From positions 1 through 64,000 of the IMG/VR virus record IMGVR_UViG_3300032235_000647: DNA of 64,000 nt; one strand, written 5' to 3'. Position numbers and translations under genes: made by a program. Of the stretch, positions 1 through 64,000 are shown piece by piece. This DNA comes from a virus. The stretch's first letter is position 1, and the number at the start of each line of letters is the position of its first letter. The notes beneath the pieces are model-generated. The model made no database searches and was not told where the DNA came from. It was given only the letters and a program-made list of their open reading frames with translations.

Positions 1-301
1 CACTTAAAATACCTCTACCAGTTGTTTCAAAACTTCCACTTACAAATCCAAATGAAGTTATTTGTGCTGAACCACTTACGGTTCCTGCAGGTATTGTACC
101 ACCCCCACTACCACTTAAAGCATATCTTTCATCGTATGATGCTGTTAGTTGTGATGAACCAGAAACTAATCCTTCTCTAATCGCGTAATATAATGAACCA
201 TAAGTTGTTTTTTTGGTTTCATTATTATTAACGATAGGTATTATATCACTTAAAGTAAGTGATGTATGTAAACTTAACTCGGTTATTCTTTTATCTGCCA
301 T
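1..301 (-). CDS. Ser/Gly-rich tail fibre-like protein, N-terminal part (runs off window)
   Basis: Not in ORF track. Manual translation from ATG at 301: MADKRITELSLHTSLTLSDIIPIVNNNETKKTTY...GLVSGSSQLTASYDERYALSGS, with the same SGSSQL repeat as neighbouring fibres. Confidence 0.8.
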   Translation of the reverse strand, partial: MADKRITELSLHTSLTLSDIIPIVNNNETKKTTYGSLYYAIREGLVSGSSQLTASYDERYALSGSGGGTIPAGTVSGSAQITSFGFVSGSFETTGRGILS

Positions 302-304
302 TCC

Positions 305-565
305 TTATAAATATATTCTATCCCCGTTTTCTTGTAATAAAAAATCTCCATTTTCTTGTAAAAGGAATCCACTATATGGTTCGATTATTTCTACCTCTAA
401 TGAACCACCACCTTTAACATAATTGTAAAAACTTAATAAGAAACCATAATCAGGGAGGGAAGGAACTTCTTCTTGTTGCATGTACAAATAGTAATCCTTA
501 GTGAGTTCACTATATGGTTTTTTACCATCTGACTTTTCATGAAGAAATTCTTTCCAAGTTTTCAT
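305..565 (-). CDS. small virion-associated hypothetical protein with tandem FLLQENGD motif
   Basis: ORF 86 aa; C-terminal FLLQENGD x2; TACTTATA motif just upstream. Confidence 0.7.
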   Translation of the reverse strand: MKTWKEFLHEKSDGKKPYSELTKDYYLYMQQEEVPSLPDYGFLLSFYNYVKGGGSLEVEIIEPYSGFLLQENGDFLLQENGDRIYL

Positions 566-579
566 ATATATAAGTATCT

Positions 580-1356
580 TTACTTTATATAAACCGCTAA
601 TGTGTTGAAGTTAGATGTTACACTATTTGAAGTTGTTGAAACATTTGCCAAACCATATACAGTATTTGATAATCTATTTGTCCAACCACCCGTTCCTTGT
701 GCATTTCCACTTCTACCATAAGGTGCATCAGGATAAGCATTTGTTGGACCGTTTGTAGTCCACCAGTTTGAGGCATCATATAACCAATCAGGTGGTGCTG
801 CTACCGGATAAGAAGATGCTGTCATAAAAGTATATCCTTTAATTGCCGACCAACTACCTGTTAATGCACTACCTACTATTTTTAAAGTAGTTATTGGGTT
901 GGATGTATTTATATCTAACACATTTGGATTTGAATAAACTGTCTGATGTGCAATACTACAATTTGCTAAATGTGGTTGAACCGATGCAGTTGATGCCATT
1001 CTCATTACTGAATTACATTGTGCACTTCCACTTACACTATACCAAAGATTTTCTGCATTTCTAAAATGTCTTATAAACGATGGGTTTTGTAAACTACCAC
1101 TATCTGCATTGGGATATGGATAACCTTGTTGAGTAGAACCCGATGGATTATATGATACTAACATCCAACCTCCACCATTATCGGTTTGGTTACAATAAAC
1201 TTGTACCGAGCTTGTCATCATTCCAGTTCTTATCCAATACCAACCATTTGTTTGTATTCCTGAGTTATATAATTGAACTGCAGAAATTGCAGGATTTGAA
1301 AAAGTTCCCAAATTACCACCAATAGTTATACTTCCTCCTATGAATTCTATTGCCAT
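580..1356 (-). CDS. fibrinogen-like domain protein (putative adhesin)
   Basis: GWYWI...QVYCNQTDNGGGWMLV matches the fibrinogen-C N-terminal subdomain signature. Confidence 0.7.
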   Translation of the reverse strand: MAIEFIGGSITIGGNLGTFSNPAISAVQLYNSGIQTNGWYWIRTGMMTSSVQVYCNQTDNGGGWMLVSYNPSGSTQQGYPYPNADSGSLQNPSFIRHFRNAENLWYSVSGSAQCNSVMRMASTASVQPHLANCSIAHQTVYSNPNVLDINTSNPITTLKIVGSALTGSWSAIKGYTFMTASSYPVAAPPDWLYDASNWWTTNGPTNAYPDAPYGRSGNAQGTGGWTNRLSNTVYGLANVSTTSNSVTSNFNTLAVYIK

Positions 1357-2087
1357 TATAATCCGTATTTAGATTTATCTACATTATAATTATTCAAAAC
1401 TTCCGATGATGTTAACGCTCTATTATATAATCTAGTTATACCAATCTTACCATCAAACCATTGCGAGTATTCACCACCATTGTATGAACCTATGTATAAA
1501 TTTGTGGATGTGTTTAATATACTCGATAAACTATGTCCAACACTACCTATACTACTACCATTTACAAATGTTTGAAATGTATTAGCAGCAACATTGGTAA
1601 ACACATAAACTATTTGATACCATGTATTAAGTGATACGGTATAGGTTGTACTATTTTGAATTAAAGTTGCACCAGAACCTGCACCTGAACCAAATTGTGC
1701 ATAAAATGTTGAAGATGTTGTTCTAATACTATATCCCACGTTTGCAGATGTACCACCTGGATTAAATTTACCAAGAACTACATCATTACCGGCTACTGCC
1801 TGATTTACCCAAACTTCTATCGTCCAATCACCACTCCCTGGTTCTAATAATGCATTATCGGCTACTGAAATTTGTGAAGAAGACCCGTTGTATGTAAAGT
1901 ATGGTGATGTAAAGGATATATTTGACATTGTTCCATTTCTACCATTTCCACTCAAATCCGTAATAGTTGTTCCACTTCCAGAGTATGATGCTGTATTTGA
2001 TGGGTCATAATATAATATCAATCCACTACTTACAAATGTAGGTAATGGAGGTAATATACTAAAACCTTTTGAAAATGATATACTCAT
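1356..2087 (-). CDS. LamG/concanavalin A-like lectin domain protein
   Basis: GLILYYDPSN..SYSGSGTT, WTIEVWV, WYQIVYV, FDGKIGITRLYNRALTSSEV. Confidence 0.85.
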   Translation of the reverse strand: MSISFSKGFSILPPLPTFVSSGLILYYDPSNTASYSGSGTTITDLSGNGRNGTMSNISFTSPYFTYNGSSSQISVADNALLEPGSGDWTIEVWVNQAVAGNDVVLGKFNPGGTSANVGYSIRTTSSTFYAQFGSGAGSGATLIQNSTTYTVSLNTWYQIVYVFTNVAANTFQTFVNGSSIGSVGHSLSSILNTSTNLYIGSYNGGEYSQWFDGKIGITRLYNRALTSSEVLNNYNVDKSKYGL

Positions 2088-2091
2088 GACC

Positions 2092-4338
2092 TTATCCTAA
2101 ATATGCTACTGAAAAATTATCGTTTACATCAAATGAAATCTCACCAACCGCAACTACCATTTTAAGCGTATCACCTACTGCTAATTTAGAAATAGTAGAA
2201 CCACCAGCATGATTCATAGAAGAACTTACTCCAAATTCAATCATTATTTGTTGAGTTCCCGATGTACCTCCCGTATTATTTTTGAAAACTATAAGTTGAG
2301 ATATTGTACCTAATGTATTTGAGTTTGTTCTAGTTACAACATTTACTTGATATAATCCTGCTATTGGTGCGGTAAATGTACCAGTTGAATTATCCCAAGC
2401 ATTACCTTGTTGCCAATCTATATTAAGATAACTTCCAGATAATGTTGTTACTGCTGTTTTTGCCCCACCTGCTCCCGTTACTCTTACACCCGGTCTATTT
2501 GGCATTGTTATTGAACCACTACTAATACTGATTGAGCCTGTTAATGCTAAACTACCACTAACTCTTAATGAACCACTAATTTCAGCTATACCATTATTCT
2601 GAACATATAAGTTACTACCACTTGTTAAATAAAGTGATGATGTATTTGCAAGTATTTGAGAGGCAAAAAATGAACCAGTTGTTATTATTAACGAACCTGT
2701 AATTGTTTGGTTTCCGTTAAATGAGTTTGAACCAGTTGTTGCTAATGAACTACTCCAAATATTTAAAGAAGATGTAAATGTATTTAATTGTAATATTGAT
2801 GAAGTTACCGAACCTGTTACCAAATATCTACCATCAAATGAACTTGTCAATTGTGATGAACCACTAATTGTCCCAGCAGGAGTAGTTCCACTTACTACAC
2901 TACCACTCAATGTATAACGAGTATCATATGATGCAGTAAGTTGTGATGAACCACTAATTAAACCCGATGGTAATTGAGCGGATGAACTTAATAATCCACT
3001 CGGTAATGGTTGAACACTACCACTTAATGTGTATCTAGTATCATATGAAGCAGTTAATTGAGAACTACCACTAATTAAGCCAGATGGTAATTGTGAAGAA
3101 CCACTAATAATACCAGATGGTAATTGTGTATTACTTTTTAACTCTACTGCCGTTAAAACAGGGCCATTAAATTCACCAAAATCAAATGTACCCGACATCG
3201 AATCAACAGTTCTCATACTATATGTGTAAGTTCCTGCAGATGGTGTATCTATTACATTTAAACAATACGGAATATTTAGATTGGAACTATTTTCAACTTG
3301 AATTATATTTCCAATTCCATTTCCATCTCTAAAAATTTGTAATCTAGCCCAACCCGCACCTCCTGTTGGATTTGCATCACCAGTCATCATAATTTGAACG
3401 GGATTGCCTGTTGTAGTAATACTTCCACTTATTATGGATGTGCCTACTGATGTAATTCCGGTTCTTCTATTTCCTAATACTTGTGTATAATTTATACTAC
3501 CAGTTATAATAGATGCCTCTAATGTATCTAATCTATTATCTACTGATGAAGAGAATGAAGTTAAAATACTACCACTCAATGAGTATCTACTATCATACGA
3601 AGATGTTAGTTGTGAAGAACCACTTATAAGACCAGATGGCAACGGTTGAACACTACCACTTAATGTATATCTAGTATCAAATGAAGAGGTTAATTGTGAT
3701 GAACCACTTATAGTTCCAGCAGGTGTAGAAATTATATTTTTAATTCTACTATCAACTGATGAACTAAATGCTACAACATCACCAATTCCAAAAACAGAAC
3801 CTGTTAATGAACCAGTGATTGCTCCACTTGAATCTATTGAAATACTACTACCACTTGTTAAGGATAATACTGACCCCGTTGGTACATTTATTCCACCACT
3901 AACAACTGCAATTGCACTTACTATTAAAGAACCAGTTATAGTTTGAGAACCACTAAATGAGTTTGAACCAGTTGTTGCAAATGAGGATGTAAGTTGAGAA
4001 CTTCCACTTACTAAACCTGCCGGTAATGGTTGAACACTACCACTTAAAGTATATCTTGTATCATAAGATGATGTGAGTTGTGATGAACCACTAATAATAC
4101 CAGATGGCAATGGTTGAACACTACCACTTAATGTATATCTAGTATCATAAGATGATGTGAGTTGTGATGAACCTGAAATTACACCATCACCACCAATTGT
4201 TAAATATCTAGTATCCAATGAAGATATTGTACCTACTCCATCTACAAGCCATACTTGGCCATTATAAACATATACCAACCCATTATCAGCTGTGTATTTT
4301 TGTCCGTTTATTGCTCCATCTGGAAAATTAAATGCCAT
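2092..4338 (-). CDS. tail fibre protein with SGSSQL repeats and C-terminal C1q-like domain
   Basis: Repeats of SGSSQLTSSYDTRYTLSGSVQPLP; C-terminal WDNSTGTFTAPIAGLYQVNV...KLAVGDTL is C1q-like. Confidence 0.75.
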   Translation of the reverse strand: MAFNFPDGAINGQKYTADNGLVYVYNGQVWLVDGVGTISSLDTRYLTIGGDGVISGSSQLTSSYDTRYTLSGSVQPLPSGIISGSSQLTSSYDTRYTLSGSVQPLPAGLVSGSSQLTSSFATTGSNSFSGSQTITGSLIVSAIAVVSGGINVPTGSVLSLTSGSSISIDSSGAITGSLTGSVFGIGDVVAFSSSVDSRIKNIISTPAGTISGSSQLTSSFDTRYTLSGSVQPLPSGLISGSSQLTSSYDSRYSLSGSILTSFSSSVDNRLDTLEASIITGSINYTQVLGNRRTGITSVGTSIISGSITTTGNPVQIMMTGDANPTGGAGWARLQIFRDGNGIGNIIQVENSSNLNIPYCLNVIDTPSAGTYTYSMRTVDSMSGTFDFGEFNGPVLTAVELKSNTQLPSGIISGSSQLPSGLISGSSQLTASYDTRYTLSGSVQPLPSGLLSSSAQLPSGLISGSSQLTASYDTRYTLSGSVVSGTTPAGTISGSSQLTSSFDGRYLVTGSVTSSILQLNTFTSSLNIWSSSLATTGSNSFNGNQTITGSLIITTGSFFASQILANTSSLYLTSGSNLYVQNNGIAEISGSLRVSGSLALTGSISISSGSITMPNRPGVRVTGAGGAKTAVTTLSGSYLNIDWQQGNAWDNSTGTFTAPIAGLYQVNVVTRTNSNTLGTISQLIVFKNNTGGTSGTQQIMIEFGVSSSMNHAGGSTISKLAVGDTLKMVVAVGEISFDVNDNFSVAYLG

Positions 4339-4352
4339 ATCTATTTAAATTT

Positions 4353-6800
4353 TTAATATAATCTTTCTATTGAAATAAAATTATTGTTGAATGATGCACC
4401 TATCATTAATGTAATACGATAAAATCTATTGTTTGTTTTATCTAATATGTTATAATATGAACCATCTGCTTCCGCAGGGAAATTCCAACCAAATAAAGAA
4501 GTTGTTGGAGTAGTTGTTATTGATTGGTTATTTGCACTAATACCCGCAATACCACCAGAATATGCGTGATAAGCGGATATGTTTGCACTAAAATTTGTTG
4601 ATACTGCGGCAACACTTAATCCTCTATTACTACTTGATGTTAGAGTTGCTTTGATATTATCCAAAGTTACAAATGTTCCTGCATTTACAATTCCACTTGC
4701 TTTCCATAATAATTCACCGGCATTTCCAGCTGGTGTTTTACTTAAATCAACATATACACCTCTACTATTTCCACCAGTTTCAAAAATTCTTAATCTATCT
4801 TGATAAACATCTATCGCAACTGCACTTCCGGTTAAAGTTGAATTCGTTTGTGATTTTGCTAATAAAATTTCACCACCTTCATCACCACCTCCTGCTGCAA
4901 TTGTTACCGAACTACTAAATATTGTTGCACCAGTGAATGTATTTGAACCTGTTGTTGCTAAAGTTGGTAATTGAGATGAGCCACTAACTAATCCATTTGG
5001 TATTGCAGAAATTGTATCGGTTGCAACTACCCAATAACTATCGTAGTAAACATAAAGATTACCATCATTAGTTTTCCACCATAAATCACCTTGTGTTGGT
5101 GAGGATGGTGCATTATCGGAAGCAAATACACGAGATGTACTACTGCCACTTAATAAATATCTTGTATCGTATGAGGCAGTAAGTTGTGATGAACCACTAA
5201 TTAGTCCATTTGGTAATGGTTGAACACTACCACTTAATGTGTATCTAGTATCAAATGATGCTGTTAATTGTGATGAACCACTTATTACACCATTTGTTGC
5301 CTCAATTTCACCTTGTAAATAAGCGGATTTTAATCTGTTTGTTGATGGATTATATAATACACCAGGAATACCATCGGTATAAGTTTGCATATATCCGTTT
5401 GAACCAGATGTGGTAAATATTAAACTATAATCCTGATTTGTATTTGAATTTAATGTTTTTACTAAATCGGAATATGCTGCAGTTCCTGTTATATTTCCTC
5501 TAAACGAACCAGTAAATGAACCTGATAAGTTTGGTATCGTAGTTCCACTTAATTGTGATGAACCCGAAATTGTTCCTGCCGGTATAGGAGTAGATGAACT
5601 AATAAATCCTAATGCAGTTATTTGTGCAGAACCTGATACAACACCATTAGTTGCATGGATTCCACCATATATATTATTTGCTTTGAAATCTGCTAATTGG
5701 AAAGACCCATCGTTTGTATCAATTGATTGTGATGGCTCTAATGTATATCCTTTGAATACTTTCCATGTATGATTATCACTTGCATCACTAAATATACCAG
5801 TATGTGCATAAGTTCCATCATTGTAATTACCCGCGATACCTAAATCAGGATTAGTTACCTGATTATTATCATTTAGATAAATAAAATTATCTTCAATTAC
5901 CAAATTTGATGCACTAACTGTTGTAGTTGTACCTTCGATATTTAAATCACCACGAATAGTGGTTACTGAGGCAGTTCCTATTCCACTTACTTCTATTGCA
6001 TTTTGTAAAGATGCAGTATATTGATTTAATGAATTTATACTATCAGAAGAACTTATAAATCCTAATGCAGTAATTTGTGAAGATGAACTTACAATAGCAT
6101 TTGGTTTATTTGCAATATTATCCCAAGTTGTTTGAGTAATACTACCACTTAAAACATATCTACTATCGTATGAACTTGTCAATTGTGAAGAACCACTAAT
6201 CAAACCAATTCCATTTGAAAATATTGAACCAGATACTCTTAATGAACCTGATATATCTGTGTTGTCATTTACAATAGTTCTGGCTCCATTTGAATTAATT
6301 TGTAAGGGTTGATAAAAACTTCTAATTTCAATTGGTCCACCATTATAAAGTAAATTAGTTTGAACATATCCATTAACAGTTTGAATATTGCTTGTTGCAA
6401 TTATTGAACCTGTTATAATTTGATTGCCATTGAATTGGTTTGAACCAGTTGTTGCTAATGATGATGTAGATTGTGATGCTGTATATTGATTGAAAGATGA
6501 TGTTGTTACTAATCCAACTGCAGATGATACTACTGAAATTGTTGCTGCTACTGAACTACTTACAATTGCAACTTCTAAATCTGTTGCAAATGTATCAGTT
6601 AGGGATGAACTCCAATTTTCTAAATCAATTACCCTACCATCAATACTTTCACTAAATGTTTGTAAAGATGAGGTTGTTACAAGTGAACCAGTATCAATTG
6701 TTGATTGGATTGGTGGTAAATAAGATAATGGAACTTTACTACCACTATCTAATGGAGCGTATCCATTTGCCCTTCCTCTATTTATTTTACTTTCAAACAT
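4353..6800 (-). CDS. tail fibre protein
   Basis: NGYAPLDSGSKVP N-terminus, SGSSQL repeats, APSSPTQGDLWW motif common in fibres. Confidence 0.75.
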   Translation of the reverse strand: MFESKINRGRANGYAPLDSGSKVPLSYLPPIQSTIDTGSLVTTSSLQTFSESIDGRVIDLENWSSSLTDTFATDLEVAIVSSSVAATISVVSSAVGLVTTSSFNQYTASQSTSSLATTGSNQFNGNQIITGSIIATSNIQTVNGYVQTNLLYNGGPIEIRSFYQPLQINSNGARTIVNDNTDISGSLRVSGSIFSNGIGLISGSSQLTSSYDSRYVLSGSITQTTWDNIANKPNAIVSSSSQITALGFISSSDSINSLNQYTASLQNAIEVSGIGTASVTTIRGDLNIEGTTTTVSASNLVIEDNFIYLNDNNQVTNPDLGIAGNYNDGTYAHTGIFSDASDNHTWKVFKGYTLEPSQSIDTNDGSFQLADFKANNIYGGIHATNGVVSGSAQITALGFISSSTPIPAGTISGSSQLSGTTIPNLSGSFTGSFRGNITGTAAYSDLVKTLNSNTNQDYSLIFTTSGSNGYMQTYTDGIPGVLYNPSTNRLKSAYLQGEIEATNGVISGSSQLTASFDTRYTLSGSVQPLPNGLISGSSQLTASYDTRYLLSGSSTSRVFASDNAPSSPTQGDLWWKTNDGNLYVYYDSYWVVATDTISAIPNGLVSGSSQLPTLATTGSNTFTGATIFSSSVTIAAGGGDEGGEILLAKSQTNSTLTGSAVAIDVYQDRLRIFETGGNSRGVYVDLSKTPAGNAGELLWKASGIVNAGTFVTLDNIKATLTSSSNRGLSVAAVSTNFSANISAYHAYSGGIAGISANNQSITTTPTTSLFGWNFPAEADGSYYNILDKTNNRFYRITLMIGASFNNNFISIERLY

Positions 6801-7434
6801 TTTCTATTGTTTTTTGGAAATATCTTTCTATTCTTTTACTCAATCTTACTCTTACATCAGTTTCGGTTCTACCTACCACATCGTATGGTAATAAAAACCC
6901 AAAACTTAGGAAAACTCTTCTTGATTTGAATTCGTTTGTCCAATGTTTGTATAACGATGCTTCAAATCCGTATAAATCACCTTCCTTTATTTCTATAACA
7001 TCTTTATCTAAAAACAATTCATAATCCTCTGATAAAACACTTATGTTACATTTATAATTAACGTGTCCTTCAACTGCTGCATCATAGTGAGGATTTATCT
7101 TTCCACCACCATTCATATCTATCGCTTGTAAGAAGATATGATTTTTAGGAAAATGGAATTCTTCTGCAATCCTATCAACAATACTATGAATAAAATCAGG
7201 TAGTTTCTCTTTTGAAACATCTGATATTGATTGGAACTTTGTAATATAATTTGTAAAAGGTGTATCTGAAATATCAAACATATAAGTTTTACCTTTTAGC
7301 TCTTTTGATAATTCCGAAAGATGATGATTAGCACCATTACCTTTGTGGTCAATCGAATCTATCCAATTTATTATTTGTTTAGATTCCAATGGTGTAATAA
7401 ATCTCCTTTTTATTTTATAGTTACTATCTTCCAA
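6793..7434 (-). CDS. 2OG-Fe(II) oxygenase superfamily protein
   Basis: HxD (PHYD), distal His (YKHWT), Arg (RRVFLS). Confidence 0.75.
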   Translation of the reverse strand: MEDSNYKIKRRFITPLESKQIINWIDSIDHKGNGANHHLSELSKELKGKTYMFDISDTPFTNYITKFQSISDVSKEKLPDFIHSIVDRIAEEFHFPKNHIFLQAIDMNGGGKINPHYDAAVEGHVNYKCNISVLSEDYELFLDKDVIEIKEGDLYGFEASLYKHWTNEFKSRRVFLSFGFLLPYDVVGRTETDVRVRLSKRIERYFQKTIENV

Positions 7435-7672
7435 TTTTTTTCAAATTATGCTTTTCCAAAAACTCTCTAGGGTGCATAGCCTCTATTATAGTTAATTCAG
7501 CAGAATCAATCATTTCTTTAGCTTTTTCTTCGGTAACTGCCAATACACATAATTTGTGAGTGGCAGGTAACTCTCCCGTTGGTGATAAATCTATTTTTAG
7601 AATATCACTATTTTTCATCTTTTCTCTTGCTTGCTGAACTTTTGATTCTTCGCATAATATACATATTCTCAT
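7424..7672 (-). CDS. hypothetical protein
   Basis: ORF 82 aa, tightly packed with neighbours. Confidence 0.6.
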   Translation of the reverse strand: MRICILCEESKVQQAREKMKNSDILKIDLSPTGELPATHKLCVLAVTEEKAKEMIDSAELTIIEAMHPREFLEKHNLKKIGR

Positions 7673-7687
7673 ATTTCTTTCGTTTTA

Positions 7688-10045
7688 TTAATCTATTGGT
7701 TCGTTAATATATTGACTTACATACCATTGACCGCTATCATTTAATGAACTCAACATAGGTGTTCCATCAAATCTTCTTTGAATAGTTTTATTGTAAGTTT
7801 CATAAACCATTGGTGTTGCGTTTAAACCACTTACAGTCAAAACTAAATCAGTTTCACCACCAAATGAACCAGATGCTATTGTTATAGTATCATTAAGTTC
7901 GTATAATTTTCCAATATTTGTAATAGTAACGGTCTCAACAAAACTACCAGTCACATCAATAGTAAATGTAGCATTTACTCCAATTCCACTGGTTGTTCCC
8001 GTTACATTAGTATAAGTTCCGTTTGTTCCAGCAGTTGGTGGATATGTTACACCATTAATTCTTCCTAAATATGTGGTGAAATCTACTTCATCTATTGGTG
8101 CTTCTATTCTATTATATTGAAATTCACGGCCTATTGTATTATTACCAAATGCATTTCCAATATTATTATCCCAAAAATAAGTTCCAATAGTATTGTTTCC
8201 GAAATCGTTTCCAATTACATTGCCTCTGCGTTCACTAGACGAACCTCGGCCGAAACTAGGACCAATATCATTATTATAGAAACCATTTCCGATTTTATTA
8301 TATTGAAAATTATCACTAATTGTATTTGATTCAAAATCATTTCCGATTACATTTTCTTCAAAATTATCTTCAATATCGTTTATATAAAAATAATCTCCAA
8401 TTGTATTTTTAATAAAAGTATATGCTATTTGATTTCCGTTGAAGAAATCAGCAATTCTATTTTTGTTAAAATCACCTAAAATTTGGTTTCCTTTAAATTC
8501 ATATCCAATATTATTATATTCAAAATACGATTCATCATTTAATACTCCAATTGTATTATTATAAAAATTCTGAGCAATAGTATTTTTTGTAAATTGTGAA
8601 TAAACATCATTATTATAACAATTATAACCTATTGTATTGTGACTGAAATCTTGTGTAAATACATTATCATAAAAACTATTACCTATCGTATTACCAGTAA
8701 CTTCACGTCTAAATTCATTATCATTAGCGCTATAAAAAGTGTTATCGTTAAATCCTTCATTAATAATGTTATTACTAAAACTTTTGTTAAAAGTGTTGTT
8801 TGACATTGGATTATAACCTTCATAGAAGTTATTGTTAAATGACCCTTTAAAAGTATTATTATTAACATTAGTTCCATCATCATCACCCAAATTATTATTA
8901 TAGAATGAATCCATAATTAAATTCTCTTGAAAATTAACATCAATTACATTATTATAAAATGGAGCATGGATTGTATTGTTATCAAAATCATCATCAATAA
9001 TATTATTGTAAAAAGAATCTGTAATTAGATTTGAATCAAAATCATCACTAAATGTATTATTTCTAAAATCACATACAAATGAATTATCCCTATAAGAACC
9101 TCCTCTAAACACATTGTTTGGTAATAAGAAAGTGTATTCATCCCAAATTGTAAATTCAGCAGGATTTGTGCTTACATTATTAAAGCACTGTGTGATGTCT
9201 GTGAAAGTTAAATATTCGTACTGATTTGTATTTGATATAATATTACTTTTTTTCCAAGACATCCCACTTCTAGTTCCTGCATTGACCAATCGTTTATTAT
9301 CAACAGTATTAATCACACTTCCAGTGACAATCATACCATAATCACTTAATACTTCTAAAACTTGATAATAAGTTATAAGAGGACTATTATATTTATCCCA
9401 AACACCAACAATATCTTCAGCACCGAAATTAGTAAAAGTTGTCCCACTACCACTAATAAAACCAGCACTACCAGTCATACTTAAACTAATTGTTCCATTG
9501 TACATATCATCGGAAACATACGAATCATATCTTTTGAAAAGAACTTCTCTAAAGTCATAATCCATTGCATTTCCTCTCTCATCTTTTCTATATATAATTC
9601 TACCAAATGCAGGATTAGATGTTACTTCGGTTTGATTAAATGTAATATCGTATTTAATATTATCAGTTGGATATTGTGGTTGATATGCATCGGATGCCAA
9701 AGAACCTGTATCTAATGCGAATACAATTATAGGTGAAAGACTACCTGTTTTATAGTTACCAGTTGTAATTGTTGAACCATCGTAATTATAATTTGGTTGG
9801 TCATAACAAGTTCTAAAATCGGTAATCTTATAGTAAGTACCAGGATTTAACGAACCACTATCCAATGAAGCCGTTAATTGGTTATAAGTGGTGTCTACTA
9901 ATCCACCAGCAACAGATGATATATTTCCTGAACTATCTTTTGATTTGATAGACCCATCGTTTGTATCTATAAACAAATTAAACCCACCTTCTAATGGGGT
10001 ATCTAAATCTGCGGCTACTTGTCCTTGTAATTGTATGTATTGCAT
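7688..10045 (-). CDS. Asn-rich beta-helix tail spike/fibre-like protein
   Basis: Many NxIGxxFxxN repeats; L.PG..Y.ITDF N-terminal motif. Confidence 0.7.
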   Translation of the reverse strand: MQYIQLQGQVAADLDTPLEGGFNLFIDTNDGSIKSKDSSGNISSVAGGLVDTTYNQLTASLDSGSLNPGTYYKITDFRTCYDQPNYNYDGSTITTGNYKTGSLSPIIVFALDTGSLASDAYQPQYPTDNIKYDITFNQTEVTSNPAFGRIIYRKDERGNAMDYDFREVLFKRYDSYVSDDMYNGTISLSMTGSAGFISGSGTTFTNFGAEDIVGVWDKYNSPLITYYQVLEVLSDYGMIVTGSVINTVDNKRLVNAGTRSGMSWKKSNIISNTNQYEYLTFTDITQCFNNVSTNPAEFTIWDEYTFLLPNNVFRGGSYRDNSFVCDFRNNTFSDDFDSNLITDSFYNNIIDDDFDNNTIHAPFYNNVIDVNFQENLIMDSFYNNNLGDDDGTNVNNNTFKGSFNNNFYEGYNPMSNNTFNKSFSNNIINEGFNDNTFYSANDNEFRREVTGNTIGNSFYDNVFTQDFSHNTIGYNCYNNDVYSQFTKNTIAQNFYNNTIGVLNDESYFEYNNIGYEFKGNQILGDFNKNRIADFFNGNQIAYTFIKNTIGDYFYINDIEDNFEENVIGNDFESNTISDNFQYNKIGNGFYNNDIGPSFGRGSSSERRGNVIGNDFGNNTIGTYFWDNNIGNAFGNNTIGREFQYNRIEAPIDEVDFTTYLGRINGVTYPPTAGTNGTYTNVTGTTSGIGVNATFTIDVTGSFVETVTITNIGKLYELNDTITIASGSFGGETDLVLTVSGLNATPMVYETYNKTIQRRFDGTPMLSSLNDSGQWYVSQYINEPID

Positions 10046-10049
10046 ATCT

Positions 10050-10646
10050 TTATATTATTTTTCCTGTTCCTACTATCTGAGAATTACCTATTAGTATAAC
10101 TTCACCACCGACACTTATCAAACCATCATTTTCTATGTAACTATCTTTTACTAATAAATTACCACCTATAAATATTGTTCCTTCTTTTCTAAAGGATTTA
10201 TTTGATGAATATTCGACTTCTTCTACACTACCATCAACCTTCAAATAAGTGTTTTCTAAAATATAATCACCAGAAAAAGTTAATTGTTCGGTTTTTTTAA
10301 CTGAATACTCCTCATCATAATTCCAATTGGTTGTTGAGGTTAAATTAGTTAAACTCCTACCACTACCTTGGTAGTATGATGCACTTACAAAACCATTAAC
10401 TCTTTGACTTCCACTAAATATATTTGAACCAGTAGTTGCAAATCCACTTCCAATAGTTCGATTTAGTGAATATATAGATTGAGAAATAGAACTGCTAACT
10501 GCAGCAAGTTCCGCATCACTACTCATGGTTGTATCCAATTGAGTAACGAATGAGACATAATTAGATGCTGAAAGTAAATTTATCTGACTAGATGCAGAGA
10601 TTATACCTTGTAAATCTATTTGTTTAATTCTTATCTTATTTCCCAT
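10050..10646 (-). CDS. tail fibre-related protein
   Basis: FATTGSNIFSGSQ module shared with other fibres. Confidence 0.65.
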   Translation of the reverse strand: MGNKIRIKQIDLQGIISASSQINLLSASNYVSFVTQLDTTMSSDAELAAVSSSISQSIYSLNRTIGSGFATTGSNIFSGSQRVNGFVSASYYQGSGRSLTNLTSTTNWNYDEEYSVKKTEQLTFSGDYILENTYLKVDGSVEEVEYSSNKSFRKEGTIFIGGNLLVKDSYIENDGLISVGGEVILIGNSQIVGTGKII

Positions 10647-10661
10647 ACCAAACTACTCGTC

Positions 10662-11279
10662 TTATTTATTGTGCTCACCTGGCTTACAAAATTTTCCTAA
10701 ATCTTGCCAGTTAGCTCTTGGTTTTTCATTCAAAAATACAAAACATTTCCATTGTTTTTGACCTTCAAAGAAAATATGTTTTTCTATATAGGAAGGAATC
10801 GCTGCATTTGTAGGAATTCTTTTTACTGGGTTGTCAAAATGTACGGTAATCAGAACGGTTAAATTTTCTGTATCATCCCATTTTCTTTCTTGTTCCTCTA
10901 ACAATCTCCACTCACCTCTATTAAGGTATTGGTCTTGAAGAATTGAATTAAGGTAAGAAAATGTTTGTTTTAGATTCTCCATATTATCGGAGAATGTTGC
11001 TGCAGGAGCACCGTGTCCTTTATCGTAAATGTTTTTGAAATAATCATCCGCATCGGATGTTTTGATGTTAGGTTCTTTATAAAAATCCATTGAACCTCTA
11101 TTTACATTTGTTGGACGATTAGTAGAACGATATCTAATCCAAAGTGGTTGTTCTAAATCTTGTGAATAAAGTACTTCAAATACATTATTTTTTACTTTAA
11201 CATCACCTAATTTTTGGGAATACAAATCCCCAACAAATAAAAAAACTGCCAATACTGGCATTAATAAAAACTTTTTCAT
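10662..11279 (-). CDS. DNA/RNA non-specific endonuclease (NucA/EndA family) with signal peptide
   Basis: YDKGHGAPAA (DRGH-like), TFSYLN, LNRGEWRLLE; N-terminal MKKFLLMPVLAVFLF signal-like sequence. Confidence 0.9.
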   Translation of the reverse strand: MKKFLLMPVLAVFLFVGDLYSQKLGDVKVKNNVFEVLYSQDLEQPLWIRYRSTNRPTNVNRGSMDFYKEPNIKTSDADDYFKNIYDKGHGAPAATFSDNMENLKQTFSYLNSILQDQYLNRGEWRLLEEQERKWDDTENLTVLITVHFDNPVKRIPTNAAIPSYIEKHIFFEGQKQWKCFVFLNEKPRANWQDLGKFCKPGEHNK

Positions 11280-11311
11280 ACTAAAATGGGTCTCCTTTTA
11301 GTATATAAATA

Positions 11312-12598
11312 TTAAACTTTTGAGTAATCCATACCCCAAGAGGCTTTTATTGGAAATCCAAAAGATTCGAGCACGGATTTAATACCCTTCACTACATCCG
11401 TATCCCCATCAGTTGGAAATTGGAACAAGAATGAATCATATACATACAGAATAGGAAGTGGAAGGCCTTCATCTTTTAACCTCTTCATCACCTCGATATT
11501 AAACTCGGTTTCTGTCGCTTGAAGAAGGTAATTAAAGTACTTCTGAGCAGTTGGTGATTCAATCCACTCCAACGGAATTCTCCTCCCTTTTGGAGTTTGT
11601 AAATATCCCCTTTCGGTAGATGAAACCTTTAATTTTTCGATAAATTCATCTACCTTTTGGAAGAATGGAATCTCCCTATCCTCTTCACTTACACCCCCAT
11701 AAAGGATTCGGAATGTTCTACCTTTAGATTCATCATACGAACACCCATATTGGTCTGCTAACCATTGGTGCACGGATGTTGTGGGTAAATCGTATTTAAT
11801 CAATTTACCAATCAAACGAACATGGTATGCATCGTAATCCATTTGTAAGAATATATGACCGGGTTTTGGAACGAATATCTCCCTTGAACCATCCTTTTTA
11901 TTAAGGGCAGAATAATTTACTCCCCCATGACGATTGGATGGTCGAGATGTAATGGTATATGGATTGTACTCGGTAAATACCTTATCATTGAGTAGGTGTT
12001 TGTGAGCATCTGGCCATCTATCAATAAATTTTTCCGTACCGACCTGAATCCCCATTCGTTCAATTTCTGAAAGGAGAGGAATCATTGTATCATCAATCCA
12101 AGGTGTAGTGTTACCCAAATTCCATTCATTTGTAATACCTTTTAAAACCTCGCCCCATTTCATTATAGGAAGAGATTTTCCTAAATCATCTCTCATACCT
12201 AATCGGGTATAAAAGTTCGTTAGCACCTCTAATTTATCACCAAATGGGTATAATTTATTCCCATCAAAAAATAATGCAGTTTGTATATCTTTTAGGTTTT
12301 GAATTTCGATATCGGTTTGTAAAAATCCCTTCTTATTCCATATCCATTTTGGTTGTGCGGATTCGGAAAGGTCTATTTGTACCCTTTCACAATCATTGTG
12401 GTTAAAAGGTATAATGTAATCAATAGTTTTATCACCAAAATCGGTTTCCTCATCTCGGAATCGGATATAAAGAAAAGACAAACTATTATTCATAGGATGT
12501 CTTTCTAAATCTTCCCAAATTGGTATTACAATAGATTCTTCGTTATTCCAATAATTTAGGAATAACTCTTTTTCTCTATCGGTTTCTACTATTATCAT
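11312..12598 (-). CDS. short family A DNA polymerase-like protein
   Basis: Motif A DYDAYHVRL, motif B SKGRTFRILYG, YLQTPKGRRI, NYLLQATE, motif C YVYDSFLF. Confidence 0.85.
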   Translation of the reverse strand: MIIVETDREKELFLNYWNNEESIVIPIWEDLERHPMNNSLSFLYIRFRDEETDFGDKTIDYIIPFNHNDCERVQIDLSESAQPKWIWNKKGFLQTDIEIQNLKDIQTALFFDGNKLYPFGDKLEVLTNFYTRLGMRDDLGKSLPIMKWGEVLKGITNEWNLGNTTPWIDDTMIPLLSEIERMGIQVGTEKFIDRWPDAHKHLLNDKVFTEYNPYTITSRPSNRHGGVNYSALNKKDGSREIFVPKPGHIFLQMDYDAYHVRLIGKLIKYDLPTTSVHQWLADQYGCSYDESKGRTFRILYGGVSEEDREIPFFQKVDEFIEKLKVSSTERGYLQTPKGRRIPLEWIESPTAQKYFNYLLQATETEFNIEVMKRLKDEGLPLPILYVYDSFLFQFPTDGDTDVVKGIKSVLESFGFPIKASWGMDYSKV

Positions 12599-12882
12599 TT
12601 ATTGAAATCACTAAATTTTAATCCCCACATAAGAGAAATCATTCCCATTTCTCTTTCTGCAAATTTCTTATTATATTTAAATCTTTTTCTGATTTCTTCA
12701 ATACCCCATTTGTTCCACATATCACTTTGTTCCATGGTCATTGTCCATTCGGTATACCAAGGATCTTGTCTATCCTTTACATCATCATAAGTGACTTCAT
12801 GACCTGCAATCTCAAACATTTTGTTGATTAGATCTACAACCAATTGTTCTTGTTTTTGTTTCGTACTTAATCGTTGTGCCAT
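12595..12882 (-). CDS. hypothetical protein
   Basis: ORF 95 aa with 4-nt overlap into the polymerase gene. Confidence 0.7.
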   Translation of the reverse strand: MAQRLSTKQKQEQLVVDLINKMFEIAGHEVTYDDVKDRQDPWYTEWTMTMEQSDMWNKWGIEEIRKRFKYNKKFAEREMGMISLMWGLKFSDFNK

Positions 12883-12886
12883 AACT

Positions 12887-13243
12887 TTAATATAAATCTT
12901 CTGAATATAATTCTTTGAAGGTAGTATCTGATATAATTTGATTTGCTTCTCTTGCTATTCGCATACCTTCAATTCTATCAACAAACCTATTTTCACTTGT
13001 AATAAAACCTTGTATCGTTTCACCCACACTATTTTCTCCAAATTGTACGGTTCGTTTACCAAGTAAGTTTAGTACTGTTCTAATGATATCAGCATGTCTA
13101 TGTCCTTCTACCACTACACCCTTATATATGTTTGTGGGCATATATTTCACACTAGGTAGGTCTTTATACCAAATAGCAGCACTATATATCTGTTCCATAA
13201 CTTTATAGTTTACCAAAGTGTTGGTGGTTTTGTTTAAAATCAT
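12887..13243 (-). CDS. conserved phage hypothetical protein (xLYSEDLY family)
   Basis: SAAIWY..GHRH..QGFITSENRFVDR..LYSEDLY; true start is probably the internal MEQIY. Confidence 0.7.
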   Translation of the reverse strand: MILNKTTNTLVNYKVMEQIYSAAIWYKDLPSVKYMPTNIYKGVVVEGHRHADIIRTVLNLLGKRTVQFGENSVGETIQGFITSENRFVDRIEGMRIAREANQIISDTTFKELYSEDLY

Positions 13244-13433
13244 TTGATACTCTGATACCCAACAAAATATCTTTAAAAACTCTTTTTATTTTTTTACGAA
13301 AGGTATTATCCTTTTTGTAGTTCTTGATTACCTCTTCTTGTATCAACTCCAGCATTCTAGTGGATGATATTTTTTCAGCGAACACTTGATGTTCTAATTC
13401 TCTAAAAAATCCAGTTTTAAGATACTTTGGCAT
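13203..13433 (-). CDS. hypothetical protein
   Basis: ORF 76 aa in co-oriented run. Confidence 0.55.
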   Translation of the reverse strand: MPKYLKTGFFRELEHQVFAEKISSTRMLELIQEEVIKNYKKDNTFRKKIKRVFKDILLGIRVSNDFKQNHQHFGKL

Positions 13434-13445
13434 AATTGTAGTTGT

Positions 13446-13583
13446 TTATATACCTATAACTATTTCCCATTTTAGATAACCGATAATCAGTTCTAAATCA
13501 CCATTTAATTGGCGAGTATGTGTGAATTTTATGAAGGGTAAAAGATAAACTTGTCCCCATACTTCGCTGATTGATAGTTTCAT
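13446..13583 (-). CDS. small hypothetical protein (45 aa)
   Basis: Manual: MKLSISEVWGQVYLLPFIKFTHTRQLNGDLELIIGYLKWEIVIGI; ATGA overlap with upstream gene. Confidence 0.6.
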   Translation of the reverse strand: MKLSISEVWGQVYLLPFIKFTHTRQLNGDLELIIGYLKWEIVIGI

Positions 13584-13813
13584 TTGTATGTTTCGTAATA
13601 GTATTCTTCTCCTGAAATTCCGTTATCGCGATAATTCTCTTTGAAGCCTTCTTCAAACCCATTAATAATCTGCTCCTTCTCCATCTCTTTTGCTTGTTCT
13701 AAATATTCGGCTCTCAAATTATCTGCCCAACTTGCCGATATTTCATCTCTATTTCTTAACCAAGTGACGTACATATACTTCTCTGATAAGAATTCTACTG
13801 CTGTCTGTTTCAT
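13580..13813 (-). CDS. hypothetical protein, MKQTA family
   Basis: MKQTAV...EKEQII...YYxETY. Confidence 0.7.
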   Translation of the reverse strand: MKQTAVEFLSEKYMYVTWLRNRDEISASWADNLRAEYLEQAKEMEKEQIINGFEEGFKENYRDNGISGEEYYYETYK

Positions 13814-13908
13814 TTTTCTTTAATGTTAAAATATTTTAATAAGTAAATATGTCAGAATTGCTGATGATATACATCCTATCCAAAAAGATAATTCAGTATA
13901 TTTCTTTT

Positions 13909-14142
13909 TCATTTCTCGTAAGTTTCTTTATAGTATTGTTCTGCGTATTCAAAAGGTGGTATTTGCTGACCATAGTTATAAGCATCAATTATCTGCTCCT
14001 TCTCTGCCTCAAGTAGCTCGTATAACCCTCTCTCAACCTGCTGAAGATGATGAGCGGTATGTTTACCCATTAGAGTGTCATTCATTGACTCCATTCTGTT
14101 TCTAACCATTACGATGGCTTGTTGTATTGCTGTCTGTTTCAT
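13909..14142 (-). CDS. hypothetical protein, MKQTA family (paralog)
   Basis: Start reassigned to MKQTAIQQ; EKEQIIDAY...QYYKETY. Confidence 0.7.
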   Translation of the reverse strand: MKQTAIQQAIVMVRNRMESMNDTLMGKHTAHHLQQVERGLYELLEAEKEQIIDAYNYGQQIPPFEYAEQYYKETYEK

Positions 14143-14144
14143 AG

Positions 14145-14642
14145 CTAGTCCCACCAATTCTGAATATTGTGTTCTATAAAATCCCAAAGTAGTTTATGTG
14201 CCATCTTTTGTTTTTCTTTGGATTCTAAAAATAGTTTTTTTCTAACTTCGTCAATTTCTTCTGAATTATCCCATTTCTCATATTCCCATCTCAAAAAAGT
14301 TGAACCATCACCTTCACCTGTATCTTCAAACCAAAAGTCTAATGCATTCTCACCATATAGTTTTTCTAGTTTATCTTGGTATTCACAACCATATTCGTCA
14401 TCATAAACTTTATCCATCAATCGGATTGCTGTTCTGATTCTTGAAGCATTTTGTTTTGCTTCTAATGTACGTGCTTTATCACTTTCTAAAAATTTTGCTT
14501 GTCTTTCCAATTGTTTTTTGAAGAGCTGTACTGAATAACTATAATCAAAATCAAACCCATTCCATATCATGGGTAAGAAATCAATTACTCGTTGAATTTG
14601 CTGGTATTTTCTTTTGAAAAAATATTTAATATCGTTTAACAT
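14145..14642 (-). CDS. hypothetical protein
   Basis: ORF 165 aa, ends NWWD. Confidence 0.7.
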   Translation of the reverse strand: MLNDIKYFFKRKYQQIQRVIDFLPMIWNGFDFDYSYSVQLFKKQLERQAKFLESDKARTLEAKQNASRIRTAIRLMDKVYDDEYGCEYQDKLEKLYGENALDFWFEDTGEGDGSTFLRWEYEKWDNSEEIDEVRKKLFLESKEKQKMAHKLLWDFIEHNIQNWWD

Positions 14643-14664
14643 ATCTTTATAGTTTAATTGTTAA

Positions 14665-14811
14665 TCATTTAAGTTCAAACCACTCACGTTTTCTCTCTTC
14701 CATTTTTTTGTTATGGATTATTGTTTTTCTTAACTTGACAAACTCTGTAAAATTAAGTGGTTCACCTTTACACCTACTTAAATATCCTTTGTATAATTCG
14801 TCCCAATTCAT
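14665..14811 (-). CDS. small hypothetical protein (48 aa)
   Basis: Manual: MNWDELYKGYLSRCKGEPLNFTEF...; directly downstream of a host-type promoter. Confidence 0.5.
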   Translation of the reverse strand: MNWDELYKGYLSRCKGEPLNFTEFVKLRKTIIHNKKMEERKREWFELK

Positions 14812-14832
14812 CTTTTAGTATTTTTAGTTTTA

Positions 14833-14864
14833 CAAAGATACTAAATTATTTTGTATTTTCCAAA
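14833..14864 (-). promoter_or_regulatory. Bacteroidota-type primary-sigma promoter
   Basis: TTTG-N20-TATCTTTG on minus strand, a perfect TTTG/TAnnTTTG match. Confidence 0.7.
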
Positions 14865-15472
14865 TCCTCTAATTGTTTTTCCAATCTTTCTATACTACCT
14901 CTAATAATACCTGCATTAGGGTCAAGTTTTTTGATTTGCTCTATCAATTCTTCTTCCCTACCAATATGGTATACTTTACTCTCGATAGCATCAGCAAGTT
15001 CTTGTAGGTGTTTTGGTGCACCTATGGTAATACGAAGGTCATAATCACTCCATTTCGTTTTCCAATCCCAAAACTGAATCCCTTTGGTAAGTTTTCTATG
15101 TAGGTAATTCAATTTCTGATTCCTAACTCGTACAATACTTTTATCATTACCGAAAACATGGAGGAAACGAAGAAACCATCTTGGACACCATTTTGGTTTT
15201 GCCTCATAATCCATTGCGAGTACTAATGGATACATATACTTAAAAAATGAACTCTCTTCCCAAATAGCAGTTCCCAAATACCCATATTTTTCCTCAAATC
15301 CTTTTGGAAAAAAAATGTAACGAAAATCACTCCACTCTAAATCACGAGTGTGTACGAACCCATTTCTTGCAGGTCTACCTTTCCAAAAAAGCAATCCTCT
15401 TAAAAAATAAATTATTCTTTGTTTAAGTGGTACTTTTGGCGATTCGTTTAATGTTTCGAATTTGTTTTCCAT
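14846..15472 (-). CDS. hypothetical protein
   Basis: ORF; start placed at MENKF. Confidence 0.7.
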   Translation of the reverse strand: MENKFETLNESPKVPLKQRIIYFLRGLLFWKGRPARNGFVHTRDLEWSDFRYIFFPKGFEEKYGYLGTAIWEESSFFKYMYPLVLAMDYEAKPKWCPRWFLRFLHVFGNDKSIVRVRNQKLNYLHRKLTKGIQFWDWKTKWSDYDLRITIGAPKHLQELADAIESKVYHIGREEELIEQIKKLDPNAGIIRGSIERLEKQLEDLENTK

Positions 15473-15593
15473 AACCTTTCTTTTTTTCAATTTGTTTACA
15501 GGTATCTGATACCAATTTTACTAATTCTCCAATTGGATTGTTTCCTAATAGGAATCTCATTCGTGTGTCTGATTCTAATGTTCTAATTTTCAT
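15423..15593 (-). CDS. small hypothetical protein (56 aa)
   Basis: Manual: MKIRTLESDTRMRFLLGNNPIGELVK...; ATGA overlap with upstream gene. Confidence 0.45.
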   Translation of the reverse strand: MKIRTLESDTRMRFLLGNNPIGELVKLVSDTCKQIEKKKGYGKQIRNIKRIAKSTT

Positions 15594-16021
15594 TTTGTTT
15601 TTGTGATAATTAAATATCCCTCTTTATTTGATTTAAACTCTTTAATAATTCTACCCATAATCTCCATTCCGGCAGTAAGATACGGCCCTCCACTTGGGTC
15701 TACCATATCAATTACATGCGTATTTGATGTTACCATCGGACCATATACTCGTGCAATATCACACGGCCCTACCCATTTACCATTCTCATCGTAAATGTGC
15801 CTATGAACTTCTTCTTTGAATTCATCGAGATTCATTCCTCCACCAAATGTGAGATATGCTTTGTAGGCCTTAGTGTAATCGTTTGGAAATCCAAATCTGG
15901 AATGTTTAAATTCACCATTCCATTGGATGTTTCCATCTTCATTCAGAATAAATATAAACTTTTCTCCGTAACGATTAAAAAAAGTTTCGTTTTTTACATT
16001 ATTTTTTACTTGTATCTCCAT
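15590..16021 (-). CDS. hypothetical protein
   Basis: ORF 143 aa with MVDPSGGPY motif. Confidence 0.7.
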   Translation of the reverse strand: MEIQVKNNVKNETFFNRYGEKFIFILNEDGNIQWNGEFKHSRFGFPNDYTKAYKAYLTFGGGMNLDEFKEEVHRHIYDENGKWVGPCDIARVYGPMVTSNTHVIDMVDPSGGPYLTAGMEIMGRIIKEFKSNKEGYLIITKTK

Positions 16022-16379
16022 TTAATTTTGAAAGTGTATAAATTGAATTATTAGTTTTGAATTTTACATACTCATTGGTCTGTTCCAAGATTTCGGTGAC
16101 CGTAGTTGTTTGCCATGTAAAGAAGTCATTAAATGGGGACATGATAAGAGAACGATTCAAACCAATCCCATCGTATCTTTCTTTAAATCTACCATCGGAA
16201 TTAAATTCAATCCACATTACTTTTTCGGATTGTTTAGTTAACCCATCATTCTCCCTGACAAGTTTCCAATTTTCATTTTTTTCAGTTAATCCCATGAGTT
16301 CTGCTTGATACGGGTCAAGTTGTAAATTACCTTCTTCATCAAAAGATACTACTAGTTTTGGGTGTACTCCACCTATCAT
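15999..16379 (-). CDS. hypothetical protein
   Basis: ORF 126 aa, FTWQTT..FKTxNSxY motif. Confidence 0.7.
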   Translation of the reverse strand: MIGGVHPKLVVSFDEEGNLQLDPYQAELMGLTEKNENWKLVRENDGLTKQSEKVMWIEFNSDGRFKERYDGIGLNRSLIMSPFNDFFTWQTTTVTEILEQTNEYVKFKTNNSIYTLSKLNGDTSKK

Positions 16380-16390
16380 ATATTTTTATA

Positions 16391-16723
16391 TTAAATTCCA
16401 CTTTCCATTCGTTGAACCTGATTGTGGTAGTCAGCCTCTGAGTATTCTACTACTGATAAACCAGGGGTGAACTTTGTCATTAGATAACCATCTTTACCAA
16501 CAAAATCAATCACCCTGTCAATGAATTGTTGAATCATGTAAGTCATATCAGAAGAACCAAATCCTTGGTCTTCATCCCACATATCTGTCCATTCTTCGGC
16601 AACTTCGGTTGCTAGTTCTAATAAATCCCATTGGGCAACACGAGTATCTCTAATCAATTCGGTAAAACCTTTGATTCGGTGAGAGTTAAAAAGTAAAGTC
16701 TGTGGGTCAACTATGTAATTCAT
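16391..16723 (-). CDS. early hypothetical protein
   Basis: ORF with double AACCCCT leader and its own promoter. Confidence 0.7.
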   Translation of the reverse strand: MNYIVDPQTLLFNSHRIKGFTELIRDTRVAQWDLLELATEVAEEWTDMWDEDQGFGSSDMTYMIQQFIDRVIDFVGKDGYLMTKFTPGLSVVEYSEADYHNQVQRMESGI

Positions 16724-16759
16724 AATATGAGGGGTTTAGGGGTTATGTTTTATATTGAA

Positions 16760-16800
16760 TACAATTATACGAAAAAAATTTTACATTTCCTAGTACTTTG
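16760..16800 (-). promoter_or_regulatory. early (host-type) promoter
   Basis: CTAG-N20-TATAATTG, variant of the repeated promoter family. Confidence 0.55.
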
Positions 16801-16811
16801 GAAAATAATTT

Positions 16812-17096
16812 TTATACTAGTTGCATTTTCTGCAACTCTCCACCAAGTCCCTCAACCACTATGGGCTTGGAGAACTTAACCTCGTGGTCTATGTACTCAT
16901 AACGAGAATACTCATTACTCTGGGCTTCCACCAAATTAATAAGAGCGAGTTTCAAATCCTCCTTGTAGGCATACATCACCAAATCGGAGTCAATCGGAAA
17001 AGAGAAATCCACTCCACCTTTGGGTTTCCAATAAGGAGTTTGGTTATCGGAATAATTCTCGTAATACTGGGCGGAAACTAAAACACTAATCATCAT
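16812..17096 (-). CDS. early hypothetical protein
   Basis: AQYYENY....PYWKPKGG motif; AACCCCT leader. Confidence 0.7.
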   Translation of the reverse strand: MMISVLVSAQYYENYSDNQTPYWKPKGGVDFSFPIDSDLVMYAYKEDLKLALINLVEAQSNEYSRYEYIDHEVKFSKPIVVEGLGGELQKMQLV

Positions 17097-17119
17097 ATCT
17101 TTTATCGTTTAGGGGTTAT

Positions 17120-17172
17120 CTGTTATTACTTTACTAATGTAAGAAAAATTATTCGTAATTCCTAGTCTTTTT
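17120..17172 (-). promoter_or_regulatory. early (host-type) promoter
   Basis: aagaCTAGgaatt-...-TACATTAG-taaaGTAATAACAG. Confidence 0.65.
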
Positions 17173-17176
17173 TTAA

Positions 17177-17440
17177 TTATTTTACACTAGTTCCAATAAA
17201 TTGGATTGTGTTTGCAATTCGTTGAAGAATGGGAGTGGGTAATTCCATTTCTTTAGCAATTTCCAACATTTCGGTGTAAAGGTAGCCATCCCACACACCA
17301 CACAACATATTGTATAGTGGGGTGAACCAAGACTCATCTCTATCTATGTGAAAATCTTCTACACTTCGAAGAGTAGTTGAGTGGTATTCCATCCAATCGT
17401 TGGTGAATAATTCGTGGCGGTCAAATCTTACAATGTTCAT
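17177..17440 (-). CDS. early hypothetical protein
   Basis: Start reassigned to MNIVRFDRHE, because the longer track ORF runs through the promoter. Confidence 0.7.
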   Translation of the reverse strand: MNIVRFDRHELFTNDWMEYHSTTLRSVEDFHIDRDESWFTPLYNMLCGVWDGYLYTEMLEIAKEMELPTPILQRIANTIQFIGTSVK

Positions 17441-17463
17441 ATTTAAAGGGTTTAGTAGTTGAA

Positions 17464-17512
17464 CTCTCATTACATAACAAACATACAAAAAAAAGTTGAG
17501 CTTTCCAAATGA
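17464..17512 (-). promoter_or_regulatory. early (host-type) promoter
   Basis: TTTG-N20-TATGTTTG followed by GTAATGAGAG. Confidence 0.75.
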
Positions 17513-17549
17513 ATGCCCAACTTTTTTCAAAAAATTTTTAATTTTTTTT

Positions 17550-18329
17550 TTATTCTCCCCAATGTTTCTGGCGAAGTTCATATACATCAATCGGTTCTCT
17601 CTTCATGTGATTACCTTGATTGAAATGGGCACCTTTTTTCAAATATCCACCCAACAGATTTCTACGGAATCGATTTGAATTATTAGGCTCTGAACCATGA
17701 ATAGTGTGGGAATGAAGTAAAACTACTTCTCCTTTACGAAGGTATCCTTCTACCTTTCGGAAATCATGTCCTTCTGGCATAATACAAGGTTTACCTCTTT
17801 CATTTCTCCAAAACTTAGGATTTGTTTTTGCTCTTTCCTCATCCACCTCAATTGGTAAAACTGGTAATCGGTGTGAACCTTCATAGTTCCAAACTGCTCC
17901 ATTTTCTGGGTCATGATTATCAAGAGCAAGTGCTGTGTTGATGATTTCATTATGAGCACATCCAGTATAGAATGCATTTTGGTGCTGGTCTCTACCCAAT
18001 TGTCCTGGTGGTTTGAAGTATGACCAAGTTTGTAGACCAACCAATTCGCCTTCCATAAGGAACTCCATTGCTTCAATAAGTTTTGGATGTACGAAAATTG
18101 ATTCTAATTTTGGTGATAATTTATGTGGATATGCAAAAGGGTCCCACTCTCCCCACTCTTCACCATTTTCCTTGGTGGTTAATGCTCTTTCTTGGCGAAG
18201 TCTTTCGAGTTCATTGTTAATTTCATCACATTGTTCCTCGGTAAGGAGTTGTAATACGGTCCAACCTCTATATCGCCAATCGAAGGTCATTTGTTGGATT
18301 TCTAAATCCGTAAGATGTTTAAATGCCAT
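17550..18329 (-). CDS. phytanoyl-CoA dioxygenase (PhyH)-family Fe(II)/2OG enzyme
   Basis: YFKPPG...HQN..Y, ALD..DPENGA, GSHR, GEVVLLHS.TIHGSEPN...RR. Confidence 0.85.
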   Translation of the reverse strand: MAFKHLTDLEIQQMTFDWRYRGWTVLQLLTEEQCDEINNELERLRQERALTTKENGEEWGEWDPFAYPHKLSPKLESIFVHPKLIEAMEFLMEGELVGLQTWSYFKPPGQLGRDQHQNAFYTGCAHNEIINTALALDNHDPENGAVWNYEGSHRLPVLPIEVDEERAKTNPKFWRNERGKPCIMPEGHDFRKVEGYLRKGEVVLLHSHTIHGSEPNNSNRFRRNLLGGYLKKGAHFNQGNHMKREPIDVYELRQKHWGE

Positions 18330-18362
18330 AACTTATTTTTTGTTGTTTTATATAAATATATA

Positions 18363-18767
18363 TTACTTGTGAAATTGTAAAAGATTCGGTAAATAAAATT
18401 TTAAATTTGGTATTTTATCACTTACCAATGATAATGCAATTCGATTTGATTCTCTGACTCCTTTATCCAATACATTACCACTAGAATCATATTGAGTTGT
18501 AATTGGTCCAGAAATTCTCCATCTTACTATTACTCCTGTATATAAAGCATTAGATAATATTTTACTATATTGAGAATAGTTAGACTCATATATTGTTGAG
18601 GATTTATCGTTTGTTTTTTGAATAAAATATCGTGTAATCCATCCTCTTTTATAATCACTTTCAGTTGGAGTTGGAAAATGAGTTTCAATATCAGAATTCA
18701 AGGTGAATAATGAGTTTATTTTTAAATTTGAATATTTTTTATTATTATCCATATTACGCCTCCCCAT
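18363..18767 (-). CDS. baseplate-region hypothetical protein
   Basis: PTPTESDYKRGWITRYF...WRISGP; position after the hub gene. Confidence 0.65.
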   Translation of the reverse strand: MGRRNMDNNKKYSNLKINSLFTLNSDIETHFPTPTESDYKRGWITRYFIQKTNDKSSTIYESNYSQYSKILSNALYTGVIVRWRISGPITTQYDSSGNVLDKGVRESNRIALSLVSDKIPNLKFYLPNLLQFHK

Positions 18768-21222
18768 CCTTTAACTTCATTTTACCACCTACACGAGTTG
18801 TCCACAATCCATTATCCAATGTATGTGAAATATCAACAACAGTAAAAGCAGCTTTACCATTAAATTGAGATGGTAAATCTGCTATTTCAAATAAATCACC
18901 TGTTTTGATACCAGACACACCATGTATTTGAAAATCGAATGTAATTTGTAGTAAGATATTATTTGGAGTTGTATCATTTTTGTAATTCAAATCCAATTTT
19001 CTAAATAAAGTTGAATCATTCCATGCACCTACTGCTATGATAGATTCTAAATTAGTAGTTGTAGTAGTTTCACCGCCAGAACCACCACCGAATCCAAAAA
19101 ATCCAGCAATAGAACTAAGTACATCACCTATTCCTTTAAAAAAGTCATCAAACAACTTTTTTGCAGCATCTCTAGGGGCATTCCTATCTTTTATAGTTGG
19201 AACTACCGTTGCATATTTCATGAAAAGTTCATAATTTTGTTTTCTAGCTTCCTTTTCAGCTTCTGCAGGATCTGTTGCTGGTGCAGGTTCATTATTGCCG
19301 GTATTACTAGATGAACCACCAGCATTTCCTCCATTCTGTGCTTCACTATCTTGTGCAATTTGACTTTTGGCAAACTTTGTTATTATTTCAACAACTGGAT
19401 CAGGTTTTTTGGCAAATAACATACCAGGGTCTATTGGTAAATTACCTTCAGGTGAAACATCCACTTGTTCAGCAGCAGTTCTCTCTGCAATAATCATATT
19501 TTTCATTGCAGCCGGTATATCAAATCCAAATTCAGATTCTATAAAAGGACAATCAACTCCACTTGAAAAAAATTTGACTATACTTTCAGATTTTGAATTT
19601 TTTCCTGAGAAGTTTAAATCAACTATTTCTAATTGATTACAATCTTTATTTTCTTGTCTACGAGATGGTAATTGTGCTATATCAAAGTGCCAAATCGAGT
19701 TTGCTGCAGATGATATACCATTTAAAAGTTCGTAATAAACATCTTTTGCAACATAATTTGATTTACTTATAACTTCAACAAAAAATTCAAAATTTATATA
19801 TAAATCTTTTAAATAACCCCATTGTCCTATTAATGCATCAAATGGAACAGTATCTACGGGAAATGCAGAAGCAGGTAGTTGTTCTAATTGTGGAAATCTA
19901 AAAAAATGACCATCTGGATCTTTTTGTTCTAGGTTAACAGCACCTTGAGGGGCTCCGTTTTCACCAAGAATAGGTCCTACTTCTTCAATCGTTGTTGCGG
20001 ATAAAGCACTAACTAATCCAAAATCAGGAGTATTCCTATTAGGGATAATTAATTTAGTACCATCAATTGAAAACATATATGGATGTGCCCTACAAATAGT
20101 ATCTCTATATTCTATAGCCAAAGGGAATGTTGGTACACCATCTCCACAAATTGAGGCAACTGATTTTGTATCATATGGTAGTCGATTGAGTATTTCAAAC
20201 GCAAGTTCGAGTCTAATATAAGAACTTTCACTAACTAAAGGAACTCCCGATGGTATTGATGCTTCAGGTGCTGCGGCACCATCTCCTCCACTATTTTGTT
20301 GAGAAGTTTGGACAGCAGTATCTTGTAATTCACCAATTAAATCCTTTCGTATTTCATCATCCATGTTGATAAAATTGGCTTCACTTATGAATGGTATTTC
20401 TCTACTATCCTTTTCGTTTATTAATTTTTTTACATCTTCATTTCTTTTTGAAGGAGGTAATCTATTGTACATTTGCATAAATAAAGCACGGCCAACATTT
20501 GATTCTGCAGTACTTTCAATTACTCTACTATCATATCGTTCACCACCTGTATTTTGCTTATCATCAAGTTTACCACCACTTCGGTGTTGTTGTAAATATG
20601 CAGCAACTTCACCTATTGAAGTTAATTCAACTTTTAAAACATAAGTTTCACCAACAGCAGTTTTAAATCCACCATTTGTGATATATCCCAAAAAACCATC
20701 ATAGGTATAACCTGAATTTTGTTGTTTACTTTTTAGATAATCATACGAATTAAACTTTGCAAAATCACACGGACTTAACGCACTTCGCTCGGCATAAGAT
20801 TGAGGTAAATTCCAACCATATTCTACTAAAACAGTATAACCAGGTTCAAGAAAATATTCAGCTACTTTTTCTGCTTGTTTTAGTGTAAAGCATTTAATTT
20901 CAAATTCAGCCTTTCGTGTTAATCCACCTTCTCCAAAATTTATACCCATAGATTGGATTACAGGCGATGGTCGGAATCCTCTATCACCTTCTACAAACAC
21001 CGAACCTCCTGCAAAATCAGTACCTACTCTTCCTGATTTTTCAGTATTACCATATCTAAGTTCGAATGAATCGTTAGGAGGAAGTGTTTCGAGTACTAAC
21101 CCACTTGAAGATGAAACTCTCATCCATGCAAGTCTTTCAGATGCTTGAACATTTCTACCTGCTCTCGATAAAATAAGTTCTTGTATTTTTGGATGAAAAT
21201 AAGAATTAAAAGGAAATAACAT
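18754..21222 (-). CDS. baseplate hub-like protein (gp27/gpD-like)
   Basis: PGYTVLVEYGW; C-terminal HGVSGIKTGDLFEI...VDISHTLDNGLWTT; synteny. Confidence 0.6.
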   Translation of the reverse strand: MLFPFNSYFHPKIQELILSRAGRNVQASERLAWMRVSSSSGLVLETLPPNDSFELRYGNTEKSGRVGTDFAGGSVFVEGDRGFRPSPVIQSMGINFGEGGLTRKAEFEIKCFTLKQAEKVAEYFLEPGYTVLVEYGWNLPQSYAERSALSPCDFAKFNSYDYLKSKQQNSGYTYDGFLGYITNGGFKTAVGETYVLKVELTSIGEVAAYLQQHRSGGKLDDKQNTGGERYDSRVIESTAESNVGRALFMQMYNRLPPSKRNEDVKKLINEKDSREIPFISEANFINMDDEIRKDLIGELQDTAVQTSQQNSGGDGAAAPEASIPSGVPLVSESSYIRLELAFEILNRLPYDTKSVASICGDGVPTFPLAIEYRDTICRAHPYMFSIDGTKLIIPNRNTPDFGLVSALSATTIEEVGPILGENGAPQGAVNLEQKDPDGHFFRFPQLEQLPASAFPVDTVPFDALIGQWGYLKDLYINFEFFVEVISKSNYVAKDVYYELLNGISSAANSIWHFDIAQLPSRRQENKDCNQLEIVDLNFSGKNSKSESIVKFFSSGVDCPFIESEFGFDIPAAMKNMIIAERTAAEQVDVSPEGNLPIDPGMLFAKKPDPVVEIITKFAKSQIAQDSEAQNGGNAGGSSSNTGNNEPAPATDPAEAEKEARKQNYELFMKYATVVPTIKDRNAPRDAAKKLFDDFFKGIGDVLSSIAGFFGFGGGSGGETTTTTNLESIIAVGAWNDSTLFRKLDLNYKNDTTPNNILLQITFDFQIHGVSGIKTGDLFEIADLPSQFNGKAAFTVVDISHTLDNGLWTTRVGGKMKLKDGEA

Positions 21223-21223
21223 A

Positions 21224-21511
21224 TTATCTGAATTTATTTACAATTTCTAAATAATTTTTTGGAACTCTCAAAATAGTGCCATCTGCTACTGCAAATGGTG
21301 CATCGTGAATATTATTTGCAGTTGCAATAATCCACCAAAGGGATTGATCCCCATAATATTGATATGCAAGCGTATCTAATCTATCACCTCCTTGGGTAAC
21401 GATGTATATATCGCTATCTCTCAATGGTATATTTGGGTATATTTTTGTTCTATATACCTCTCTACCATCTTTTAGTTTTTGTACCTGATTTCTTTCGTAT
21501 CTACTTGCCAT
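21224..21511 (-). CDS. LysM/tail-X-like baseplate protein (gp53-like)
   Basis: GDRLDTLAYQYYGDQSLWWIIATANN...GTILRVP. Confidence 0.85.
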   Translation of the reverse strand: MASRYERNQVQKLKDGREVYRTKIYPNIPLRDSDIYIVTQGGDRLDTLAYQYYGDQSLWWIIATANNIHDAPFAVADGTILRVPKNYLEIVNKFR

Positions 21512-21528
21512 AATTTAGTTTTGTTATA

Positions 21529-24138
21529 TTACCAACTACCACCAGCACCACCACCACCGAATGAACCACCTTTAAAACCACCAAATTTGGTATTAGGGTA
21601 ATCATTATAAAACGAATTTTTTGCTAAATTTACTTTTCCAGCATTTTTTGTTCCAGCAGTGTTTGAACCTCTTTTTTGTGTTTGCAATATACTCTCTTCT
21701 TGAGTTCTATCTCTACCTACATAAGGTTTAGTAATTGATTGAGTTGGTTTTGGTAATTCTTTATTAACATCAACACCATTTAGTCTAGTTGCAACTGCGT
21801 TTGCATAATTAACAATTGTTATTTGGTCAGAGTATACTGTTATGAATTGAGTATATGTAACGGATGTTGTACCAGGATGTCTACTTGGTACAATAACCAA
21901 ATGTGAATAATTAGTTTCAGATACTTTCTTTACACTATCCAAATCATAGGTTGTATCTGCCCAATATGAAAGAAGTACATCGTCATCTACAAATGGGAAT
22001 AACTTTTTAGCCTTAGTAAATCTCTCATCTATCAGAGATGCAAGTAAAGATGTTGCTCCAATACTAGTTACAGTTTCACCACTTTGTTGTTCTTGTGGAG
22101 TAGGTTCAGTTTTACCACTTTCTAAATTTTGTTGTGGTTTATTTACACCACCCTCTACAGGAGGTTGGGTATTACTAACTCCTATATTATCAACTTTAGG
22201 TGGTTGGAATTGGAGATTTTTTAGTTGTGTTGCTGCCATAATATCTGCAATTGCCTGTGCTGCTACTGCATCATTATTTACAGTTGCAGTATTAGGTGTT
22301 GTAGCAGTAGGAGTTGTAGCTGGAGAATCCGTATTTACAATTGGTTCCGTTGGAACTTGGGTTCCTCCATTTGTAATAGTCTCATTTATTACATTCACTG
22401 CCTCATCAGACATTGCAAAATTATATGGTTTAAGTTCCGAACCACGTTCTTCAATAAATTTAATGGTAATAGAAACTTCGATATATTTTGGTAATAATAA
22501 ACCATCATGTTGAGTTTCCCAGCTATTATTATCAGGTATTGCATAAGAAAGAGAATCGATATATCCATCTTTATTTACATACATATTACCTAATCTAAAA
22601 GATATGATAGGTGGTTGAGTATAATTTTTACCTTCATTTGCTGCAAAAGTTGGGTATGTTAATTGAGTTAAGAATTTTAATTTATCCCAATTTGATGCCA
22701 ATTCTAATTTATTAAAACATACAACATTTAAAGTGAATTGTACACTTCGTTCTATACTACCATATGTATAAAATTTATAAGGATTTCCAAAAAAACTATG
22801 AGAATCCCATTCAGGTGTAGTTGTTTCAGATAATGAAGTAATATAACTTCTAAAATGTACGGTTCGGTTTGATCTTCTTGATTTAAACCAAAGTGGAATT
22901 AAATCTTGTCCTTCAATTGATTTCAATTCTTCTGCTGAACGAGTTTTTACAGGAGATTGATTTACAAGGTCAAAATTACTATCTAAACCATAGGTAGTTT
23001 TCCAAGTATTTTTATATCCGGATAGTGCTCCGTAATTATTTCCCTCTGTTGGATTGTATGGAGAATATCTACCTGTTTTATTTTGTCTATCCGAGAATCC
23101 ATATTCGGTTTTACCATATCTACCATCAGTACCTGACCTATCTATACCGAAGACAGGTGATACCAGTGTTAAATCAATAATAGGAGTATTTGCTTCTCTA
23201 TAATCATTTTTATAACCACCAAGAATTTCAGAATATTTTAAATCAGGATTTGGTTTTGGATTACGAGTTTGTTCTTCAATAACCTTGTCTAATGCATCTT
23301 TATTTGTATTAGAGGTACCTTTTAATTTGTTTTTAAATTCAACTACATCTTCACCAAGTTTTCTCTTTAATTTTTCTTTTTCTAGGTTGGCTTTTATTAA
23401 AAAATCATTTGTTGCTTCTAATAATGGAGCCAAATCTTTTTGTTGCTGTTCTCTTTCTCTCGCTACACGAATTCTAGCAGAATAACTAAATTCAGATGAA
23501 TATTGATATGAACCATTTGCAGGTTTTGCAGTATTTAATCCCAACGAATAAGGGTCTCCAAATAAAAAATCTCTTACTTCATCTTTTACTAAAGATATAC
23601 CTTGTCCCAAAAGCTGTCTTCCAAGAGTTTTAGGATTACCTCCTCCAGCTTGTTTTAAAAATTTACCAAATTCAGTGCCAGCTGCATCGTTTTTTATACG
23701 AGCAATGGTAATCATTGTATCTGGTTCTATATTTCGTTGCAGTTCTCCTGTATTATTAACAAATGTTGGTATTGTAAGTTGTGGAATACCCAATCGTGAA
23801 TTTATACCATCTCTGGCTTGACTTAATGAACGAACTTGTCCTCCAAATACAAATCTACCAAACCCACCAGATGTAATTGCACCCAAACCTTGACCGATTA
23901 GTCCACCATTACCTGCTTCTCCTCCAGTTGCCTGTTTCATTAGTTCAACTGCAGAGGTAGAACGAGTGGCAATACGAATGGATTGATTTCCATATAGTAA
24001 TGGATTATTCAATTCAACTGCAGATCTAGGTCTGATACCAGTTGTTTCAAATTCAACCAAAGTATCTTTGTCAGCCTCTACTGCTGTATCAAATGTTGAA
24101 CCCCTAAATAAATCTAATATCGTTCTTCCCATTATCAA
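21529..24138 (-). CDS. baseplate/tail-tube initiator-like protein
   Basis: FRSYITSLSET..PEW....FGNP..FYTYGSIERSVQFTL...PPIISFRLGNMY; follows tape measure. Confidence 0.55.
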   Translation of the reverse strand: MIMGRTILDLFRGSTFDTAVEADKDTLVEFETTGIRPRSAVELNNPLLYGNQSIRIATRSTSAVELMKQATGGEAGNGGLIGQGLGAITSGGFGRFVFGGQVRSLSQARDGINSRLGIPQLTIPTFVNNTGELQRNIEPDTMITIARIKNDAAGTEFGKFLKQAGGGNPKTLGRQLLGQGISLVKDEVRDFLFGDPYSLGLNTAKPANGSYQYSSEFSYSARIRVAREREQQQKDLAPLLEATNDFLIKANLEKEKLKRKLGEDVVEFKNKLKGTSNTNKDALDKVIEEQTRNPKPNPDLKYSEILGGYKNDYREANTPIIDLTLVSPVFGIDRSGTDGRYGKTEYGFSDRQNKTGRYSPYNPTEGNNYGALSGYKNTWKTTYGLDSNFDLVNQSPVKTRSAEELKSIEGQDLIPLWFKSRRSNRTVHFRSYITSLSETTTPEWDSHSFFGNPYKFYTYGSIERSVQFTLNVVCFNKLELASNWDKLKFLTQLTYPTFAANEGKNYTQPPIISFRLGNMYVNKDGYIDSLSYAIPDNNSWETQHDGLLLPKYIEVSITIKFIEERGSELKPYNFAMSDEAVNVINETITNGGTQVPTEPIVNTDSPATTPTATTPNTATVNNDAVAAQAIADIMAATQLKNLQFQPPKVDNIGVSNTQPPVEGGVNKPQQNLESGKTEPTPQEQQSGETVTSIGATSLLASLIDERFTKAKKLFPFVDDDVLLSYWADTTYDLDSVKKVSETNYSHLVIVPSRHPGTTSVTYTQFITVYSDQITIVNYANAVATRLNGVDVNKELPKPTQSITKPYVGRDRTQEESILQTQKRGSNTAGTKNAGKVNLAKNSFYNDYPNTKFGGFKGGSFGGGGAGGSW

Positions 24139-26604
24139 TTAAGCAAACTGAGTTCCAAATTTATTATCGGTACTCGTTTCAGATTTTCTTCTTACAATAC
24201 TCGTAACCCTTGTACTATCCATATAAACATCTTTATTCGCTAAAAATGCTGCCTTTAACTCTCGTAGTTCGGCTATAACACCTTCCATAGAAACCATAGC
24301 TCCTCCTCCTCCACCCAATGAATTTGCTAATGCAGCAGGGTTTTTGGTTGCTATTAAGAAATCTTCAGGTGAAGTTGATACAACTTGTCCATTTTGAACT
24401 ACACCATCATTTATAGATGGAGCAGCTGCACTCATAGATTCATTTTGAGCAGATGATGTGATATCAAACCCTCCTACACCTATTAATTGTTTTACCCAAT
24501 CCGGTATCATATTCATAATGGTGGCTTTTATTTTTGTTCCAATATCACCGAATATTGCTAAAACGGAATCAAACAAATCAACAAATGAATCAAACATTCC
24601 AAGTGGAATAGCAAGAAACATTTCAACTACACCTTTAATTGATTGTATAATTCCCTCACCGATTAATGAGAAATCAAGTGTAAAAATTCCCTTTATTATT
24701 TTAAATACACCACCTAAAGTATTTGCAATACCATCTATAAATCTAGCAAGAACGGATACATATGTAATTACGACACGAGCTAGAATTTGTCCTACTAGTT
24801 CCATAACTTTTAAAAACCCTTGACCACTACTGTCACCAAAAATCTCCCTAAAAGGTGCTAATAAATTATCAAAAGCAGACATTAATCTTTCTATTGCTGT
24901 ACCTACTCCTGAAAAATATCCTTTTAACATTGCAAAAACAGGTACTAAAATTCCCATGAATAATTTTCCTATCGGTGCCATGGCCATCATTAGATCAGTA
25001 CCCATTGCTGTTAATTGATTTTTCATGTTATCAAATTCCGATTGCATTTCTCTTTGTTTAGCAAGTTCTTCGGTTTGTCTTTTTAAATCGGCTTCAGACA
25101 TTTTTGATATATCTTTACCAGCTTCAACTGCTGCTTGAGCAGCTGCTAGTTCTTCTCCAGCCAACTTTCCAAATCGTTCTCTGATTCTTACTTGATTCAC
25201 CATCGATTCGTAGGTCATATTACTTGCACCTGCCAATGCATCTTGTTCAAATGTGTTGAGTTTTGTAATATCACCCAACTTCATGACCTCATCAATTACT
25301 GCTTGTTGAGCACCAACAGCATCTTTGGTTGCTGCAAGATATCTTGCTCGTCCAAAATTTAAACTCTGCCCCAACATAGCAGATGCTTCGAGTTCTTTTG
25401 TTATTGAACTTTCAAAATCCAATAAGTTATCTGCTACTTTACCTGCTTCACCAAGTGATGTTCCTAATTTTGCTGCTTCAATTGCCGCATCTCTTAATTT
25501 TTCAGGTGAACTACTAAAATATTTATAGGCGTATTCTGAATTCTCCGCCATGTCTTTAACAACTTTATCAGGGGCCACATTGACCATTTTAGCCATTTCT
25601 ACTGTTTGACCTATTAAAAGCTGTGATTGTTCTGCACTTAATCCACCTATATTTTGGAATATTTTATTTAATTCAGTTGCTTCTTTGGTAGAAACTCCAA
25701 AGTTTTTATTTAATGCCACTATTGAACTTAAAACTGCCTGAGATGGTTGTTCTAATCCCGAAAATTCGTTTGTGAATTCTGCAGCTGCCTTTGCCACATC
25801 TTCGGCAGATGCTCCAAGTGCGGCAGTTGTTCGAGTGACATTAATTATATTTCCTTCTAATTCTTTAGTTTGAGAATTTAATAAACCAGTTTCTTTTCTA
25901 AAAGCTTTAGTTGCTTCGGATAGTTTATAAAATCCAATTAAACCAATTGCAACTACTGCAAGTATTGCTGCTCCAGCTAATACGTATGGATTAGTAAGTA
26001 GTGGTCCTAGATTTTTACTCAATGCACCCATACCACCTTGCATACCCGATGAAAATGAACCTACGAATCCCTTTCCTGCTTTTAAATTATCAGTAAATGC
26101 CGTAGCAAATCCATTCTTAAACGCAGATGTTGCATTACCAATTCCGCTCTTTATAGCACCCATTGGTATTATCTTACTAAAGACTTTACCAATTACTGGA
26201 ATATCTTCTAATGCATCTTTAAAATCATCCAAACCATCAGTTATACCTTCACCAAGTTCACTTGTTAATCTTGAAACTTGTTCGACAACCTTTTGTCTTT
26301 TTTGTTCAATACTTAAAGCCTCTTTTGCTGCGGTTACTTGTCCAAGTAATTCTCTTTTTAAATCTTCATTTACACCCCAGTTGGCTTTTAGAAGGTCTTG
26401 TTCCTTTTCTTTTAATTTATTAATAGCTTTATTTAAATCTTCGGCATCTTCTAAATTATCAACGATTTGTTTCATCATATCAGTTGAATTTGTCAATATA
26501 TCAAGATGTCTATCTGATTTTGTTGCGAGATCGTCCATAGCCCTACCAATAGATTGGGTAAGTTCTTCCATTTCTCTTAACGCAATAGTATCTTTGTTTG
26601 CCAT
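24139..26604 (-). CDS. tape measure protein
   Basis: Helical Ala/Leu-rich, hydrophobic aromatic-periodic segment; located after tube and chaperone. Confidence 0.8.
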   Translation of the reverse strand: MANKDTIALREMEELTQSIGRAMDDLATKSDRHLDILTNSTDMMKQIVDNLEDAEDLNKAINKLKEKEQDLLKANWGVNEDLKRELLGQVTAAKEALSIEQKRQKVVEQVSRLTSELGEGITDGLDDFKDALEDIPVIGKVFSKIIPMGAIKSGIGNATSAFKNGFATAFTDNLKAGKGFVGSFSSGMQGGMGALSKNLGPLLTNPYVLAGAAILAVVAIGLIGFYKLSEATKAFRKETGLLNSQTKELEGNIINVTRTTAALGASAEDVAKAAAEFTNEFSGLEQPSQAVLSSIVALNKNFGVSTKEATELNKIFQNIGGLSAEQSQLLIGQTVEMAKMVNVAPDKVVKDMAENSEYAYKYFSSSPEKLRDAAIEAAKLGTSLGEAGKVADNLLDFESSITKELEASAMLGQSLNFGRARYLAATKDAVGAQQAVIDEVMKLGDITKLNTFEQDALAGASNMTYESMVNQVRIRERFGKLAGEELAAAQAAVEAGKDISKMSEADLKRQTEELAKQREMQSEFDNMKNQLTAMGTDLMMAMAPIGKLFMGILVPVFAMLKGYFSGVGTAIERLMSAFDNLLAPFREIFGDSSGQGFLKVMELVGQILARVVITYVSVLARFIDGIANTLGGVFKIIKGIFTLDFSLIGEGIIQSIKGVVEMFLAIPLGMFDSFVDLFDSVLAIFGDIGTKIKATIMNMIPDWVKQLIGVGGFDITSSAQNESMSAAAPSINDGVVQNGQVVSTSPEDFLIATKNPAALANSLGGGGGAMVSMEGVIAELRELKAAFLANKDVYMDSTRVTSIVRRKSETSTDNKFGTQFA

Positions 26605-26627
26605 TTATATTCTATATATCTCCAAAA

Positions 26628-26876
26628 TTATCTTGGTAAATATCTTTTTAAATAATCAGGTACATTAATTCCTTTTTCTTCTTGGCTTTTTGCCCATTGA
26701 GCAACTCTTTCCAAATCTTTATCAGCATCAACTAATGCTTTTCTTAAATCAACATCATTTTCAAGTTTATTCTTCAACCTTTTTTTAAAAAAATTCATAA
26801 AAAACCCTTCATTTTTTAAATTATGTTTCTTTTGAATTTCTTTAAATAATCTTGATTCAGATTCGGTATATTTCAT
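26628..26876 (-). CDS. hypothetical protein
   Basis: ORF 82 aa with GGGAG SD and TATTTAT motif upstream. Confidence 0.65.
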   Translation of the reverse strand: MKYTESESRLFKEIQKKHNLKNEGFFMNFFKKRLKNKLENDVDLRKALVDADKDLERVAQWAKSQEEKGINVPDYLKRYLPR

Positions 26877-26912
26877 ATTAAACTCCCATTTATACTCTAA
26901 TAAATATTAAAT

Positions 26913-26946
26913 AAAAAAAAATGTGAGGAGTTTACCTTCTCACATT
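26913..26946 (-). terminator. intrinsic terminator
   Basis: aatgtgag / ctcacatt stem with U-run on minus strand; overlaps the stop of the frameshifted ORF. Confidence 0.7.
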
Positions 26947-27156
26947 AATATTTGGACTACTTACACTTGATTTCGATTTCTGTGATTGTTTTATGTTTTC
27001 TTGTTCTTGTTTCTTAGCATCTATCAGTTGTTTGTAGTAGAAATTTCGTATATGTATGGGTAATCGATAAACTCCTTCTTGAGTGAATCCATTACCAAAA
27101 TAACATAATTCAAAAATTTGTTTATGAAGTAGAATTGAATAATTATTCGGAAGGCC
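26932..27156 (-). CDS. tail assembly chaperone C-terminal extension (gp51/gpT-like), reached by frameshift
   Basis: 74-codon ORF with no ATG: GLPNNYSILLHKQIFELCYFGNGFTQEGVYRLPIHIRNFYYKQL...; begins at the T7 run. Confidence 0.75.
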   Translation of the reverse strand, partial: GLPNNYSILLHKQIFELCYFGNGFTQEGVYRLPIHIRNFYYKQLIDAKKQEQENIKQSQKSKSSVSSPNINVRR

Positions 27157-27898
27157 AAAAAAACCCTACGCCCATTGGTATTGAGCGTACCTCCATTTCT
27201 CCCGTTCGTGGGTCTTCATATTCAAATTCCATTTTAATATCCGGTTGGATTTTTTTCAAATGTTCTCTGAATGCTTTTGTATCTCTTGTTAAGAATTGGT
27301 TATTGATAAAGTATGTAATACTAGACGTATCAGTTTTACCATTTACTGATACTATCATATATCTATAACGAGTAGTTAATTCAGAACCAGTTCCTCCTTT
27401 GTTCAATCTTTGTAGTGCTTTTATATCTGCATCTATTTTTTTCTCATCACCATGAGTTAGTAATCTATATTCTAATACATTTCCATTTGTTGTAGTAAAT
27501 TTATATCTATTTTCTCTATTCAATAAAGTAGTATCTATTTCCTTTACCTGAACTTTTGATAAATCTACAACTACCGATTCTTTCTCATCGGAATCAAGGG
27601 TCAACTCTATATTATATTCAGGTCCATAACCTAAAATACGAGTTGCTAACATAATAGCATTTTTATCACCAATTAGAATATCATCAACATTGATTTTATT
27701 ATCTACTATGATAGATTCAAATAGTTTATCTAAAACTATACCTTTTTTAATTAAATTTTGAGATGCTAGAATTTCTTCTTCTTTTGCAGTCATGTATTTA
27801 ATTTCTATTTGACCAGAAGAGAGAGGATTTGATTCAGGATAACATAATCCTTGAGATGGAAGTGAAATTACTTCAGTTGGAAAATCATAATTTGCCAT
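27143..27898 (-). CDS. tail assembly chaperone / T4 gp26-like baseplate hub assembly protein
   Basis: LPSQGLCY, KYMTAKEEEIL, GDKNAIMLATRILGYG, ends GVGFFWP. Confidence 0.8.
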   Translation of the reverse strand: MANYDFPTEVISLPSQGLCYPESNPLSSGQIEIKYMTAKEEEILASQNLIKKGIVLDKLFESIIVDNKINVDDILIGDKNAIMLATRILGYGPEYNIELTLDSDEKESVVVDLSKVQVKEIDTTLLNRENRYKFTTTNGNVLEYRLLTHGDEKKIDADIKALQRLNKGGTGSELTTRYRYMIVSVNGKTDTSSITYFINNQFLTRDTKAFREHLKKIQPDIKMEFEYEDPRTGEMEVRSIPMGVGFFWPSE

Positions 27899-27951
27899 AA
27901 TAAACCTTTATTTTGTTGTTTGTATATAAATATATAAATTAAAAAAAGTTG

Positions 27952-27982
27952 AAAAAAAAAGAGTTCTCGTAATGAGAACTCT
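27952..27982 (-). terminator. intrinsic terminator after tail tube
   Basis: agagttctc / gagaactct stem plus U9. Confidence 0.85.
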
Positions 27983-28008
27983 CTTATGTAAGAAAATGAA
28001 ATAATGTA

Positions 28009-28500
28009 TTAGAATTCCAAGATTGCGTAATCGTAAGAAATTGTTAATTCGATTGTGGCAGGATCAGTACCAGTTGCCCAATCCAAATCACCAAAGTTTG
28101 CTTGTGTAATGAAAGCACCTTTCAATGTCCATTGTTCGATTTTATCACCTACTGGACCTAACATATAACACTGGATATCTTTCTTATACATATCAGCATA
28201 TCCATTTCTACCAGTTAGAGATTCATGTGATAAACGAACCCACTCCATTACCGCTTGTGCTCCAGATGGAACAATTGGGTCATAAAGAGTCATTGTAATA
28301 TCTTGCCACTCACCCTTACCTTTAAGTTGTCTTTTAACATTAATGTGGTCTAGGGTAACCTTTTCAAACTGAATTGTAGGTCTTTGTGATGCTTTAATTA
28401 AATATGAAGGAATACCACCTACTTCGAAGATGAAGCGGTTCTTCATCTTCGGTTCGAAATTGGTATAGAACATTTCATTAAATTCTAATACTTCTGCCAT
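28009..28500 (-). CDS. tail tube protein (gp19-like)
   Basis: FEPKMKNRF, W.DIT.TLYDP, EQWTLKGAFI, ISYDYA; follows sheath. Confidence 0.9.
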   Translation of the reverse strand: MAEVLEFNEMFYTNFEPKMKNRFIFEVGGIPSYLIKASQRPTIQFEKVTLDHINVKRQLKGKGEWQDITMTLYDPIVPSGAQAVMEWVRLSHESLTGRNGYADMYKKDIQCYMLGPVGDKIEQWTLKGAFITQANFGDLDWATGTDPATIELTISYDYAILEF

Positions 28501-28554
28501 TTTTTATTTTCTCCTATTATACTAATAAATATAATCTTTTTTTATTTTTTTAAA

Positions 28555-30879
28555 TTATGCTGTAAATGAAGCTCCAGTTGGCAAGATGTTGAAATCTAAC
28601 ACGATAAATTCAGCAGTTCTTGTTGGTTGTAAGAAAATCTGTCCAGCCAAGATGTTTCTATCGATTACATCAGGAGTATTGTTTGATTCATCCATTACTA
28701 CACGGAATGCAAACAAACCTTGTCTTTGCTGAATACCTTCCAAGTATGGATTTACAGTATTCAAGAATCTTGAACGAGTTTGTGCAGTGTTTTGTTCGAA
28801 TACCAAGTATCTTGAAGTAGATGCAATGTATTTCTTAACTTTAATCAACAATCTTCTTACATTGATTCTATCAAGTGCAGATGCTCTGTCTTGAAGAGTC
28901 TTCTGTCCAAATGCAACGATACCTTCTCCAGGGAATTGAGCAATTGGGTTTACTTTGTTCTCATATAGAGTATCTCTTTCAGCATGTGTTAATCTATTCA
29001 ATACACTAACTGCACCAGTGATACCACCTCTATTCAAACCAGCAGGAGCAAACCACTCTGCGGCGATAGCATCGTTGGCAGCGTAGATTCCTGGCATCAA
29101 TACTGATGGTGGAACGATAGTTAGTTTGTTTGTTCTTGAATCAATTGTTTTAACCCAAGGATAGTAAGAACCCACATAGTTAGAATCAACATTTTGTGCT
29201 TCACCTGTTACTAAATCAATTGTATCATCGTAATCACTTAATTCACCAATAAAGAACGCATCTTCTCTAGCCTCTACCATATCAACAATCTTATCAAATA
29301 CATAAGAGTGTAGTCTTCTAACAACACCAGGAGCAGCTACCAAGTTGATATCAAAATCATCAGGGTTAGATACTGAATTGATTGCTTTTACATAAGCAAC
29401 TGAACCACTTGTTGTAGGGTTAGCCAAGTTGAATCCTTGTGAGTTTCCAGCTCCCCAATCAGTATCACCAACTTTTGCCAAAGCATGTTTTACAACAGGA
29501 GATATTCCATCAAATCCACCTTGGAAACCTACCGTAAATTGTCTTTTAGCAACATCAGTAGTATTTGAACCAGTTAATAAATAATTAAATGGTACATCAT
29601 CAAATGAGAAATGTATATTTGAACCAGTACTAGCATTATTTGGAATTGGAGCCAAGAAGTAATTATTATCTACTTTTACAATTGAAGTTTCTAAATCAAT
29701 ACCTGAATATCTAAATGTAGATGATGAAGTATTATCATGTGAACCAGTTGAGAAGATAACTGCAGGTGTTATTGAATTATTTCCTCGGATTGGAGAAAGA
29801 TATGCCTCATGTCCGAATGGTCCTGCCGTAATTGGAAAAGAACCTTCTTCTGAAACTTCAACTCTAACAAGTCTAGAACGATTTGCATAATCTCCATTCA
29901 TTGTCATCTTACCATTTGCATCAATAGTGATGTTTTGGTCACCAATTATTTTTAAAATATAATTAGGTGAAGACGGGTCTAAATTAACATTATTATAAGT
30001 TTCTAAAATTGATTTTCTTCTATCAGTATCAGAATATGCTCTAATCACAATTGAGAAAGTTGCATAATCAGTAGCATTTGACTCACCAGCTGCCTTTACA
30101 TTAAAAATAGAAATTTTGTATTCATTATTAGCATATGTACCATCACCTAATGTGTGGAAACGGAACAATTGATGGGTTTCACCAGAAATTTCTTGAGAAA
30201 TAATCCAAGGAGTGGATGCGAATGTGCAATCTTGACTAGAAAAACTTTGCTCACCTAAACTTACCAATGAAACAGTTGACCCAGAATCTTCATTGAAGAT
30301 AGATTCTGCTGCGTTTTCAAAGAATTGAGAAACATACACCCCTTTAGACCCTCGTGGATTACCACCAAATACATCAGATAAATCATTTCCAGCTGTGTAT
30401 AGGATTGATGCAGATACTGAAGTATTGTATGCAGAATCAGAACCACTCAATACAATATTGAATACTGATGATGATACTTGAGCATCAATTGATGCGGTGA
30501 TAGCATCACCATTTCCAGAGGTTGTCCAGTGATGAGTTGATTTTAAAACACCAACTAATTTTTCTCCATTAGAACCTGATACTTTAATACCAACTGATCC
30601 TTGTTGAGTATATCCACCGATATGCCCAACACGAACAATAGTTACAGTTCCAGCTTCTCTTAAATAATTTTGAACCGCGTACCCAGTGTAGTAAGAACCA
30701 TCTGGTGTACCGAAAATTGATTCAAATTCTGATTGGGTGTTTACTACGGTTGGTGCGAAAGCAGGTCCTTTAGAAAAAGGTCCGATTATTGCTGCTCCGA
30801 TTTCTCCAATACCTTGTGATAAGAAAGAAAGGTCATTCTCTCTAGTAAATACACCTGGTGATACAATCTTTTCTGCCAT
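28555..30879 (-). CDS. contractile tail sheath protein (gp18-like)
   Basis: VSPGVFTREND, WFAPAGLNRG, RDTLYENKVNPI, GQKTLQ, INVRRL, PTRTAEFIVLDF. Confidence 0.95.
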   Translation of the reverse strand: MAEKIVSPGVFTRENDLSFLSQGIGEIGAAIIGPFSKGPAFAPTVVNTQSEFESIFGTPDGSYYTGYAVQNYLREAGTVTIVRVGHIGGYTQQGSVGIKVSGSNGEKLVGVLKSTHHWTTSGNGDAITASIDAQVSSSVFNIVLSGSDSAYNTSVSASILYTAGNDLSDVFGGNPRGSKGVYVSQFFENAAESIFNEDSGSTVSLVSLGEQSFSSQDCTFASTPWIISQEISGETHQLFRFHTLGDGTYANNEYKISIFNVKAAGESNATDYATFSIVIRAYSDTDRRKSILETYNNVNLDPSSPNYILKIIGDQNITIDANGKMTMNGDYANRSRLVRVEVSEEGSFPITAGPFGHEAYLSPIRGNNSITPAVIFSTGSHDNTSSSTFRYSGIDLETSIVKVDNNYFLAPIPNNASTGSNIHFSFDDVPFNYLLTGSNTTDVAKRQFTVGFQGGFDGISPVVKHALAKVGDTDWGAGNSQGFNLANPTTSGSVAYVKAINSVSNPDDFDINLVAAPGVVRRLHSYVFDKIVDMVEAREDAFFIGELSDYDDTIDLVTGEAQNVDSNYVGSYYPWVKTIDSRTNKLTIVPPSVLMPGIYAANDAIAAEWFAPAGLNRGGITGAVSVLNRLTHAERDTLYENKVNPIAQFPGEGIVAFGQKTLQDRASALDRINVRRLLIKVKKYIASTSRYLVFEQNTAQTRSRFLNTVNPYLEGIQQRQGLFAFRVVMDESNNTPDVIDRNILAGQIFLQPTRTAEFIVLDFNILPTGASFTA

Positions 30880-30957
30880 TTTATATTACTCCTTTATAAT
30901 TTCAATTATGTAATGATACGAATATAAATATTACTTACTTTTTGTAAAGAATATTTT

Positions 30958-31239
30958 TTATTGAGTAACCTCATTATTTATGGGAGTAAATACACCAGTA
31001 TTTGGATCATAATTACCATCACCATATTTTTCGTTTAAATTTTTAAATAATTCTAGTTCGGTATTAACCAACTCTTTGTGTTTTTCTAATAATTCTGATT
31101 CAATTTCATCCAATTCATCATTTCTTCTTTTTCTCTCAACCGAAAGTTGTCCTAATTGAATAAAAACTAATTCCACATCAGTTTTTAATTGATTAATTGA
31201 ATTGACTTCTTCTTGTGTAAACTTGATTTGTTCCATCAT
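30958..31239 (-). CDS. small coiled-coil protein
   Basis: Heptad pattern; C-terminal KYGDGNYDPNTGVF. Confidence 0.7.
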   Translation of the reverse strand: MMEQIKFTQEEVNSINQLKTDVELVFIQLGQLSVERKRRNDELDEIESELLEKHKELVNTELELFKNLNEKYGDGNYDPNTGVFTPINNEVTQ

Positions 31240-31302
31240 TTTGATATATTTAGTTATTGTTTTTTATATATAAATATATAGTTTTTCATCAAACATTAAA
31301 AA

Positions 31303-32562
31303 TTATCTTGTAAATATTATTGTTGCCCATGCTCCTTTTAATCCCTGATCAATTGCTCTAACTCTGATATACCAATTTCCTGCAGATAATAATGTATTTA
31401 CTTCAATACTTGTAGAACTCCATTCAGAATAATCATAAGTTAGTGAACCAAAATCAGAATTGTTATCTATTTGAACATCGTATGCAGTAATACCAGTTGT
31501 TCCAACTGATGATGGTGCTGTCCATGATACGAACGGTGAAGAATATGCTAATGAAGTTGGAGCTCCAGGTGCAGCTAAGTCAGTATGAGAATTACCACCT
31601 TTATTGTGAGTGATATATCCATTAACCATGTAAGTATCATCTTCTTCAACATCAATAGAAACAATTTCAGTAGTTTTTTCTACAATTTCAATTGAAGTAA
31701 TATCAACTTCTGAATTATCACCTTTAATTAATTTATCACCAACTACCAAATTGAACATTTCTTTGAAAAGATAATCACCAGTTACCGAATCTTTCACCAA
31801 CATCGGGTGTTCGGACGTAGCAGTAACCTCTCCATTATTAACATCATAATAACGAGACGCGAATGAATAAGTTAAATTAACAATTGTTACATCTTTTGGT
31901 GTAGTAGAAAGTGATTCAGTTGACCAATCTAAGAATGTTTCATCGGACTCCATACTTAATCCACCAATAGAGAACCCTTTAAGTGAGTCTCCTTCATTCA
32001 AATCACCAGCCTCTACGATTGTACCATCAGCTAATGTAACAGGTGAATCAATAGTTAAACATAGTGCAGTAGAGTTTCCATCATAGGAATCTACCGAATA
32101 AACGGTCTTGGTTCTTGCAACATTATAGTTAACAGCATGTTGATTATATCCATCAGCAAAAGTTGCAGAAACTGTATGTAAAAGTACTGGTTGTAAAACG
32201 GTTTGAGTTGGTGCATTTGTCATATTACCAACTGCAATACTAGCACTAACACCATTGTTTGTAGAAACTGATAATCTATCGCCACCTGTAATTCCCCAAG
32301 TTACATTTCCACCTCTACTACTAATTTGTGAAAAATTAGTACCTCCTCCAGCTGTTCCTAATGTATATACTTCGGAAGTGTTTTCAACTGCGTATGTAAA
32401 CCCATTAACACTACCTATTGAATCTACTGCATATGAAGATAGAGCAGTTGAAACTGCAGAACCACGAATAGTACCAAGTGAAACATTGGAATTTTGTGTA
32501 TTTCCAGTTGCACCTGCAAGTGCATTAAGTGATAAAGTATCTCCGGATGTTAATGTTGGCAT
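31303..32562 (-). CDS. virion protein with Hint (intein-like) domain and C-terminal FN3-like domain
   Basis: C168 (CLTIDSPVTLADG), block B TSEHP, terminal YITHN320 then K; WTAP...YDVQ...WYIRVRA FN3. Confidence 0.85.
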   Translation of the reverse strand: MPTLTSGDTLSLNALAGATGNTQNSNVSLGTIRGSAVSTALSSYAVDSIGSVNGFTYAVENTSEVYTLGTAGGGTNFSQISSRGGNVTWGITGGDRLSVSTNNGVSASIAVGNMTNAPTQTVLQPVLLHTVSATFADGYNQHAVNYNVARTKTVYSVDSYDGNSTALCLTIDSPVTLADGTIVEAGDLNEGDSLKGFSIGGLSMESDETFLDWSTESLSTTPKDVTIVNLTYSFASRYYDVNNGEVTATSEHPMLVKDSVTGDYLFKEMFNLVVGDKLIKGDNSEVDITSIEIVEKTTEIVSIDVEEDDTYMVNGYITHNKGGNSHTDLAAPGAPTSLAYSSPFVSWTAPSSVGTTGITAYDVQIDNNSDFGSLTYDYSEWSSTSIEVNTLLSAGNWYIRVRAIDQGLKGAWATIIFTR

Positions 32563-32571
32563 ATCTGTTCC

Positions 32572-33570
32572 TTATGTATTATAAATATGAAGTAATTGGT
32601 CTACCCACTTTTCTTTATTTGAAAAATTATCAATCATATATGATTTAATAATATTAAACCATTTATTTTTTATTTCGTGTGGAGTTACCAATAACTTATT
32701 ATAAATATCATGAAACTCGGTTTTAGTTGAAACACGATATGGATACTCTAAATCTTTACACCAATTTTTATGTATTATTGGTAATTTACCTCTATCTACT
32801 GCTTCAAATATAGAATATCCAAATGGTTCGGATGTAAACGCAGAATGAGAGATACCCCAATCCATATTATAGAATATATCCTTAAATGATGAATCGTAAT
32901 GATATATTTTTGATTTAGATGTATCAACTTTTGCCCCATTTTTCCAAATGGAGTTAAATTCGTGTGAATTAGTAAAAATATACGATTTTAACCCATCTAA
33001 ATAGTGTGGGTTCTTTCTACCTTCACATCTTGCGGCAAATCCTAAGTTATTTGACTCTGAAAGTGGTAAATTCCATTTAAATTCGTAAAAATTACGAATA
33101 TTCGTGTTTGGAATCAATATATCGTATAATCCTACCCAAACTGAGTGAGTTGTCCATTCATTTACTTCCTTTTCCCAACTTGAATCTAAATATGGATGCC
33201 ATCCAAGTGATGCATCAGTACCAACTTGTGATTTTATGATGTGGTCTACTGAATTGTGGAGAATATTCGAGTGAATTTTGTGTTTATTCTCTTGGATTAC
33301 CCCCATTGGGGTATAATGTCCATGTAAAATGTTAATTCTTCTCGCATTTCTACACAATTCTTCTACTTTTTGTATATCGTCTCCATGCCAGTACGCTTCT
33401 ATTGGAAATTTGTAGTCTTCGTGTCCTTTTGGCCGATTTCGGTGTAAAATAAGTATAGGTTTTACGTCTAAATATGGAGCAACCAACTCCATCCATAGAT
33501 TTACCCAAGTATCAGTACCTGCATTTACCCAAGGACCTCCACCAGTAGTGTAATAAACATCGTAAACCAT
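32572..33570 (-). CDS. glycosyltransferase (GT-B / GT4-like)
   Basis: N-terminal GGG..AGTDTW, RKNP, EPFGYSIFEAVDRGKLPI. Confidence 0.8.
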   Translation of the reverse strand: MVYDVYYTTGGGPWVNAGTDTWVNLWMELVAPYLDVKPILILHRNRPKGHEDYKFPIEAYWHGDDIQKVEELCRNARRINILHGHYTPMGVIQENKHKIHSNILHNSVDHIIKSQVGTDASLGWHPYLDSSWEKEVNEWTTHSVWVGLYDILIPNTNIRNFYEFKWNLPLSESNNLGFAARCEGRKNPHYLDGLKSYIFTNSHEFNSIWKNGAKVDTSKSKIYHYDSSFKDIFYNMDWGISHSAFTSEPFGYSIFEAVDRGKLPIIHKNWCKDLEYPYRVSTKTEFHDIYNKLLVTPHEIKNKWFNIIKSYMIDNFSNKEKWVDQLLHIYNT

Positions 33571-33577
33571 TTATTTT

Positions 33578-34336
33578 TTATTTTTTAACTATAATTCTAC
33601 CCGAAAAGGTACCTGAAAAAGTTATATCAAGAGCATTTACCGAAGTTGATTCTATAATTGAAGGTAATTCTTGTCTTTTTGATGAAGTATTCCATGCTTG
33701 AACTATTGGATATTCTTCATTTAAATTATGAGTAATCGTGTATGTTGAATTACCACTAACATTTACAGCATAAGTAGTCAAATCAGTAATTTGAGATGAC
33801 CCAGAAATTAATCCTGATGGTTTATTTGCAATACTTGTCCATTCGGTCGAGCCACTAACTATATGTCCACCTTTTGCAACTACAACATATCCACTATGAT
33901 TTGCAGATAATCCAATTGTTGCAGTATTATTATTCGTAAGTGTAACCGAAGATGGTATAATCTGAGTATCATTATTTTCGTATACAGAAATTAATAGATT
34001 TTTGCTATTAAAATTATGTGTTACTGAAATTGTAGATTGATTATCAAACGATGCGGTTAATGTAGCAACTTGTGAAACATCAGCAGGTGGTAAATTTGTT
34101 AATTGTGAACCATTACCAATAAAATATGATGCAGTAACATTGCCATTTACATTTATGGAACCAGTAGTTTGTGAGTTGGTGGTAACAATTTGTTGAATAG
34201 ATGATACACCATTATCTCTTTCAAAAAATATTCGGCCATCAAAAGTATTAATTGCTAACTCACCTAATTCTAAATTAGAATTAGATGGGACTTTACCTTC
34301 AACCGCTGTTCTTTTTAACTTTACTACTTGTGCCAT
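33578..34336 (-). CDS. tail fibre-associated protein
   Basis: MAQVVKLKRT..GELAINT.DG N-terminus; two THNL/THNF beta modules. Confidence 0.75.
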   Translation of the reverse strand: MAQVVKLKRTAVEGKVPSNSNLELGELAINTFDGRIFFERDNGVSSIQQIVTTNSQTTGSINVNGNVTASYFIGNGSQLTNLPPADVSQVATLTASFDNQSTISVTHNFNSKNLLISVYENNDTQIIPSSVTLTNNNTATIGLSANHSGYVVVAKGGHIVSGSTEWTSIANKPSGLISGSSQITDLTTYAVNVSGNSTYTITHNLNEEYPIVQAWNTSSKRQELPSIIESTSVNALDITFSGTFSGRIIVKK

Positions 34337-34424
34337 ATTTATGTGTTACCGATTTCATTATATAATTACTTCGGTTAAAATATCCTTATATAAGGAAGTT
34401 TTTTTTACCTTTATTTATCTATAT

Positions 34425-36416
34425 TTAAACTAATTTTGACTTTAATTCATCAATTTGTTTTTGTTGTTCTTTAATTGCCTCGATTAATAAACCAGTCAAT
34501 TTAGCATAATCAACACCTTTGAATCCATTATCTCTATTATGAACTAATTGAGGAAGAACTTCTTCAACTTCTTGAGCAATAACCCCTACATTTGGTAAAG
34601 ATTGTTGTAATTCATCGGCATTGGAGTTCCAATCCCAAGTTACACCATTCAATTTCTGAACTTTTTGGATTGGGTTTTCAATGTTTTTGATATTATCTTT
34701 TAATCTCTTATCAGAAGAAGCGTATGCAACAACATCACCTCCCACATTCAAGGCTCCACTTACACCGACACCACCCGTTACTATAAGAGCACCAGTGGTT
34801 ATTGTAGTTGAGGCAGTTGAATTAGTGATATTAACTGCAGAGGAGAATGTTTTAGCCCCAGTAAATGTTTGAGTATCACTTAGGTGGGCGGTATCTGCAT
34901 CTAAATAAGCAGAAGCGATAACTGAACCTTGCCAAGTACCTGTCCCGATTGTTCCTAATGTAGTGATTGATGTCTGTCCAACATAAGTTGATGCAATATC
35001 AACTGCATCTGCAGATACTGAAATTCTATTAGTAGTACCAACTACATTAAAAGTTCTTGAATCGGCAATCGTACCACCACCAGTTAAACCATCACCGGCA
35101 GTTAAAGTTATTGATGTGTGGTCAATGTGTCTATTTGCTGAATATCCTGTTGTTGAATCGTGAGATATTTGTGAAGACCCAGATACTAAGGTAGTGCCCG
35201 ATGCTAAAATTGTACCAGTAATTACGGTATTAGAACCGAGTGTGATTAAAGTACCGGTATCGGTAATATTTGAATCATTTAAATGTTCTTTTCCTGACCC
35301 TTTTGGTAATCTATTGTTTGTAAGATATGTTTCGTTTCCTAAATTATCATATGTTTCAGGACCCATTAGTAATACAGATGATGTTGTATTTACTCCGTTT
35401 CCTCGATGGATAAATAATAATTCATCTTGTAAAGAATCGTATAAGAATGAACCTGACCCACCCGATGAACCACTATCTACAATTGATAATCCTGCAAATC
35501 TAGATGATGGTGAAAATGTGTTTAAAGTCACAAATGAAGAACCAATAACTAAATTTGAAGATGATATATTTTGAATAGATGAAGAACCTTGTACTACTAA
35601 ATCTTGTGAAACAAATAATGAACCTGTAATGGTTTGGCTACCATTAAATATATTTGAGGAATTCGTTCTTGCGAATGAACCACTCAATGAACCCAATGTA
35701 GACCATTTAGTATCGTTTGAGGCAGTGTATAATTCTAAATTAGCAGTTTCAACTTCTAATAAGTTCAAACGTGTAATTGCACTTCCACTTGCAGTTGATA
35801 ATTGGTCTAATCTACTATTTTGAGTAGTATTAGTTGTATCATTTGAACCAGTGTATGTATTAAGTGATGTTAATATATCTACAACTTGAGATGAACCACT
35901 AACTACTGTCTCAACATTTAATCTAGTCTTAATAGTTGTATTAATAGACGATGTAAATGTCTCTAAGTTAGCAGTTTCAACTTCTAAAAGATTTAATCTT
36001 GTAATAGCACTACCACTTGCAGTTTCTAAACTTGTTAATCTGCTATTTTGTGTTGTATTGGTTGTATCGTTTGAAGCAGTATATGTAGATAATTGATTTA
36101 ATCTTGTAATAGCACTTCCACTTGCAGTTGATAATTGGTCTAATCTACTATTTTGAGTAGTGTTAGTTGTATTATTTGAACCAGTGTATGTATTTAATGA
36201 ACTTAGAATACCAACAACTTGAGATGAACCCGAAACAATTCCAGTTCCACCAAATGTTAATCCACTACCATTACCGGTAAATGTACCACCACTAAATGAT
36301 GAACCTTGATATGATCCACTAAACGAACCACTATATATACCACCTGGTGGTAAAGTGAATGTTGCACCTGGAGCAAAAACTAATGAACCTGAAATTATTG
36401 GACTATGTATAATCAT
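34425..36416 (-). CDS. tail fibre with C-terminal peptidase S74 intramolecular chaperone
   Basis: YASSDKRLKDNI...GVIAQEVEEVLP...VDYAKL..LLIEAIKE. Confidence 0.85.
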   Translation of the reverse strand: MIIHSPIISGSLVFAPGATFTLPPGGIYSGSFSGSYQGSSFSGGTFTGNGSGLTFGGTGIVSGSSQVVGILSSLNTYTGSNNTTNTTQNSRLDQLSTASGSAITRLNQLSTYTASNDTTNTTQNSRLTSLETASGSAITRLNLLEVETANLETFTSSINTTIKTRLNVETVVSGSSQVVDILTSLNTYTGSNDTTNTTQNSRLDQLSTASGSAITRLNLLEVETANLELYTASNDTKWSTLGSLSGSFARTNSSNIFNGSQTITGSLFVSQDLVVQGSSSIQNISSSNLVIGSSFVTLNTFSPSSRFAGLSIVDSGSSGGSGSFLYDSLQDELLFIHRGNGVNTTSSVLLMGPETYDNLGNETYLTNNRLPKGSGKEHLNDSNITDTGTLITLGSNTVITGTILASGTTLVSGSSQISHDSTTGYSANRHIDHTSITLTAGDGLTGGGTIADSRTFNVVGTTNRISVSADAVDIASTYVGQTSITTLGTIGTGTWQGSVIASAYLDADTAHLSDTQTFTGAKTFSSAVNITNSTASTTITTGALIVTGGVGVSGALNVGGDVVAYASSDKRLKDNIKNIENPIQKVQKLNGVTWDWNSNADELQQSLPNVGVIAQEVEEVLPQLVHNRDNGFKGVDYAKLTGLLIEAIKEQQKQIDELKSKLV

Positions 36417-36459
36417 CTCTTTTTTTATCCCTTATTTATACTATATAAATATATCTTTT

Positions 36460-37104
36460 TTAAATTGAACCACCATCTATTGTTGAAATTATCGTGGCTG
36501 CAGCAGTACCTGTTACATCACCATTTAAAGTTATTTGGGCTGAACCACTAAATACTCCAAATGAATTTACTTCATTGAGTATTGCACCACCTAATCCATC
36601 TATGTTTTGTGCAGATACTGACCCACTAACTATATGACCACCCTTTGCTACTACTACATATCCACTTTGTTGCGAAGAAAATGTTACAGTAATTGTATTT
36701 GAATCAGTAACTCTTAAAGTTTCGGGTATTGTTTGGTAATCATTTGAATCATAAACTTGAGCAATAGGATTAATTGTGTTTAGATTATGATCAACTACCC
36801 ACGTGGATTGATTTGTAAAAATTCGTTTAATTGTTGCAGATTGGTCAACGGTAATACCAGTTAATTGAGAACCATCACCTACAAAGTTAGATGCAGTTAT
36901 TGACCCAGATAAATTAACATTCCCTACAACAGCAGTATGAGTATTTGTTGTTACAAATTCAACAACCTCATCAACACTACCGCTTTTTCGTATGAATGCC
37001 TTACCATCATAAACATTTATTGCCATTTCACCAGTTTGTAATGAACCAGTTGTAGGTTTAGTACCTGTACTCGTTGACCTTTTTAATCTGATGATTTGAG
37101 CCAT
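36460..37104 (-). CDS. tail fibre-associated protein (paralog of 33578..34336)
   Basis: MAQIIRLKRS..GEMAINV.DG; SGYVVVAKGGHIVSGS is identical to the paralog. Confidence 0.75.
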   Translation of the reverse strand: MAQIIRLKRSTSTGTKPTTGSLQTGEMAINVYDGKAFIRKSGSVDEVVEFVTTNTHTAVVGNVNLSGSITASNFVGDGSQLTGITVDQSATIKRIFTNQSTWVVDHNLNTINPIAQVYDSNDYQTIPETLRVTDSNTITVTFSSQQSGYVVVAKGGHIVSGSVSAQNIDGLGGAILNEVNSFGVFSGSAQITLNGDVTGTAAATIISTIDGGSI

Positions 37105-37111
37105 GTTTATA

Positions 37112-40100
37112 TTATCCTCTATTTATTTTTTCATTCAATTCTTCTACTTTGGTTGATAATTCTTTAATGCCTTCGATTAAAATTGATACTAATTTATCAT
37201 ATTTAACTGCCTTGTACCCATTATCACGATTTTCTACTAATTCTGGTAAAATTTGTTCAATTTCTTGTGCAATTACACCATAATCTTTACCTCTATATGT
37301 ATCTTGAACTTCTTCATTCCATACGAAACTATAACCACCAATTTGATTAATTTTTTGTAAAGAATTTTGTATAGGTTGAATATCATTCTTTAATCTTCTA
37401 TCGGATGATGCATAAGCTACAACATCACCACCTGCAAATATATCTCCACTTGTTCCAATACCACCACTTACTATAAGTGCTCCAGAGGTTTTATTAGTTG
37501 AGGCCGTAATATTAGTTATTGAAATAGAATCAGATGTAGTATTTCCAGCAGTTGTAACTTCTTGTAAAGTTTTCGTAATTTGACCTGACCCTGAAACTAA
37601 ATTATTAGCAGATACATTACCATTTACAACCAAATTACCATTTACTTGTGAATTTGAATTCAAAGTAATTAGAGTTCCACTATCAGAAATATTCGAATCA
37701 TTTAAGTGATGATTATCAACTGCCTTTGGTATTCTATTGGATGTTAAGTAGGTTGGTGTTCCTTTTGTTGTATATTCAGGTCCAAATATAGTTACTGCGT
37801 AATCAATTCCTGCAGAAGAGGAGTATTCATATCCCCAATCATTAGTTTCACCATCATAATAGAATGATGCAGTTGAAAGATTAGACCCTGAATCATAAAC
37901 TGATAAACCTGCATATCTTGAAGTTGGTGTATCGGTATTCAATACTATAAAAGAGTCACCAATAATTTTTGCAGTACCACTAACTGAAGTTATATAGGCA
38001 AATGAACCAGTACCATTAACAACAATATCATTAAATGTTTTTGTACCATTAATTGTTTGGTCACCATCAAGGGTTACATATCTATTATCGTATGATGATG
38101 TTAGTTGAGATGAACCAGAAACTAATGTATGAGTTCCACTTGCCTTTTCCTCATATATGTTTTGTAAAGATGATGAATTTGATTCTAACAAATCTAATCT
38201 ATTATCTACTGATTGAGAAAAATCGGTAAAGTTTGTAACAGAAGATGATAATAGTCCACTTCCACCTAAAACTTGAGAAGACCCACTCAATACACCCTCT
38301 ACATTCAATTTAGTTTTAATTGTAGTATCAATAGACGAGGTAAATCCTTCTAAATTATCTAATCTACCATCTTGTGAACCAGTATCAGATTCTAAACTAT
38401 CTAATCGTGTATCAAATGATGCAGAATCTGATAAATAAGAACCAGTGTCAAGTTTAGTTGCAATTGAATCAATCAATGACCCAGTTGCAGAGGCTAATTC
38501 AGCCTGTGTCACAAAACCACCTTCTAATGAAGATGAGAATAGTTCTAGACTATCTAAACGAGAATCTACGGATGAACTAAATGATGATATAGATGATATT
38601 ACACCATTAGTAAAGTGTAAAGATGAAGTATCCAATGTAATAGTTACATCTCCTGTTAGTCCACCACCACTTATACCATCACCTGCATTTACGGAGTTTA
38701 TATCAGCTACATTAATGACATTATCCAACACATGAACAACAAATCGTTTAACTGCTCCTGCTGATAAAATTACATTATCATTAAGACTTGATGTACTTAA
38801 ATTAACATCTAATGATGTTGTCACGTTATACCATGCAGCCGAACCTAATGAACCAGATACTTGATATATACCAACTAATTCAGCAACTGAACCACTAACT
38901 TCGTATCTACCATCTAATGATTGGGTTACTTGGGATGAACCAGAAATGATTCCTCCAATTACATTACCAGTGATAACACCACTTGTTATTGTGAAATCAA
39001 TTGTAGATGAATCAGATGAAGAAGATACTACACCTTCAGCATTTAATTTATTTTTGATTGTACTATCAATAGAAGAAGTAAAACTTTCTAAATTATTTAC
39101 TCTGTTATCATTAGATTGTGTATATGAGTTATAAAACCCATTAATTGTTTGTTGGGAGGAAGTAAATTGTTCTAGACTTGAAATTCTACCACCTTGTGAA
39201 CCTGAATCAGATTCTAATTGAGAAATTCTATTATCATGTGATTCAGATGTTAGTTCTAAATTGAGTATACGAGAACTTTGTATATCATCAGTTGTTTTTA
39301 ATGAACCAGAAAAAGTTGAAAATCCAGTTGTATCAGTTATTGTAATTTGGGATGAACCAGACACAACATCATCACCTAAAATTTCCAAATATCTAAAATC
39401 TAATGATGAAGTTATTTGTGCAGAACCAGAAAGTATATTATCACCACCTTTCAGTAATACAACAGATTCAGACCCACTTGACCCAGCAATCCATCTATCA
39501 ATAGTAGAATCCCATAACATTGATCCAGATGTCAAATTACCAGTTGCATCTTTTACATAGATACCACCTTGTGTTATTGCACCACCGTAATTTAATTCTA
39601 AAATATTTTCACCAATATTAACTTGGGTTGAATCTATTTGTGTTGTTGTTCCTTGAACTGATAAATCACCTAATACAATTAAATTAGAACCATTTACTGA
39701 AATAGCAGTTTTTAATGATGATGTGTATTGATTCAATTGTGATATTGATATATCAACGGATGCAGATTTTTCTTCCAAATTATCTAATCTACCATCTTGT
39801 GATGGCAATGTACCAACAAATGAACCACTAAATACTGATGCAGTTACACTACCCGATACATTTACATTTCCACTAAAATAAGTGGTACTTGAACTTACTA
39901 TTAATTGATTTGTATCAGCAGATATTAAATGATTAGTTCCTCTTAATTCTAAATTATCGGCTAGTATATTACCATTTACATTTATACTACCAGTTTGAAT
40001 AGTTGAACCACTCACACGAGTAGAACCTGATAATATTGTTAAACCTATATTTGTAAATGTGGATGAACCACTTACTGTTAAAGACCCACTTAAAAATATA

Positions 40101-41029
40101 TTTCCAACTTGATGAGTTGAACCACTCATAAAAATTGAACCAGTTATGGTCTGGTCACCGATAAACGTGTTAGATTCGGTAGTTGCAAAACTTAAATTAT
40201 CAACTCTTCCTGATAATGATGATGAAAAAGTATCAAAATCTGTTGTTGATGATGATAGTAATCCACTCGGTAGAGTTATTTTATCTAAAATTAATAAACT
40301 ACTATCTCCTTCAAGTGTAACATCTCCATTTATATCAACCGGCCCAACTAACATTGCATTATGACCATCTGGAACTGTAAATCCATTTAAAGTTTTTGGA
40401 TTTATATAAACTTGTGATTTTAGTGTTTCAGTTACAGTTATTGAACCAGTAATAATTTGAGAACCACTAAAAACATTAGAACCAGTAGTTGCAAAAGTTT
40501 CGTTTAAGTTTTCCTGTGAAGAAGTGAATAATTGTAAATTATCTAATCGAGAATCTACTGATTGAGAAAAATTGTTAAAGTCTGTAGCAGAAGATGATAA
40601 AATTCCACTTCCTGGCAAAGAAATATTATCTATTGATGCAGAAACTACATGAAGTTTTCTAAATCTTTTAACAGGAGAACCTATATCATCAATTCCATCT
40701 TCTTGTGGAATTAATGAACCAGTAAATGGTGCATTTACAGTAATAATATCGTTTGACCCGGTACCTAATACAATATTCCCACCAATTTGAACATTACCAT
40801 CAATTTTAGCATTACCAGTAATATTGAGGGTTGACCCAGAAATACCACCATTAATACTTAAATTTCCAGTTAAGGTAATATTACCAGTATTTGAACCCAA
40901 CTTTACAAGAGTTATTGTACCACTTGTTCCACCTACATTTAATGTATTTGAAGTTGTGTTAAAAAAAAGTTCTGATTGAGATAAACTTGGTGTGGTTGTA
41001 CCTCTTCTTAATGTTAATATTGCAGCCAT
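37112..41029 (-). CDS. long tail fibre with S74 chaperone
   Basis: S/T/G-rich coiled repeats; YASSDRRLKNDI...GVIAQEIEQILP. Confidence 0.85.
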   Translation of the reverse strand: MAAILTLRRGTTTPSLSQSELFFNTTSNTLNVGGTSGTITLVKLGSNTGNITLTGNLSINGGISGSTLNITGNAKIDGNVQIGGNIVLGTGSNDIITVNAPFTGSLIPQEDGIDDIGSPVKRFRKLHVVSASIDNISLPGSGILSSSATDFNNFSQSVDSRLDNLQLFTSSQENLNETFATTGSNVFSGSQIITGSITVTETLKSQVYINPKTLNGFTVPDGHNAMLVGPVDINGDVTLEGDSSLLILDKITLPSGLLSSSTTDFDTFSSSLSGRVDNLSFATTESNTFIGDQTITGSIFMSGSTHQVGNIFLSGSLTVSGSSTFTNIGLTILSGSTRVSGSTIQTGSINVNGNILADNLELRGTNHLISADTNQLIVSSSTTYFSGNVNVSGSVTASVFSGSFVGTLPSQDGRLDNLEEKSASVDISISQLNQYTSSLKTAISVNGSNLIVLGDLSVQGTTTQIDSTQVNIGENILELNYGGAITQGGIYVKDATGNLTSGSMLWDSTIDRWIAGSSGSESVVLLKGGDNILSGSAQITSSLDFRYLEILGDDVVSGSSQITITDTTGFSTFSGSLKTTDDIQSSRILNLELTSESHDNRISQLESDSGSQGGRISSLEQFTSSQQTINGFYNSYTQSNDNRVNNLESFTSSIDSTIKNKLNAEGVVSSSSDSSTIDFTITSGVITGNVIGGIISGSSQVTQSLDGRYEVSGSVAELVGIYQVSGSLGSAAWYNVTTSLDVNLSTSSLNDNVILSAGAVKRFVVHVLDNVINVADINSVNAGDGISGGGLTGDVTITLDTSSLHFTNGVISSISSFSSSVDSRLDSLELFSSSLEGGFVTQAELASATGSLIDSIATKLDTGSYLSDSASFDTRLDSLESDTGSQDGRLDNLEGFTSSIDTTIKTKLNVEGVLSGSSQVLGGSGLLSSSVTNFTDFSQSVDNRLDLLESNSSSLQNIYEEKASGTHTLVSGSSQLTSSYDNRYVTLDGDQTINGTKTFNDIVVNGTGSFAYITSVSGTAKIIGDSFIVLNTDTPTSRYAGLSVYDSGSNLSTASFYYDGETNDWGYEYSSSAGIDYAVTIFGPEYTTKGTPTYLTSNRIPKAVDNHHLNDSNISDSGTLITLNSNSQVNGNLVVNGNVSANNLVSGSGQITKTLQEVTTAGNTTSDSISITNITASTNKTSGALIVSGGIGTSGDIFAGGDVVAYASSDRRLKNDIQPIQNSLQKINQIGGYSFVWNEEVQDTYRGKDYGVIAQEIEQILPELVENRDNGYKAVKYDKLVSILIEGIKELSTKVEELNEKINRG

Positions 41030-41136
41030 TTATTGGATTTCCATTAATTTTATCTATAAATATATGTTAATTTAATTATTTCTTTTGAGAAATGTATATA
41101 ACATCACTTATATAAGTATAAGAAAACAAAAAGTAT

Positions 41137-41170
41137 AAAAAAAATCCCCAGCCAAGAGGAAGGGGATTTT
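41137..41170 (-). terminator. intrinsic terminator
   Basis: aaaatcccc / ggggatttt stem plus U-run. Confidence 0.75.
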
Positions 41171-41189
41171 AAAATTTAATTATATTTAA

Positions 41190-44100
41190 TTAGAATGTAC
41201 CACCATCGATAGTGTTTGAAGCTACGAATGAAGAACCATTCCATTGAATCATATCACCAGTATTTACAGCAACTACCGAAGTAAGTTCCTTAGTACCATT
41301 TGCTACTATGAATGAATTAGCACTTAAACCACCAATTGTCAAATCACCAGTGATTGAGACATCAACACCATTATCAGCAATTGTAGAATTTACTAATAAT
41401 CCGTTTGCTCCGATTACTTGAACTGAAGCAGAAGTTGGAGTTGAATTAAATCTTGCAAATTGTTTTTCCGAACCTAGTGCACCACCCATCCAATGGTCAG
41501 CTGTTGAATTCCACAACAACGAACCAGAAACGGTATTAGGGTTAGTTGCATCTTTAACTAATAAACCACCATTTGCTGCAGATGAACCATTTAGTTCGAT
41601 GATATTATCACCTAACTGAATTGTGGTTGAGTCAATAGTAGTTGTTGAACCTTGAACAAATAGATTTCCAGTTATAGTAACACTACCACCAACACTCAAA
41701 TTATTTTGAATTGAAGCAGTTGGTATTGTTACGGAATTTGGTAATCCAATGGTAACAGTACCACCATTACCTAATGTAACTGAACCACCAGTAATTTCGA
41801 TTTCATTTGTTGTACCTTGAATGGTTAATGCAGTATTTCCTTCAACTGCGGTACCCGATGTGGAACCATAATCTACTTGTAAGGAGTTATCTACACCATT
41901 TAGTGAAAGACCTATTCCTGCTAAATCAGAGTTTAAGTTGACTGCTCTTACACCATTTGTTTTAATTGAAACATTACCAGTTGTTACTGAGAAATCATCA
42001 GCATCAAATGAGGCAACACCTCTTGTAGATGTAGTAGCATTTGCAGCTGTAATTGTAATTGTATTGTTAGTTACTGCAGCTGATAATGAATTTGAACCAG
42101 TTACCAATAAAGTATCTGACAATAATGAAAGAGTGTCATTTCCAGTAGAACCACTAAGTCTTAAATCAGTAACTAAACCTGTTAATTGTGAACCATTACC
42201 TACAAATGAACCAGTAAATGTAGTTGTTCCAGTAGAATTACCAATATTATCAGCAGAAACTCTACCAGTACCAAAATTAGTTGCTTGATTAGATAATAAA
42301 GTTACAATTTGGGCAGAAGAAGAAACAACTGCATCTGCATTTAACTTAGTTTTGATTGTAGTGTCAATAGACGATGTAAATGATTCAATTCTGTTTAATC
42401 TACCAGCTTGAGAACCCGAATCGGTAGATAATTGATTTAATCTACTATCAACAGATGCAGTGTAAGTTGCAAGAGTATTATCTTTAGTTTGTTGAGAACC
42501 AGAGAAACTTTCTAATGAAGTTAATCTAGCAGACTGGGCAGTATTTACGGTTTCTAATGCACCAGTTGCAGAGGCTAATTCAGCTTGAGTAACAAATCCT
42601 GCATCAAGTGATGATGAAAATGCCTCTAAAGCAGTTAATCTTGTAATAGCACTACCACTTGCAGTTGATAATTGGTTTAATCTACTATCAACTGATGCAG
42701 TGTAAGTTGCAAGAGTATTATCTTTAGTTTGTTGAGAACCAGAGAAATTTTCTAGTGAAGTTAATCTAGCGGCTTGAGAACCTGAATCGGTAGATAATTG
42801 ATTTAATCTAGTATCAACCGAAGCAGTATATGTTGCTAATGTTGAATTTTTAGTTTCTTGAGAAGAAGTAAATGCCTCTAATGCAGTAACACGGGTTCCA
42901 ATTGAACCACCTCCACCTAATGAAGCTTCTACTGAATCTAATCTACTATCTACTGATTGTGAGAATGCTGCAGCATTACCAATACCTACAATAGATGACG
43001 CACTTACAGCACCATTAACATCTAATGCACCAGCGATAGTAATTTTAGTTGAACCAACATTTTGGGTCATGATTGAATCACCAATGTGATTTTCACCCAA
43101 AGCAACTTGAATAGACCCAGAAGTTATTCCTGATTCATTTCCAATAGTTCCTGTATTTTTAGGACCTGCAATTAAGATTGCTGAATTATATTCTTCACCA
43201 CTTCCACTTGGTTGTACATATAACCAATGGTTATTGAATGAATCCCATAATAATGAACCACTAACTCCTTGTCCTGAACCAGAATCTTGTACACTTAGCC
43301 CACCAAATCTAACAGCTGGAGTTGCAGTGTTAAGTACTATGTTATTAGTTCCAATATTTACCGAACTTCCAGTAATGTTTACTAGTGAAGACGAACCTTG
43401 AACAACTAAGTTTTGAGTAATAAATAAAGAACCAGTAATTGTTTGACTTCCATAAAATATGTTAGAACCAGTAGTTGCAAAAGTTGTATTTAAGTTATTT
43501 TGTGAAGAAGTAAATGATTGTATATTACTCAATCGATTATCAACTGAAGCAGTATAAGTTGCTAAAGTAGAATCTTTACTTTCTTGAGAAGCCGAGAATG
43601 CTTCTAATGAAGATACTCGTGAACCAATTGAACCAGCTCCACCAAGTGAAGTTTCAATCGTATCTAATCTACCATCAACTGAAGATGAGAATGATGTAAA
43701 TCCAGTTACACTACCAATTTGTACTTGAGATGAACCAGAAATTACTGTTTCAACATTTAATCTTGTTTTGATAGTTGTATTGATAGAAGATGTAAATGCT
43801 TCTAAATTAGCCGTTTCAACTTCTAATGCTGATAATCTTGTTAACGCTGAACCACTAAATGTTTCCAAATTAGCTGTTTCAATTTCTAAAAGATTTAATC
43901 TTGTAATAGCACTACCACTTGCAGTTGATAATTGGTTTAATCTACTATCAACTGATGCAGTGTAAGTTGCAAGAGTATTATCTTTAGTTTGTTGAGAACC
44001 AGAGAATGTCTCAAGTGAAGTTAATCTAGCAGACTGCGCAGTATTTACGGTTTCTAAAGCACCAGTTGCAGAGGCCAGTTCAACTTGAGTAACAAATCCA

Positions 44101-44672
44101 GCATCAAGTGATGATGAAAATGATTCTAATGCAGTTAATCTAGTAATAGCACTACCACTTGCAGTTGATAATTGATTTAATCTACTATCAACTGAGGCAG
44201 TATATGTTGCTAATGTTGAATTTTTAGTTTCTTGAGAAGCACTAAATGTGTTTAGTGAAGTAAGAATTCCTACAACTTGAGAAGAACCTGAAACAGTTCC
44301 AGTTGGTAATAATTCAGTTACTTGAGCCGAAGAAGAAACAATTCCTGTTCCGCCGGTGTTAGCAGTTGCTTTAATTTCAACATTTCCACCTTTATTTAAG
44401 ATATATAATTTGTTAGCAGAGGTATCATAAAATGGAATACCATCTATCGAAGTATCATAAGAACCACCAGTTAAGTTTGGTACACTTGTTCCCTGGAGAA
44501 TTTTGTTAGCAGGTGTAGCGGTAGAACCATCTATACCAACGAATAGAATAGAATTTCCATTGGTGGCAGTGATTCCTGATGAACCTGTAACAACTAATAA
44601 TTCTCCAGCACGTTTAGTGGCTCCACTAATTGATTCTAACGAACCTCTTCTGTGTTTAATAATTTGTGCCAT
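41190..44672 (-). CDS. long tail fibre with internal repeats
   Basis: TLATYTASVDSRLNQLST repeats; ends IDGGTF. Confidence 0.8.
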   Translation of the reverse strand: MAQIIKHRRGSLESISGATKRAGELLVVTGSSGITATNGNSILFVGIDGSTATPANKILQGTSVPNLTGGSYDTSIDGIPFYDTSANKLYILNKGGNVEIKATANTGGTGIVSSSAQVTELLPTGTVSGSSQVVGILTSLNTFSASQETKNSTLATYTASVDSRLNQLSTASGSAITRLTALESFSSSLDAGFVTQVELASATGALETVNTAQSARLTSLETFSGSQQTKDNTLATYTASVDSRLNQLSTASGSAITRLNLLEIETANLETFSGSALTRLSALEVETANLEAFTSSINTTIKTRLNVETVISGSSQVQIGSVTGFTSFSSSVDGRLDTIETSLGGAGSIGSRVSSLEAFSASQESKDSTLATYTASVDNRLSNIQSFTSSQNNLNTTFATTGSNIFYGSQTITGSLFITQNLVVQGSSSLVNITGSSVNIGTNNIVLNTATPAVRFGGLSVQDSGSGQGVSGSLLWDSFNNHWLYVQPSGSGEEYNSAILIAGPKNTGTIGNESGITSGSIQVALGENHIGDSIMTQNVGSTKITIAGALDVNGAVSASSIVGIGNAAAFSQSVDSRLDSVEASLGGGGSIGTRVTALEAFTSSQETKNSTLATYTASVDTRLNQLSTDSGSQAARLTSLENFSGSQQTKDNTLATYTASVDSRLNQLSTASGSAITRLTALEAFSSSLDAGFVTQAELASATGALETVNTAQSARLTSLESFSGSQQTKDNTLATYTASVDSRLNQLSTDSGSQAGRLNRIESFTSSIDTTIKTKLNADAVVSSSAQIVTLLSNQATNFGTGRVSADNIGNSTGTTTFTGSFVGNGSQLTGLVTDLRLSGSTGNDTLSLLSDTLLVTGSNSLSAAVTNNTITITAANATTSTRGVASFDADDFSVTTGNVSIKTNGVRAVNLNSDLAGIGLSLNGVDNSLQVDYGSTSGTAVEGNTALTIQGTTNEIEITGGSVTLGNGGTVTIGLPNSVTIPTASIQNNLSVGGSVTITGNLFVQGSTTTIDSTTIQLGDNIIELNGSSAANGGLLVKDATNPNTVSGSLLWNSTADHWMGGALGSEKQFARFNSTPTSASVQVIGANGLLVNSTIADNGVDVSITGDLTIGGLSANSFIVANGTKELTSVVAVNTGDMIQWNGSSFVASNTIDGGTF
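42635..44006. repeat. 112-nt identical direct repeat (42635-42746 and 43895-44006) within a larger duplicated block
   Basis: Direct comparison of the two sequences. Confidence 0.9.
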
Positions 44673-44800
44673 GTGTTGTTTTTTTGTTTTTTTAGTTTGT
44701 TACAACGAAAACCTTTATTGTTTTACAGGACATTTGCCTAATTTGATAAATACTATATAGTACCTAAATTTATATATAAATATTAATCCTCTTTACAATA

Positions 44801-45472
44801 TTATATTAACCCCGAATCTATGATATATGAACCTGATGAGATTATATATTCCACAGCATCAGTAAAGTGCAAAGAAGAAGTATTTAATGTTAAAGTTGTT
44901 ATTCCAGATGATACTGATTTTGTTAAACCATTTCCAGCATTTACAGAAGAATCTCCTATTGAAAATGTATAAAGACCCCAACTTATTATATCAGTAAATG
45001 TGGTAATCATATCTGCATAAGTAATATCAGCTTGATATACCGAATTGGTATCTACAACATATACAAGTTGGCCATCAGAGAAATTTGTTATTGAAGATGA
45101 TAGTAATAAATTTAGTGTTGGATAAGTTCTAAATAAACCACTCTCTTCATATCCACTTGGTATAGTAATAGAAGCAGTATTGCTATTTATTGTATTGATT
45201 TTAACACCAGAACCCGAAAATTCGAATTGTGACGCAACTATATCAACAGACCCACTTAATACATTAATACCAGTACCTTCGGCTACAATTCCAGTTAAAC
45301 GAGAACCATCACCTTCTAAAAATACACCCCGAATTACTCCAGAGGCAGTAATATCTCCATCTACAAATAGAGAACCCGTAGTTACAAGCGAACCTGAAAC
45401 TACGAATTCTCCTTCAATTACTGAAGCGGTTACTACACCTTGTATTTGTTTACTTTGAATTAATGTTGCCAT
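44801..45472 (-). CDS. tail fibre-related protein
   Basis: GDGSRLTGI module; ends IDSGLI. Confidence 0.65.
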   Translation of the reverse strand: MATLIQSKQIQGVVTASVIEGEFVVSGSLVTTGSLFVDGDITASGVIRGVFLEGDGSRLTGIVAEGTGINVLSGSVDIVASQFEFSGSGVKINTINSNTASITIPSGYEESGLFRTYPTLNLLLSSSITNFSDGQLVYVVDTNSVYQADITYADMITTFTDIISWGLYTFSIGDSSVNAGNGLTKSVSSGITTLTLNTSSLHFTDAVEYIISSGSYIIDSGLI

Positions 45473-45519
45473 CTAATGTATTTTTACTTTTATATATATG
45501 GTTACTTATATTATATTTT

Positions 45520-48500
45520 TTACGCCAATCTAATTTTAATAGTACCAGATGTGTGATATAATCCACCCAATGGAACACCCCCGGTAGCAGCAGCTGCATC
45601 ATCTGCAAAGTTGTATGAGGATGATACTTGAGCTAAAATTGCTGTAGAAGCTCTAAGTGTACCTTTTAGGTATGTATCGGTGATATCATTATTACCGATT
45701 GTTACCGTATTGGTTCCATTACTTATTGCATTATATCCAATTACAATTTGATTATCTTGAGCATTTACATTAGATTTAGTATTTGTTCCAATAAATACAG
45801 AATTTGTATTTGATGTTACTTCGGTTACACCATTACTCAAATATCTACCTGCAGTATGTCCTAAGTATACACTATTACTACCAGTAACAACACCATACGC
45901 AGAACTATAACCTACTGCAGTAACATTGCTTGAAAGAGTATTTAACGCATTTGCATTAGAGCCCAAAAGTGTATTTTCTGAACCACTAATATTATTAGTT
46001 CCTGCTTGAAAACCAAAGAATGCGTTTGAACCACCAACACCAGTATTTAATCCAGCATTATGACCAATAAATGTATTATAATCAGCAGTTTTATGATTTG
46101 CTCCGGCAGATTGACCTACAAATGTATTAAAACTACCACTTGTATTAGTTTGTCCACTAAAATTTCCTAAGAATACGTTACCTTGTCCAACCGAGTTATC
46201 TCTACCCGAATTATATCCAAAGAATGAGTTATTATCTCCAGTTGTGTTAACACCACCAGCTATATAACCCACAAAAGTGTTATTACTACCACTTGTGTTT
46301 GCAAAACCAGCTTGAAAACCAACAAATGTATTGTTACTTACTTTAGTATTATATCCTGCTTGTTTTCCTATAAAAACATTACTATTTCCTGAAATATTTG
46401 AGAATCCTGCAGTCTCTCCTATGAAAACATTATCAGAATTTTTATTATTGTATCCAGCATAACCACCTATAAACACATTATTGTTTCCAATTTGATTTAA
46501 TAAGCCAGCACTTTTTCCTACAAATACGTTCAACGAACCATCGGTATTTAATACTCCAGCATCTTGTCCAATAATAACATTATATTCTGCATTTGTAGTT
46601 AAATTACCTAATGGTTCATCACCAATGACAATATTACCAACACCTCCGATTCCGTTTTGTGAAATTGAACCACTTACTCTTAAAGAACCAGAAATAATTT
46701 CGTTTCCAAAGAAAATATTACTTCCAGTTACTGCAAATGAGCCAGTCTCAATTGGTGTAACTCCTGGAATTCCAGTTAATCCACTACCATCACCTACGAA
46801 TGAACCAGAGAAGGAAGATGCGGTTACTGCACCAATGAGTATTGCGCTGCCACTTACTAAAAGTGAACCCGATACATCAACTGGTACTTTGATACTTACT
46901 TTATTTTCAGCAAATCTACCTTGTGATTGAAACTCCATCACTTGATAATAATTACTTGAACTATCTGCTGTAAATAAACTTGGTTCGGTTAGATTTGCAA
47001 GACCTGGCTGATTAAGATGTGTTGGGTCAGCAGAAAGTCCTATGATATTATGATTATCTGCAGATGAACTGTGTTCCAATTTTACCGAATTCGGTCCAAG
47101 TGATGTATTACTACTACCACTATGTACTATTACTGCACCAGCGAATGCAAAACCAGTTGCGTTTATAGAACCACTAATTGTTTGATTACCGTTAAATGTA
47201 TTTGAACCAGTAGTTGCAAATGAGCCAGTCTCAATTGGTGTAACTCCTGGAATTCCAGTTAATCCACTACCATCACCTATAAAGGAACCAGTGAATGAAG
47301 AACCAGATATTACACCTTTTAGATATGTGTTAGTAATACCATCATTACCCAATGTTACGGTGTTATTTCCATTACCTATAGCATCATGACCTATGATAAC
47401 TTGGTTAATTGGGTCATCATTATTTGGAGATGCACCATATCCTACAATAACAGATGCACTTAAAAATCTTAAATACTCACTAGCCGTAGAACCGGTTGCT
47501 GCGTATGCACCTACAACCACGTTTTCACTACCAGTAGAAAGAGATGTTACTGTTCGTGTACCAACAAAAGTATTATTGTTTCCATTTGAATAAAGTCCAG
47601 TATAAGTACCGATTATTGAATTTTGACTACCACTTACTGCTTCAGATCCAGCACCCACACCAACATAAGTATTTTCTCCCCCTGAAACATTGCGATAACC
47701 TGCAGTATTTCCGAGATATGTATTATTTTGTCCAGTTGTATTACTATATCCTGCTTGATGTCCAATAAAAGTATTAAATCCTACTTGGTTAACTCGGCCA
47801 GCTTGAACACCTATTTTTATTACATAACTACCACTTGTATTTGGTACATTTCCTTCACCGGAGATAGCAATATGTGAACCTTCATAAATAATTGATTTAG
47901 TATCAGCTACATTTACACTACCTGTAAACGAACCCGTAAATGAATTTGCTCTAACATTAGAACCAGTGATATTACCATAATAGTAATTAGTACCTCTATA
48001 TGTATTAAAAGAATCATTATTACCAATCTGAAGGCTCGTTACCTGATTAGTACCTACTAGCATTATTTTTCCATACATATTAACAACCGAATTTCCATCT
48101 TCATTATCGTATACTTGTACAACTCCAGTATTACCTGAGCCAGATGGTTTTAATACCATTGCAATTGATGTAGTACCTTGTGTAAATACCGAACCAGATT
48201 GGTCTACTCCAATACCATTTCGATAACTTGGAGAACGAAATTGAACACTACCAGTTGATGTCAATGAACCACTAAATAAGTTTGTTCCTACAAAAACATT
48301 AGAACCAGTTGTTGCAAATGTGGTATTTAATACTTCTTGTGATGCAGTAAATGAATTTAGAGCAGTGATATCACTTCCACCACCTCCAAATGAAGAAGTA
48401 GGGGCTAATGTAGATACATTACCACTACCACCTACCCATACATAACCTTGTTGTAGGGATGCTGTTAATGTTCCGTCTATTGTTAAATTTGTTATATTTA

Positions 48501-48564
48501 ACCCTTCAATTGCTACCGAACCTGATTGGTAGGGAGTAATTCTGTCTACTCTAATTGTGCTCAT
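45520..48564 (-). CDS. tail fibre/adhesin with two YadA-head-like beta-roll regions
   Basis: Many NTFxGxxAG repeats; C-terminal DDAAAATGGVPLGGLYH. Confidence 0.75.
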   Translation of the reverse strand: MSTIRVDRITPYQSGSVAIEGLNITNLTIDGTLTASLQQGYVWVGGSGNVSTLAPTSSFGGGGSDITALNSFTASQEVLNTTFATTGSNVFVGTNLFSGSLTSTGSVQFRSPSYRNGIGVDQSGSVFTQGTTSIAMVLKPSGSGNTGVVQVYDNEDGNSVVNMYGKIMLVGTNQVTSLQIGNNDSFNTYRGTNYYYGNITGSNVRANSFTGSFTGSVNVADTKSIIYEGSHIAISGEGNVPNTSGSYVIKIGVQAGRVNQVGFNTFIGHQAGYSNTTGQNNTYLGNTAGYRNVSGGENTYVGVGAGSEAVSGSQNSIIGTYTGLYSNGNNNTFVGTRTVTSLSTGSENVVVGAYAATGSTASEYLRFLSASVIVGYGASPNNDDPINQVIIGHDAIGNGNNTVTLGNDGITNTYLKGVISGSSFTGSFIGDGSGLTGIPGVTPIETGSFATTGSNTFNGNQTISGSINATGFAFAGAVIVHSGSSNTSLGPNSVKLEHSSSADNHNIIGLSADPTHLNQPGLANLTEPSLFTADSSSNYYQVMEFQSQGRFAENKVSIKVPVDVSGSLLVSGSAILIGAVTASSFSGSFVGDGSGLTGIPGVTPIETGSFAVTGSNIFFGNEIISGSLRVSGSISQNGIGGVGNIVIGDEPLGNLTTNAEYNVIIGQDAGVLNTDGSLNVFVGKSAGLLNQIGNNNVFIGGYAGYNNKNSDNVFIGETAGFSNISGNSNVFIGKQAGYNTKVSNNTFVGFQAGFANTSGSNNTFVGYIAGGVNTTGDNNSFFGYNSGRDNSVGQGNVFLGNFSGQTNTSGSFNTFVGQSAGANHKTADYNTFIGHNAGLNTGVGGSNAFFGFQAGTNNISGSENTLLGSNANALNTLSSNVTAVGYSSAYGVVTGSNSVYLGHTAGRYLSNGVTEVTSNTNSVFIGTNTKSNVNAQDNQIVIGYNAISNGTNTVTIGNNDITDTYLKGTLRASTAILAQVSSSYNFADDAAAATGGVPLGGLYHTSGTIKIRLA
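46732..47279. repeat. 65-nt identical direct repeat (46732-46796 and 47215-47279)
   Basis: Both copies encode GDGSGLTGIPGVTPIETGSFA. Confidence 0.9.
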
Positions 48565-48599
48565 AATTTTTTTTCCTATGTTTTTTTATTTTTTTTTTG

Positions 48600-48965
48600 T
48601 TATCTACTTACTATTTTTCCTTTTACAAAGAAATCCGATGCTGTTATAAGATCTGGTCTAAATGTTATACTTTGATTAAATGTTATTACAATATTAGAAC
48701 CATTATCTATAACACTATATTGGTCAGCTGTTCTTTTCAATCCTTGTAAAAATACATCGACATAATCTGATAAGCTATCTACTTTAATATCTTCGAATAC
48801 AAATTTTTTGTCCAAGAAAGTTAAAGTAAAAAAATCACCATTTAAAGAAATTGAATCAGGAGTATATTGATATATCCATGAATCATTTATTACTTCCAAT
48901 ACAAGATTTTTTACTCTCAATTTATCATTAAAAGGAACTATTACATTTGGTTTAGGTTTAATCAT
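48600..48965 (-). CDS. small structural protein
   Basis: beta-rich; VDVFLQG motif. Confidence 0.65.
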   Translation of the reverse strand: MIKPKPNVIVPFNDKLRVKNLVLEVINDSWIYQYTPDSISLNGDFFTLTFLDKKFVFEDIKVDSLSDYVDVFLQGLKRTADQYSVIDNGSNIVITFNQSITFRPDLITASDFFVKGKIVSR

Positions 48966-49288
48966 ATCGAATCTATATCTCCTTCTAATTTTATATCATC
49001 AGTATTTTCTAATTCGTATTGAAAATTTGCTTTAATGAAAGATACATGAAAATCATTATTAACCTGCTCAAATATATAATCTCTTTCTAAAATATATTGA
49101 CCATTAATAAATATATCAAAACGAGAGTGTTCCTTTCTAAATGGTCTTAAATTTATGTTTAAATCTTTCATTTTTACATTTGGTAATTTCCAAATCCAAT
49201 ACGAAGGATGTGAAAGGTTATGTGGAATCAGAGTATATTCATCTGGTTCGTGAACTTGTTTTAATATTTTATTTAATTCATTTATCAT
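48962..49288 (-). CDS. small structural protein
   Basis: FDIFINGQY motif; overlaps both neighbours. Confidence 0.65.
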   Translation of the reverse strand: MINELNKILKQVHEPDEYTLIPHNLSHPSYWIWKLPNVKMKDLNINLRPFRKEHSRFDIFINGQYILERDYIFEQVNNDFHVSFIKANFQYELENTDDIKLEGDIDSI

Positions 49289-50424
49289 AATTCAATAAAC
49301 TTTCCAGTTATACCAATTTCATCAGAAGATTCTAAAATATAACCTAAATCACTTGTAGTAGGAATTAAATCATTTGGATAAGTTCCACCAACTTGAAGTG
49401 AACCAGTATTAAAATTAAAATAAATTTCATTAGTACCATACGAACCTGTATATGTGTAAGTCATTGGTGGAATTAATACACCATTTACATAAATTCTAAA
49501 CCATTGATCGGTATCAAACGAACCAAATAATTCAGGTGGTAATTTTGGTAATTCTACATTTGTTAATTTAACAGTATCTGCATCCACAAAAACTGCTTCT
49601 TGTGAACTACGAATAGACATAAAGTCAATAACATCGGAATATTCTGTATATAAACTTTGTTTACTTAAATTCAAATTTTTACCAGTTAAATCAGTTTCTC
49701 CTGCCCAGACAATCTTTTTTGGAGAAATTTCTTTTCGTGTAGTTGATTCATTATCAAATTTTTCAGGTAAAAGATATGCATCCACTACCATAGTAAAAGT
49801 TGTTCGAACAACTCTTTGTGTACCTTCACCAACTTCAGTAGTATTATCAAATGAATCAATTTTTACTCTAAATTTGAAGCCATTTTTATCTCCCCAATAC
49901 TCATCAGTTGCGTATTGAAATGCCTCCACGATTTTATTCATGTGTTCGGTAAAATCAGTCCAAACATTTACTTCATAAGTAATAGTAACATAATCAGGTA
50001 TAGTGACGTTATATAACTCTACTGGTCTTCTTGCAGAAGTCATCTGTGAAAACCTATCGTATTTGTGTTTTTTTGAGTATTGTGATACAGCGGTGTAAAA
50101 TAAATTACGATTCATAGAAATTGCACCCGTATCATCTCTTGCTACAGAATTTCTTTTGAATACACAAACTGGAATTTGAACTTGTCCATTTCTATCTCTT
50201 AAAAATCCATCCTTTTTTATGGCCTTCCATCTTTCAGGATTACCATATATGACAGGTACCTTCACCTTTTCTCCCATTACCTCAACCGTGGGCATGACAG
50301 TATCTATCATGTGTTCTGCAATTGCAGAATCAATATCATACAACTTAATACCTTTATGATTTTTCGGTTCGGTTTTAAGTTGTTCTTCTCTTTTGGGGAT
50401 TCTTTTTAACGGGTCTATACTCAT
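49285..50424 (-). CDS. tail terminator/sheath stabiliser (gp15-like) with C-terminal extension
   Basis: VPVIYGNPERW, PDYVTITYEV.VWT, MNKIVE; synteny after neck genes. Confidence 0.7.
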   Translation of the reverse strand: MSIDPLKRIPKREEQLKTEPKNHKGIKLYDIDSAIAEHMIDTVMPTVEVMGEKVKVPVIYGNPERWKAIKKDGFLRDRNGQVQIPVCVFKRNSVARDDTGAISMNRNLFYTAVSQYSKKHKYDRFSQMTSARRPVELYNVTIPDYVTITYEVNVWTDFTEHMNKIVEAFQYATDEYWGDKNGFKFRVKIDSFDNTTEVGEGTQRVVRTTFTMVVDAYLLPEKFDNESTTRKEISPKKIVWAGETDLTGKNLNLSKQSLYTEYSDVIDFMSIRSSQEAVFVDADTVKLTNVELPKLPPELFGSFDTDQWFRIYVNGVLIPPMTYTYTGSYGTNEIYFNFNTGSLQVGGTYPNDLIPTTSDLGYILESSDEIGITGKFIEL

Positions 50425-50981
50425 TAGTAAATTCTATCCTCTATTTGTACTTGTGATCTTCTTACCATGTGAGAAGTTGCAATTAAAAACATTCTTGCGT
50501 CTTCAAATTCGTTTGTACTCTTATTATACATTTTAGGCTGTCCACCAATTAAAGCATTTCTTCTTATATTATCTATTTCGTAATAAGTTTCATCAAATAA
50601 AATAATATCACCGATTTCAGGATATCCGTATTGTGAATTTTGAATTGCACCTACTGGAATCAGAGTTCCATTAATATCTCGTAATCTTGGAAGAGTCTCG
50701 GTCCGTAATCTCATTATATTAAATCTAAATTCGACCGATTGAGTTCTATCAGCACCAACTTCTCCATCATAACTAACATTAGGTGGTTCTCTATCTATGA
50801 TAGCCATCAAATTAGCAGGTGCATGCCAAACTTTACCTAAAGATTCACCATATAGATTAGTTTTAGTTTCACCAACTGATACTTTGAATAAAGTAATAGC
50901 TTGTTCAACTACATAATCTACAACTTCTTCGGCGATAGATTTTATAAAATTTAAATCGTTTGCATTATAAAACTTTGGCAT
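50424..50981 (-). CDS. neck/head-closure protein (gp14-like)
   Basis: NLYGES, YPEIGDIILFDETYYEI. Confidence 0.7.
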   Translation of the reverse strand: MPKFYNANDLNFIKSIAEEVVDYVVEQAITLFKVSVGETKTNLYGESLGKVWHAPANLMAIIDREPPNVSYDGEVGADRTQSVEFRFNIMRLRTETLPRLRDINGTLIPVGAIQNSQYGYPEIGDIILFDETYYEIDNIRRNALIGGQPKMYNKSTNEFEDARMFLIATSHMVRRSQVQIEDRIY

Positions 50982-50985
50982 CGTA

Positions 50986-52134
50986 TTATCCTATATAAAT
51001 TGCAAGTGGCACTTTTCCTATAATCTTTTGTTGTTGGTCAACCATTTCTGCCTCATTGGACATTCTAGTTTTTCTACTTACTTCTTCCAAGTTTTCTCTT
51101 AATTGAGTAATCAAGTTGTCCTTTTCAGTTTGAGCTTCTGCTCTTAAAGCAGCACCATCAAGGGAAACTTCTGAACCAGGAATTGGCACTGTATTATATT
51201 TCTCTCTAATAGCACCCAACATTTCTTTTGCAAGTGCAAGAGTATATTTTCTAATCCATTGTTTACCCACATCATTAATTTGTGAGTAAGTTGCAAAATT
51301 ATACTCAATATTAGAATAATCAGACATTACATTTGGTCTAACAACAGTTGAATTTTCTCTAAATTCAGTATCTACATAGTACTCAAACCATAATTGATAA
51401 TCGGAAGTTGGTATTGGGAATATTTTTAATTTATTATTTACAATATTGAATGTATGAGCCGATTTACGGAACTGGTCATTAAATTCAATTGCTTGAATTC
51501 TCAACATATCCTCATAAAGAGGCATTAATATGAATTGTGCAGCTGGTGAAAATGAGCCAAATCCAAATTCATCAATTAAGTTTAATGTACCTTGACCTGA
51601 TACTGAATAAGGGTCAAAGAATCGATTGATTGCAGGAGTTGCCTCATAAAATACTCTAGTTACTGATATTCTTTCACCACCTTCGGCTACATCAGCAAAT
51701 TCTTGTAAATCATAATCTTGTACACCCTCAGTCATATTAATAGAACCAGATTTTATACTAGTTCTACCACCTACTCCTGCTTGACTTCCGTATGCTTGCG
51801 AAATTTCAATTACATTATTTAATTCTGAGCCATTTACTTGTTTTCCAGTATAATTTACACCAGTTGGTCTACCTTGTAATGCACCAAGATTATTTCGAAT
51901 ATTGAATTGATTTACTTGGGCAGAATATTCAGAAACAGCCTCTTCAAATACTGCAAAAAAGTTTTCACCTTCTAATTCTATATCAATTATAGGATACCCA
52001 AGGCGTTTAGCACACCAAGATGCAACTTTTGGTGCTTCTGTTCTAAATTCAGAATCAGAATCATAAATACCAAAAGGGGTTGATGAACCCGTTACAAATA
52101 CAGCTGAACCTGTCCAAATTCGTGCTTGAGACAT
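50986..52134 (-). CDS. neck protein (gp13-like)
   Basis: RLGYPIIDIEL, WIRKYTLALAKEMLGAIREKY..PG..VSLDG. Confidence 0.85.
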   Translation of the reverse strand: MSQARIWTGSAVFVTGSSTPFGIYDSDSEFRTEAPKVASWCAKRLGYPIIDIELEGENFFAVFEEAVSEYSAQVNQFNIRNNLGALQGRPTGVNYTGKQVNGSELNNVIEISQAYGSQAGVGGRTSIKSGSINMTEGVQDYDLQEFADVAEGGERISVTRVFYEATPAINRFFDPYSVSGQGTLNLIDEFGFGSFSPAAQFILMPLYEDMLRIQAIEFNDQFRKSAHTFNIVNNKLKIFPIPTSDYQLWFEYYVDTEFRENSTVVRPNVMSDYSNIEYNFATYSQINDVGKQWIRKYTLALAKEMLGAIREKYNTVPIPGSEVSLDGAALRAEAQTEKDNLITQLRENLEEVSRKTRMSNEAEMVDQQQKIIGKVPLAIYIG

Positions 52135-52182
52135 ATTAGTTTTCCTATTTTATACAATTATACACCTATAAATATAAACAAC

Positions 52183-52210
52183 AAAAAAAGGGAGTGAAAA
52201 TCACTCCCTT
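52183..52210 (-). terminator. intrinsic terminator
   Basis: aagggagtga / tcactccctt stem plus U-run. Confidence 0.85.
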
Positions 52211-52238
52211 AATTAAAAACCAAGATAAAAAAATGGTA

Positions 52239-52592
52239 TTAATTTAAGTATTTTAATTTGTATAAAGTTTGATAAATTAACTTTTCTATTTCTTGTACTA
52301 TATTATCAATAAATGGGTCTTTGATTGGTCTTGCCTTTTCAATAAATTTTATGATTTTACCAAAATATTCAATTACTTGTTCTTTTGATTCGTATTGTTC
52401 GATTTTAGATACATTTTTATATTTTAGAATACCATATTTACCTTGATATGCCTCTGCAAGTTCATCGGTGATATCACCAACTGAATCATAATAAGAACCT
52501 AACGCTTTATGTTCTGCAAATGATTTCGTTTGTAGGTGAAAAATGTGAACTTGATTTACTGAATGCAGTAATACTGAAATTAAATCTTCCAT
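52239..52592 (-). CDS. ferritin/Dps-like four-helix protein (DUF5856-like)
   Basis: HIFHLQTKSFAEHKALGSYY...D.LAEAYQGKYG...YKLKYL. Confidence 0.75.
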   Translation of the reverse strand: MEDLISVLLHSVNQVHIFHLQTKSFAEHKALGSYYDSVGDITDELAEAYQGKYGILKYKNVSKIEQYESKEQVIEYFGKIIKFIEKARPIKDPFIDNIVQEIEKLIYQTLYKLKYLN

Positions 52593-52647
52593 TTAGTATA
52601 TTCCTATTAAATTTACTAATAAATATATACCAAAAAGTTTTTACGAA

Positions 52648-52911
52648 TTATTTAACCCATTCCATGTACCCGTATTCTATGGCATCTAGGTAATCTGTAA
52701 TAATTAGATTATCCCACCCACCCTTCTTATCAGCATCTATCTCTAAATGTAGGTATGAGAACTCCATTACTTCATACAATACATTATTTTCGAACGAATT
52801 ATTAACAATATAATCAAATGTTATTTGATATTCTGAAAATTCATCAACCATCTTGTGTTTAAATTCCCAAAACCACTTTTCTAAATTAGTTTGTGCAACT
52901 TCTTGTGTCAT
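52648..52911 (-). CDS. early hypothetical protein
   Basis: ORF 87 aa. Confidence 0.65.
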   Translation of the reverse strand: MTQEVAQTNLEKWFWEFKHKMVDEFSEYQITFDYIVNNSFENNVLYEVMEFSYLHLEIDADKKGGWDNLIITDYLDAIEYGYMEWVK

Positions 52912-52917
52912 TTTAGA

Positions 52918-53169
52918 TTAATTTAAATACGAATACTGATTTGCTGCTACAATTACTTTTAGATTATTATAGCATTCATTATCTGCCTTTGAAATTGCTC
53001 CGAACAAATCGTTATCTACTATCGATTGAACGAAACTACCACCTTGTAATCCTTTACCATCTCTAGTCATCATTACTGATGCAATAATTCTGATAATATG
53101 AGGATTGGTTACATCATATTGTAATGCAAATTCCTCTGCTGCTGTTTGATACTGATTTACTATGTCCAT
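52918..53169 (-). CDS. early hypothetical protein
   Basis: ORF 83 aa, GGSFVQSIVDNDL..A...AD. Confidence 0.65.
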   Translation of the reverse strand: MDIVNQYQTAAEEFALQYDVTNPHIIRIIASVMMTRDGKGLQGGSFVQSIVDNDLFGAISKADNECYNNLKVIVAANQYSYLN

Positions 53170-53182
53170 AATTTTTTATATT

Positions 53183-53467
53183 TTATTTTTTAAAAACTGA
53201 TTCTTTCCATGCTTCATTCAATTCCTCTTTACTAAATCCATGTTCTAAAAAGAAAGGGAATAGTTTGGTTTTTTTCCACTCCGTTAATTCTTTATTGTAA
53301 TTTGAATTATGTACAGTTACTTGTCCTGCTGGTGTGTAGGTGTTACCCATATTAGTACGATTCCTTCGTTTTGGTGCAGGACTGATAAGAGATGAATAAT
53401 ACATCATCGCTCTTCGTAATCCTTCTTCATTTACAACTGTCAAAACTTTGGAAACTAAATCGTTCAT
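53183..53467 (-). CDS. early hypothetical protein
   Basis: ORF 94 aa. Confidence 0.65.
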   Translation of the reverse strand: MNDLVSKVLTVVNEEGLRRAMMYYSSLISPAPKRRNRTNMGNTYTPAGQVTVHNSNYNKELTEWKKTKLFPFFLEHGFSKEELNEAWKESVFKK

Positions 53468-53480
53468 AGTATAGGGAGTT

Positions 53481-53702
53481 TTATTTCAATTTATAGGAGA
53501 ATAATGTACCACAATCATCATCATCCAAACTATCCTCCACAACGGTAATCGTATCACCAATTATGGATTGAAGTTTATTTACATCTACTCGTTTCCAATA
53601 TCCAAATCGGAGAAACATCCGAGTAGTACCAACTACATTATCTACTTTGTACTCACCGAATTCGGCTTGGATTTGTTCGTGGAGAAGGGAAGAAATATTC
53701 AT
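53481..53702 (-). CDS. early hypothetical protein
   Basis: ORF 73 aa, LRFGYW..DDDCG; AACCCCT leader. Confidence 0.65.
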   Translation of the reverse strand: MNISSLLHEQIQAEFGEYKVDNVVGTTRMFLRFGYWKRVDVNKLQSIIGDTITVVEDSLDDDDCGTLFSYKLK

Positions 53703-53730
53703 AATTTTAGAGGTTAGGGGTTTAATTTTT

Positions 53731-53778
53731 ATTACTTAACAAATATATAAAAAAGACCTGAATAATCCAAGTCTTTTC
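53731..53778 (-). promoter_or_regulatory. early (host-type) promoter
   Basis: aagaCTTGgatt-...-TATATTTG-ttaaGTAAT. Confidence 0.7.
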
Positions 53779-53788
53779 GAAAATATTT

Positions 53789-53998
53789 TTAATATTTTTT
53801 TGCTGATTCAAGGTGTAGTAGTATTGTTTTTAATCCACCTTTTAGATATCCCGCCTCAAATGCCAGTTGAGACATCAATTCAGGAGAATGTTCCTTAGAA
53901 GCAGGTTCGGCCTCAGTCAAGGTAGAGTGGATTGTAGATTCAATCGAATTAACTAATTCAATTAGTTGGGCTTTGGTGTAAGTTCGGTAATTATACAT
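53789..53998 (-). CDS. early hypothetical protein
   Basis: ORF 69 aa; AACCCCT leader. Confidence 0.65.
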   Translation of the reverse strand: MYNYRTYTKAQLIELVNSIESTIHSTLTEAEPASKEHSPELMSQLAFEAGYLKGGLKTILLHLESAKKY

Positions 53999-54018
53999 AT
54001 TGTTTAGGGGTTTAAAGG

Positions 54019-54258
54019 TTAAACATCAGCAGATGCCAACCAGAGGTCATAAATAACATTATATTCAGTAGTAGTAATTTCGGATAAGTTCCAAAATACT
54101 CGTTCTCTAATCAAACTATCACTTACTCCGATGTATTCGTACACATCTTCGTAGTTATTCAAAACCCTAACCAAACCATCAAAAGTGGCACTAGGGTTAA
54201 TTTCATTACCCAATTCATCTGTTGGGAAGTTTGCGAGGTAGTATTCTCTGATATTCAT
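54019..54258 (-). CDS. early hypothetical protein
   Basis: Start reassigned to MNIREYY; DSLIRERVF motif. Confidence 0.7.
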   Translation of the reverse strand: MNIREYYLANFPTDELGNEINPSATFDGLVRVLNNYEDVYEYIGVSDSLIRERVFWNLSEITTTEYNVIYDLWLASADV

Positions 54259-54278
54259 ATTTTTAAGTTTTAGTGTCT

Positions 54279-54330
54279 CTCTCATTACAGAACTAAAATA
54301 CAAAGAAAAGCCTAGAATTCCAAATGTTTA
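54279..54330 (-). promoter_or_regulatory. early (host-type) promoter
   Basis: TTTGgaatt-...-TATTTTAG-ttctGTAATGAGAG. Confidence 0.7.
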
Positions 54331-54354
54331 GGAAAATATTTTTAAATTATTTTT

Positions 54355-54490
54355 AAAATAAAAACCCACCACACTTGAGACCGAGAGAGAGAGAGTTAGT
54401 GTGTGGTGGGTGACCCAGGATGGATACTTTATATAGGAGAGAATGGTCTCAAAAAATAGGAGAACCTTGTATATCGCTAGAGTAGCATCT
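54355..54490 (-). ncRNA. candidate structured RNA / unusual large-loop terminator
   Basis: 11-bp stem acccaccacac/gtgtggtgggt with U-run; loop GGUCUCAA complementary to upstream UUGAGACC; (CU)n tract. Confidence 0.4.
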
Positions 54491-54702
54491 CAATCGCGAT
54501 AAGGGTTTTGTGGATGTGATTCCTTTGATGATTTTCCTATCATCATTACCAATACGAAACTGATAAGAGAACTCACCACCACTACTTCAAATGGGTGTCT
54601 TGCCCCTAACAAGACAATATCCCAGAAGAAGTAGGTGATGGGTTCAATGAAAAGGAGAAAACTAATAAATAAAACCAAGAAAACAAACATCAAATATTTC
54701 AT
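54490..54702 (-). CDS. small membrane protein (two hydrophobic segments)
   Basis: ORF 70 aa; AACCCCCT leader. Confidence 0.6.
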   Translation of the reverse strand: MKYLMFVFLVLFISFLLFIEPITYFFWDIVLLGARHPFEVVVVSSLISFVLVMMIGKSSKESHPQNPYRD

Positions 54703-54715
54703 ATCGTATAGGGGG

Positions 54716-54889
54716 TTATTTTTTTCTATTTCTTAATTGCAGTATAAGTTGGTATCCATCAAACTCGGCCTCTTTAAGAGAGAATCCATTTTGTAAGTTC
54801 ATCAATCTAGTTGATTCGTAGATTTTTCGTTCTTCAGGAGTCAATGACGCGAAGAATTCAAAGTTGGGGGAGTTGTTGTTAGTACTCAT
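54716..54889 (-). CDS. early small protein (57 aa)
   Basis: Manual: MSTNNNSPNFEFFASLTPEERKIY...; AACCCCT leader. Confidence 0.6.
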   Translation of the reverse strand: MSTNNNSPNFEFFASLTPEERKIYESTRLMNLQNGFSLKEAEFDGYQLILQLRNRKK

Positions 54890-54890
54890 G

Positions 54891-55010
54891 TTATGAGGGG
54901 TTGATTAGTTCGTATTCAGTATAGGGTTCTAGTATCCCTGATTCATTTAATCGGTTCTTGGTGATTTCTCTAACCCAGCCGAGTCCGTTGATGTAGAAGG
55001 TGTCTTTCAT
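54891..55010 (-). CDS. early small protein (39 aa)
   Basis: Manual: MKDTFYINGLGWVREIT...; first gene after promoter. Confidence 0.55.
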   Translation of the reverse strand: MKDTFYINGLGWVREITKNRLNESGILEPYTEYELINPS

Positions 55011-55013
55011 ATC

Positions 55014-55070
55014 TTTATCTCTTATTACAATACTAATGTACGAAACTTTGCCGAGTATTCCAAATGTTTT
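55014..55070 (-). promoter_or_regulatory. early (host-type) promoter
   Basis: TTTGgaat-...-TACATTAG-tattGTAATAAGAGATAAA. Confidence 0.7.
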
Positions 55071-55086
55071 AGGAATTATTTTTAGA

Positions 55087-55236
55087 TTATTTACTTTCTT
55101 TTATTTTATCAATGAACTTTCTCATCGCTTCATGTATTCTTTGGACAGGGTACGGACCTTGTTCTGTCTCATCCCATAGTTGCCAGTCTTCATACGTGAT
55201 ATAATAAAATTCTTCAAGTTGCTCTATAATATTCAT
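55087..55236 (-). CDS. early small protein (49 aa)
   Basis: Manual: MNIIEQLEEFYYITYEDWQLWD... Confidence 0.55.
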   Translation of the reverse strand: MNIIEQLEEFYYITYEDWQLWDETEQGPYPVQRIHEAMRKFIDKIKESK

Positions 55237-55239
55237 ATC

Positions 55240-55404
55240 TTATCCTTTTAAACTTATTGTTAAATCAAACTGCTTTTGAATAAAATAATCTAACTTGTGA
55301 TGGATATGGTCTATTTCTCTAATATCGCCACTCTTTACGGCATCCATTAATTTATAAGTCCAATATTCAATTTTACTCATATAACCATTTTCGTAAGTCT
55401 TCAT
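55240..55404 (-). CDS. early small protein (54 aa)
   Basis: Manual: MKTYENGYMSKIEYWTYKL...KLDYFIQKQ. Confidence 0.6.
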   Translation of the reverse strand: MKTYENGYMSKIEYWTYKLMDAVKSGDIREIDHIHHKLDYFIQKQFDLTISLKG

Positions 55405-55405
55405 A

Positions 55406-55555
55406 TTAATTCAATCCTAGTGTCCAAACTCCTTCTTCCATTTGATTGACGAAGTGTCTTCTCGTCATTACTCTTTCTACTCCATTAGGGAATAGAACCA
55501 AGACCATAGAGTGGCCGTTGTAGAGCCAGTGTCGGGTGATGTGTGGTTGTGTCAT
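55406..55555 (-). CDS. early small protein (49 aa)
   Basis: Manual: MTQPHITRHWLYNGHSMVLV...; AACCCCT leader. Confidence 0.55.
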   Translation of the reverse strand: MTQPHITRHWLYNGHSMVLVLFPNGVERVMTRRHFVNQMEEGVWTLGLN

Positions 55556-55567
55556 ATCTTTTAGGGG

Positions 55568-55624
55568 TTATCTCTTATTACTTTATAAATGTAGTAAAAA
55601 AACCTGAATAATCCTAGTCTTTTA
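55568..55624 (-). promoter_or_regulatory. early (host-type) promoter
   Basis: aagaCTAGgatt-...-TACATTTA-taaaGTAATAAGAGATAA. Confidence 0.65.
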
Positions 55625-55635
55625 CCAAATATTTT

Positions 55636-55914
55636 TTAATCTACTGGATAAAATTTTACACTCAATATTACTTCGGCCGGCTTGGTTGCCAATACTGTCT
55701 CCACATACTTATTAGCCCGTTCTCTTGCACCAAAGTGTCCAAACTCCATTACATCAAAAAATTTCAGATTTACTTTGTACAATTTTTTAGGAAATCTACC
55801 ATCACCATAGTATACTCTGGTCTCTATCTTCTCTCGTTTTACATTAGGAAGTTTCATTAGAGAAGTGATTTTATTAGAGGAAGCAGATACGGAGAAGAAA
55901 TCAAAATCGTTCAT
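55636..55914 (-). CDS. early hypothetical protein
   Basis: ORF 92 aa. Confidence 0.7.
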   Translation of the reverse strand: MNDFDFFSVSASSNKITSLMKLPNVKREKIETRVYYGDGRFPKKLYKVNLKFFDVMEFGHFGARERANKYVETVLATKPAEVILSVKFYPVD

Positions 55915-55932
55915 ATTAGTAAGGGTTTAAGG

Positions 55933-55990
55933 TTTATCTCTTATTACAATACTAATATAGGTAAAAAAACCCGTAATTCCAAGTCTTTTT
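55933..55990 (-). promoter_or_regulatory. early (host-type) promoter
   Basis: aagaCTTGgaatt-...-TATATTAG-tattGTAATAAGAGATAAA. Confidence 0.7.
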
Positions 55991-56016
55991 GAAAATATTT
56001 AAAAAAAAAAAGATAT

Positions 56017-56044
56017 AAAAAAAAGGGATGATTTCTCATCCCTT
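56017..56044 (-). terminator. intrinsic terminator
   Basis: aagggatga / tcatccctt stem plus U-run. Confidence 0.85.
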
Positions 56045-56064
56045 GATTAGTATTTTTTATTTTA

Positions 56065-56913
56065 TTATGGGCAACTACCAGTAGCTACAATTAATCCACT
56101 ACCACTTACTTGATAATAAACAGAACCTGTGGCATAAAAACCATCAACTGCAGGATTCCATGCATCTGAATTTTGATATAGTTTATTACCAACTTGTAGA
56201 TTTGAACCCGATATAATATAGTATGAACCAAAAGCATCACCATTACATATATTAGCTTCAAGTGCTTCGTATGCCATTGTAAACATAGTATGATTACCAT
56301 TGGTAACATCAAATGTCCAACCTCTTCCATTAAGAACAAAAAGTGATGCTCTTCCTACTTGTCCTGGTGCAGAGTTTGTTCCAGTAGTATTATTTTCAAG
56401 ACCAACATATCCATTTGAAACACTACCACTAGCTAATTCTAAAAGAATATTATCTACTGCGGTTTGTGAAAATCCACAATCATTTAATGTTACTTCATTT
56501 CCATTATCACCTATTGGTTGATTTCTTGATATTATTAATTCGGTTAATCCTAAATTACCACTAAAATCAATGTATTCTAATGAAGGTAAATTAGATATAT
56601 CTACCGAACCTACTAACCCACATTGGTCGAAATCTATATATGTTAAAGAAGTACAATCTGATAAATCAGGAAATCCTGCTGAAAGGTCGTTATCATCTAA
56701 ATAAAGTGTTTCTAATGATGTACATCCACTTAAATTAACCGATACGGGGGAATTAGTACTACTTCCTGGTAAATCATTATCACTCAAATCTACAATAGTA
56801 AGTGATGATAATCCAGATAAATCAACAGATGTTAAACTATTGTAATCTGCTCTAAATTGTTGTATATTTGTTAGGTTTTGAAGGCCTGTAAATGAAGTTA
56901 TTGTTGCTCCCAT
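56065..56913 (-). CDS. leucine-rich repeat protein
   Basis: LxxLxxLxLxxNxL repeats (LSGLSSLTIVDLSDNDL etc.). Confidence 0.85.
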   Translation of the reverse strand: MGATITSFTGLQNLTNIQQFRADYNSLTSVDLSGLSSLTIVDLSDNDLPGSSTNSPVSVNLSGCTSLETLYLDDNDLSAGFPDLSDCTSLTYIDFDQCGLVGSVDISNLPSLEYIDFSGNLGLTELIISRNQPIGDNGNEVTLNDCGFSQTAVDNILLELASGSVSNGYVGLENNTTGTNSAPGQVGRASLFVLNGRGWTFDVTNGNHTMFTMAYEALEANICNGDAFGSYYIISGSNLQVGNKLYQNSDAWNPAVDGFYATGSVYYQVSGSGLIVATGSCP

Positions 56914-56925
56914 AATATTTTATTT

Positions 56926-57384
56926 TTAATCGTCTCCGTTAAATTCTAATTGAGTTACCACACTTATATCATCAAAACATAATCTAACAGTATATTCCGT
57001 ATCAGAATCTGCGTAAGTATGATTTATTTCAAGTTGATTTACACCATCTACTTCACCAGTTTCAGTTTCACCATCACCCCATGTTATTGTGTAATTGGTT
57101 GGTGCAGATGTGTTAATCCAAAATCTACATTCAGTTCCATCGGTTGTGTTGTTTACGAATTCAATACATCCAGAAGGTAACCCTTGTTGGATAACTGTAG
57201 CAACTGCACTACCAGCAGAACTTGGTACAACTTGTTGTTGAACAAGTAATTGTTGTGTTAAATATACCTCGTGTATCAAATTTTGATTGTAAATTTCATA
57301 CTCAATTAATTGTCTACTAAGAGGTAATTGGGCGATATGTGGTAGGCTAGAAAACTGATGCCACGAAAGTCCATTTATTATCAT
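56926..57384 (-). CDS. PKD-like domain protein
   Basis: YTITWGDG...HTYAD...YTVRL. Confidence 0.75.
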   Translation of the reverse strand: MIINGLSWHQFSSLPHIAQLPLSRQLIEYEIYNQNLIHEVYLTQQLLVQQQVVPSSAGSAVATVIQQGLPSGCIEFVNNTTDGTECRFWINTSAPTNYTITWGDGETETGEVDGVNQLEINHTYADSDTEYTVRLCFDDISVVTQLEFNGDD

Positions 57385-57436
57385 ATATTGTGTGTTTTAA
57401 AGATATAAGTATAAATATCATCCATACTAATTTAAC

Positions 57437-57465
57437 AAAAAAAAGGGAGAACTTTCGCTCTCCCT
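57437..57465 (-). terminator. intrinsic terminator
   Basis: agggaga / tctccct stem plus U8. Confidence 0.75.
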
Positions 57466-57485
57466 CTAATTTATTATTTCACTCT

Positions 57486-58019
57486 TTATATATTTGAAAT
57501 TATTTGATTTATTTTTTCAGAATACAGCGGATGGTTTTTATATTGAATAAGCAAATTATGATAAAATTCTAATTTATCTTCAATCCGTTGTCCATACGGT
57601 TGAGAAGTATCCCATAATTCTAAATTTTCTATTCTATTATCGGTTTTTATACCATTTCTGTGATGTATGTTCTGATTTTTAGTAAGTGTAACTCCATAAT
57701 ACTCTTCATACACAACTCTATGTTCTAGTTTACCTCTATTTTTACCATGTTTTATCACATTATAACCTCTACTACTGATACTACCATTACCACCTTTCCA
57801 TCCAAAGTTATTTGAACCACTCATGCGTTCTTTGGCAACCTCTTTATTATAACATCCACATGATTTTACAATACCTCGTGTTAAATCTGATGTTAGATGT
57901 GTTTTAATCGTACCACACTCACAAACACACTCCCATTTCTTTTGTTTTCTACCATTGTTGGTAATCCAAACTGGTTTGATAACCTTAAATCTATTAAATT
58001 GTTTGTTAGTTAAATCCAT
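57486..58019 (-). CDS. HNH homing endonuclease
   Basis: WECVCECG, KSCGC, EHRVV, IHHRNGIKTDNRIENLELW. Confidence 0.9.
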   Translation of the reverse strand: MDLTNKQFNRFKVIKPVWITNNGRKQKKWECVCECGTIKTHLTSDLTRGIVKSCGCYNKEVAKERMSGSNNFGWKGGNGSISSRGYNVIKHGKNRGKLEHRVVYEEYYGVTLTKNQNIHHRNGIKTDNRIENLELWDTSQPYGQRIEDKLEFYHNLLIQYKNHPLYSEKINQIISNI

Positions 58020-58022
58020 ATA

Positions 58023-58054
58023 ACTAATATACGATTTTTTTAGCAGTTTTCAAA
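58023..58054 (-). promoter_or_regulatory. host-type promoter for the HNH gene
   Basis: TTTG-N19-TATATTAG just before the ATG. Confidence 0.5.
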
Positions 58055-58059
58055 ATATT

Positions 58060-58701
58060 TCACCATTTTTTTCTATTTTCTTCCCAAGTAATCATTCGTA
58101 AGTTTTCCATCTTGCCTATTTCATCTGCAGGTATTCCTTTTTCCCAGCCATCATTTATAGAAACAACATGGTCTATTTGATATGCTCCTATTACACCATT
58201 CCTACCCCGTTTATCAAAGTTTGGTAATGTTGTTAAATCATTTCTATAAGTATATTTCCAAACTTCTCTCTTGTAAAATTGTTTTTTGGGATATTTTTCT
58301 ACATATTCATCCCACGATGAGAAACCTGCTTTAGTTGCTCTCATTTGTTTAATATGTTCTTCAGTTATATTATTGATAAATGTTTTACCATATTTAATTG
58401 TTGCACAAGATATGCATAATTTCTTACCTCGTATTCCATTATCTCTACTCTTTTCAGATATATGGTAAATTTTAGTATCACATGATGGGCAAAATCTGTG
58501 AAATGGTTTGTTTATTTCATTCAATTTATTTCGTAAATGAGGTTTCCATCCCAATTCCATTTTTTTGTGAACAATCTTGCTATTTTGTTCTGATTGACAC
58601 GATTTACATTTAGAATTTCTCTTTTTTGCATTATACCAACTTCTTTTATTGGTATATTCAATTTCACTATTACAAATAGGACAATTTCTTATATTTGTCA
58701 T
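58060..58701 (-). CDS. Zn-finger HNH-like endonuclease
   Basis: Four CxxC pairs; YQIDHVVSI...NLRMITWEEN. Confidence 0.75.
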   Translation of the reverse strand: MTNIRNCPICNSEIEYTNKRSWYNAKKRNSKCKSCQSEQNSKIVHKKMELGWKPHLRNKLNEINKPFHRFCPSCDTKIYHISEKSRDNGIRGKKLCISCATIKYGKTFINNITEEHIKQMRATKAGFSSWDEYVEKYPKKQFYKREVWKYTYRNDLTTLPNFDKRGRNGVIGAYQIDHVVSINDGWEKGIPADEIGKMENLRMITWEENRKKW

Positions 58702-58735
58702 ACTACCTCTTTTCTATGTATTTACATATAAATAT

Positions 58736-58767
58736 AAAAAAAAAGAGGGAAACCGAAATTTCCCTCT
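58736..58767 (-). terminator. terminator after major capsid gene
   Basis: agagggaaa / tttccctct stem plus U9. Confidence 0.85.
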
Positions 58768-58798
58768 AATTTTACTAAGAATATTTACTCTAAATAGA

Positions 58799-60415
58799 TT
58801 ATACTAAAGCTAAATCTTTAACATAAATCTTACCATAGAATTCAGGACGAACCATCTTCTTAGCGTAACGAGTCATTACCCCGCGTCTTGGAGTAAAGTT
58901 AGTTGGATCGTACACTAATGGAGTCATAATCAATGGAACGTAAGGAGCGTATACAGCACCAGTCTCAAGGAAGTTAGAACCTTTGAAACCTAACAAAATC
59001 TCGTTAGATGTCATGTAAGGGTTCTTGTAAACAGTATATCTGTTTGCCATTGAACCAACTTGAGAAACACCAGCAGCAAACTGCATAGCATCTTTATCAG
59101 CATTTACCATGAATCCTGGGATTGATTCCAAGATAGTAGCTACATCTGGAGATACTACAACGAAGTTAGCACCACCACGAAGAGTTAATTGGTGAATCTT
59201 GTTAGATACTTTGTTCAACTTAGCACCAAGAGTTTGGAACCAAGTGTTCTTAGTGTAAGCAGCAGCGTTAGTACCAGCTACCCAAGTAGAACCATTCCAC
59301 TCTTCACCCAATGTTGCTGACCAGTACTCAGTAGTCAAAGCGTTAGCCTTCAACATATCAAGGATTTCAAGGTCAATCTCCAAAGAGATGTACTCTGACA
59401 ACATTGAAGTTAATTCAGCTTCTGCATCGATTGAGTGGTAAGCGTTCAAATCTTGAGCAAGTTCAGGAGTCCAAACTGCCTTCAACTTACGAGTCTTGGC
59501 TACGATAGCCTCAGAACGAAGTTCCAAATCAACTTCAGGAATACCTAAATCAGTTGCTGGTTCAGTTGGGTTAGCATCTTCGAAATCACCTCTTGTGTTA
59601 GCAGTTGGCTGCTTAGCATAAGTAATAGCGATTGAAGAAGTTGCGTTAGTTAAAGAAGTAACTTTTGCATAGAATACTGCAGAAGTTCCAGATAAATCAG
59701 AGTGAGCTGGGTAGAAAGTATCAGCTGCAGAGAATGCAGATGAAGAGATGTAAAATGCCTTAACACCTTCTAAATCAGCAGAAGTAAAGTTACCAGCCTG
59801 AGGGATAGTAATTTTAGCCAAAGTAGAGTTAGCTACTGAAGATGACAAAGAAGCATCAAATCCAACTTCTAACCAAGATGCAGTTGCAACAGTATAAGAA
59901 CCAGAAGCAATAGTTGCAGCTGATTCGTTGATAGTGTATGCAAATCTACCATCACCATAAAGACCGTTTACAGCAGCCTTAGTTCTACCGAAGTCACCAT
60001 TGAATGCTGATGTACCATTACCACCGAAAAGTGATTTTCCAGAGAATGCAGGATTAGAGGCTACAGCAGTACCATACTTGAAATCAAGATAGAAAATAAG
60101 ACCAGATGGAAGGTTCATTGGTTGAACTGAAACGAATTCTTTCGCTGCAATTTCACCAAAGATTCTTCTTACCAATGGAAGGGCTACGCCAGACCATTCT
60201 TCAGAACCTGCAGAGGTTCCGGTAGCAGTAGCTTCGTCAAGCAATTGTTTTGCTTGGTTTTCCAAAAGAACTGCGATTTGAGATTGCTCTCTAGATTTTA
60301 AACCTTCAAGAAGTCCAGTTTTTGCCCACTTAGCTTGTAACTGACGAGTTTCAGCCAACATTACTTGTTGTGGGTTCTTTCCTTCCATTAGTTTAGATAA
60401 ATTAAAATTTGCCAT
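58799..60415 (-). CDS. major capsid protein (T4 gp23-like)
   Basis: LPLVRR, VSVQPM..PSGLIF, AKTRKLKA.WTPELAQDL.A.H.IDAEAEL, YAPYVPL, TRYA. Confidence 0.97.
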   Translation of the reverse strand: MANFNLSKLMEGKNPQQVMLAETRQLQAKWAKTGLLEGLKSREQSQIAVLLENQAKQLLDEATATGTSAGSEEWSGVALPLVRRIFGEIAAKEFVSVQPMNLPSGLIFYLDFKYGTAVASNPAFSGKSLFGGNGTSAFNGDFGRTKAAVNGLYGDGRFAYTINESAATIASGSYTVATASWLEVGFDASLSSSVANSTLAKITIPQAGNFTSADLEGVKAFYISSSAFSAADTFYPAHSDLSGTSAVFYAKVTSLTNATSSIAITYAKQPTANTRGDFEDANPTEPATDLGIPEVDLELRSEAIVAKTRKLKAVWTPELAQDLNAYHSIDAEAELTSMLSEYISLEIDLEILDMLKANALTTEYWSATLGEEWNGSTWVAGTNAAAYTKNTWFQTLGAKLNKVSNKIHQLTLRGGANFVVVSPDVATILESIPGFMVNADKDAMQFAAGVSQVGSMANRYTVYKNPYMTSNEILLGFKGSNFLETGAVYAPYVPLIMTPLVYDPTNFTPRRGVMTRYAKKMVRPEFYGKIYVKDLALV

Positions 60416-60439
60416 TTTTATTGTCTCCTAATGTTTTGT

Positions 60440-61528
60440 TTATTTAATATTTGCTAATTGTTTGAATCTTTCAGCTAAAGCATTGCTTTCAGAAATAATC
60501 TCCTTCTTAGGAGCAGTTGAAGCAACTGGCTTAGATGCAAATGATTCGGTTAATTTGGTTTGTTTTACTTTTTTAGATGTACCACCCATTTTAAGTGATT
60601 CAGCTAAAGTAGAGAATACTAGTTTTACTTCTCTAACATTACCAGTTCTGTCTAATGTTTCAACAACTTTGTGCTTTTGCTCATTTGTCAAATCATAAGA
60701 ACGGAATAATTTGTTAGTGTAAAGTAATTTAGCGTTCAATAAGTTTACTTCATTAATGGTTTTCTTTAATGATTTGATTACTTTGTAAGCTTCTTCAAGT
60801 TCGGCTTCTTTTTCAGCCATTTCAGCTGCCATTTCTTCACCGTTTTCTTCTTCTTCAGAAACTTCTTCGTCATCACCATATCCCATTTCTCTCAAGATTT
60901 CGTCTAAATCGATTCCATCTGCTGCAGGCATTTCTTCTTCAGATTCTTCTTCATGCATTTCTTCGTCATCCTCTTCGTTCATTTCGTCTTCGGATTCTTC
61001 TTCGTGCATTTCTTCTTCCTCTTCTTCATGCATTTCTTCTTCACCTTCTTCTTCAAGTTCAGATTCCAATTCTCTGATGATTTCTGCTAAATCGAATTCA
61101 TCTTCGTCTTCTTCCTCTTCTTCAGGTAAATAAGATTGGGTTTCACCCGGTACTTCATCCTCGTCACCTTCAGATACAACATCATAGTCTTCTTCTTCTT
61201 TGCCTACTTCTGCTGTTTCTACTTCGGTATCAGGATTTCCTTTTGCTAATTCTGATGAGCTGTTAGCATCATCTGCTGGTTGCTTATTATCGCCAGTTCC
61301 AATATCAGATGCATCTTGATCTGGAGCTTCGCTTCCATCTGAATACTCTTCGTTTACTTCCTCTTCGTCATCCATATCTTCCATTTCTGCCTGGATTCTT
61401 CTGGATAAAGCGGCTTGTAATCTTGGAGCAAATGCTTCTTCTAGTGCGATTTTGGCGTTTGCAATTGCAGTTTCTCTAACGGCTTTGGCATCAGCAATAG
61501 CTTCTTTCAATAATTTTGAATTTGCCAT
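60440..61528 (-). CDS. prohead core scaffold protein (gp22-like)
   Basis: Start reassigned to MANSKLLKEAIADAKA (AGGAAGG SD); very acidic; directly upstream of MCP. Confidence 0.8.
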   Translation of the reverse strand: MANSKLLKEAIADAKAVRETAIANAKIALEEAFAPRLQAALSRRIQAEMEDMDDEEEVNEEYSDGSEAPDQDASDIGTGDNKQPADDANSSSELAKGNPDTEVETAEVGKEEEDYDVVSEGDEDEVPGETQSYLPEEEEEDEDEFDLAEIIRELESELEEEGEEEMHEEEEEEMHEEESEDEMNEEDDEEMHEEESEEEMPAADGIDLDEILREMGYGDDEEVSEEEENGEEMAAEMAEKEAELEEAYKVIKSLKKTINEVNLLNAKLLYTNKLFRSYDLTNEQKHKVVETLDRTGNVREVKLVFSTLAESLKMGGTSKKVKQTKLTESFASKPVASTAPKKEIISESNALAERFKQLANIK

Positions 61529-61750
61529 TTTTTGACCTTCCTTTTGTTTTTTGTCCGTGAAATTATTAGGAGAATTCCAATGTGGGGTTGATTTAAGGTC
61601 GGTTGTTCGGTCACCACTTAATAAAGGGTATTCATTAACCAACTTTTTAATAAAAATTCACATTAATGGTGAATTAATTATAAATAAATATATAATATGA
61701 AAATTAAACCTATAATTTTCTATATAAAATATATATTTTTTGTAAAAAAA

Positions 61751-61999
61751 TTACTTTTTATTCTTTTTACCACTATTATACTCACCACTTGCCATTCGTT
61801 CCAACATAACTTTTCTTTGGTTTTCGCGAATAGCCTTTAATTTAGTAGTTCGTCTAACAGTTTTTGGTTTTGTAAATTCTTTTCTATCTCTCAATTCAAG
61901 AAGATGTCCTGAATCGTTTACTTTCTTTTTAAAAACCTTGAGTGCCTTTGCAATATCTCCGTTTTTAACTATAACCTTAATTAGTGCTGTTTTTGCCAT
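61751..61999 (-). CDS. rpsU: ribosomal protein bS21
   Basis: VIVKNGDIAKALKVFKKKV..SG.L.ELR.RKEFTKPK..RR fits the S21 pattern. Confidence 0.9.
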   Translation of the reverse strand: MAKTALIKVIVKNGDIAKALKVFKKKVNDSGHLLELRDRKEFTKPKTVRRTTKLKAIRENQRKVMLERMASGEYNSGKKNKK

Positions 62000-62042
62000 T
62001 TATATGAAAATTAATTTAATATAAGTATTCTTTTTTTATTTT

Positions 62043-62384
62043 TTAAGAACCTTTTCCTGTTCTAGATTTTTTACCACCAGTATGTGTAGATACATTTATT
62101 GGTTTTTTTCCTTGGCCTGGTGATTCGGAACCTCCTCTACCTGTCTTGTTTTGTGCTGCTCTTTTTCTACGAGTTGCAGATTCTTTTTCTTTTTTACTCA
62201 TAGTTTTTGCTTTTGCAGCAGGGACACACTTTGCATATCCACTCTTTTCTCCGCTCGTTCCACAAGGAGGATGTTTTCCACCAACTTTTTTACCAATATT
62301 AACCCACTTGGATTTGAACCAATTACGAAGGTCTTCATTGGTGGTTTGTTGAGATATTTCTTGTAGAATTTGATTGAGTTTCAT
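62043..62384 (-). CDS. basic head-associated hypothetical protein
   Basis: EDLRNWFKSKWVNIG..PCG...AKCVP motif; N-terminal ILQE. Confidence 0.75.
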   Translation of the reverse strand: MKLNQILQEISQQTTNEDLRNWFKSKWVNIGKKVGGKHPPCGTSGEKSGYAKCVPAAKAKTMSKKEKESATRRKRAAQNKTGRGGSESPGQGKKPINVSTHTGGKKSRTGKGS

Positions 62385-62539
62385 TAGTCCTTACATTTTT
62401 TCCAACCACCACCCTTACCTTTGTAGTTTTTTGCAGCCCATCCATTTGCATAAGCAGAAGGATATACATCAAACTTCTTTTTTGCTGCTGCTTTGGATGC
62501 AGACCATTTTTCAGGGTCAGTTGGGCAATTCTTTTCCAT
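62384..62539 (-). CDS. small basic domain (F.VYPSAYANGW..K.YK..GG.W), standalone or frameshift-fused to the upstream gene
   Basis: Manual: MEKNCPTDPEKWSASKAAAKKKFDVYPSAYANGWAAKNYKGKGGGWKKCKD; frame is open back to the A10 run at 62579-62588. Confidence 0.7.
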   Translation of the reverse strand: MEKNCPTDPEKWSASKAAAKKKFDVYPSAYANGWAAKNYKGKGGGWKKCKD

Positions 62540-62568
62540 CAATTTTTGGACTTCTTCACCTAATCTAA

Positions 62569-63216
62569 TTAATTCAGATTTTTTTTTTCGTCTAGTTTAG
62601 ATTCTAACTTAGTTCTTATTTTATTAGTAACTCTATTCAATTCTTTTTTATCAATACCTAGTGCATCCAAAACTCTACCCATTACTTGTAATTTTTGTGG
62701 ATATGTTAGTTTCTTTGCATCAAGTATATCTAACGCCTTTTGTAATTTGAGTCTTACATCACCGGGAATTGGTGCCTTATTAACATCTTCACCTGCTTCG
62801 GATATGGATTCTCTGATTCCTAATCTTTTTTTCATTTCGTCTTCAGTAATTTCTCCCATCTTGTAATATCTATTAAGAATATGACCCATATCTTCATACA
62901 ATCCGTGTAATCTCTGGTCTAATGAATTAGCTTCAGTTGCACACTTATCAAACTCTTTACCTAACTTATCTAATTCATTCAAGTTTCGTTTGATAGTCAC
63001 TTTATCAAACCAGTCATCACTTTCACCTAACAATAAAGTTTTTGCAGCTTCGGTAATTCCACCTAAAACTTCTGCAACTTCGGTAATATCGGATTTTCTA
63101 TCCATCATTTCTTGATATTTGTTATATGTAGAAATGATTTCAAGGAAGTGTTTCTTCACTTGAGGTGATAATGTTCTAGGTTCTTCGTTTTCTTTTAGTA
63201 ATTTAGTTAATTTCAT
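62569..63216 (-). CDS. head-region helical protein
   Basis: DWFDKVTIKRN...LYEDMGHILNRYY; AGGAG SD. Confidence 0.75.
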   Translation of the reverse strand: MKLTKLLKENEEPRTLSPQVKKHFLEIISTYNKYQEMMDRKSDITEVAEVLGGITEAAKTLLLGESDDWFDKVTIKRNLNELDKLGKEFDKCATEANSLDQRLHGLYEDMGHILNRYYKMGEITEDEMKKRLGIRESISEAGEDVNKAPIPGDVRLKLQKALDILDAKKLTYPQKLQVMGRVLDALGIDKKELNRVTNKIRTKLESKLDEKKNLN

Positions 63217-63235
63217 TAGTATATTCTCCTATATG

Positions 63236-63487
63236 TTAATAAATACCAGGTCGGTCACCTTTTTTCATGGTATCTGCCCAAGTTTGAAACATTTTTTTAA
63301 TATCTGCTGGTAATTGTTTATCTCTTATCGTTAAAACTCCATCTTTACTGATATGGGCAATTATTTTATAGTCACCATTTTTTTCTTCGGCTCTATTCCA
63401 AATAGTTAAACCATTACCCATCCATCCCGAACCGATATCGTATTTTTTTGTTTCTTTAAGAATTGAAGTTAAACGAGTTGATTTCAT
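63236..63487 (-). CDS. head-region hypothetical protein
   Basis: GxGxMGNGLTIWNR...YKIIAHIS; AGGAG SD. Confidence 0.7.
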   Translation of the reverse strand: MKSTRLTSILKETKKYDIGSGWMGNGLTIWNRAEEKNGDYKIIAHISKDGVLTIRDKQLPADIKKMFQTWADTMKKGDRPGIY

Positions 63488-63499
63488 TAGTATAATCTC

Positions 63500-64000
63500 C
63501 TATCTAAATTTATTAATCAAGGATCTAAAACGAGATCCAAGTGAACCTTTTTTTGATTTATCAGCATCCGATTCTCTGTCACGATTTTGAGTAGGTGGCG
63601 GAGGAGGAGGCGGTGGCGGTGGAATTGAACCTGCTGGTCTTGGTTTCACACCTGGTGCACTTCCACTCTTTGGAATCGGTGGAGGTGGAGGTGGAGGAAG
63701 TTTACGAGCAGGTGCTGCAGCCTTTGGTGCTACCGTAGGTGGAACTTTAACCGAAGGTTTAGTATCCCACTTACTATTAGGTGCAACTGCTTTTGAAGAA
63801 TCCCATCCACTTGGTGCATTTTTTATCCAATCTGGCTCTTCCCATGCTCCTCCTTTTGAAGTTGTAGGTGGAGGAGTTTTCAAAGATGGTTTTCCACTAG
63901 GTGGTGGAGGTGGAGGTGGCGGTGGAACCGCACCTTTTGGTCTTACACCAGGAGGTGTTCCAACAGATTTTCCACTAGGTGGAGCAATAACTGGTGGTTT
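63500..64000 (-). CDS. proline-rich protein, C-terminal part
   Basis: Frame is open to the window edge; three runs of 7-9 prolines. Confidence 0.7.
   Translation of the reverse strand, partial: KPPVIAPPSGKSVGTPPGVRPKGAVPPPPPPPPPSGKPSLKTPPPTTSKGGAWEEPDWIKNAPSGWDSSKAVAPNSKWDTKPSVKVPPTVAPKAAAPARKLPPPPPPPIPKSGSAPGVKPRPAGSIPPPPPPPPPPTQNRDRESDADKSKKGSLGSRFRSLINKFR

Follow-up and report, generated by a model that had tools for sequence, protein, structure and literature searches.

Bacteroidota ribosomes ignore Shine-Dalgarno (SD) sequences, and their choice of mRNAs is only partly understood; to our knowledge, how phages of these bacteria time translation is not known. Several described systems can be set beside the element reported here. 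In the T4-type phages RB49 and phi1, small, functionally unassigned genes in variable regions are preceded by repeats of ~80-100 bp, the promoter-early stem-loop (PeSL) cassettes, which, in the account of Arbiol et al. (2010, PMC2839356), carry a host-type (sigma-70) early promoter often overlapped by a terminator-like hairpin, end in a translation signal (an SD) and start codon, and are placed differently among relatives. In T4, the initiation regions of early mRNAs are where RegB and RegA act, and RegB sites (GGAG) and RegA operators are described as short sequences of early, not late, messages that mark a message class for post-transcriptional control (PMC3014915). In Flavobacterium johnsoniae, A-rich (Kozak-like) initiation regions have been reported in which adenines at about -9 to -13 are positive determinants, and a UCCC substitution at -14 to -11 cut translation of a GFP reporter by 90% (Baez et al. 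2019, PMC6847099). The anti-SD tail of 16S rRNA is described as bound, in Bacteroidota, by a pocket of bS21, bS18 and bS6 (PMC7797042).

Here, we analysed a 64-kb window of a 130,194-bp contig from a T4-like phage lineage, whose predicted promoters point to a Bacteroidota host. Its small genes carry the element AACCCCU as the last part of repeated cassettes consisting of promoter, leader, AACCCCU, 4-7 nt and AUG. These resemble PeSLs in size, in lying before small genes of variable regions, in the predicted host-type early promoter, in ending in a presumed translation signal and start codon, and in their differing placement among relatives. They differ in the promoter, predicted to be of the Bacteroidota -33/-7 type, in the hairpin that overlaps the promoter, clear in only 3-4 of the 8 cassettes, in the conservation of the transcribed leader (GTAATAAGAGAT) itself, and in having AACCCCU where PeSLs have an SD. 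Like an SD, the motif lies 4-7 nt before the AUG, single-stranded, at first and internal genes; unlike an SD, it is pyrimidine-rich, resembles the 16S tail and has no complement in Flavobacterium 16S rRNA, where rRNA-complementary enhancers such as T7 epsilon would require an accessible one. It shares with RegB sites and RegA operators its brevity and place, and putatively the marking of a message class, whereas its sequence is unrelated. The phage leaders resemble the F. johnsoniae regions in having no SD, few Gs, little structure and A-rich surroundings, except that the C-run replaces the adenines: where those regions have adenines at positions -12 and -13 within an A-tract spanning -11 to -14, the five window leaders with CCCC adjoining the start codon have C at -8 to -13. 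A search of titles and abstracts, which is not proof of absence, found no published description of the motif.

Results

The motif stands out by strand and position

The earlier note had described the motif as AGGGGTT on the plus strand, that is, AACCCCT on the coding minus strand. Re-reading the sequence bears this out at 16730, 16738, 17111, 53716, 54006, 54896 and 55563, as well as for the variants near 17446, 53473 and 55921. Position 54710, also listed there, is not an exact copy because it has five Cs (plus strand AGGGGGTT, coding strand AACCCCCT). An exact copy at 52075, within gene 50986-52134, had been overlooked, and two further variants are present, AACCTCT (53709-53715) and AACCTTT (54014-54020).

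What stands out is strand and position, not total count. The two strands together have 10 copies, which is not an enrichment: shuffled sequences average 7.02, and 10 is attained in 15 of 100 shuffles. All eight coding-strand copies of the whole contig fall within 16.7-17.1 kb or 52.1-55.6 kb, two islands of small genes, and two opposite-strand copies (24099 and 34581) are intragenic. Seven of the eight lie 6-14 nt ahead of a minus-strand ATG (the earlier note gave about 5-20 nt); scored as ending within the 3-16 nt ahead of any of 129 ATG gene starts, these seven compare with an expected 0.11 (binomial p = 7.8e-13, for copies that are not fully independent because several belong to one repeated cassette). 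For the CCCCT core, the figure is 8 of 22. In the window leaders, 5-7 nt separate the ATG from the end of the closest copy (Table 1).

The claim that the motif is not found ahead of structural genes holds: among 28 genes preceded by late-type promoter motifs, not one has a CCCC start region. Conversely, the 7 genes that do have such a region all lack an SD (GGAG, GAGG or AGGA at -4 to -18). The motif genes are probably early, a class assigned from promoter type. That they alone carry the motif, as the earlier note put it, is valid for the sequence present only, because the contig is ~65% complete (CheckV). The motif genes could be assigned to no Pfam or PHROG family.

Table 1. Motif copies, variants and promoter-leader cassettes in the two small-gene islands of the window.
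Feature	Position	Strand	Details
Tandem AACCCCT-A-AACCCCT, leader of gene 16391-16723	16730..16744	-	Nearer copy ends 6 nt before ATG 16723
Cassette P6	16757..16792	-	-33 TAGG 16789-16792; 19-nt spacer; -7 TATAATTG 16762-16769; inferred start near 16757
AACCCCT, leader of gene 16812-17096	17111..17117	-	14 nt before ATG
Cassette P1	17129..17164	-	-33 TAGG; 19-nt spacer; -7 TACATTAG; inferred start G 17129 (GTAATAACAGAT)
Variant AACCCTT	17446..17452	-	5 nt before ATG 17440
Cassette P7	17473..17529	-	Strong hairpin and T-run including -33 TTGG 17505-17508; -7 TATGTTTG 17478-17485; inferred start G 17473
Variant AACTCCCT, in the 13 nt separating gene 53481-53702 from gene 53183-53467	53473..53480	-	5 nt before ATG
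Tandem AACCCCT (53716-53722) and AACCTCT (53709-53715), leader of gene 53481-53702	53709..53722	-	
Cassette P2	53735..53791	-	Hairpin and T-run including -33 TTGG; -7 TATATTTG, identical to the consensus; inferred start G 53735
AACCTTT-A-AACCCCT, filling 20-nt gap after upstream stop	54006..54020	-	Ends 7 nt before ATG 53998
Cassette P8	54288..54323	-	Promoter; A-rich leader; no C-run
AACCCCCT, overlapping stop codon of gene 54716-54889	54710..54717	-	7 nt before ATG 54702
AACCCCT in final codons of unlisted 39-codon ORF (54891-55010)	54896..54902	-	6 nt before ATG 54889
Cassette P3	55028..55063	-	Promoter; 18-nt leader (GTAATAAGAGATAAAGAT); no C-run; ahead of 39-codon ORF 54891-55010
AACCCCT in 26-nt leader of gene 55406-55555	55563..55569	-	7 nt before ATG
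Cassette P4	55581..55637	-	Weak hairpin and T-run; -33 TAGG; -7 TACATTTA; inferred start G 55581
Variants AACCTT-A-AACCCTT, leader of 92-aa gene 55636-55914	55921..55934	-	AACCCTT 55921-55927; AACCTT 55929-55934
Cassette P5	55947..56003	-	Hairpin and T-run including -33 TTGG; -7 TATATTAG; inferred start G 55947

The motif belongs to a promoter-leader cassette

While the motif of the earlier note is real, the larger cassette around it, its absence from some cassettes and its lineage specificity had all been overlooked. Eight cassettes (P1-P8) match T(T/A)GG, a 19-nt spacer and TAnnTT(T/A)(G/A), in agreement with the -33/-7 consensus described for Bacteroidota (PMC6847099), from which transcription would be expected to start at the G of the conserved leader GTAATAAGAGAT. 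A hairpin with a T-run is present in about half of them, with energies of -17.9 (P7), -12.5 (P2), -9.1 (P5) and -5.7 kcal/mol (P4), and P1, P3, P6 and P8 have weak hairpins of -1.1 to -3.8 kcal/mol. The motif is absent from two of the eight (P3 and P8; the likely start codon of the P8 gene is 54258), and in P1, P2, P4 and P5 its first copy starts 13-14 nt past the inferred start. It also occurs without a promoter, in intergenic gaps of 13-20 nt or overlapping an upstream stop codon; the gap holding the variant at 53473 is too short for a promoter, and the promoter-less site at 54006 precedes a gene whose homologue in relatives has one.

The leaders fold into very little structure (0 to -7.5 kcal/mol), with the C-run unpaired in 10 of 10 minimum-energy folds, and a structured RNA element was accordingly rejected, as was an integron-like core site, which the sequence does not fit. 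Between the inferred start and position +36 of the gene, the RNA consists of 6-22% G and 17-31% C, a composition that we compared with the C-rich, G-poor, unstructured ~70-nt rut region; a Rho-loading site would not account for the fixed distance of the motif from the AUG. Scans with Rfam and for tRNAs returned nothing.

The motif is conserved before the same gene with and without a promoter

The family of the 92-aa gene (55636-55914) has 38 loci in related viral contigs, with 18 distinct upstream contexts. CCCCT is found in 17 of the 18, with or without a promoter of its own and with differing flanks, although such counts overstate independence, because copies are related by descent and cassette exchange. 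The motif is kept before the same gene regardless of promoter, and we therefore infer that it acts at the mRNA start site. Among 33 distinct leaders made up of CCCCT, 4-7 nt, ATG and an ORF, the spacer is 4 nt in 2, 5 in 14, 6 in 10 and 7 in 7. Two of the imperfect copies read as the canonical motif in related sequences from public runs (53711 A>G for the nearer copy at 53709-53715; 55922 A>G for the weak copy at 55921), public RNA data on relatives being parts of two metatranscriptome runs with low-depth contigs, in which neither RNA ends nor cleavage, strand or expression level can be seen. The 17446 variant precedes ATG 17440, the likely true start of a gene whose other end is 17177; here, a relative with 90% identity reads CCCCT.

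The promoter followed by GTAATAAGAGATAA occurs in 48 distinct contexts in viral contigs, only 8 of them with CCCC; the others have A-rich leaders, including that of a homologue of gene 55406-55555. On the best reading, the motif appears to be specific to one phage lineage. Of two further small-gene families, one yielded 6 loci and the other no homologues, and a 110-aa gene yielded a single homologue. The small genes occupy other positions in relatives: homologues of those at 55.4-55.9 kb adjoin the tail sheath gene in L001, and one upstream gene end is joined at the motif to two different downstream genes (L257 versus L002).

Among cultured phages, megablast with 52-58 kb and blastn with one cassette gave nothing useful. 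A capsid protein related at 53.5% identity is encoded by Flavobacterium phage immuto, whose genome lacks the GTAATAAGAGAT leader, with one match at one mismatch, the same as the control. In bacterial genomes, the promoter-leader pattern gave 119 stretches, only 1 with promoter architecture, and zero matches when CCCC was included. A pattern scan for a close bacterial relative of the phage bS21 found none and thus did not identify the host. The AlphaFold model of the 92-aa protein (pLDDT 58) was too poor for a structure search, and searches of a protein atlas and of PDB profiles with this protein gave nothing above chance.

No complement in Flavobacterium 16S rRNA and no clear excess in Bacteroidota genomes

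The earlier note had raised complementarity to host 16S rRNA. Judged on Flavobacterium, which may not be the true host, there is no AGGGGUU, and AGGGGU is confined to helices in the 5' domain. Near the 3' end, at position ~1412 (presumably helix 44), lies the best duplex, whose -12.2 kcal/mol is equalled by 2 of 60 shuffled cores. The 16S tail of Flavobacterium, Myroides and Polaribacter reads GGAACACCUCCUUUCU, with which a pyrimidine-rich motif cannot pair. The suggested likeness to an anti-SD does hold, in that the motif resembles ACCUCCU in the Flavobacterium tail, as a resemblance only. In five Flavobacterium genomes, ACCCCT followed after 4-8 nt by ATG is not enriched (8-34 per genome versus 20-80 for the reversed control), and 201 Bacteroidota genomes show no clear excess. 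The phage C-run (-8 to -13) occupies the positions of the inhibitory C-rich substitution in F. johnsoniae, a result that may not transfer to the phage host, perhaps another organism.

Discussion

The earlier note had proposed an initiation enhancer or the binding site of a regulator. An element acting at translation initiation, be it enhancer or regulator site, is indeed the best-supported class, because the motif is strand-specific, lies in leaders at SD distance, is absent from structural and late genes and is conserved without a promoter. A plain enhancer is disfavoured, because the motif has no usable complement in Flavobacterium 16S rRNA, is not enriched in Flavobacterium or other Bacteroidota genomes and corresponds to a substitution that is inhibitory in F. 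johnsoniae. We tentatively favour a lineage-specific signal read by a trans-acting regulator, on account of its position, promoter independence, conservation, spacing, consensus-restoring variants and unpaired C-run, together with its class and lineage specificity, the UCCC inhibition and the precedent of RegA and RegB. Transcription by the host RNA polymerase would begin with the G of GTAATAAGAGAT, bringing the C-run to +15 to +18 of the RNA and to -8 to -13 from the AUG. AACCCCU, a presumed single-stranded initiation-region element of small early genes with no assigned function, would then be the operator for a lineage-associated factor, either an RNA-binding protein or a nuclease, which by binding at the ribosome docking site could set or shut off translation of the gene set as a class, much as RegA and RegB do on T4 early mRNAs. 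Among the 114 proteins scanned (61 + 53), none matches RegA, RegB or another RNA-binding Pfam family; with about 65% of the genome present, such a factor may be encoded beyond the sequence covered. Against a regulator, the 4-7-nt spacing fits recognition by the ribosome better, because a free repressor could bind anywhere in the docking site.

Only slightly less probable is direct recognition of the motif by the ribosome of the host, as an SD substitute or tuner, the C-run docking on the 30S platform (bS1, or the bS21/bS18/bS6 pocket) and so placing the AUG. The motif has tight, SD-like spacing in 33 distinct leaders, is unpaired in all folds, does not co-occur with an SD, is retained at internal genes of transcripts and resembles the Flavobacterium 16S tail ACACCUCCUUUCU, all of which would suit a ribosomal signal. 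Such a signal is harder to reconcile with the missing AGGGGUU and the unexceptional best duplex in Flavobacterium 16S rRNA, with the lack of motif excess in Flavobacterium or the 201 Bacteroidota genomes, with the 90% loss of translation caused by UCCC in F. johnsoniae (PMC6847099), and with the A-rich leaders of sister phages that use the same promoter. Improbable in our estimate is a more specific version, in which AACCCCU mimics the anti-SD, fills the bS21/bS18/bS6 pocket and anchors early mRNAs, at the spacing of an SD, on ribosomes that do not use SDs; if it were true, late mRNAs would use a true SD with the phage bS21, amounting to a two-code translation switch during infection.

The relocation of the small genes to the tail sheath neighbourhood in L001 and the junction of one upstream gene end with two downstream genes at the motif (L257 versus L002) would also be expected if the motif travelled with mobile gene cassettes as their passenger or linker, kept by copying and exchange through shared ends and without a role in expression. 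PeSLs are reported to mediate such shuffling, with a GGGG...CCCC element proposed as a recombination target (PMC2839356). We consider this unlikely, given that CCCCT and its 4-7-nt distance from the ATG persist while flanks and spacers have diverged, that variants in public runs restore the consensus, that the motif is coupled to the ATG and to one strand, and that seven bases are few for homologous exchange. The first copy, 13-14 nt past the inferred start in P1, P2, P4 and P5, lies where operators commonly do, yet action on DNA, as an operator for a transcription regulator or as an initially transcribed region affecting promoter escape, is very unlikely: promoter-less copies are conserved (53473, 54006, 54710 and 54896), two of the eight promoters have no motif, and all functional-looking copies keep to one strand, with a spacing that is fixed relative to the ATG and not to the start site. 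Least probable of all is a target of antisense RNA or of another mRNA carrying AGGGGUU. Late genes do contain two ten-base perfect complements (TAGGGGTTAT), one near window position 34593 and one near contig position 72860, and a third site, TTTAGGGGTT, lies near 24113, but all three are intragenic, the 34593 site encodes V-G-V-I-A-Q-E of a tail-fibre gene, which suggests a coding origin, and no non-coding G-rich candidate or Rfam match was found in the contig, itself ~65% complete.

The motif thus comprises seven bases at a fixed distance from the AUG in one class of messages, in a phage whose late genes have SDs and which encodes its own bS21, and it offers a compact, testable handle on mRNA choice in Bacteroidota and on the timing of phage translation. 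Should a factor read it, a very distant relative of T4 would have its own counterpart of RegA/RegB control; should the ribosome do so, the motif would be an initiation signal of a new kind. The cassettes, for their part, widen the PeSL concept, that of mobile regulatory cassettes, to include phages whose promoters are of the Bacteroidota type.

The phage and its contig

The single viral contig whose first 64 kb form the window is 130,194 bp long (32% GC; completeness about 65% by CheckV), with almost all genes on the minus strand. The phage is a distant T4-type myovirus, with tail sheath, gp19-like tube, T4-like portal and terminase, gp25 and a capsid protein 53–55% identical to its counterparts in Flavobacterium phage immuto and Microcystis phage Mel-JY01. 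Among its genes is one for ribosomal protein bS21 (window 61751–61999, minus strand; Pfam Ribosomal_S21, E = 1.4e-12). Two minus-strand endonuclease genes, an HNH (window 57486–58019) and a SegE-like GIY-YIG (contig 112955–113413), may help to drive gene exchange in their neighbourhood. Beyond the window, contig 82–100 kb holds a large sugar-modifying cluster of epimerases, a dTDP-sugar isomerase, radical SAM enzymes, glycosyltransferases, a methyltransferase and a sulfotransferase.

The motif accompanies start codons

The two strands together contain 10 copies of AGGGGTT, against a shuffle mean of 7.0, and the raw count by itself is therefore unremarkable. On the coding strand, all 8 copies of AACCCCT in the whole contig fall within 16.7–17.1 kb and 52.1–55.6 kb, and 7 of them end 3–16 nt upstream of an ATG (129 ATG gene starts; 0.11 expected; p = 7.8e-13), the eighth, at 52075, being intragenic. 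What sets the motif apart is its position and strand, not its number. The clustering before minus-strand starts described in the earlier note was borne out, as were its variant sites at 17446, 53473 and 55921; the copy it lists at 54710 reads AACCCCCT. Several leaders carry tandem copies (16730/16738, 53709/53716, 54006/54014 and 55921/55929), the copy closest to the AUG ending 5–7 nt upstream of it. Leaders are predicted to be nearly unstructured, with the C-run unpaired in 10 of 10 folds.

What the motif tracks is the start codon, not the promoter. Four copies sit where no promoter fits (see table), and the gene at 53789–53998, whose homologue in one relative has the full promoter and leader, here retains only the C-run part. 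The best test is the family of a conserved 92-aa gene (55636–55914), with 38 viral-contig loci (protein identity 72–85%) in 18 distinct upstream contexts that include its own promoter, three unrelated upstream genes and truncated leaders; CCCCT is present in 17 of these contexts, 4–6 nt before the ATG in 16. Across the contig and its relatives, 33 distinct leaders place CCCCT 4–7 nt before the ATG of an ORF (2, 14, 10 and 7 leaders at 4, 5, 6 and 7 nt, respectively), with variable, A/T-rich flanks, although two of them (related-contig loci L020 and L021) may reflect chance. Among relatives from public runs, 53711 A>G and 55922 A>G turn weak copies canonical, and the four Cs at 54711 are kept. 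The element is, in sum, genuine, conserved and linked to start sites.

Promoter cassettes, promoterless motif copies and late-type motifs in the window
Feature	Coordinates	Strand	Remark
Cassette P1	17129–17164	−	
Cassette P2	53735–53791	−	
Cassette P3	55028–55063	−	
Cassette P4	55581–55637	−	
Cassette P5	55947–56003	−	
Cassette P6	16757–16792	−	
Cassette P7	17473–17529	−	
Cassette P8	54288–54323	−	
Promoterless copy	53473	−	within 13-nt gap
Promoterless copy	54006	−	within 20-nt gap
Promoterless copy	54710	−	overlaps stop codon
Promoterless copy	54896	−	final codons of 39-codon ORF
TATATTTATA-like motif	28510–28550		
TATATTTATA-like motif	30890–30950		
TATATTTATA-like motif	52600–52640		
TATATTTATA-like motif	58705–58760		

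Putative early cassettes and late genes

Eight repeated cassettes of promoter and leader (P1–P8) each precede a small gene. All share T(T/A)GG, a spacer of exactly 19 nt and TAnnTT(T/A)(G/A), in agreement with the Bacteroidota −33/−7 consensus, TTTG and TAnnTTTG, given in PMC6847099. Since that paper assigns position −5 to the final base of the −7 element, we infer that transcription starts at the G of GTAATAAGAGAT, and the predicted P4 RNA would read 5'-GUAAUAAGAGAUAACCCCUAAAAGAU-AUG. The −33 element sits within a hairpin, with a T-run after it, in P2, P5 and P7; the hairpin of P4 is weak. Six of the eight have the C-run or a variant of it, the exceptions being P8, with an A-rich leader, and P3, which through an 18-nt leader would drive a 39-codon ORF (54891–55010, minus strand). 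This ORF, absent from 40-aa gene lists and picked up at a 38-aa cut-off, is conserved in relatives (locus L001) and harbours the AACCCCT of the next gene. In two cassettes (genes with likely starts at 17440 and 54258, minus strand), GTAATGAGAG puts an AUG 4 nt past the predicted transcription start, and this AUG shares its frame with the probable real one some 30 nt further on. The starts given by the longest ORF, 17587 and 54285, are probably wrong. Directly upstream of P8 lies an ORF-free stretch of about 200 nt (54345–54489, minus strand) with a CT-rich tract (CTCTCTCTCTC) and a GGTGGG/CCCACC inverted repeat, then a T-run.

Late genes carry, downstream of terminators, a TATATTTATA-like motif, suggestive of a late promoter comparable to T4's TATAAATA; before structural genes it often directly follows a hairpin and T-run. 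Of 28 genes behind such motifs, 14 have an SD (GGAG, GAGG or AGGA) and none CCCC; the earlier note, too, saw no copy ahead of structural genes. All 7 genes with CCCC in the start region lack an SD. SD-like sequences thus occur in half of the late-type-promoter genes although the promoters indicate a host in the Bacteroidota, a group largely ignoring SD.

What might read the motif

The earlier note had proposed a dedicated initiation enhancer or a regulator site, and complementarity to host 16S rRNA as a check. None of the 16S rRNAs from Myroides, Polaribacter and two Flavobacterium species (four Flavobacteriia genomes) contains AGGGGUU, and their AGGGGU matches are confined to 5'-domain helices; in one Bacteroidaceae genome, AGGGGUU is present a single time, at this 5'-domain site. 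The 16S 3' tail is ...GGAACACCUCCUUUCU, and the best predicted motif–16S duplex (−12.2 kcal/mol, near the 3' end at about position 1412, presumably helix 44) was equalled by 2 of 60 shuffled cores. Motif plus ATG is unenriched in five Flavobacterium genomes (8–34 per genome against 20–80 for the reversed control) and is not clearly over-represented across 201 Bacteroidota genomes, the latter a crude test, run without gene calls and on genomes that need not include the true host. In F. johnsoniae, according to PMC6847099, initiation is favoured by adenines at −12 and −13, and UCCC in place of −14 to −11 lowers a reporter by 90%; the C-run occupies −8 to −13 from the AUG. The 16S, genome-count and UCCC results argue against a generic enhancer and favour a lineage-specific factor or some special property of the ribosome in the true host.

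Between these, we tentatively place first an operator for a trans-acting factor. T4 provides a precedent for a class-marking motif in the initiation regions of early messages, where RegB and RegA read early-class motifs (PMC3014915); a scan of 114 proteins turned up no RegA/RegB-like one, on a contig that lacks a third of the genome. Direct reading by the ribosome ranks only slightly lower. That the motif is a passenger or linker of the cassette seems improbable, and an operator acting on DNA decidedly more so. A target for an RNA has the slimmest chance of those named; 10-base perfect complements of the leader core do occur within three late genes, for a tail fibre (window ~34584–34593), a large protein of unknown function (window ~24104–24113) and the terminase (contig ~72851–72860), with about 0.1 expected on a rough base-composition estimate, and probably originate from coding sequence. 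The remaining probability falls to something else.

Spread among phages

The exact 21-base leader with the motif was found in 18 viral contigs, with zero matches in bacterial genomes. These contigs are relatives (65–90% DNA identity) with the small genes at other positions, as likewise described in PMC2839356 for the promoter-early stem-loop cassettes of T4-type coliphages. A C-independent pattern was also searched, the −7 element followed by GTAATAAGAGATAA, the first 14 transcribed bases (window 55581–55568; also P1, P3 and P5), which are conserved across very different phages. Viral contigs gave 62 distinct contexts for this pattern, of which 48 show the promoter architecture and span many contigs, some of 230–290 kb (loci L150–L234). 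CCCC appears in only 8 of the 48; the others, among them a homologue of the gene at 55406–55555 with the leader AACCAUAAACGAU, run on A-rich or meet the AUG after 18–19 nt. In bacterial genomes, the same pattern gave 119 matches, only 1 with the architecture. Collectively, these counts indicate that promoter and leader form a device common to many phages, of which the C-run is a one-lineage variant.

Follow-up and report, generated by a model that had tools for sequence, protein, structure and literature searches.

A phage bS21 with arginine at an anti-Shine-Dalgarno pocket position accompanies Shine-Dalgarno-led virion genes in a T4-like freshwater phage

The window analysed here, 64 kb long, is the first part of a 130-kb contig (130,194 bp, 132 called starts) of a freshwater T4-like phage whose minus strand carries every long open reading frame. 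The following virion genes and Shine-Dalgarno (SD)-like sites were located on it.

58799-60415, minus strand: major capsid protein, gp23 type (PF07068, E 2.9e-76)
60425-60430, minus strand: TAGGAG, 9 nt 5' of the capsid ATG, with motif and spacing kept in relatives
60440-61528, minus strand: scaffold-like protein, start at ATG 61528 or TTG 61642
61536-61543, minus strand: AAGGAAGG, spacer 7 to ATG 61528 of the scaffold gene, dG -8.7
28555-30879, minus strand: tail sheath (PF04984, PF17482; phrog_23)
30889-30894, minus strand: AAGGAG, spacer 9 to the sheath ATG, dG -8.3
28009-28500, minus strand: tail tube, gp19 type (PF06841; phrog_4542)
28511-28516, minus strand: TAGGAG, spacer 10 to the tube ATG, dG -7.3
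63226-63231, minus strand: TAGGAG, spacer 9 to the gene at 62569-63216
63497-63502, minus strand: TAGGAG, spacer 9 to the gene at 63236-63487
48979-48984, minus strand: AAGGAG, spacer 13 to the gene at 48600-48965
26883-26887, minus strand: GGGAG, spacer 6 to the gene at 26628-26876
11292-11297, minus strand: AAGGAG, spacer 12 to the Endonuclease_NS gene
50986-52134, minus strand: neck adaptor (Pfam/PHROGs)
52143-52147, minus strand: TAGGA, a weaker site, spacer 8 to the neck adaptor
52602-52606, 50989-50993, 48574-48578 and 32569-32573, minus strand: weaker sites similar to TAGGA

The original prediction had placed SD-like motifs before the capsid, scaffold, sheath, tube and neck genes and before the genes starting at 63216 and 63487, and every one of them is present. 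It had also held that early-island genes mostly have none, and indeed few such sites precede the small genes of the two islands (52.6-56 kb and 12.6-17.1 kb); two of these genes, at 55404 and 55236, carry a weak AGGA or AAGGA. The scaffold-like protein had no family match in Pfam or PHROGs, and its reciprocal best hit (54% identity) is the gene upstream of the capsid gene in Flavobacterium phage vB_FspM_immuto (MW353175.1, hereafter immuto).

The predicted rpsU gene of the head cluster is a genuine bS21 gene lying within the head module.

61751-61999, minus strand: bS21 (rpsU), 82 aa (PF01165, E 1.4e-12, 47.5 bits for a cut-off of 27; phrog_21469)
61826-61828, minus strand: CGC codon of Arg58, at the position of Tyr54 of F. 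johnsoniae bS21 (ungapped HMMER alignments)

Its product matches 22 PDB bS21 sequences. The gene itself lacks an SD (leader dG +2.3), and the late-type motif claimed upstream of it turned out to be a degenerate TACTTATATTA, with no exact TATTTAT[AT] within 80 nt; in 5 of 13 relatives the exact motif does precede the bS21 gene. From KPK/KPS onward the phage protein aligned without gaps to two PDB chains, 7jil_z (F. johnsoniae bS21) and 9i5v_9. The latter alignment covers the site, with KAIY over the phage KAIR, so that a tyrosine faces Arg58. The 7jil_z alignment ends at phage I57 (chain residue 53), one residue short of the site, and the equivalence of Tyr54 and Arg58 follows from an ungapped one-residue extension together with the published numbering. 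The anticipated replacement of the tyrosine by arginine thus stands up to a proper alignment, and Arg58 is followed by Glu59 where the host residue is Ile55; Tyr54 and Ile55 both have pocket roles in F. johnsoniae bS21 (PMC7797042). Arginine occupies the Tyr54 column in 104 of 110 homologues (one has His, none Tyr, Phe or Trp) and in all 13 related viral contigs; judged from these alignments, a large clade conserves it. The C-terminal domain of the phage protein is strongly basic (net charge +9, pI 11.1), and the tail of Bacteroidetes bS21 has been described as far less basic (Jha et al.).

We then considered how the SD-like sites are distributed. The coding strand of the whole contig contains 100 AGGAG words, 11 of which lie at a spacer of 4-13 before the 132 starts (1.01 expected, Poisson p 1.2e-8), and every one of the 11 copies that lie 25 nt or less from a start has a spacer of 6-13. 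AGGAG-type sites precede the capsid, scaffold, sheath and tube genes and about ten further genes, 6-13 nt upstream. When virion-module genes were compared with all others, the sites proved to be concentrated on the virion modules (15 of 65 genes, against 1 of 67 others, Fisher p 1e-4), the Endonuclease_NS gene being the sole exception. Inside genes, AGGAG and GGAGG are avoided with respect to synonymous-codon shuffles (O/E 0.62, z -4.9, and 0.50, z -6.6), whereas the reverse complement CTCCT is not (1.08), and among ten letter permutations of AGGAG the word itself has the lowest O/E. This avoidance is the same in non-virion (0.60) and virion genes (0.62), which fits poorly with strictly late unmasking. 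Of the proposed early/late switch, the preference for virion genes was therefore recovered, but a clean switch was not supported.

Two kinds of promoter-like elements accompany these genes.

63238-63245, minus strand: TATTTAT[AT] promoter-like box, one of 29, each at most 80 nt before a start
58734, 52625, 52174, 32587, 30930, 28531, 26906 and 11311, minus strand: starts of further TATTTAT[AT] boxes in the window
14833-14864, minus strand: TTTGGA-N18-TATCTTTG, a -33/-7 promoter-like site of Bacteroidota type, heading a small-gene block
17478-17509 and about 53740-53770, minus strand: similar -33/-7 promoter-like sites

The coding strand has 28 copies of ATATTTATA, 22 of them intergenic, and the opposite strand has 3. 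Three to four TTTGGA-N18-19-TATnTTTG sites stand at the heads of gene blocks, and the -33/-7 sites of the window match TTTG / TAnnTTTG, which we take to be the Bacteroidota promoter consensus. Immuto, a true Flavobacterium phage, has a single, unrelated match to the TTTG...TAnnTTTG pattern, which is thus weakened as a host marker.

Immuto also contrasts with this phage in SD use. It has the same head-gene order, the same TATTTATA boxes and adenine-rich leaders, with a capsid protein 53.5% identical to that of this phage, but its complete genome gave no PF01165 match at E<=1, and with the same gene caller only 3 of 235 genes (1%) are SD-led, compared with 15 of 136 here. Over 17 orthologue pairs the mean dG was +0.44 in immuto and -4.22 in this phage (Wilcoxon p 6e-4), and internal AGGAG is over-represented in immuto (O/E 1.39). 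In a comparison of 89 related head-region loci, a capsid-gene dG of -5 or below accompanied a nearby bS21 in 27 of 28 cases and was present in 4 of 23 where bS21 was scored as absent, a score meaning that the 3-5 kb upstream of the capsid gene hold none; one genome so scored (G004, 252 kb, rated complete) has an Arg-type bS21 105 kb away. The association has exceptions. One locus (L041) has bS21 and a capsid gene without SD, and in five others (L057, L065, L066, L067 and L069) bS21 keeps the tyrosine and the capsid leaders are nevertheless SD-like (dG -5.8 to -8.9), while two larger Tyr-type contigs have SDs on 9% and 31% of their genes. Loss of the tyrosine is thus not required for the co-occurrence of bS21 and SDs and fails to explain it. 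The capsid-protein tree calls for 6 or more changes in bS21 and 8 or more in SD, but its supported branches hold three independent contrasts, for which a sign test was not significant. The family-wide link is accordingly weakened, as it rests on few independent events.

The explanation we tentatively put first, while rating it somewhat short of an even chance, is that phage bS21 unmasks the anti-SD in a Bacteroidia-type host and thereby favours the SD-led virion genes. Ribosomes of Bacteroidota normally disregard SDs, and those of the host would keep the anti-SD tail of 16S rRNA concealed by bS21, bS18 and bS6, which form the pocket. A promoter of the phage within its head module would drive expression of the phage bS21, a protein that would retain the ribosome-binding core, carry Arg-Glu in place of Tyr54-Ile55 at two pocket-contact positions, and resemble the bS21 of SD-using bacteria in its basic C-terminal tail. 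We infer that this protein would be incorporated into host ribosomes at the bS21 site of the 30S subunit and release the 3' tail; the anti-SD could then pair, and the AGGAG sites would let the mRNAs for capsid, scaffold, sheath, tube and other abundant virion proteins initiate in preference to those of the host and to SD-less ones. In F. johnsoniae, bS6/bS18 pocket mutations free the anti-SD and let a weakened SD initiate with bS21 still bound (PMC13000457, 2026), which makes such a mechanism physically reasonable. Against a switch, bS21 apparently belongs to the same promoter class as its supposed targets and so cannot precede them. The predicted translation switch by bS21 exchange is plausible and in part borne out: it has the substitution, the SD enrichment and the contrast with immuto in its favour, but the relatives that keep the tyrosine, and Microcystis phage Mel-JY01 (below), are SD-led too.

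A rather unlikely alternative, although the best of the others, is ordinary host matching: the host, non-Bacteroidia or of a lineage without anti-SD masking, would read SDs natively, SDs would be optional and used mainly for highly expressed genes, and the phage would give its abundant proteins strong sites, while its bS21 would serve ribosome takeover or supply in a general way, a role already suggested in other aquatic phages. Internal avoidance of SD words in all gene classes suits ribosomes that always read SDs. Mel-JY01 (PP395634.1, cultured, 190 kb, recorded host a cyanobacterium) belongs to the same capsid family (54.4% identity) and has bS21 between the protease and capsid genes, with no tyrosine at the Tyr54 offset, as here. 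It has GGAG before its capsid and scaffold genes, the same share of genes with dG<=-6 as this phage (15%), a stronger internal avoidance (O/E 0.33), and stronger SDs over 13 orthologue pairs. By capsid protein, Mel-JY01 and immuto are the nearest cultured phages and are equidistant, so that these distances point to neither host, which counts against the preferred explanation. Also counted against a Bacteroidota host, a 23-kb contig syntenic with the sugar island of the phage has been assigned to a Pelagibacterales-labelled MAG; as this contig is collinear with the phage along almost its full length, it is probably phage DNA placed in the wrong bin.

The leaders argue the other way. SD-less leaders of this phage show, at -14 to -12, an adenine peak (61% against a background of 45%, binomial p 6.5e-7), which immuto shares (63 against 47) and which resembles the peak reported at -14 to -11 in F. 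johnsoniae (PMC6847099). No such peak was seen at -14 to -12 in Mel-JY01 (46 against 44) or in 14 contigs of the Pelagibacterales-labelled MAG (38-43 against about 44), and the peak is likely to be a sign of a Bacteroidia-type host. Over positions -11 to -8 of the SD-less leaders, guanine makes up 8% here and 23% in Mel-JY01; most genes of this phage thus bear no trace of an SD, whereas Mel-JY01 uses SDs to varying degrees across many genes. The GC content of 32% is close to that of Flavobacterium (figure for comparison from PMC6847099). The Bacteroidota-type promoter-like sites likewise speak against host matching. The predicted Bacteroidota host is therefore likely, on the adenine peak and the promoter-like sites, but it is deduced from the phage, to which Mel-JY01 is equally near.

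Still less probable, in our estimation, is that the SD sites act in a Bacteroidia host without help from phage bS21, by recruiting a natural pool of 30S subunits lacking bS21; the phage protein would do other work, such as translation of SD-less phage messages or displacement of host bS21. In F. johnsoniae, loss of bS21 frees the anti-SD, and ribosomes without bS21 translate the SD-led rpsU faster (PMC9976891, PMC13000457). The SD-led genes of phages with a Tyr-keeping bS21 agree with this, as does the promoter class common to bS21 and its supposed targets, which leaves no lead time. However, single mismatches in the 13-bp SD abolish initiation by wild-type F. johnsoniae ribosomes (PMC13000457), so that a 5-6 nt AGGAG would be a poor competitor unless the pocket is weakened, and neither the missing SDs at the 17 orthologues of the bS21-less immuto nor the arginine kept in 104 of 110 homologues is explained. 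Finally, it is very improbable that (T/A)AGGAG is a 5' end signal of late transcripts (initiator, stability or processing) tied to the TATTTATA promoter: the word follows 17 of the 29 boxes, and in three runs from two studies RNA contigs stop at 61662-61664, immediately downstream of a box (a weak hint of short leaders), but 12 boxes lack it, the same box precedes immuto late genes without it, it varies little in its distance to the ATG (6-13 for all 11 AGGAG, mean 9.3 over the sites) and widely in that to the box (0-39), which ties it to the start codon and not to the promoter, it is complementary to the anti-SD core, and its strand-specific avoidance inside genes suits a ribosome signal at the RNA level.

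The closest known systems are the freshwater bS21 myophages with Bacteroidetes-assigned hosts of Chen et al. 2022 (ISME Commun 2:31, PMC9723584), which are T4-like and from lakes, like this phage, and likewise have bS21 in a head block with terminase, portal, protease and capsid genes; late bS21 expression is reported for them. At position 54 they have tyrosine in 54 of 61 cases and another aromatic residue in 7, as opposed to arginine here, and the authors conclude that phage bS21 works like that of the host; in the accessible text of that paper the SD sites of phage genes are not analysed as they are here. Anti-SD masking and bS21 autoregulation in F. johnsoniae (PMC7797042, PMC9976891, PMC13000457, PMC13000453) involve the same protein and the same pocket logic, with bS21 occupancy or pocket residues deciding whether SDs are read, but there a host circuit acts on one gene, rpsU, through a 13-bp SD, whereas here a phage variant would open many sites of 5-6 nt. 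In Francisella tularensis, exchanging bS21 paralogues changes which messages are translated, akin to our proposal, although these paralogues are cellular, with no phage gene and anti-SD masking uninvolved (PMC9578407). McNutt et al., as far as their accessible text goes, speculate on bS21 exchange by phages but not on SD-led phage genes, and we found no paper stating the idea that links phage bS21 to SD-led virion genes. The SD sites on abundant virion genes would give phage bS21 a job that is testable, if unproven.

The 64-kb window makes up the first half of one 130,194-bp virus record (CheckV completeness 65%) whose minus strand holds all the long ORFs, and gene matches in Pfam and PHROGs identify a T4-like myophage. 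Words from its head region are present in lake and other freshwater metagenomes, and also in metatranscriptomes of several studies.

Genes of the phage
61751-61999, minus strand: bS21 (rpsU), 82 aa, PF01165 at 47.5 bits (cut-off 27)
58799-60415, minus strand: major capsid protein, gp23 type (Pfam/PHROGs)
28555-30879, minus strand: sheath (Pfam/PHROGs)
28009-28500, minus strand: tube, gp19 type (Pfam/PHROGs)
Also by Pfam/PHROGs: baseplate genes, fibre genes, neck adaptor
57486-58019: HNH homing-type endonuclease gene, the second gene downstream of the capsid gene, following 58060-58701
Outside the window: prohead protease, portal, large terminase, primase, SbcC-like nuclease, 20-kb sugar-synthesis island

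Two further ORFs gave partial matches. The 419-aa protein encoded at 31303-32562 has a weak PT-HINT (intein-like) match, under the cut-off. For the 428-aa ORF at 11312-12598, family-A DNA polymerase is matched in its C-terminal part only (phrog_17 E 2.4e-16; Pfam score under the cut-off); this ORF may be a polymerase gene that is split or a fragment.

Among ribosomal proteins, bS21 is the one that phages carry most often. The PF01165 match (E 1.4e-12, residues 8-60) agreed with a genome-wide profile search, and the protein matched 22 distinct PDB bS21 sequences from solved ribosomes (E<=0.01), with scores that do not discriminate the phylum of the donor (30.1 bits for 9i5v, 25 for several phyla); a protein atlas places it in 'viral bS21 clusters'. 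The gene lies between the protease/portal block on one side and the scaffold and capsid genes on the other, the head-block order being portal, protease, ..., bS21, scaffold, capsid protein. In the F. johnsoniae ribosome, as described in the excerpts of PMC7797042, Tyr54 of bS21 stacks on A1534 where the 16S tail enters the platform pocket, Ile55 contributes van der Waals contacts, and the C-terminal domain of Bacteroidetes bS21 is much less basic than that of other phyla. It had been claimed that the phage protein carries Arg in place of this Tyr, and a proper alignment bore this out. HMMER alignments to the F. johnsoniae chain (7jil_z) and to a second PDB chain (9i5v_9) were gapless from the hinge onward, which reads KPK in the phage protein and KP(S/T) in the family. 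The 9i5v_9 alignment, printed through the site, sets KAIY over the phage KAIR, and that of 7jil_z ends at phage I57, one residue before the site; an ungapped extension, with the numbering in the excerpts of PMC7797042, places Arg58 at Tyr54 and Glu59 at Ile55. Thus, where the masking Bacteroidia-type protein has the Tyr54 signature, the hydrophobic Ile55 contact and a weakly basic C-terminal domain, the phage protein has Arg58, Glu59 and a 36-residue domain of charge +9 and pI 11.1, the comparison for basicity being the statement in those excerpts rather than computed host figures.

The replacement is general among relatives. We collected 111 bS21 homologues, 54-100% identical and all metagenomic, 110 of which were long enough for scoring; at the Tyr54 column these carry Arg (104), Lys (3), Leu, His or Val (1 each), and Tyr in 0/110. 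The Glu59 position is occupied by E, R, A or N, and once by V, and all 13 related viral contigs have Arg. A tblastn search of 50,697 phage records with the window phage bS21, a Tyr-type bS21 and that of Mel-JY01 (a cultured Microcystis phage) returned no cultured Bacteroidota phage with bS21, the short queries giving it low power. In the excerpts of Chen et al. 2022 (PMC9723584), position 54 of phage bS21 is Tyr (54/61) or another aromatic residue (7/61), and phage bS21 is concluded to act like that of the host. Like those phages, ours carries the gene inside a conserved head-gene block but, unlike them, it has Arg, so that, as far as these excerpts go, the Arg-type clade is a different variant.

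We then looked at Shine-Dalgarno (SD) sites. Among 132 genes called without using SD (longest non-overlapping ORFs, first ATG), 15.2% of starts have a pairing energy with the anti-SD core (dG) of -6 or better, as against 6.2% of 2,890 other ATGs. The coding strand of the 130,194-bp contig contains 100 copies of AGGAG; 11 fall at a spacer of 4-13 from a start where 1.01 were expected (Poisson p 1.2e-8), and the copies within 25 nt of a start, 11 in all, are confined to spacers of 6-13. The sites thus have the marks of an SD (usual distance 5-10 nt): they are complementary to the anti-SD core, lie 6-13 nt before the start and exceed chance. The main ones have a dG of -6.8 to -8.9.

Distribution of the SD-like sites
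Strongest, within the window: capsid protein, scaffold, sheath, tube, genes starting at 63216 and 63487, nuclease 11279
Strongest, beyond the window: tail fibre 107482; genes at 74639, 72322 and 68523
Weaker (TAGGA): portal, neck

No SD-like site was found at the terminase, the sugar island, the primase or the bS21 gene. The original observation that the major late genes carry such sites held well, with a site at 15/65 virion genes and 1/67 others (Fisher p 1e-4).

A promoter-like box, TATTTAT[AT], lies within 80 nt before 29 starts, and ATATTTATA has 28 copies on the coding strand and 3 on the opposite one. In five Arg-type relatives (L012-L016), an exact ATATTTATA or similar box is also found upstream of the bS21 gene, and AAAGGAGA abuts its ATG (~5990-6000 of the locus). 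With a spacer of ~1 nt it is too near for a normal SD; by analogy with host rpsU, it might be an autoregulatory feature. Metatranscriptome contigs from four runs cover the capsid and scaffold genes and leave out the bS21 gene, although such contig gaps prove nothing. Three metatranscriptome runs, drawn from two studies, have RNA contigs that stop at 61662-61664. This point precedes both candidate scaffold starts and follows an ATTTATA box by 15-17 nt; one of the contigs has adapter letters past its end, and these ends are a weak hint of a transcript start.

Another kind of leader was seen at small genes. A C-rich leader, (TAAGAGAT)AACCCCTAAA, ending ~8-14 nt before the ATG, is common to at least nine of them, in islands at 52.6-56 kb and 16.4-17.1 kb.

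C-rich leader, minus strand: 55561-55569, 54894-54902, 54709-54717, 54004-54012, 53714-53722, 17109-17117, 16736-16744

The motif AACCC[CT]TAA has 5 coding-strand copies, all intergenic, and 1 on the other strand. The leader could have been copied along with a gene cassette, or could be a different initiation or regulatory signal.

Inside the genes of the window phage, SD-like words are avoided. Compared with synonymous-codon shuffles, the observed/expected ratio (O/E) was 0.62 for AGGAG (z -4.9), 0.50 for GGAGG (z -6.6) and 0.78 for GGAG, whereas CTCCT, the reverse complement of AGGAG, gave 1.08; AGGAG was the lowest among ten permutations of its letters. This strand-specific avoidance fits mRNAs read by SD-seeing ribosomes, and is indirect evidence that the SD-like sites may raise initiation via 16S rRNA pairing. 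Late genes did not avoid such words more strongly than the rest (AGGAG O/E of 0.62 in virion genes and 0.60 in non-virion genes), and such equal avoidance does not fit a strictly late switch.

Our preferred reading, held at somewhat less than even confidence, is that the phage bS21 would take the bS21 site on the host ribosome without holding the 16S tail, and that the freed anti-SD would base-pair with virion mRNAs at their short AGGAG sites. The excerpts of Arpin et al. 2026 (PMC13000457) describe a comparable opening in F. johnsoniae: bS6/bS18 pocket mutants retain bS21, lose the tail density and initiate on a mismatch-weakened SD, whereas wild-type ribosomes do not tolerate one mismatch in a 13-bp SD. 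A site of 5-6 nt would thus need an opened pocket.

Flavobacterium phage immuto allowed a close comparison. It resembles the window phage in its capsid protein (53.5% identical), its gene order and its TATTTATA boxes but, unlike it, has no PF01165 match in its complete genome. With the same caller, SD-led genes numbered 3/235 in immuto and 15/136 in the window phage; with a second caller, 3/214 and 15/124 (Fisher p 4e-5). For 17 reciprocal-best orthologue pairs with aligned N-termini, mean dG was +0.44 in immuto and -4.22 in the window phage (Wilcoxon p 6e-4). Internal AGGAG is in excess in immuto (loci L110-L117; O/E 1.39, z +10), the opposite of avoidance, and reaches 3.9/kb against 0.66/kb in the window phage, a difference of about sixfold.

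The host is the weak point of the proposed reading, although it probably belongs to the Bacteroidota. SD-less leaders show an adenine peak at -14 to -12 (61% vs 45% background, binomial p 6.5e-7), which is also seen in immuto (63 vs 47) and in three relatives with Arg-type bS21 (53-59 vs 42-44), and is missing in Mel-JY01 (46 vs 44) and in 14 contigs of a Pelagibacterales-labelled MAG (38-43 vs ~44). According to the excerpts of PMC6847099, F. johnsoniae has an adenine peak at -14 to -11, where A-12 and A-13 stimulate translation. The GC content of 32% was also counted for Bacteroidia. Three to four gene blocks are headed by near-identical TT(T)GGA-N18-19-TATnTTTG sites, which resemble the Bacteroidota -33/-7 promoter consensus.

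Candidate early host-polymerase promoters (judged from sequence)
14833-14864
17478-17509, inside called ORF 17177-17590, a gene that therefore probably starts further down
~53740-53770
112933-112964 of the whole contig

The overall pattern TTTG-N-TAnnTTTG is not enriched (6 coding-strand and 12 other-strand matches); of note are just the 3-4 extended look-alikes that head blocks. Immuto is without the pattern, which counts against its use as a Bacteroidia marker. A sugar epimerase of the phage, used as a query against bacterial genomes, had as its sole match a 23-kb contig of the Pelagibacterales-labelled MAG. This MAG contig is collinear, at 64-75% DNA identity, with the sugar island at ~80000-100000 of the phage contig (nucleotide-sugar epimerases, an RfbC-like epimerase, a radical-SAM protein and others); it is probably a phage piece mis-binned by composition and so gives no usable host call. 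No PF01165 match was found in this MAG, an uninformative result given that it is incomplete. Against a Bacteroidia host speak this binning and Mel-JY01, whose capsid protein is of the same family (54.4%), whose bS21, in the corresponding position, is non-Tyr, and whose late genes are preceded by GGAG. The alternative that the host reads SD natively, to be weighed between Mel-JY01 on one side and the adenine peak on the other, is in our judgment unlikely, though a serious contender.

We then surveyed 89 related head-region loci, scoring a capsid-gene SD at a dG of -5 or better. It was present in 27/28 loci with bS21 nearby, and in 4/23 without bS21 within 3-5 kb upstream. The other 38 loci were too short for bS21 to be judged; 22 of them could be scored, and 10 of these had the SD. 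Genes led by an SD likewise amounted to 104/346 with bS21 nearby and 13/267 with none within 3-5 kb, and internal AGGAG to 0.64/kb and 1.69/kb, respectively. This strong-looking association is largely one phylogenetic split: a capsid-protein tree of 76 rows requires at least 6 changes of bS21 and at least 8 of SD, but its supported branches hold only 3 independent pairs, too few for a sign test to reach significance. The 'absent' category is also soft, since a related 252-kb record rated complete (G004) has no bS21 near its capsid gene and an Arg-type copy 105 kb off. One locus, L041, has bS21 and a capsid gene without SD. In five others (L057, L065, L066, L067 and L069) bS21 keeps Tyr at the Tyr54 column and the capsid leaders are still SD-like; two larger contigs with Tyr-type bS21 have 9% and 31% SD-led genes. 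What co-occurs is thus bS21 with SD, not Tyr loss with SD. The predicted switch through Tyr loss keeps Arg58 and the virion SD sites in its favour, but these SD-led Tyr-type relatives count against it. That naturally bS21-free subunits are used and the phage bS21 has some other job seems to us decidedly improbable. The last alternative, a non-translational role of the SD-like word, is hardly credible: although the word follows 17/29 boxes, its distance from the box is loose (0-39) and that to the ATG tight, meaning that it belongs to the start codon.

The preferred reading, pairing of a freed anti-SD with virion mRNAs, has a broader form on which we are slightly more reserved: phage bS21 may be a widespread unmasking factor, perhaps the Tyr type too, that would turn SD-blind Bacteroidia ribosomes into SD-reading ones and open a private virion channel, closed to host mRNAs, which have no SD. 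More than 100 Arg-type bS21 variants were found in lakes.

Published work already covers phage bS21, its position within the head block and the lateness of its expression (excerpts of PMC9723584) and, for the host, anti-SD masking and its release. Full-text searches found no literature that connects SD-led phage genes with bS21 of phage origin. Neither these searches nor the phage passages of PMC9976891, in which McNutt et al. treat the role of phage bS21 as an open question, yielded the Arg-type clade, a coupling of bS21 to SD-led virion genes or the avoidance signal, and PMC13000453 and PMC13000457 do not mention phage.

Altogether, the locus pairs a bS21 lacking the pocket residues with SD sites only on abundant particle genes, in a genome that otherwise resembles a Bacteroidia phage, and this pairing gives a concrete, falsifiable hypothesis for which F. 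johnsoniae reagents exist (bS21-free ribosomes, SD reporters and cryo-EM). Should the hypothesis be true, a virus would here have a new means of keeping its translation apart from that of its host, and the published inference of a host-like phage bS21 would be overturned.
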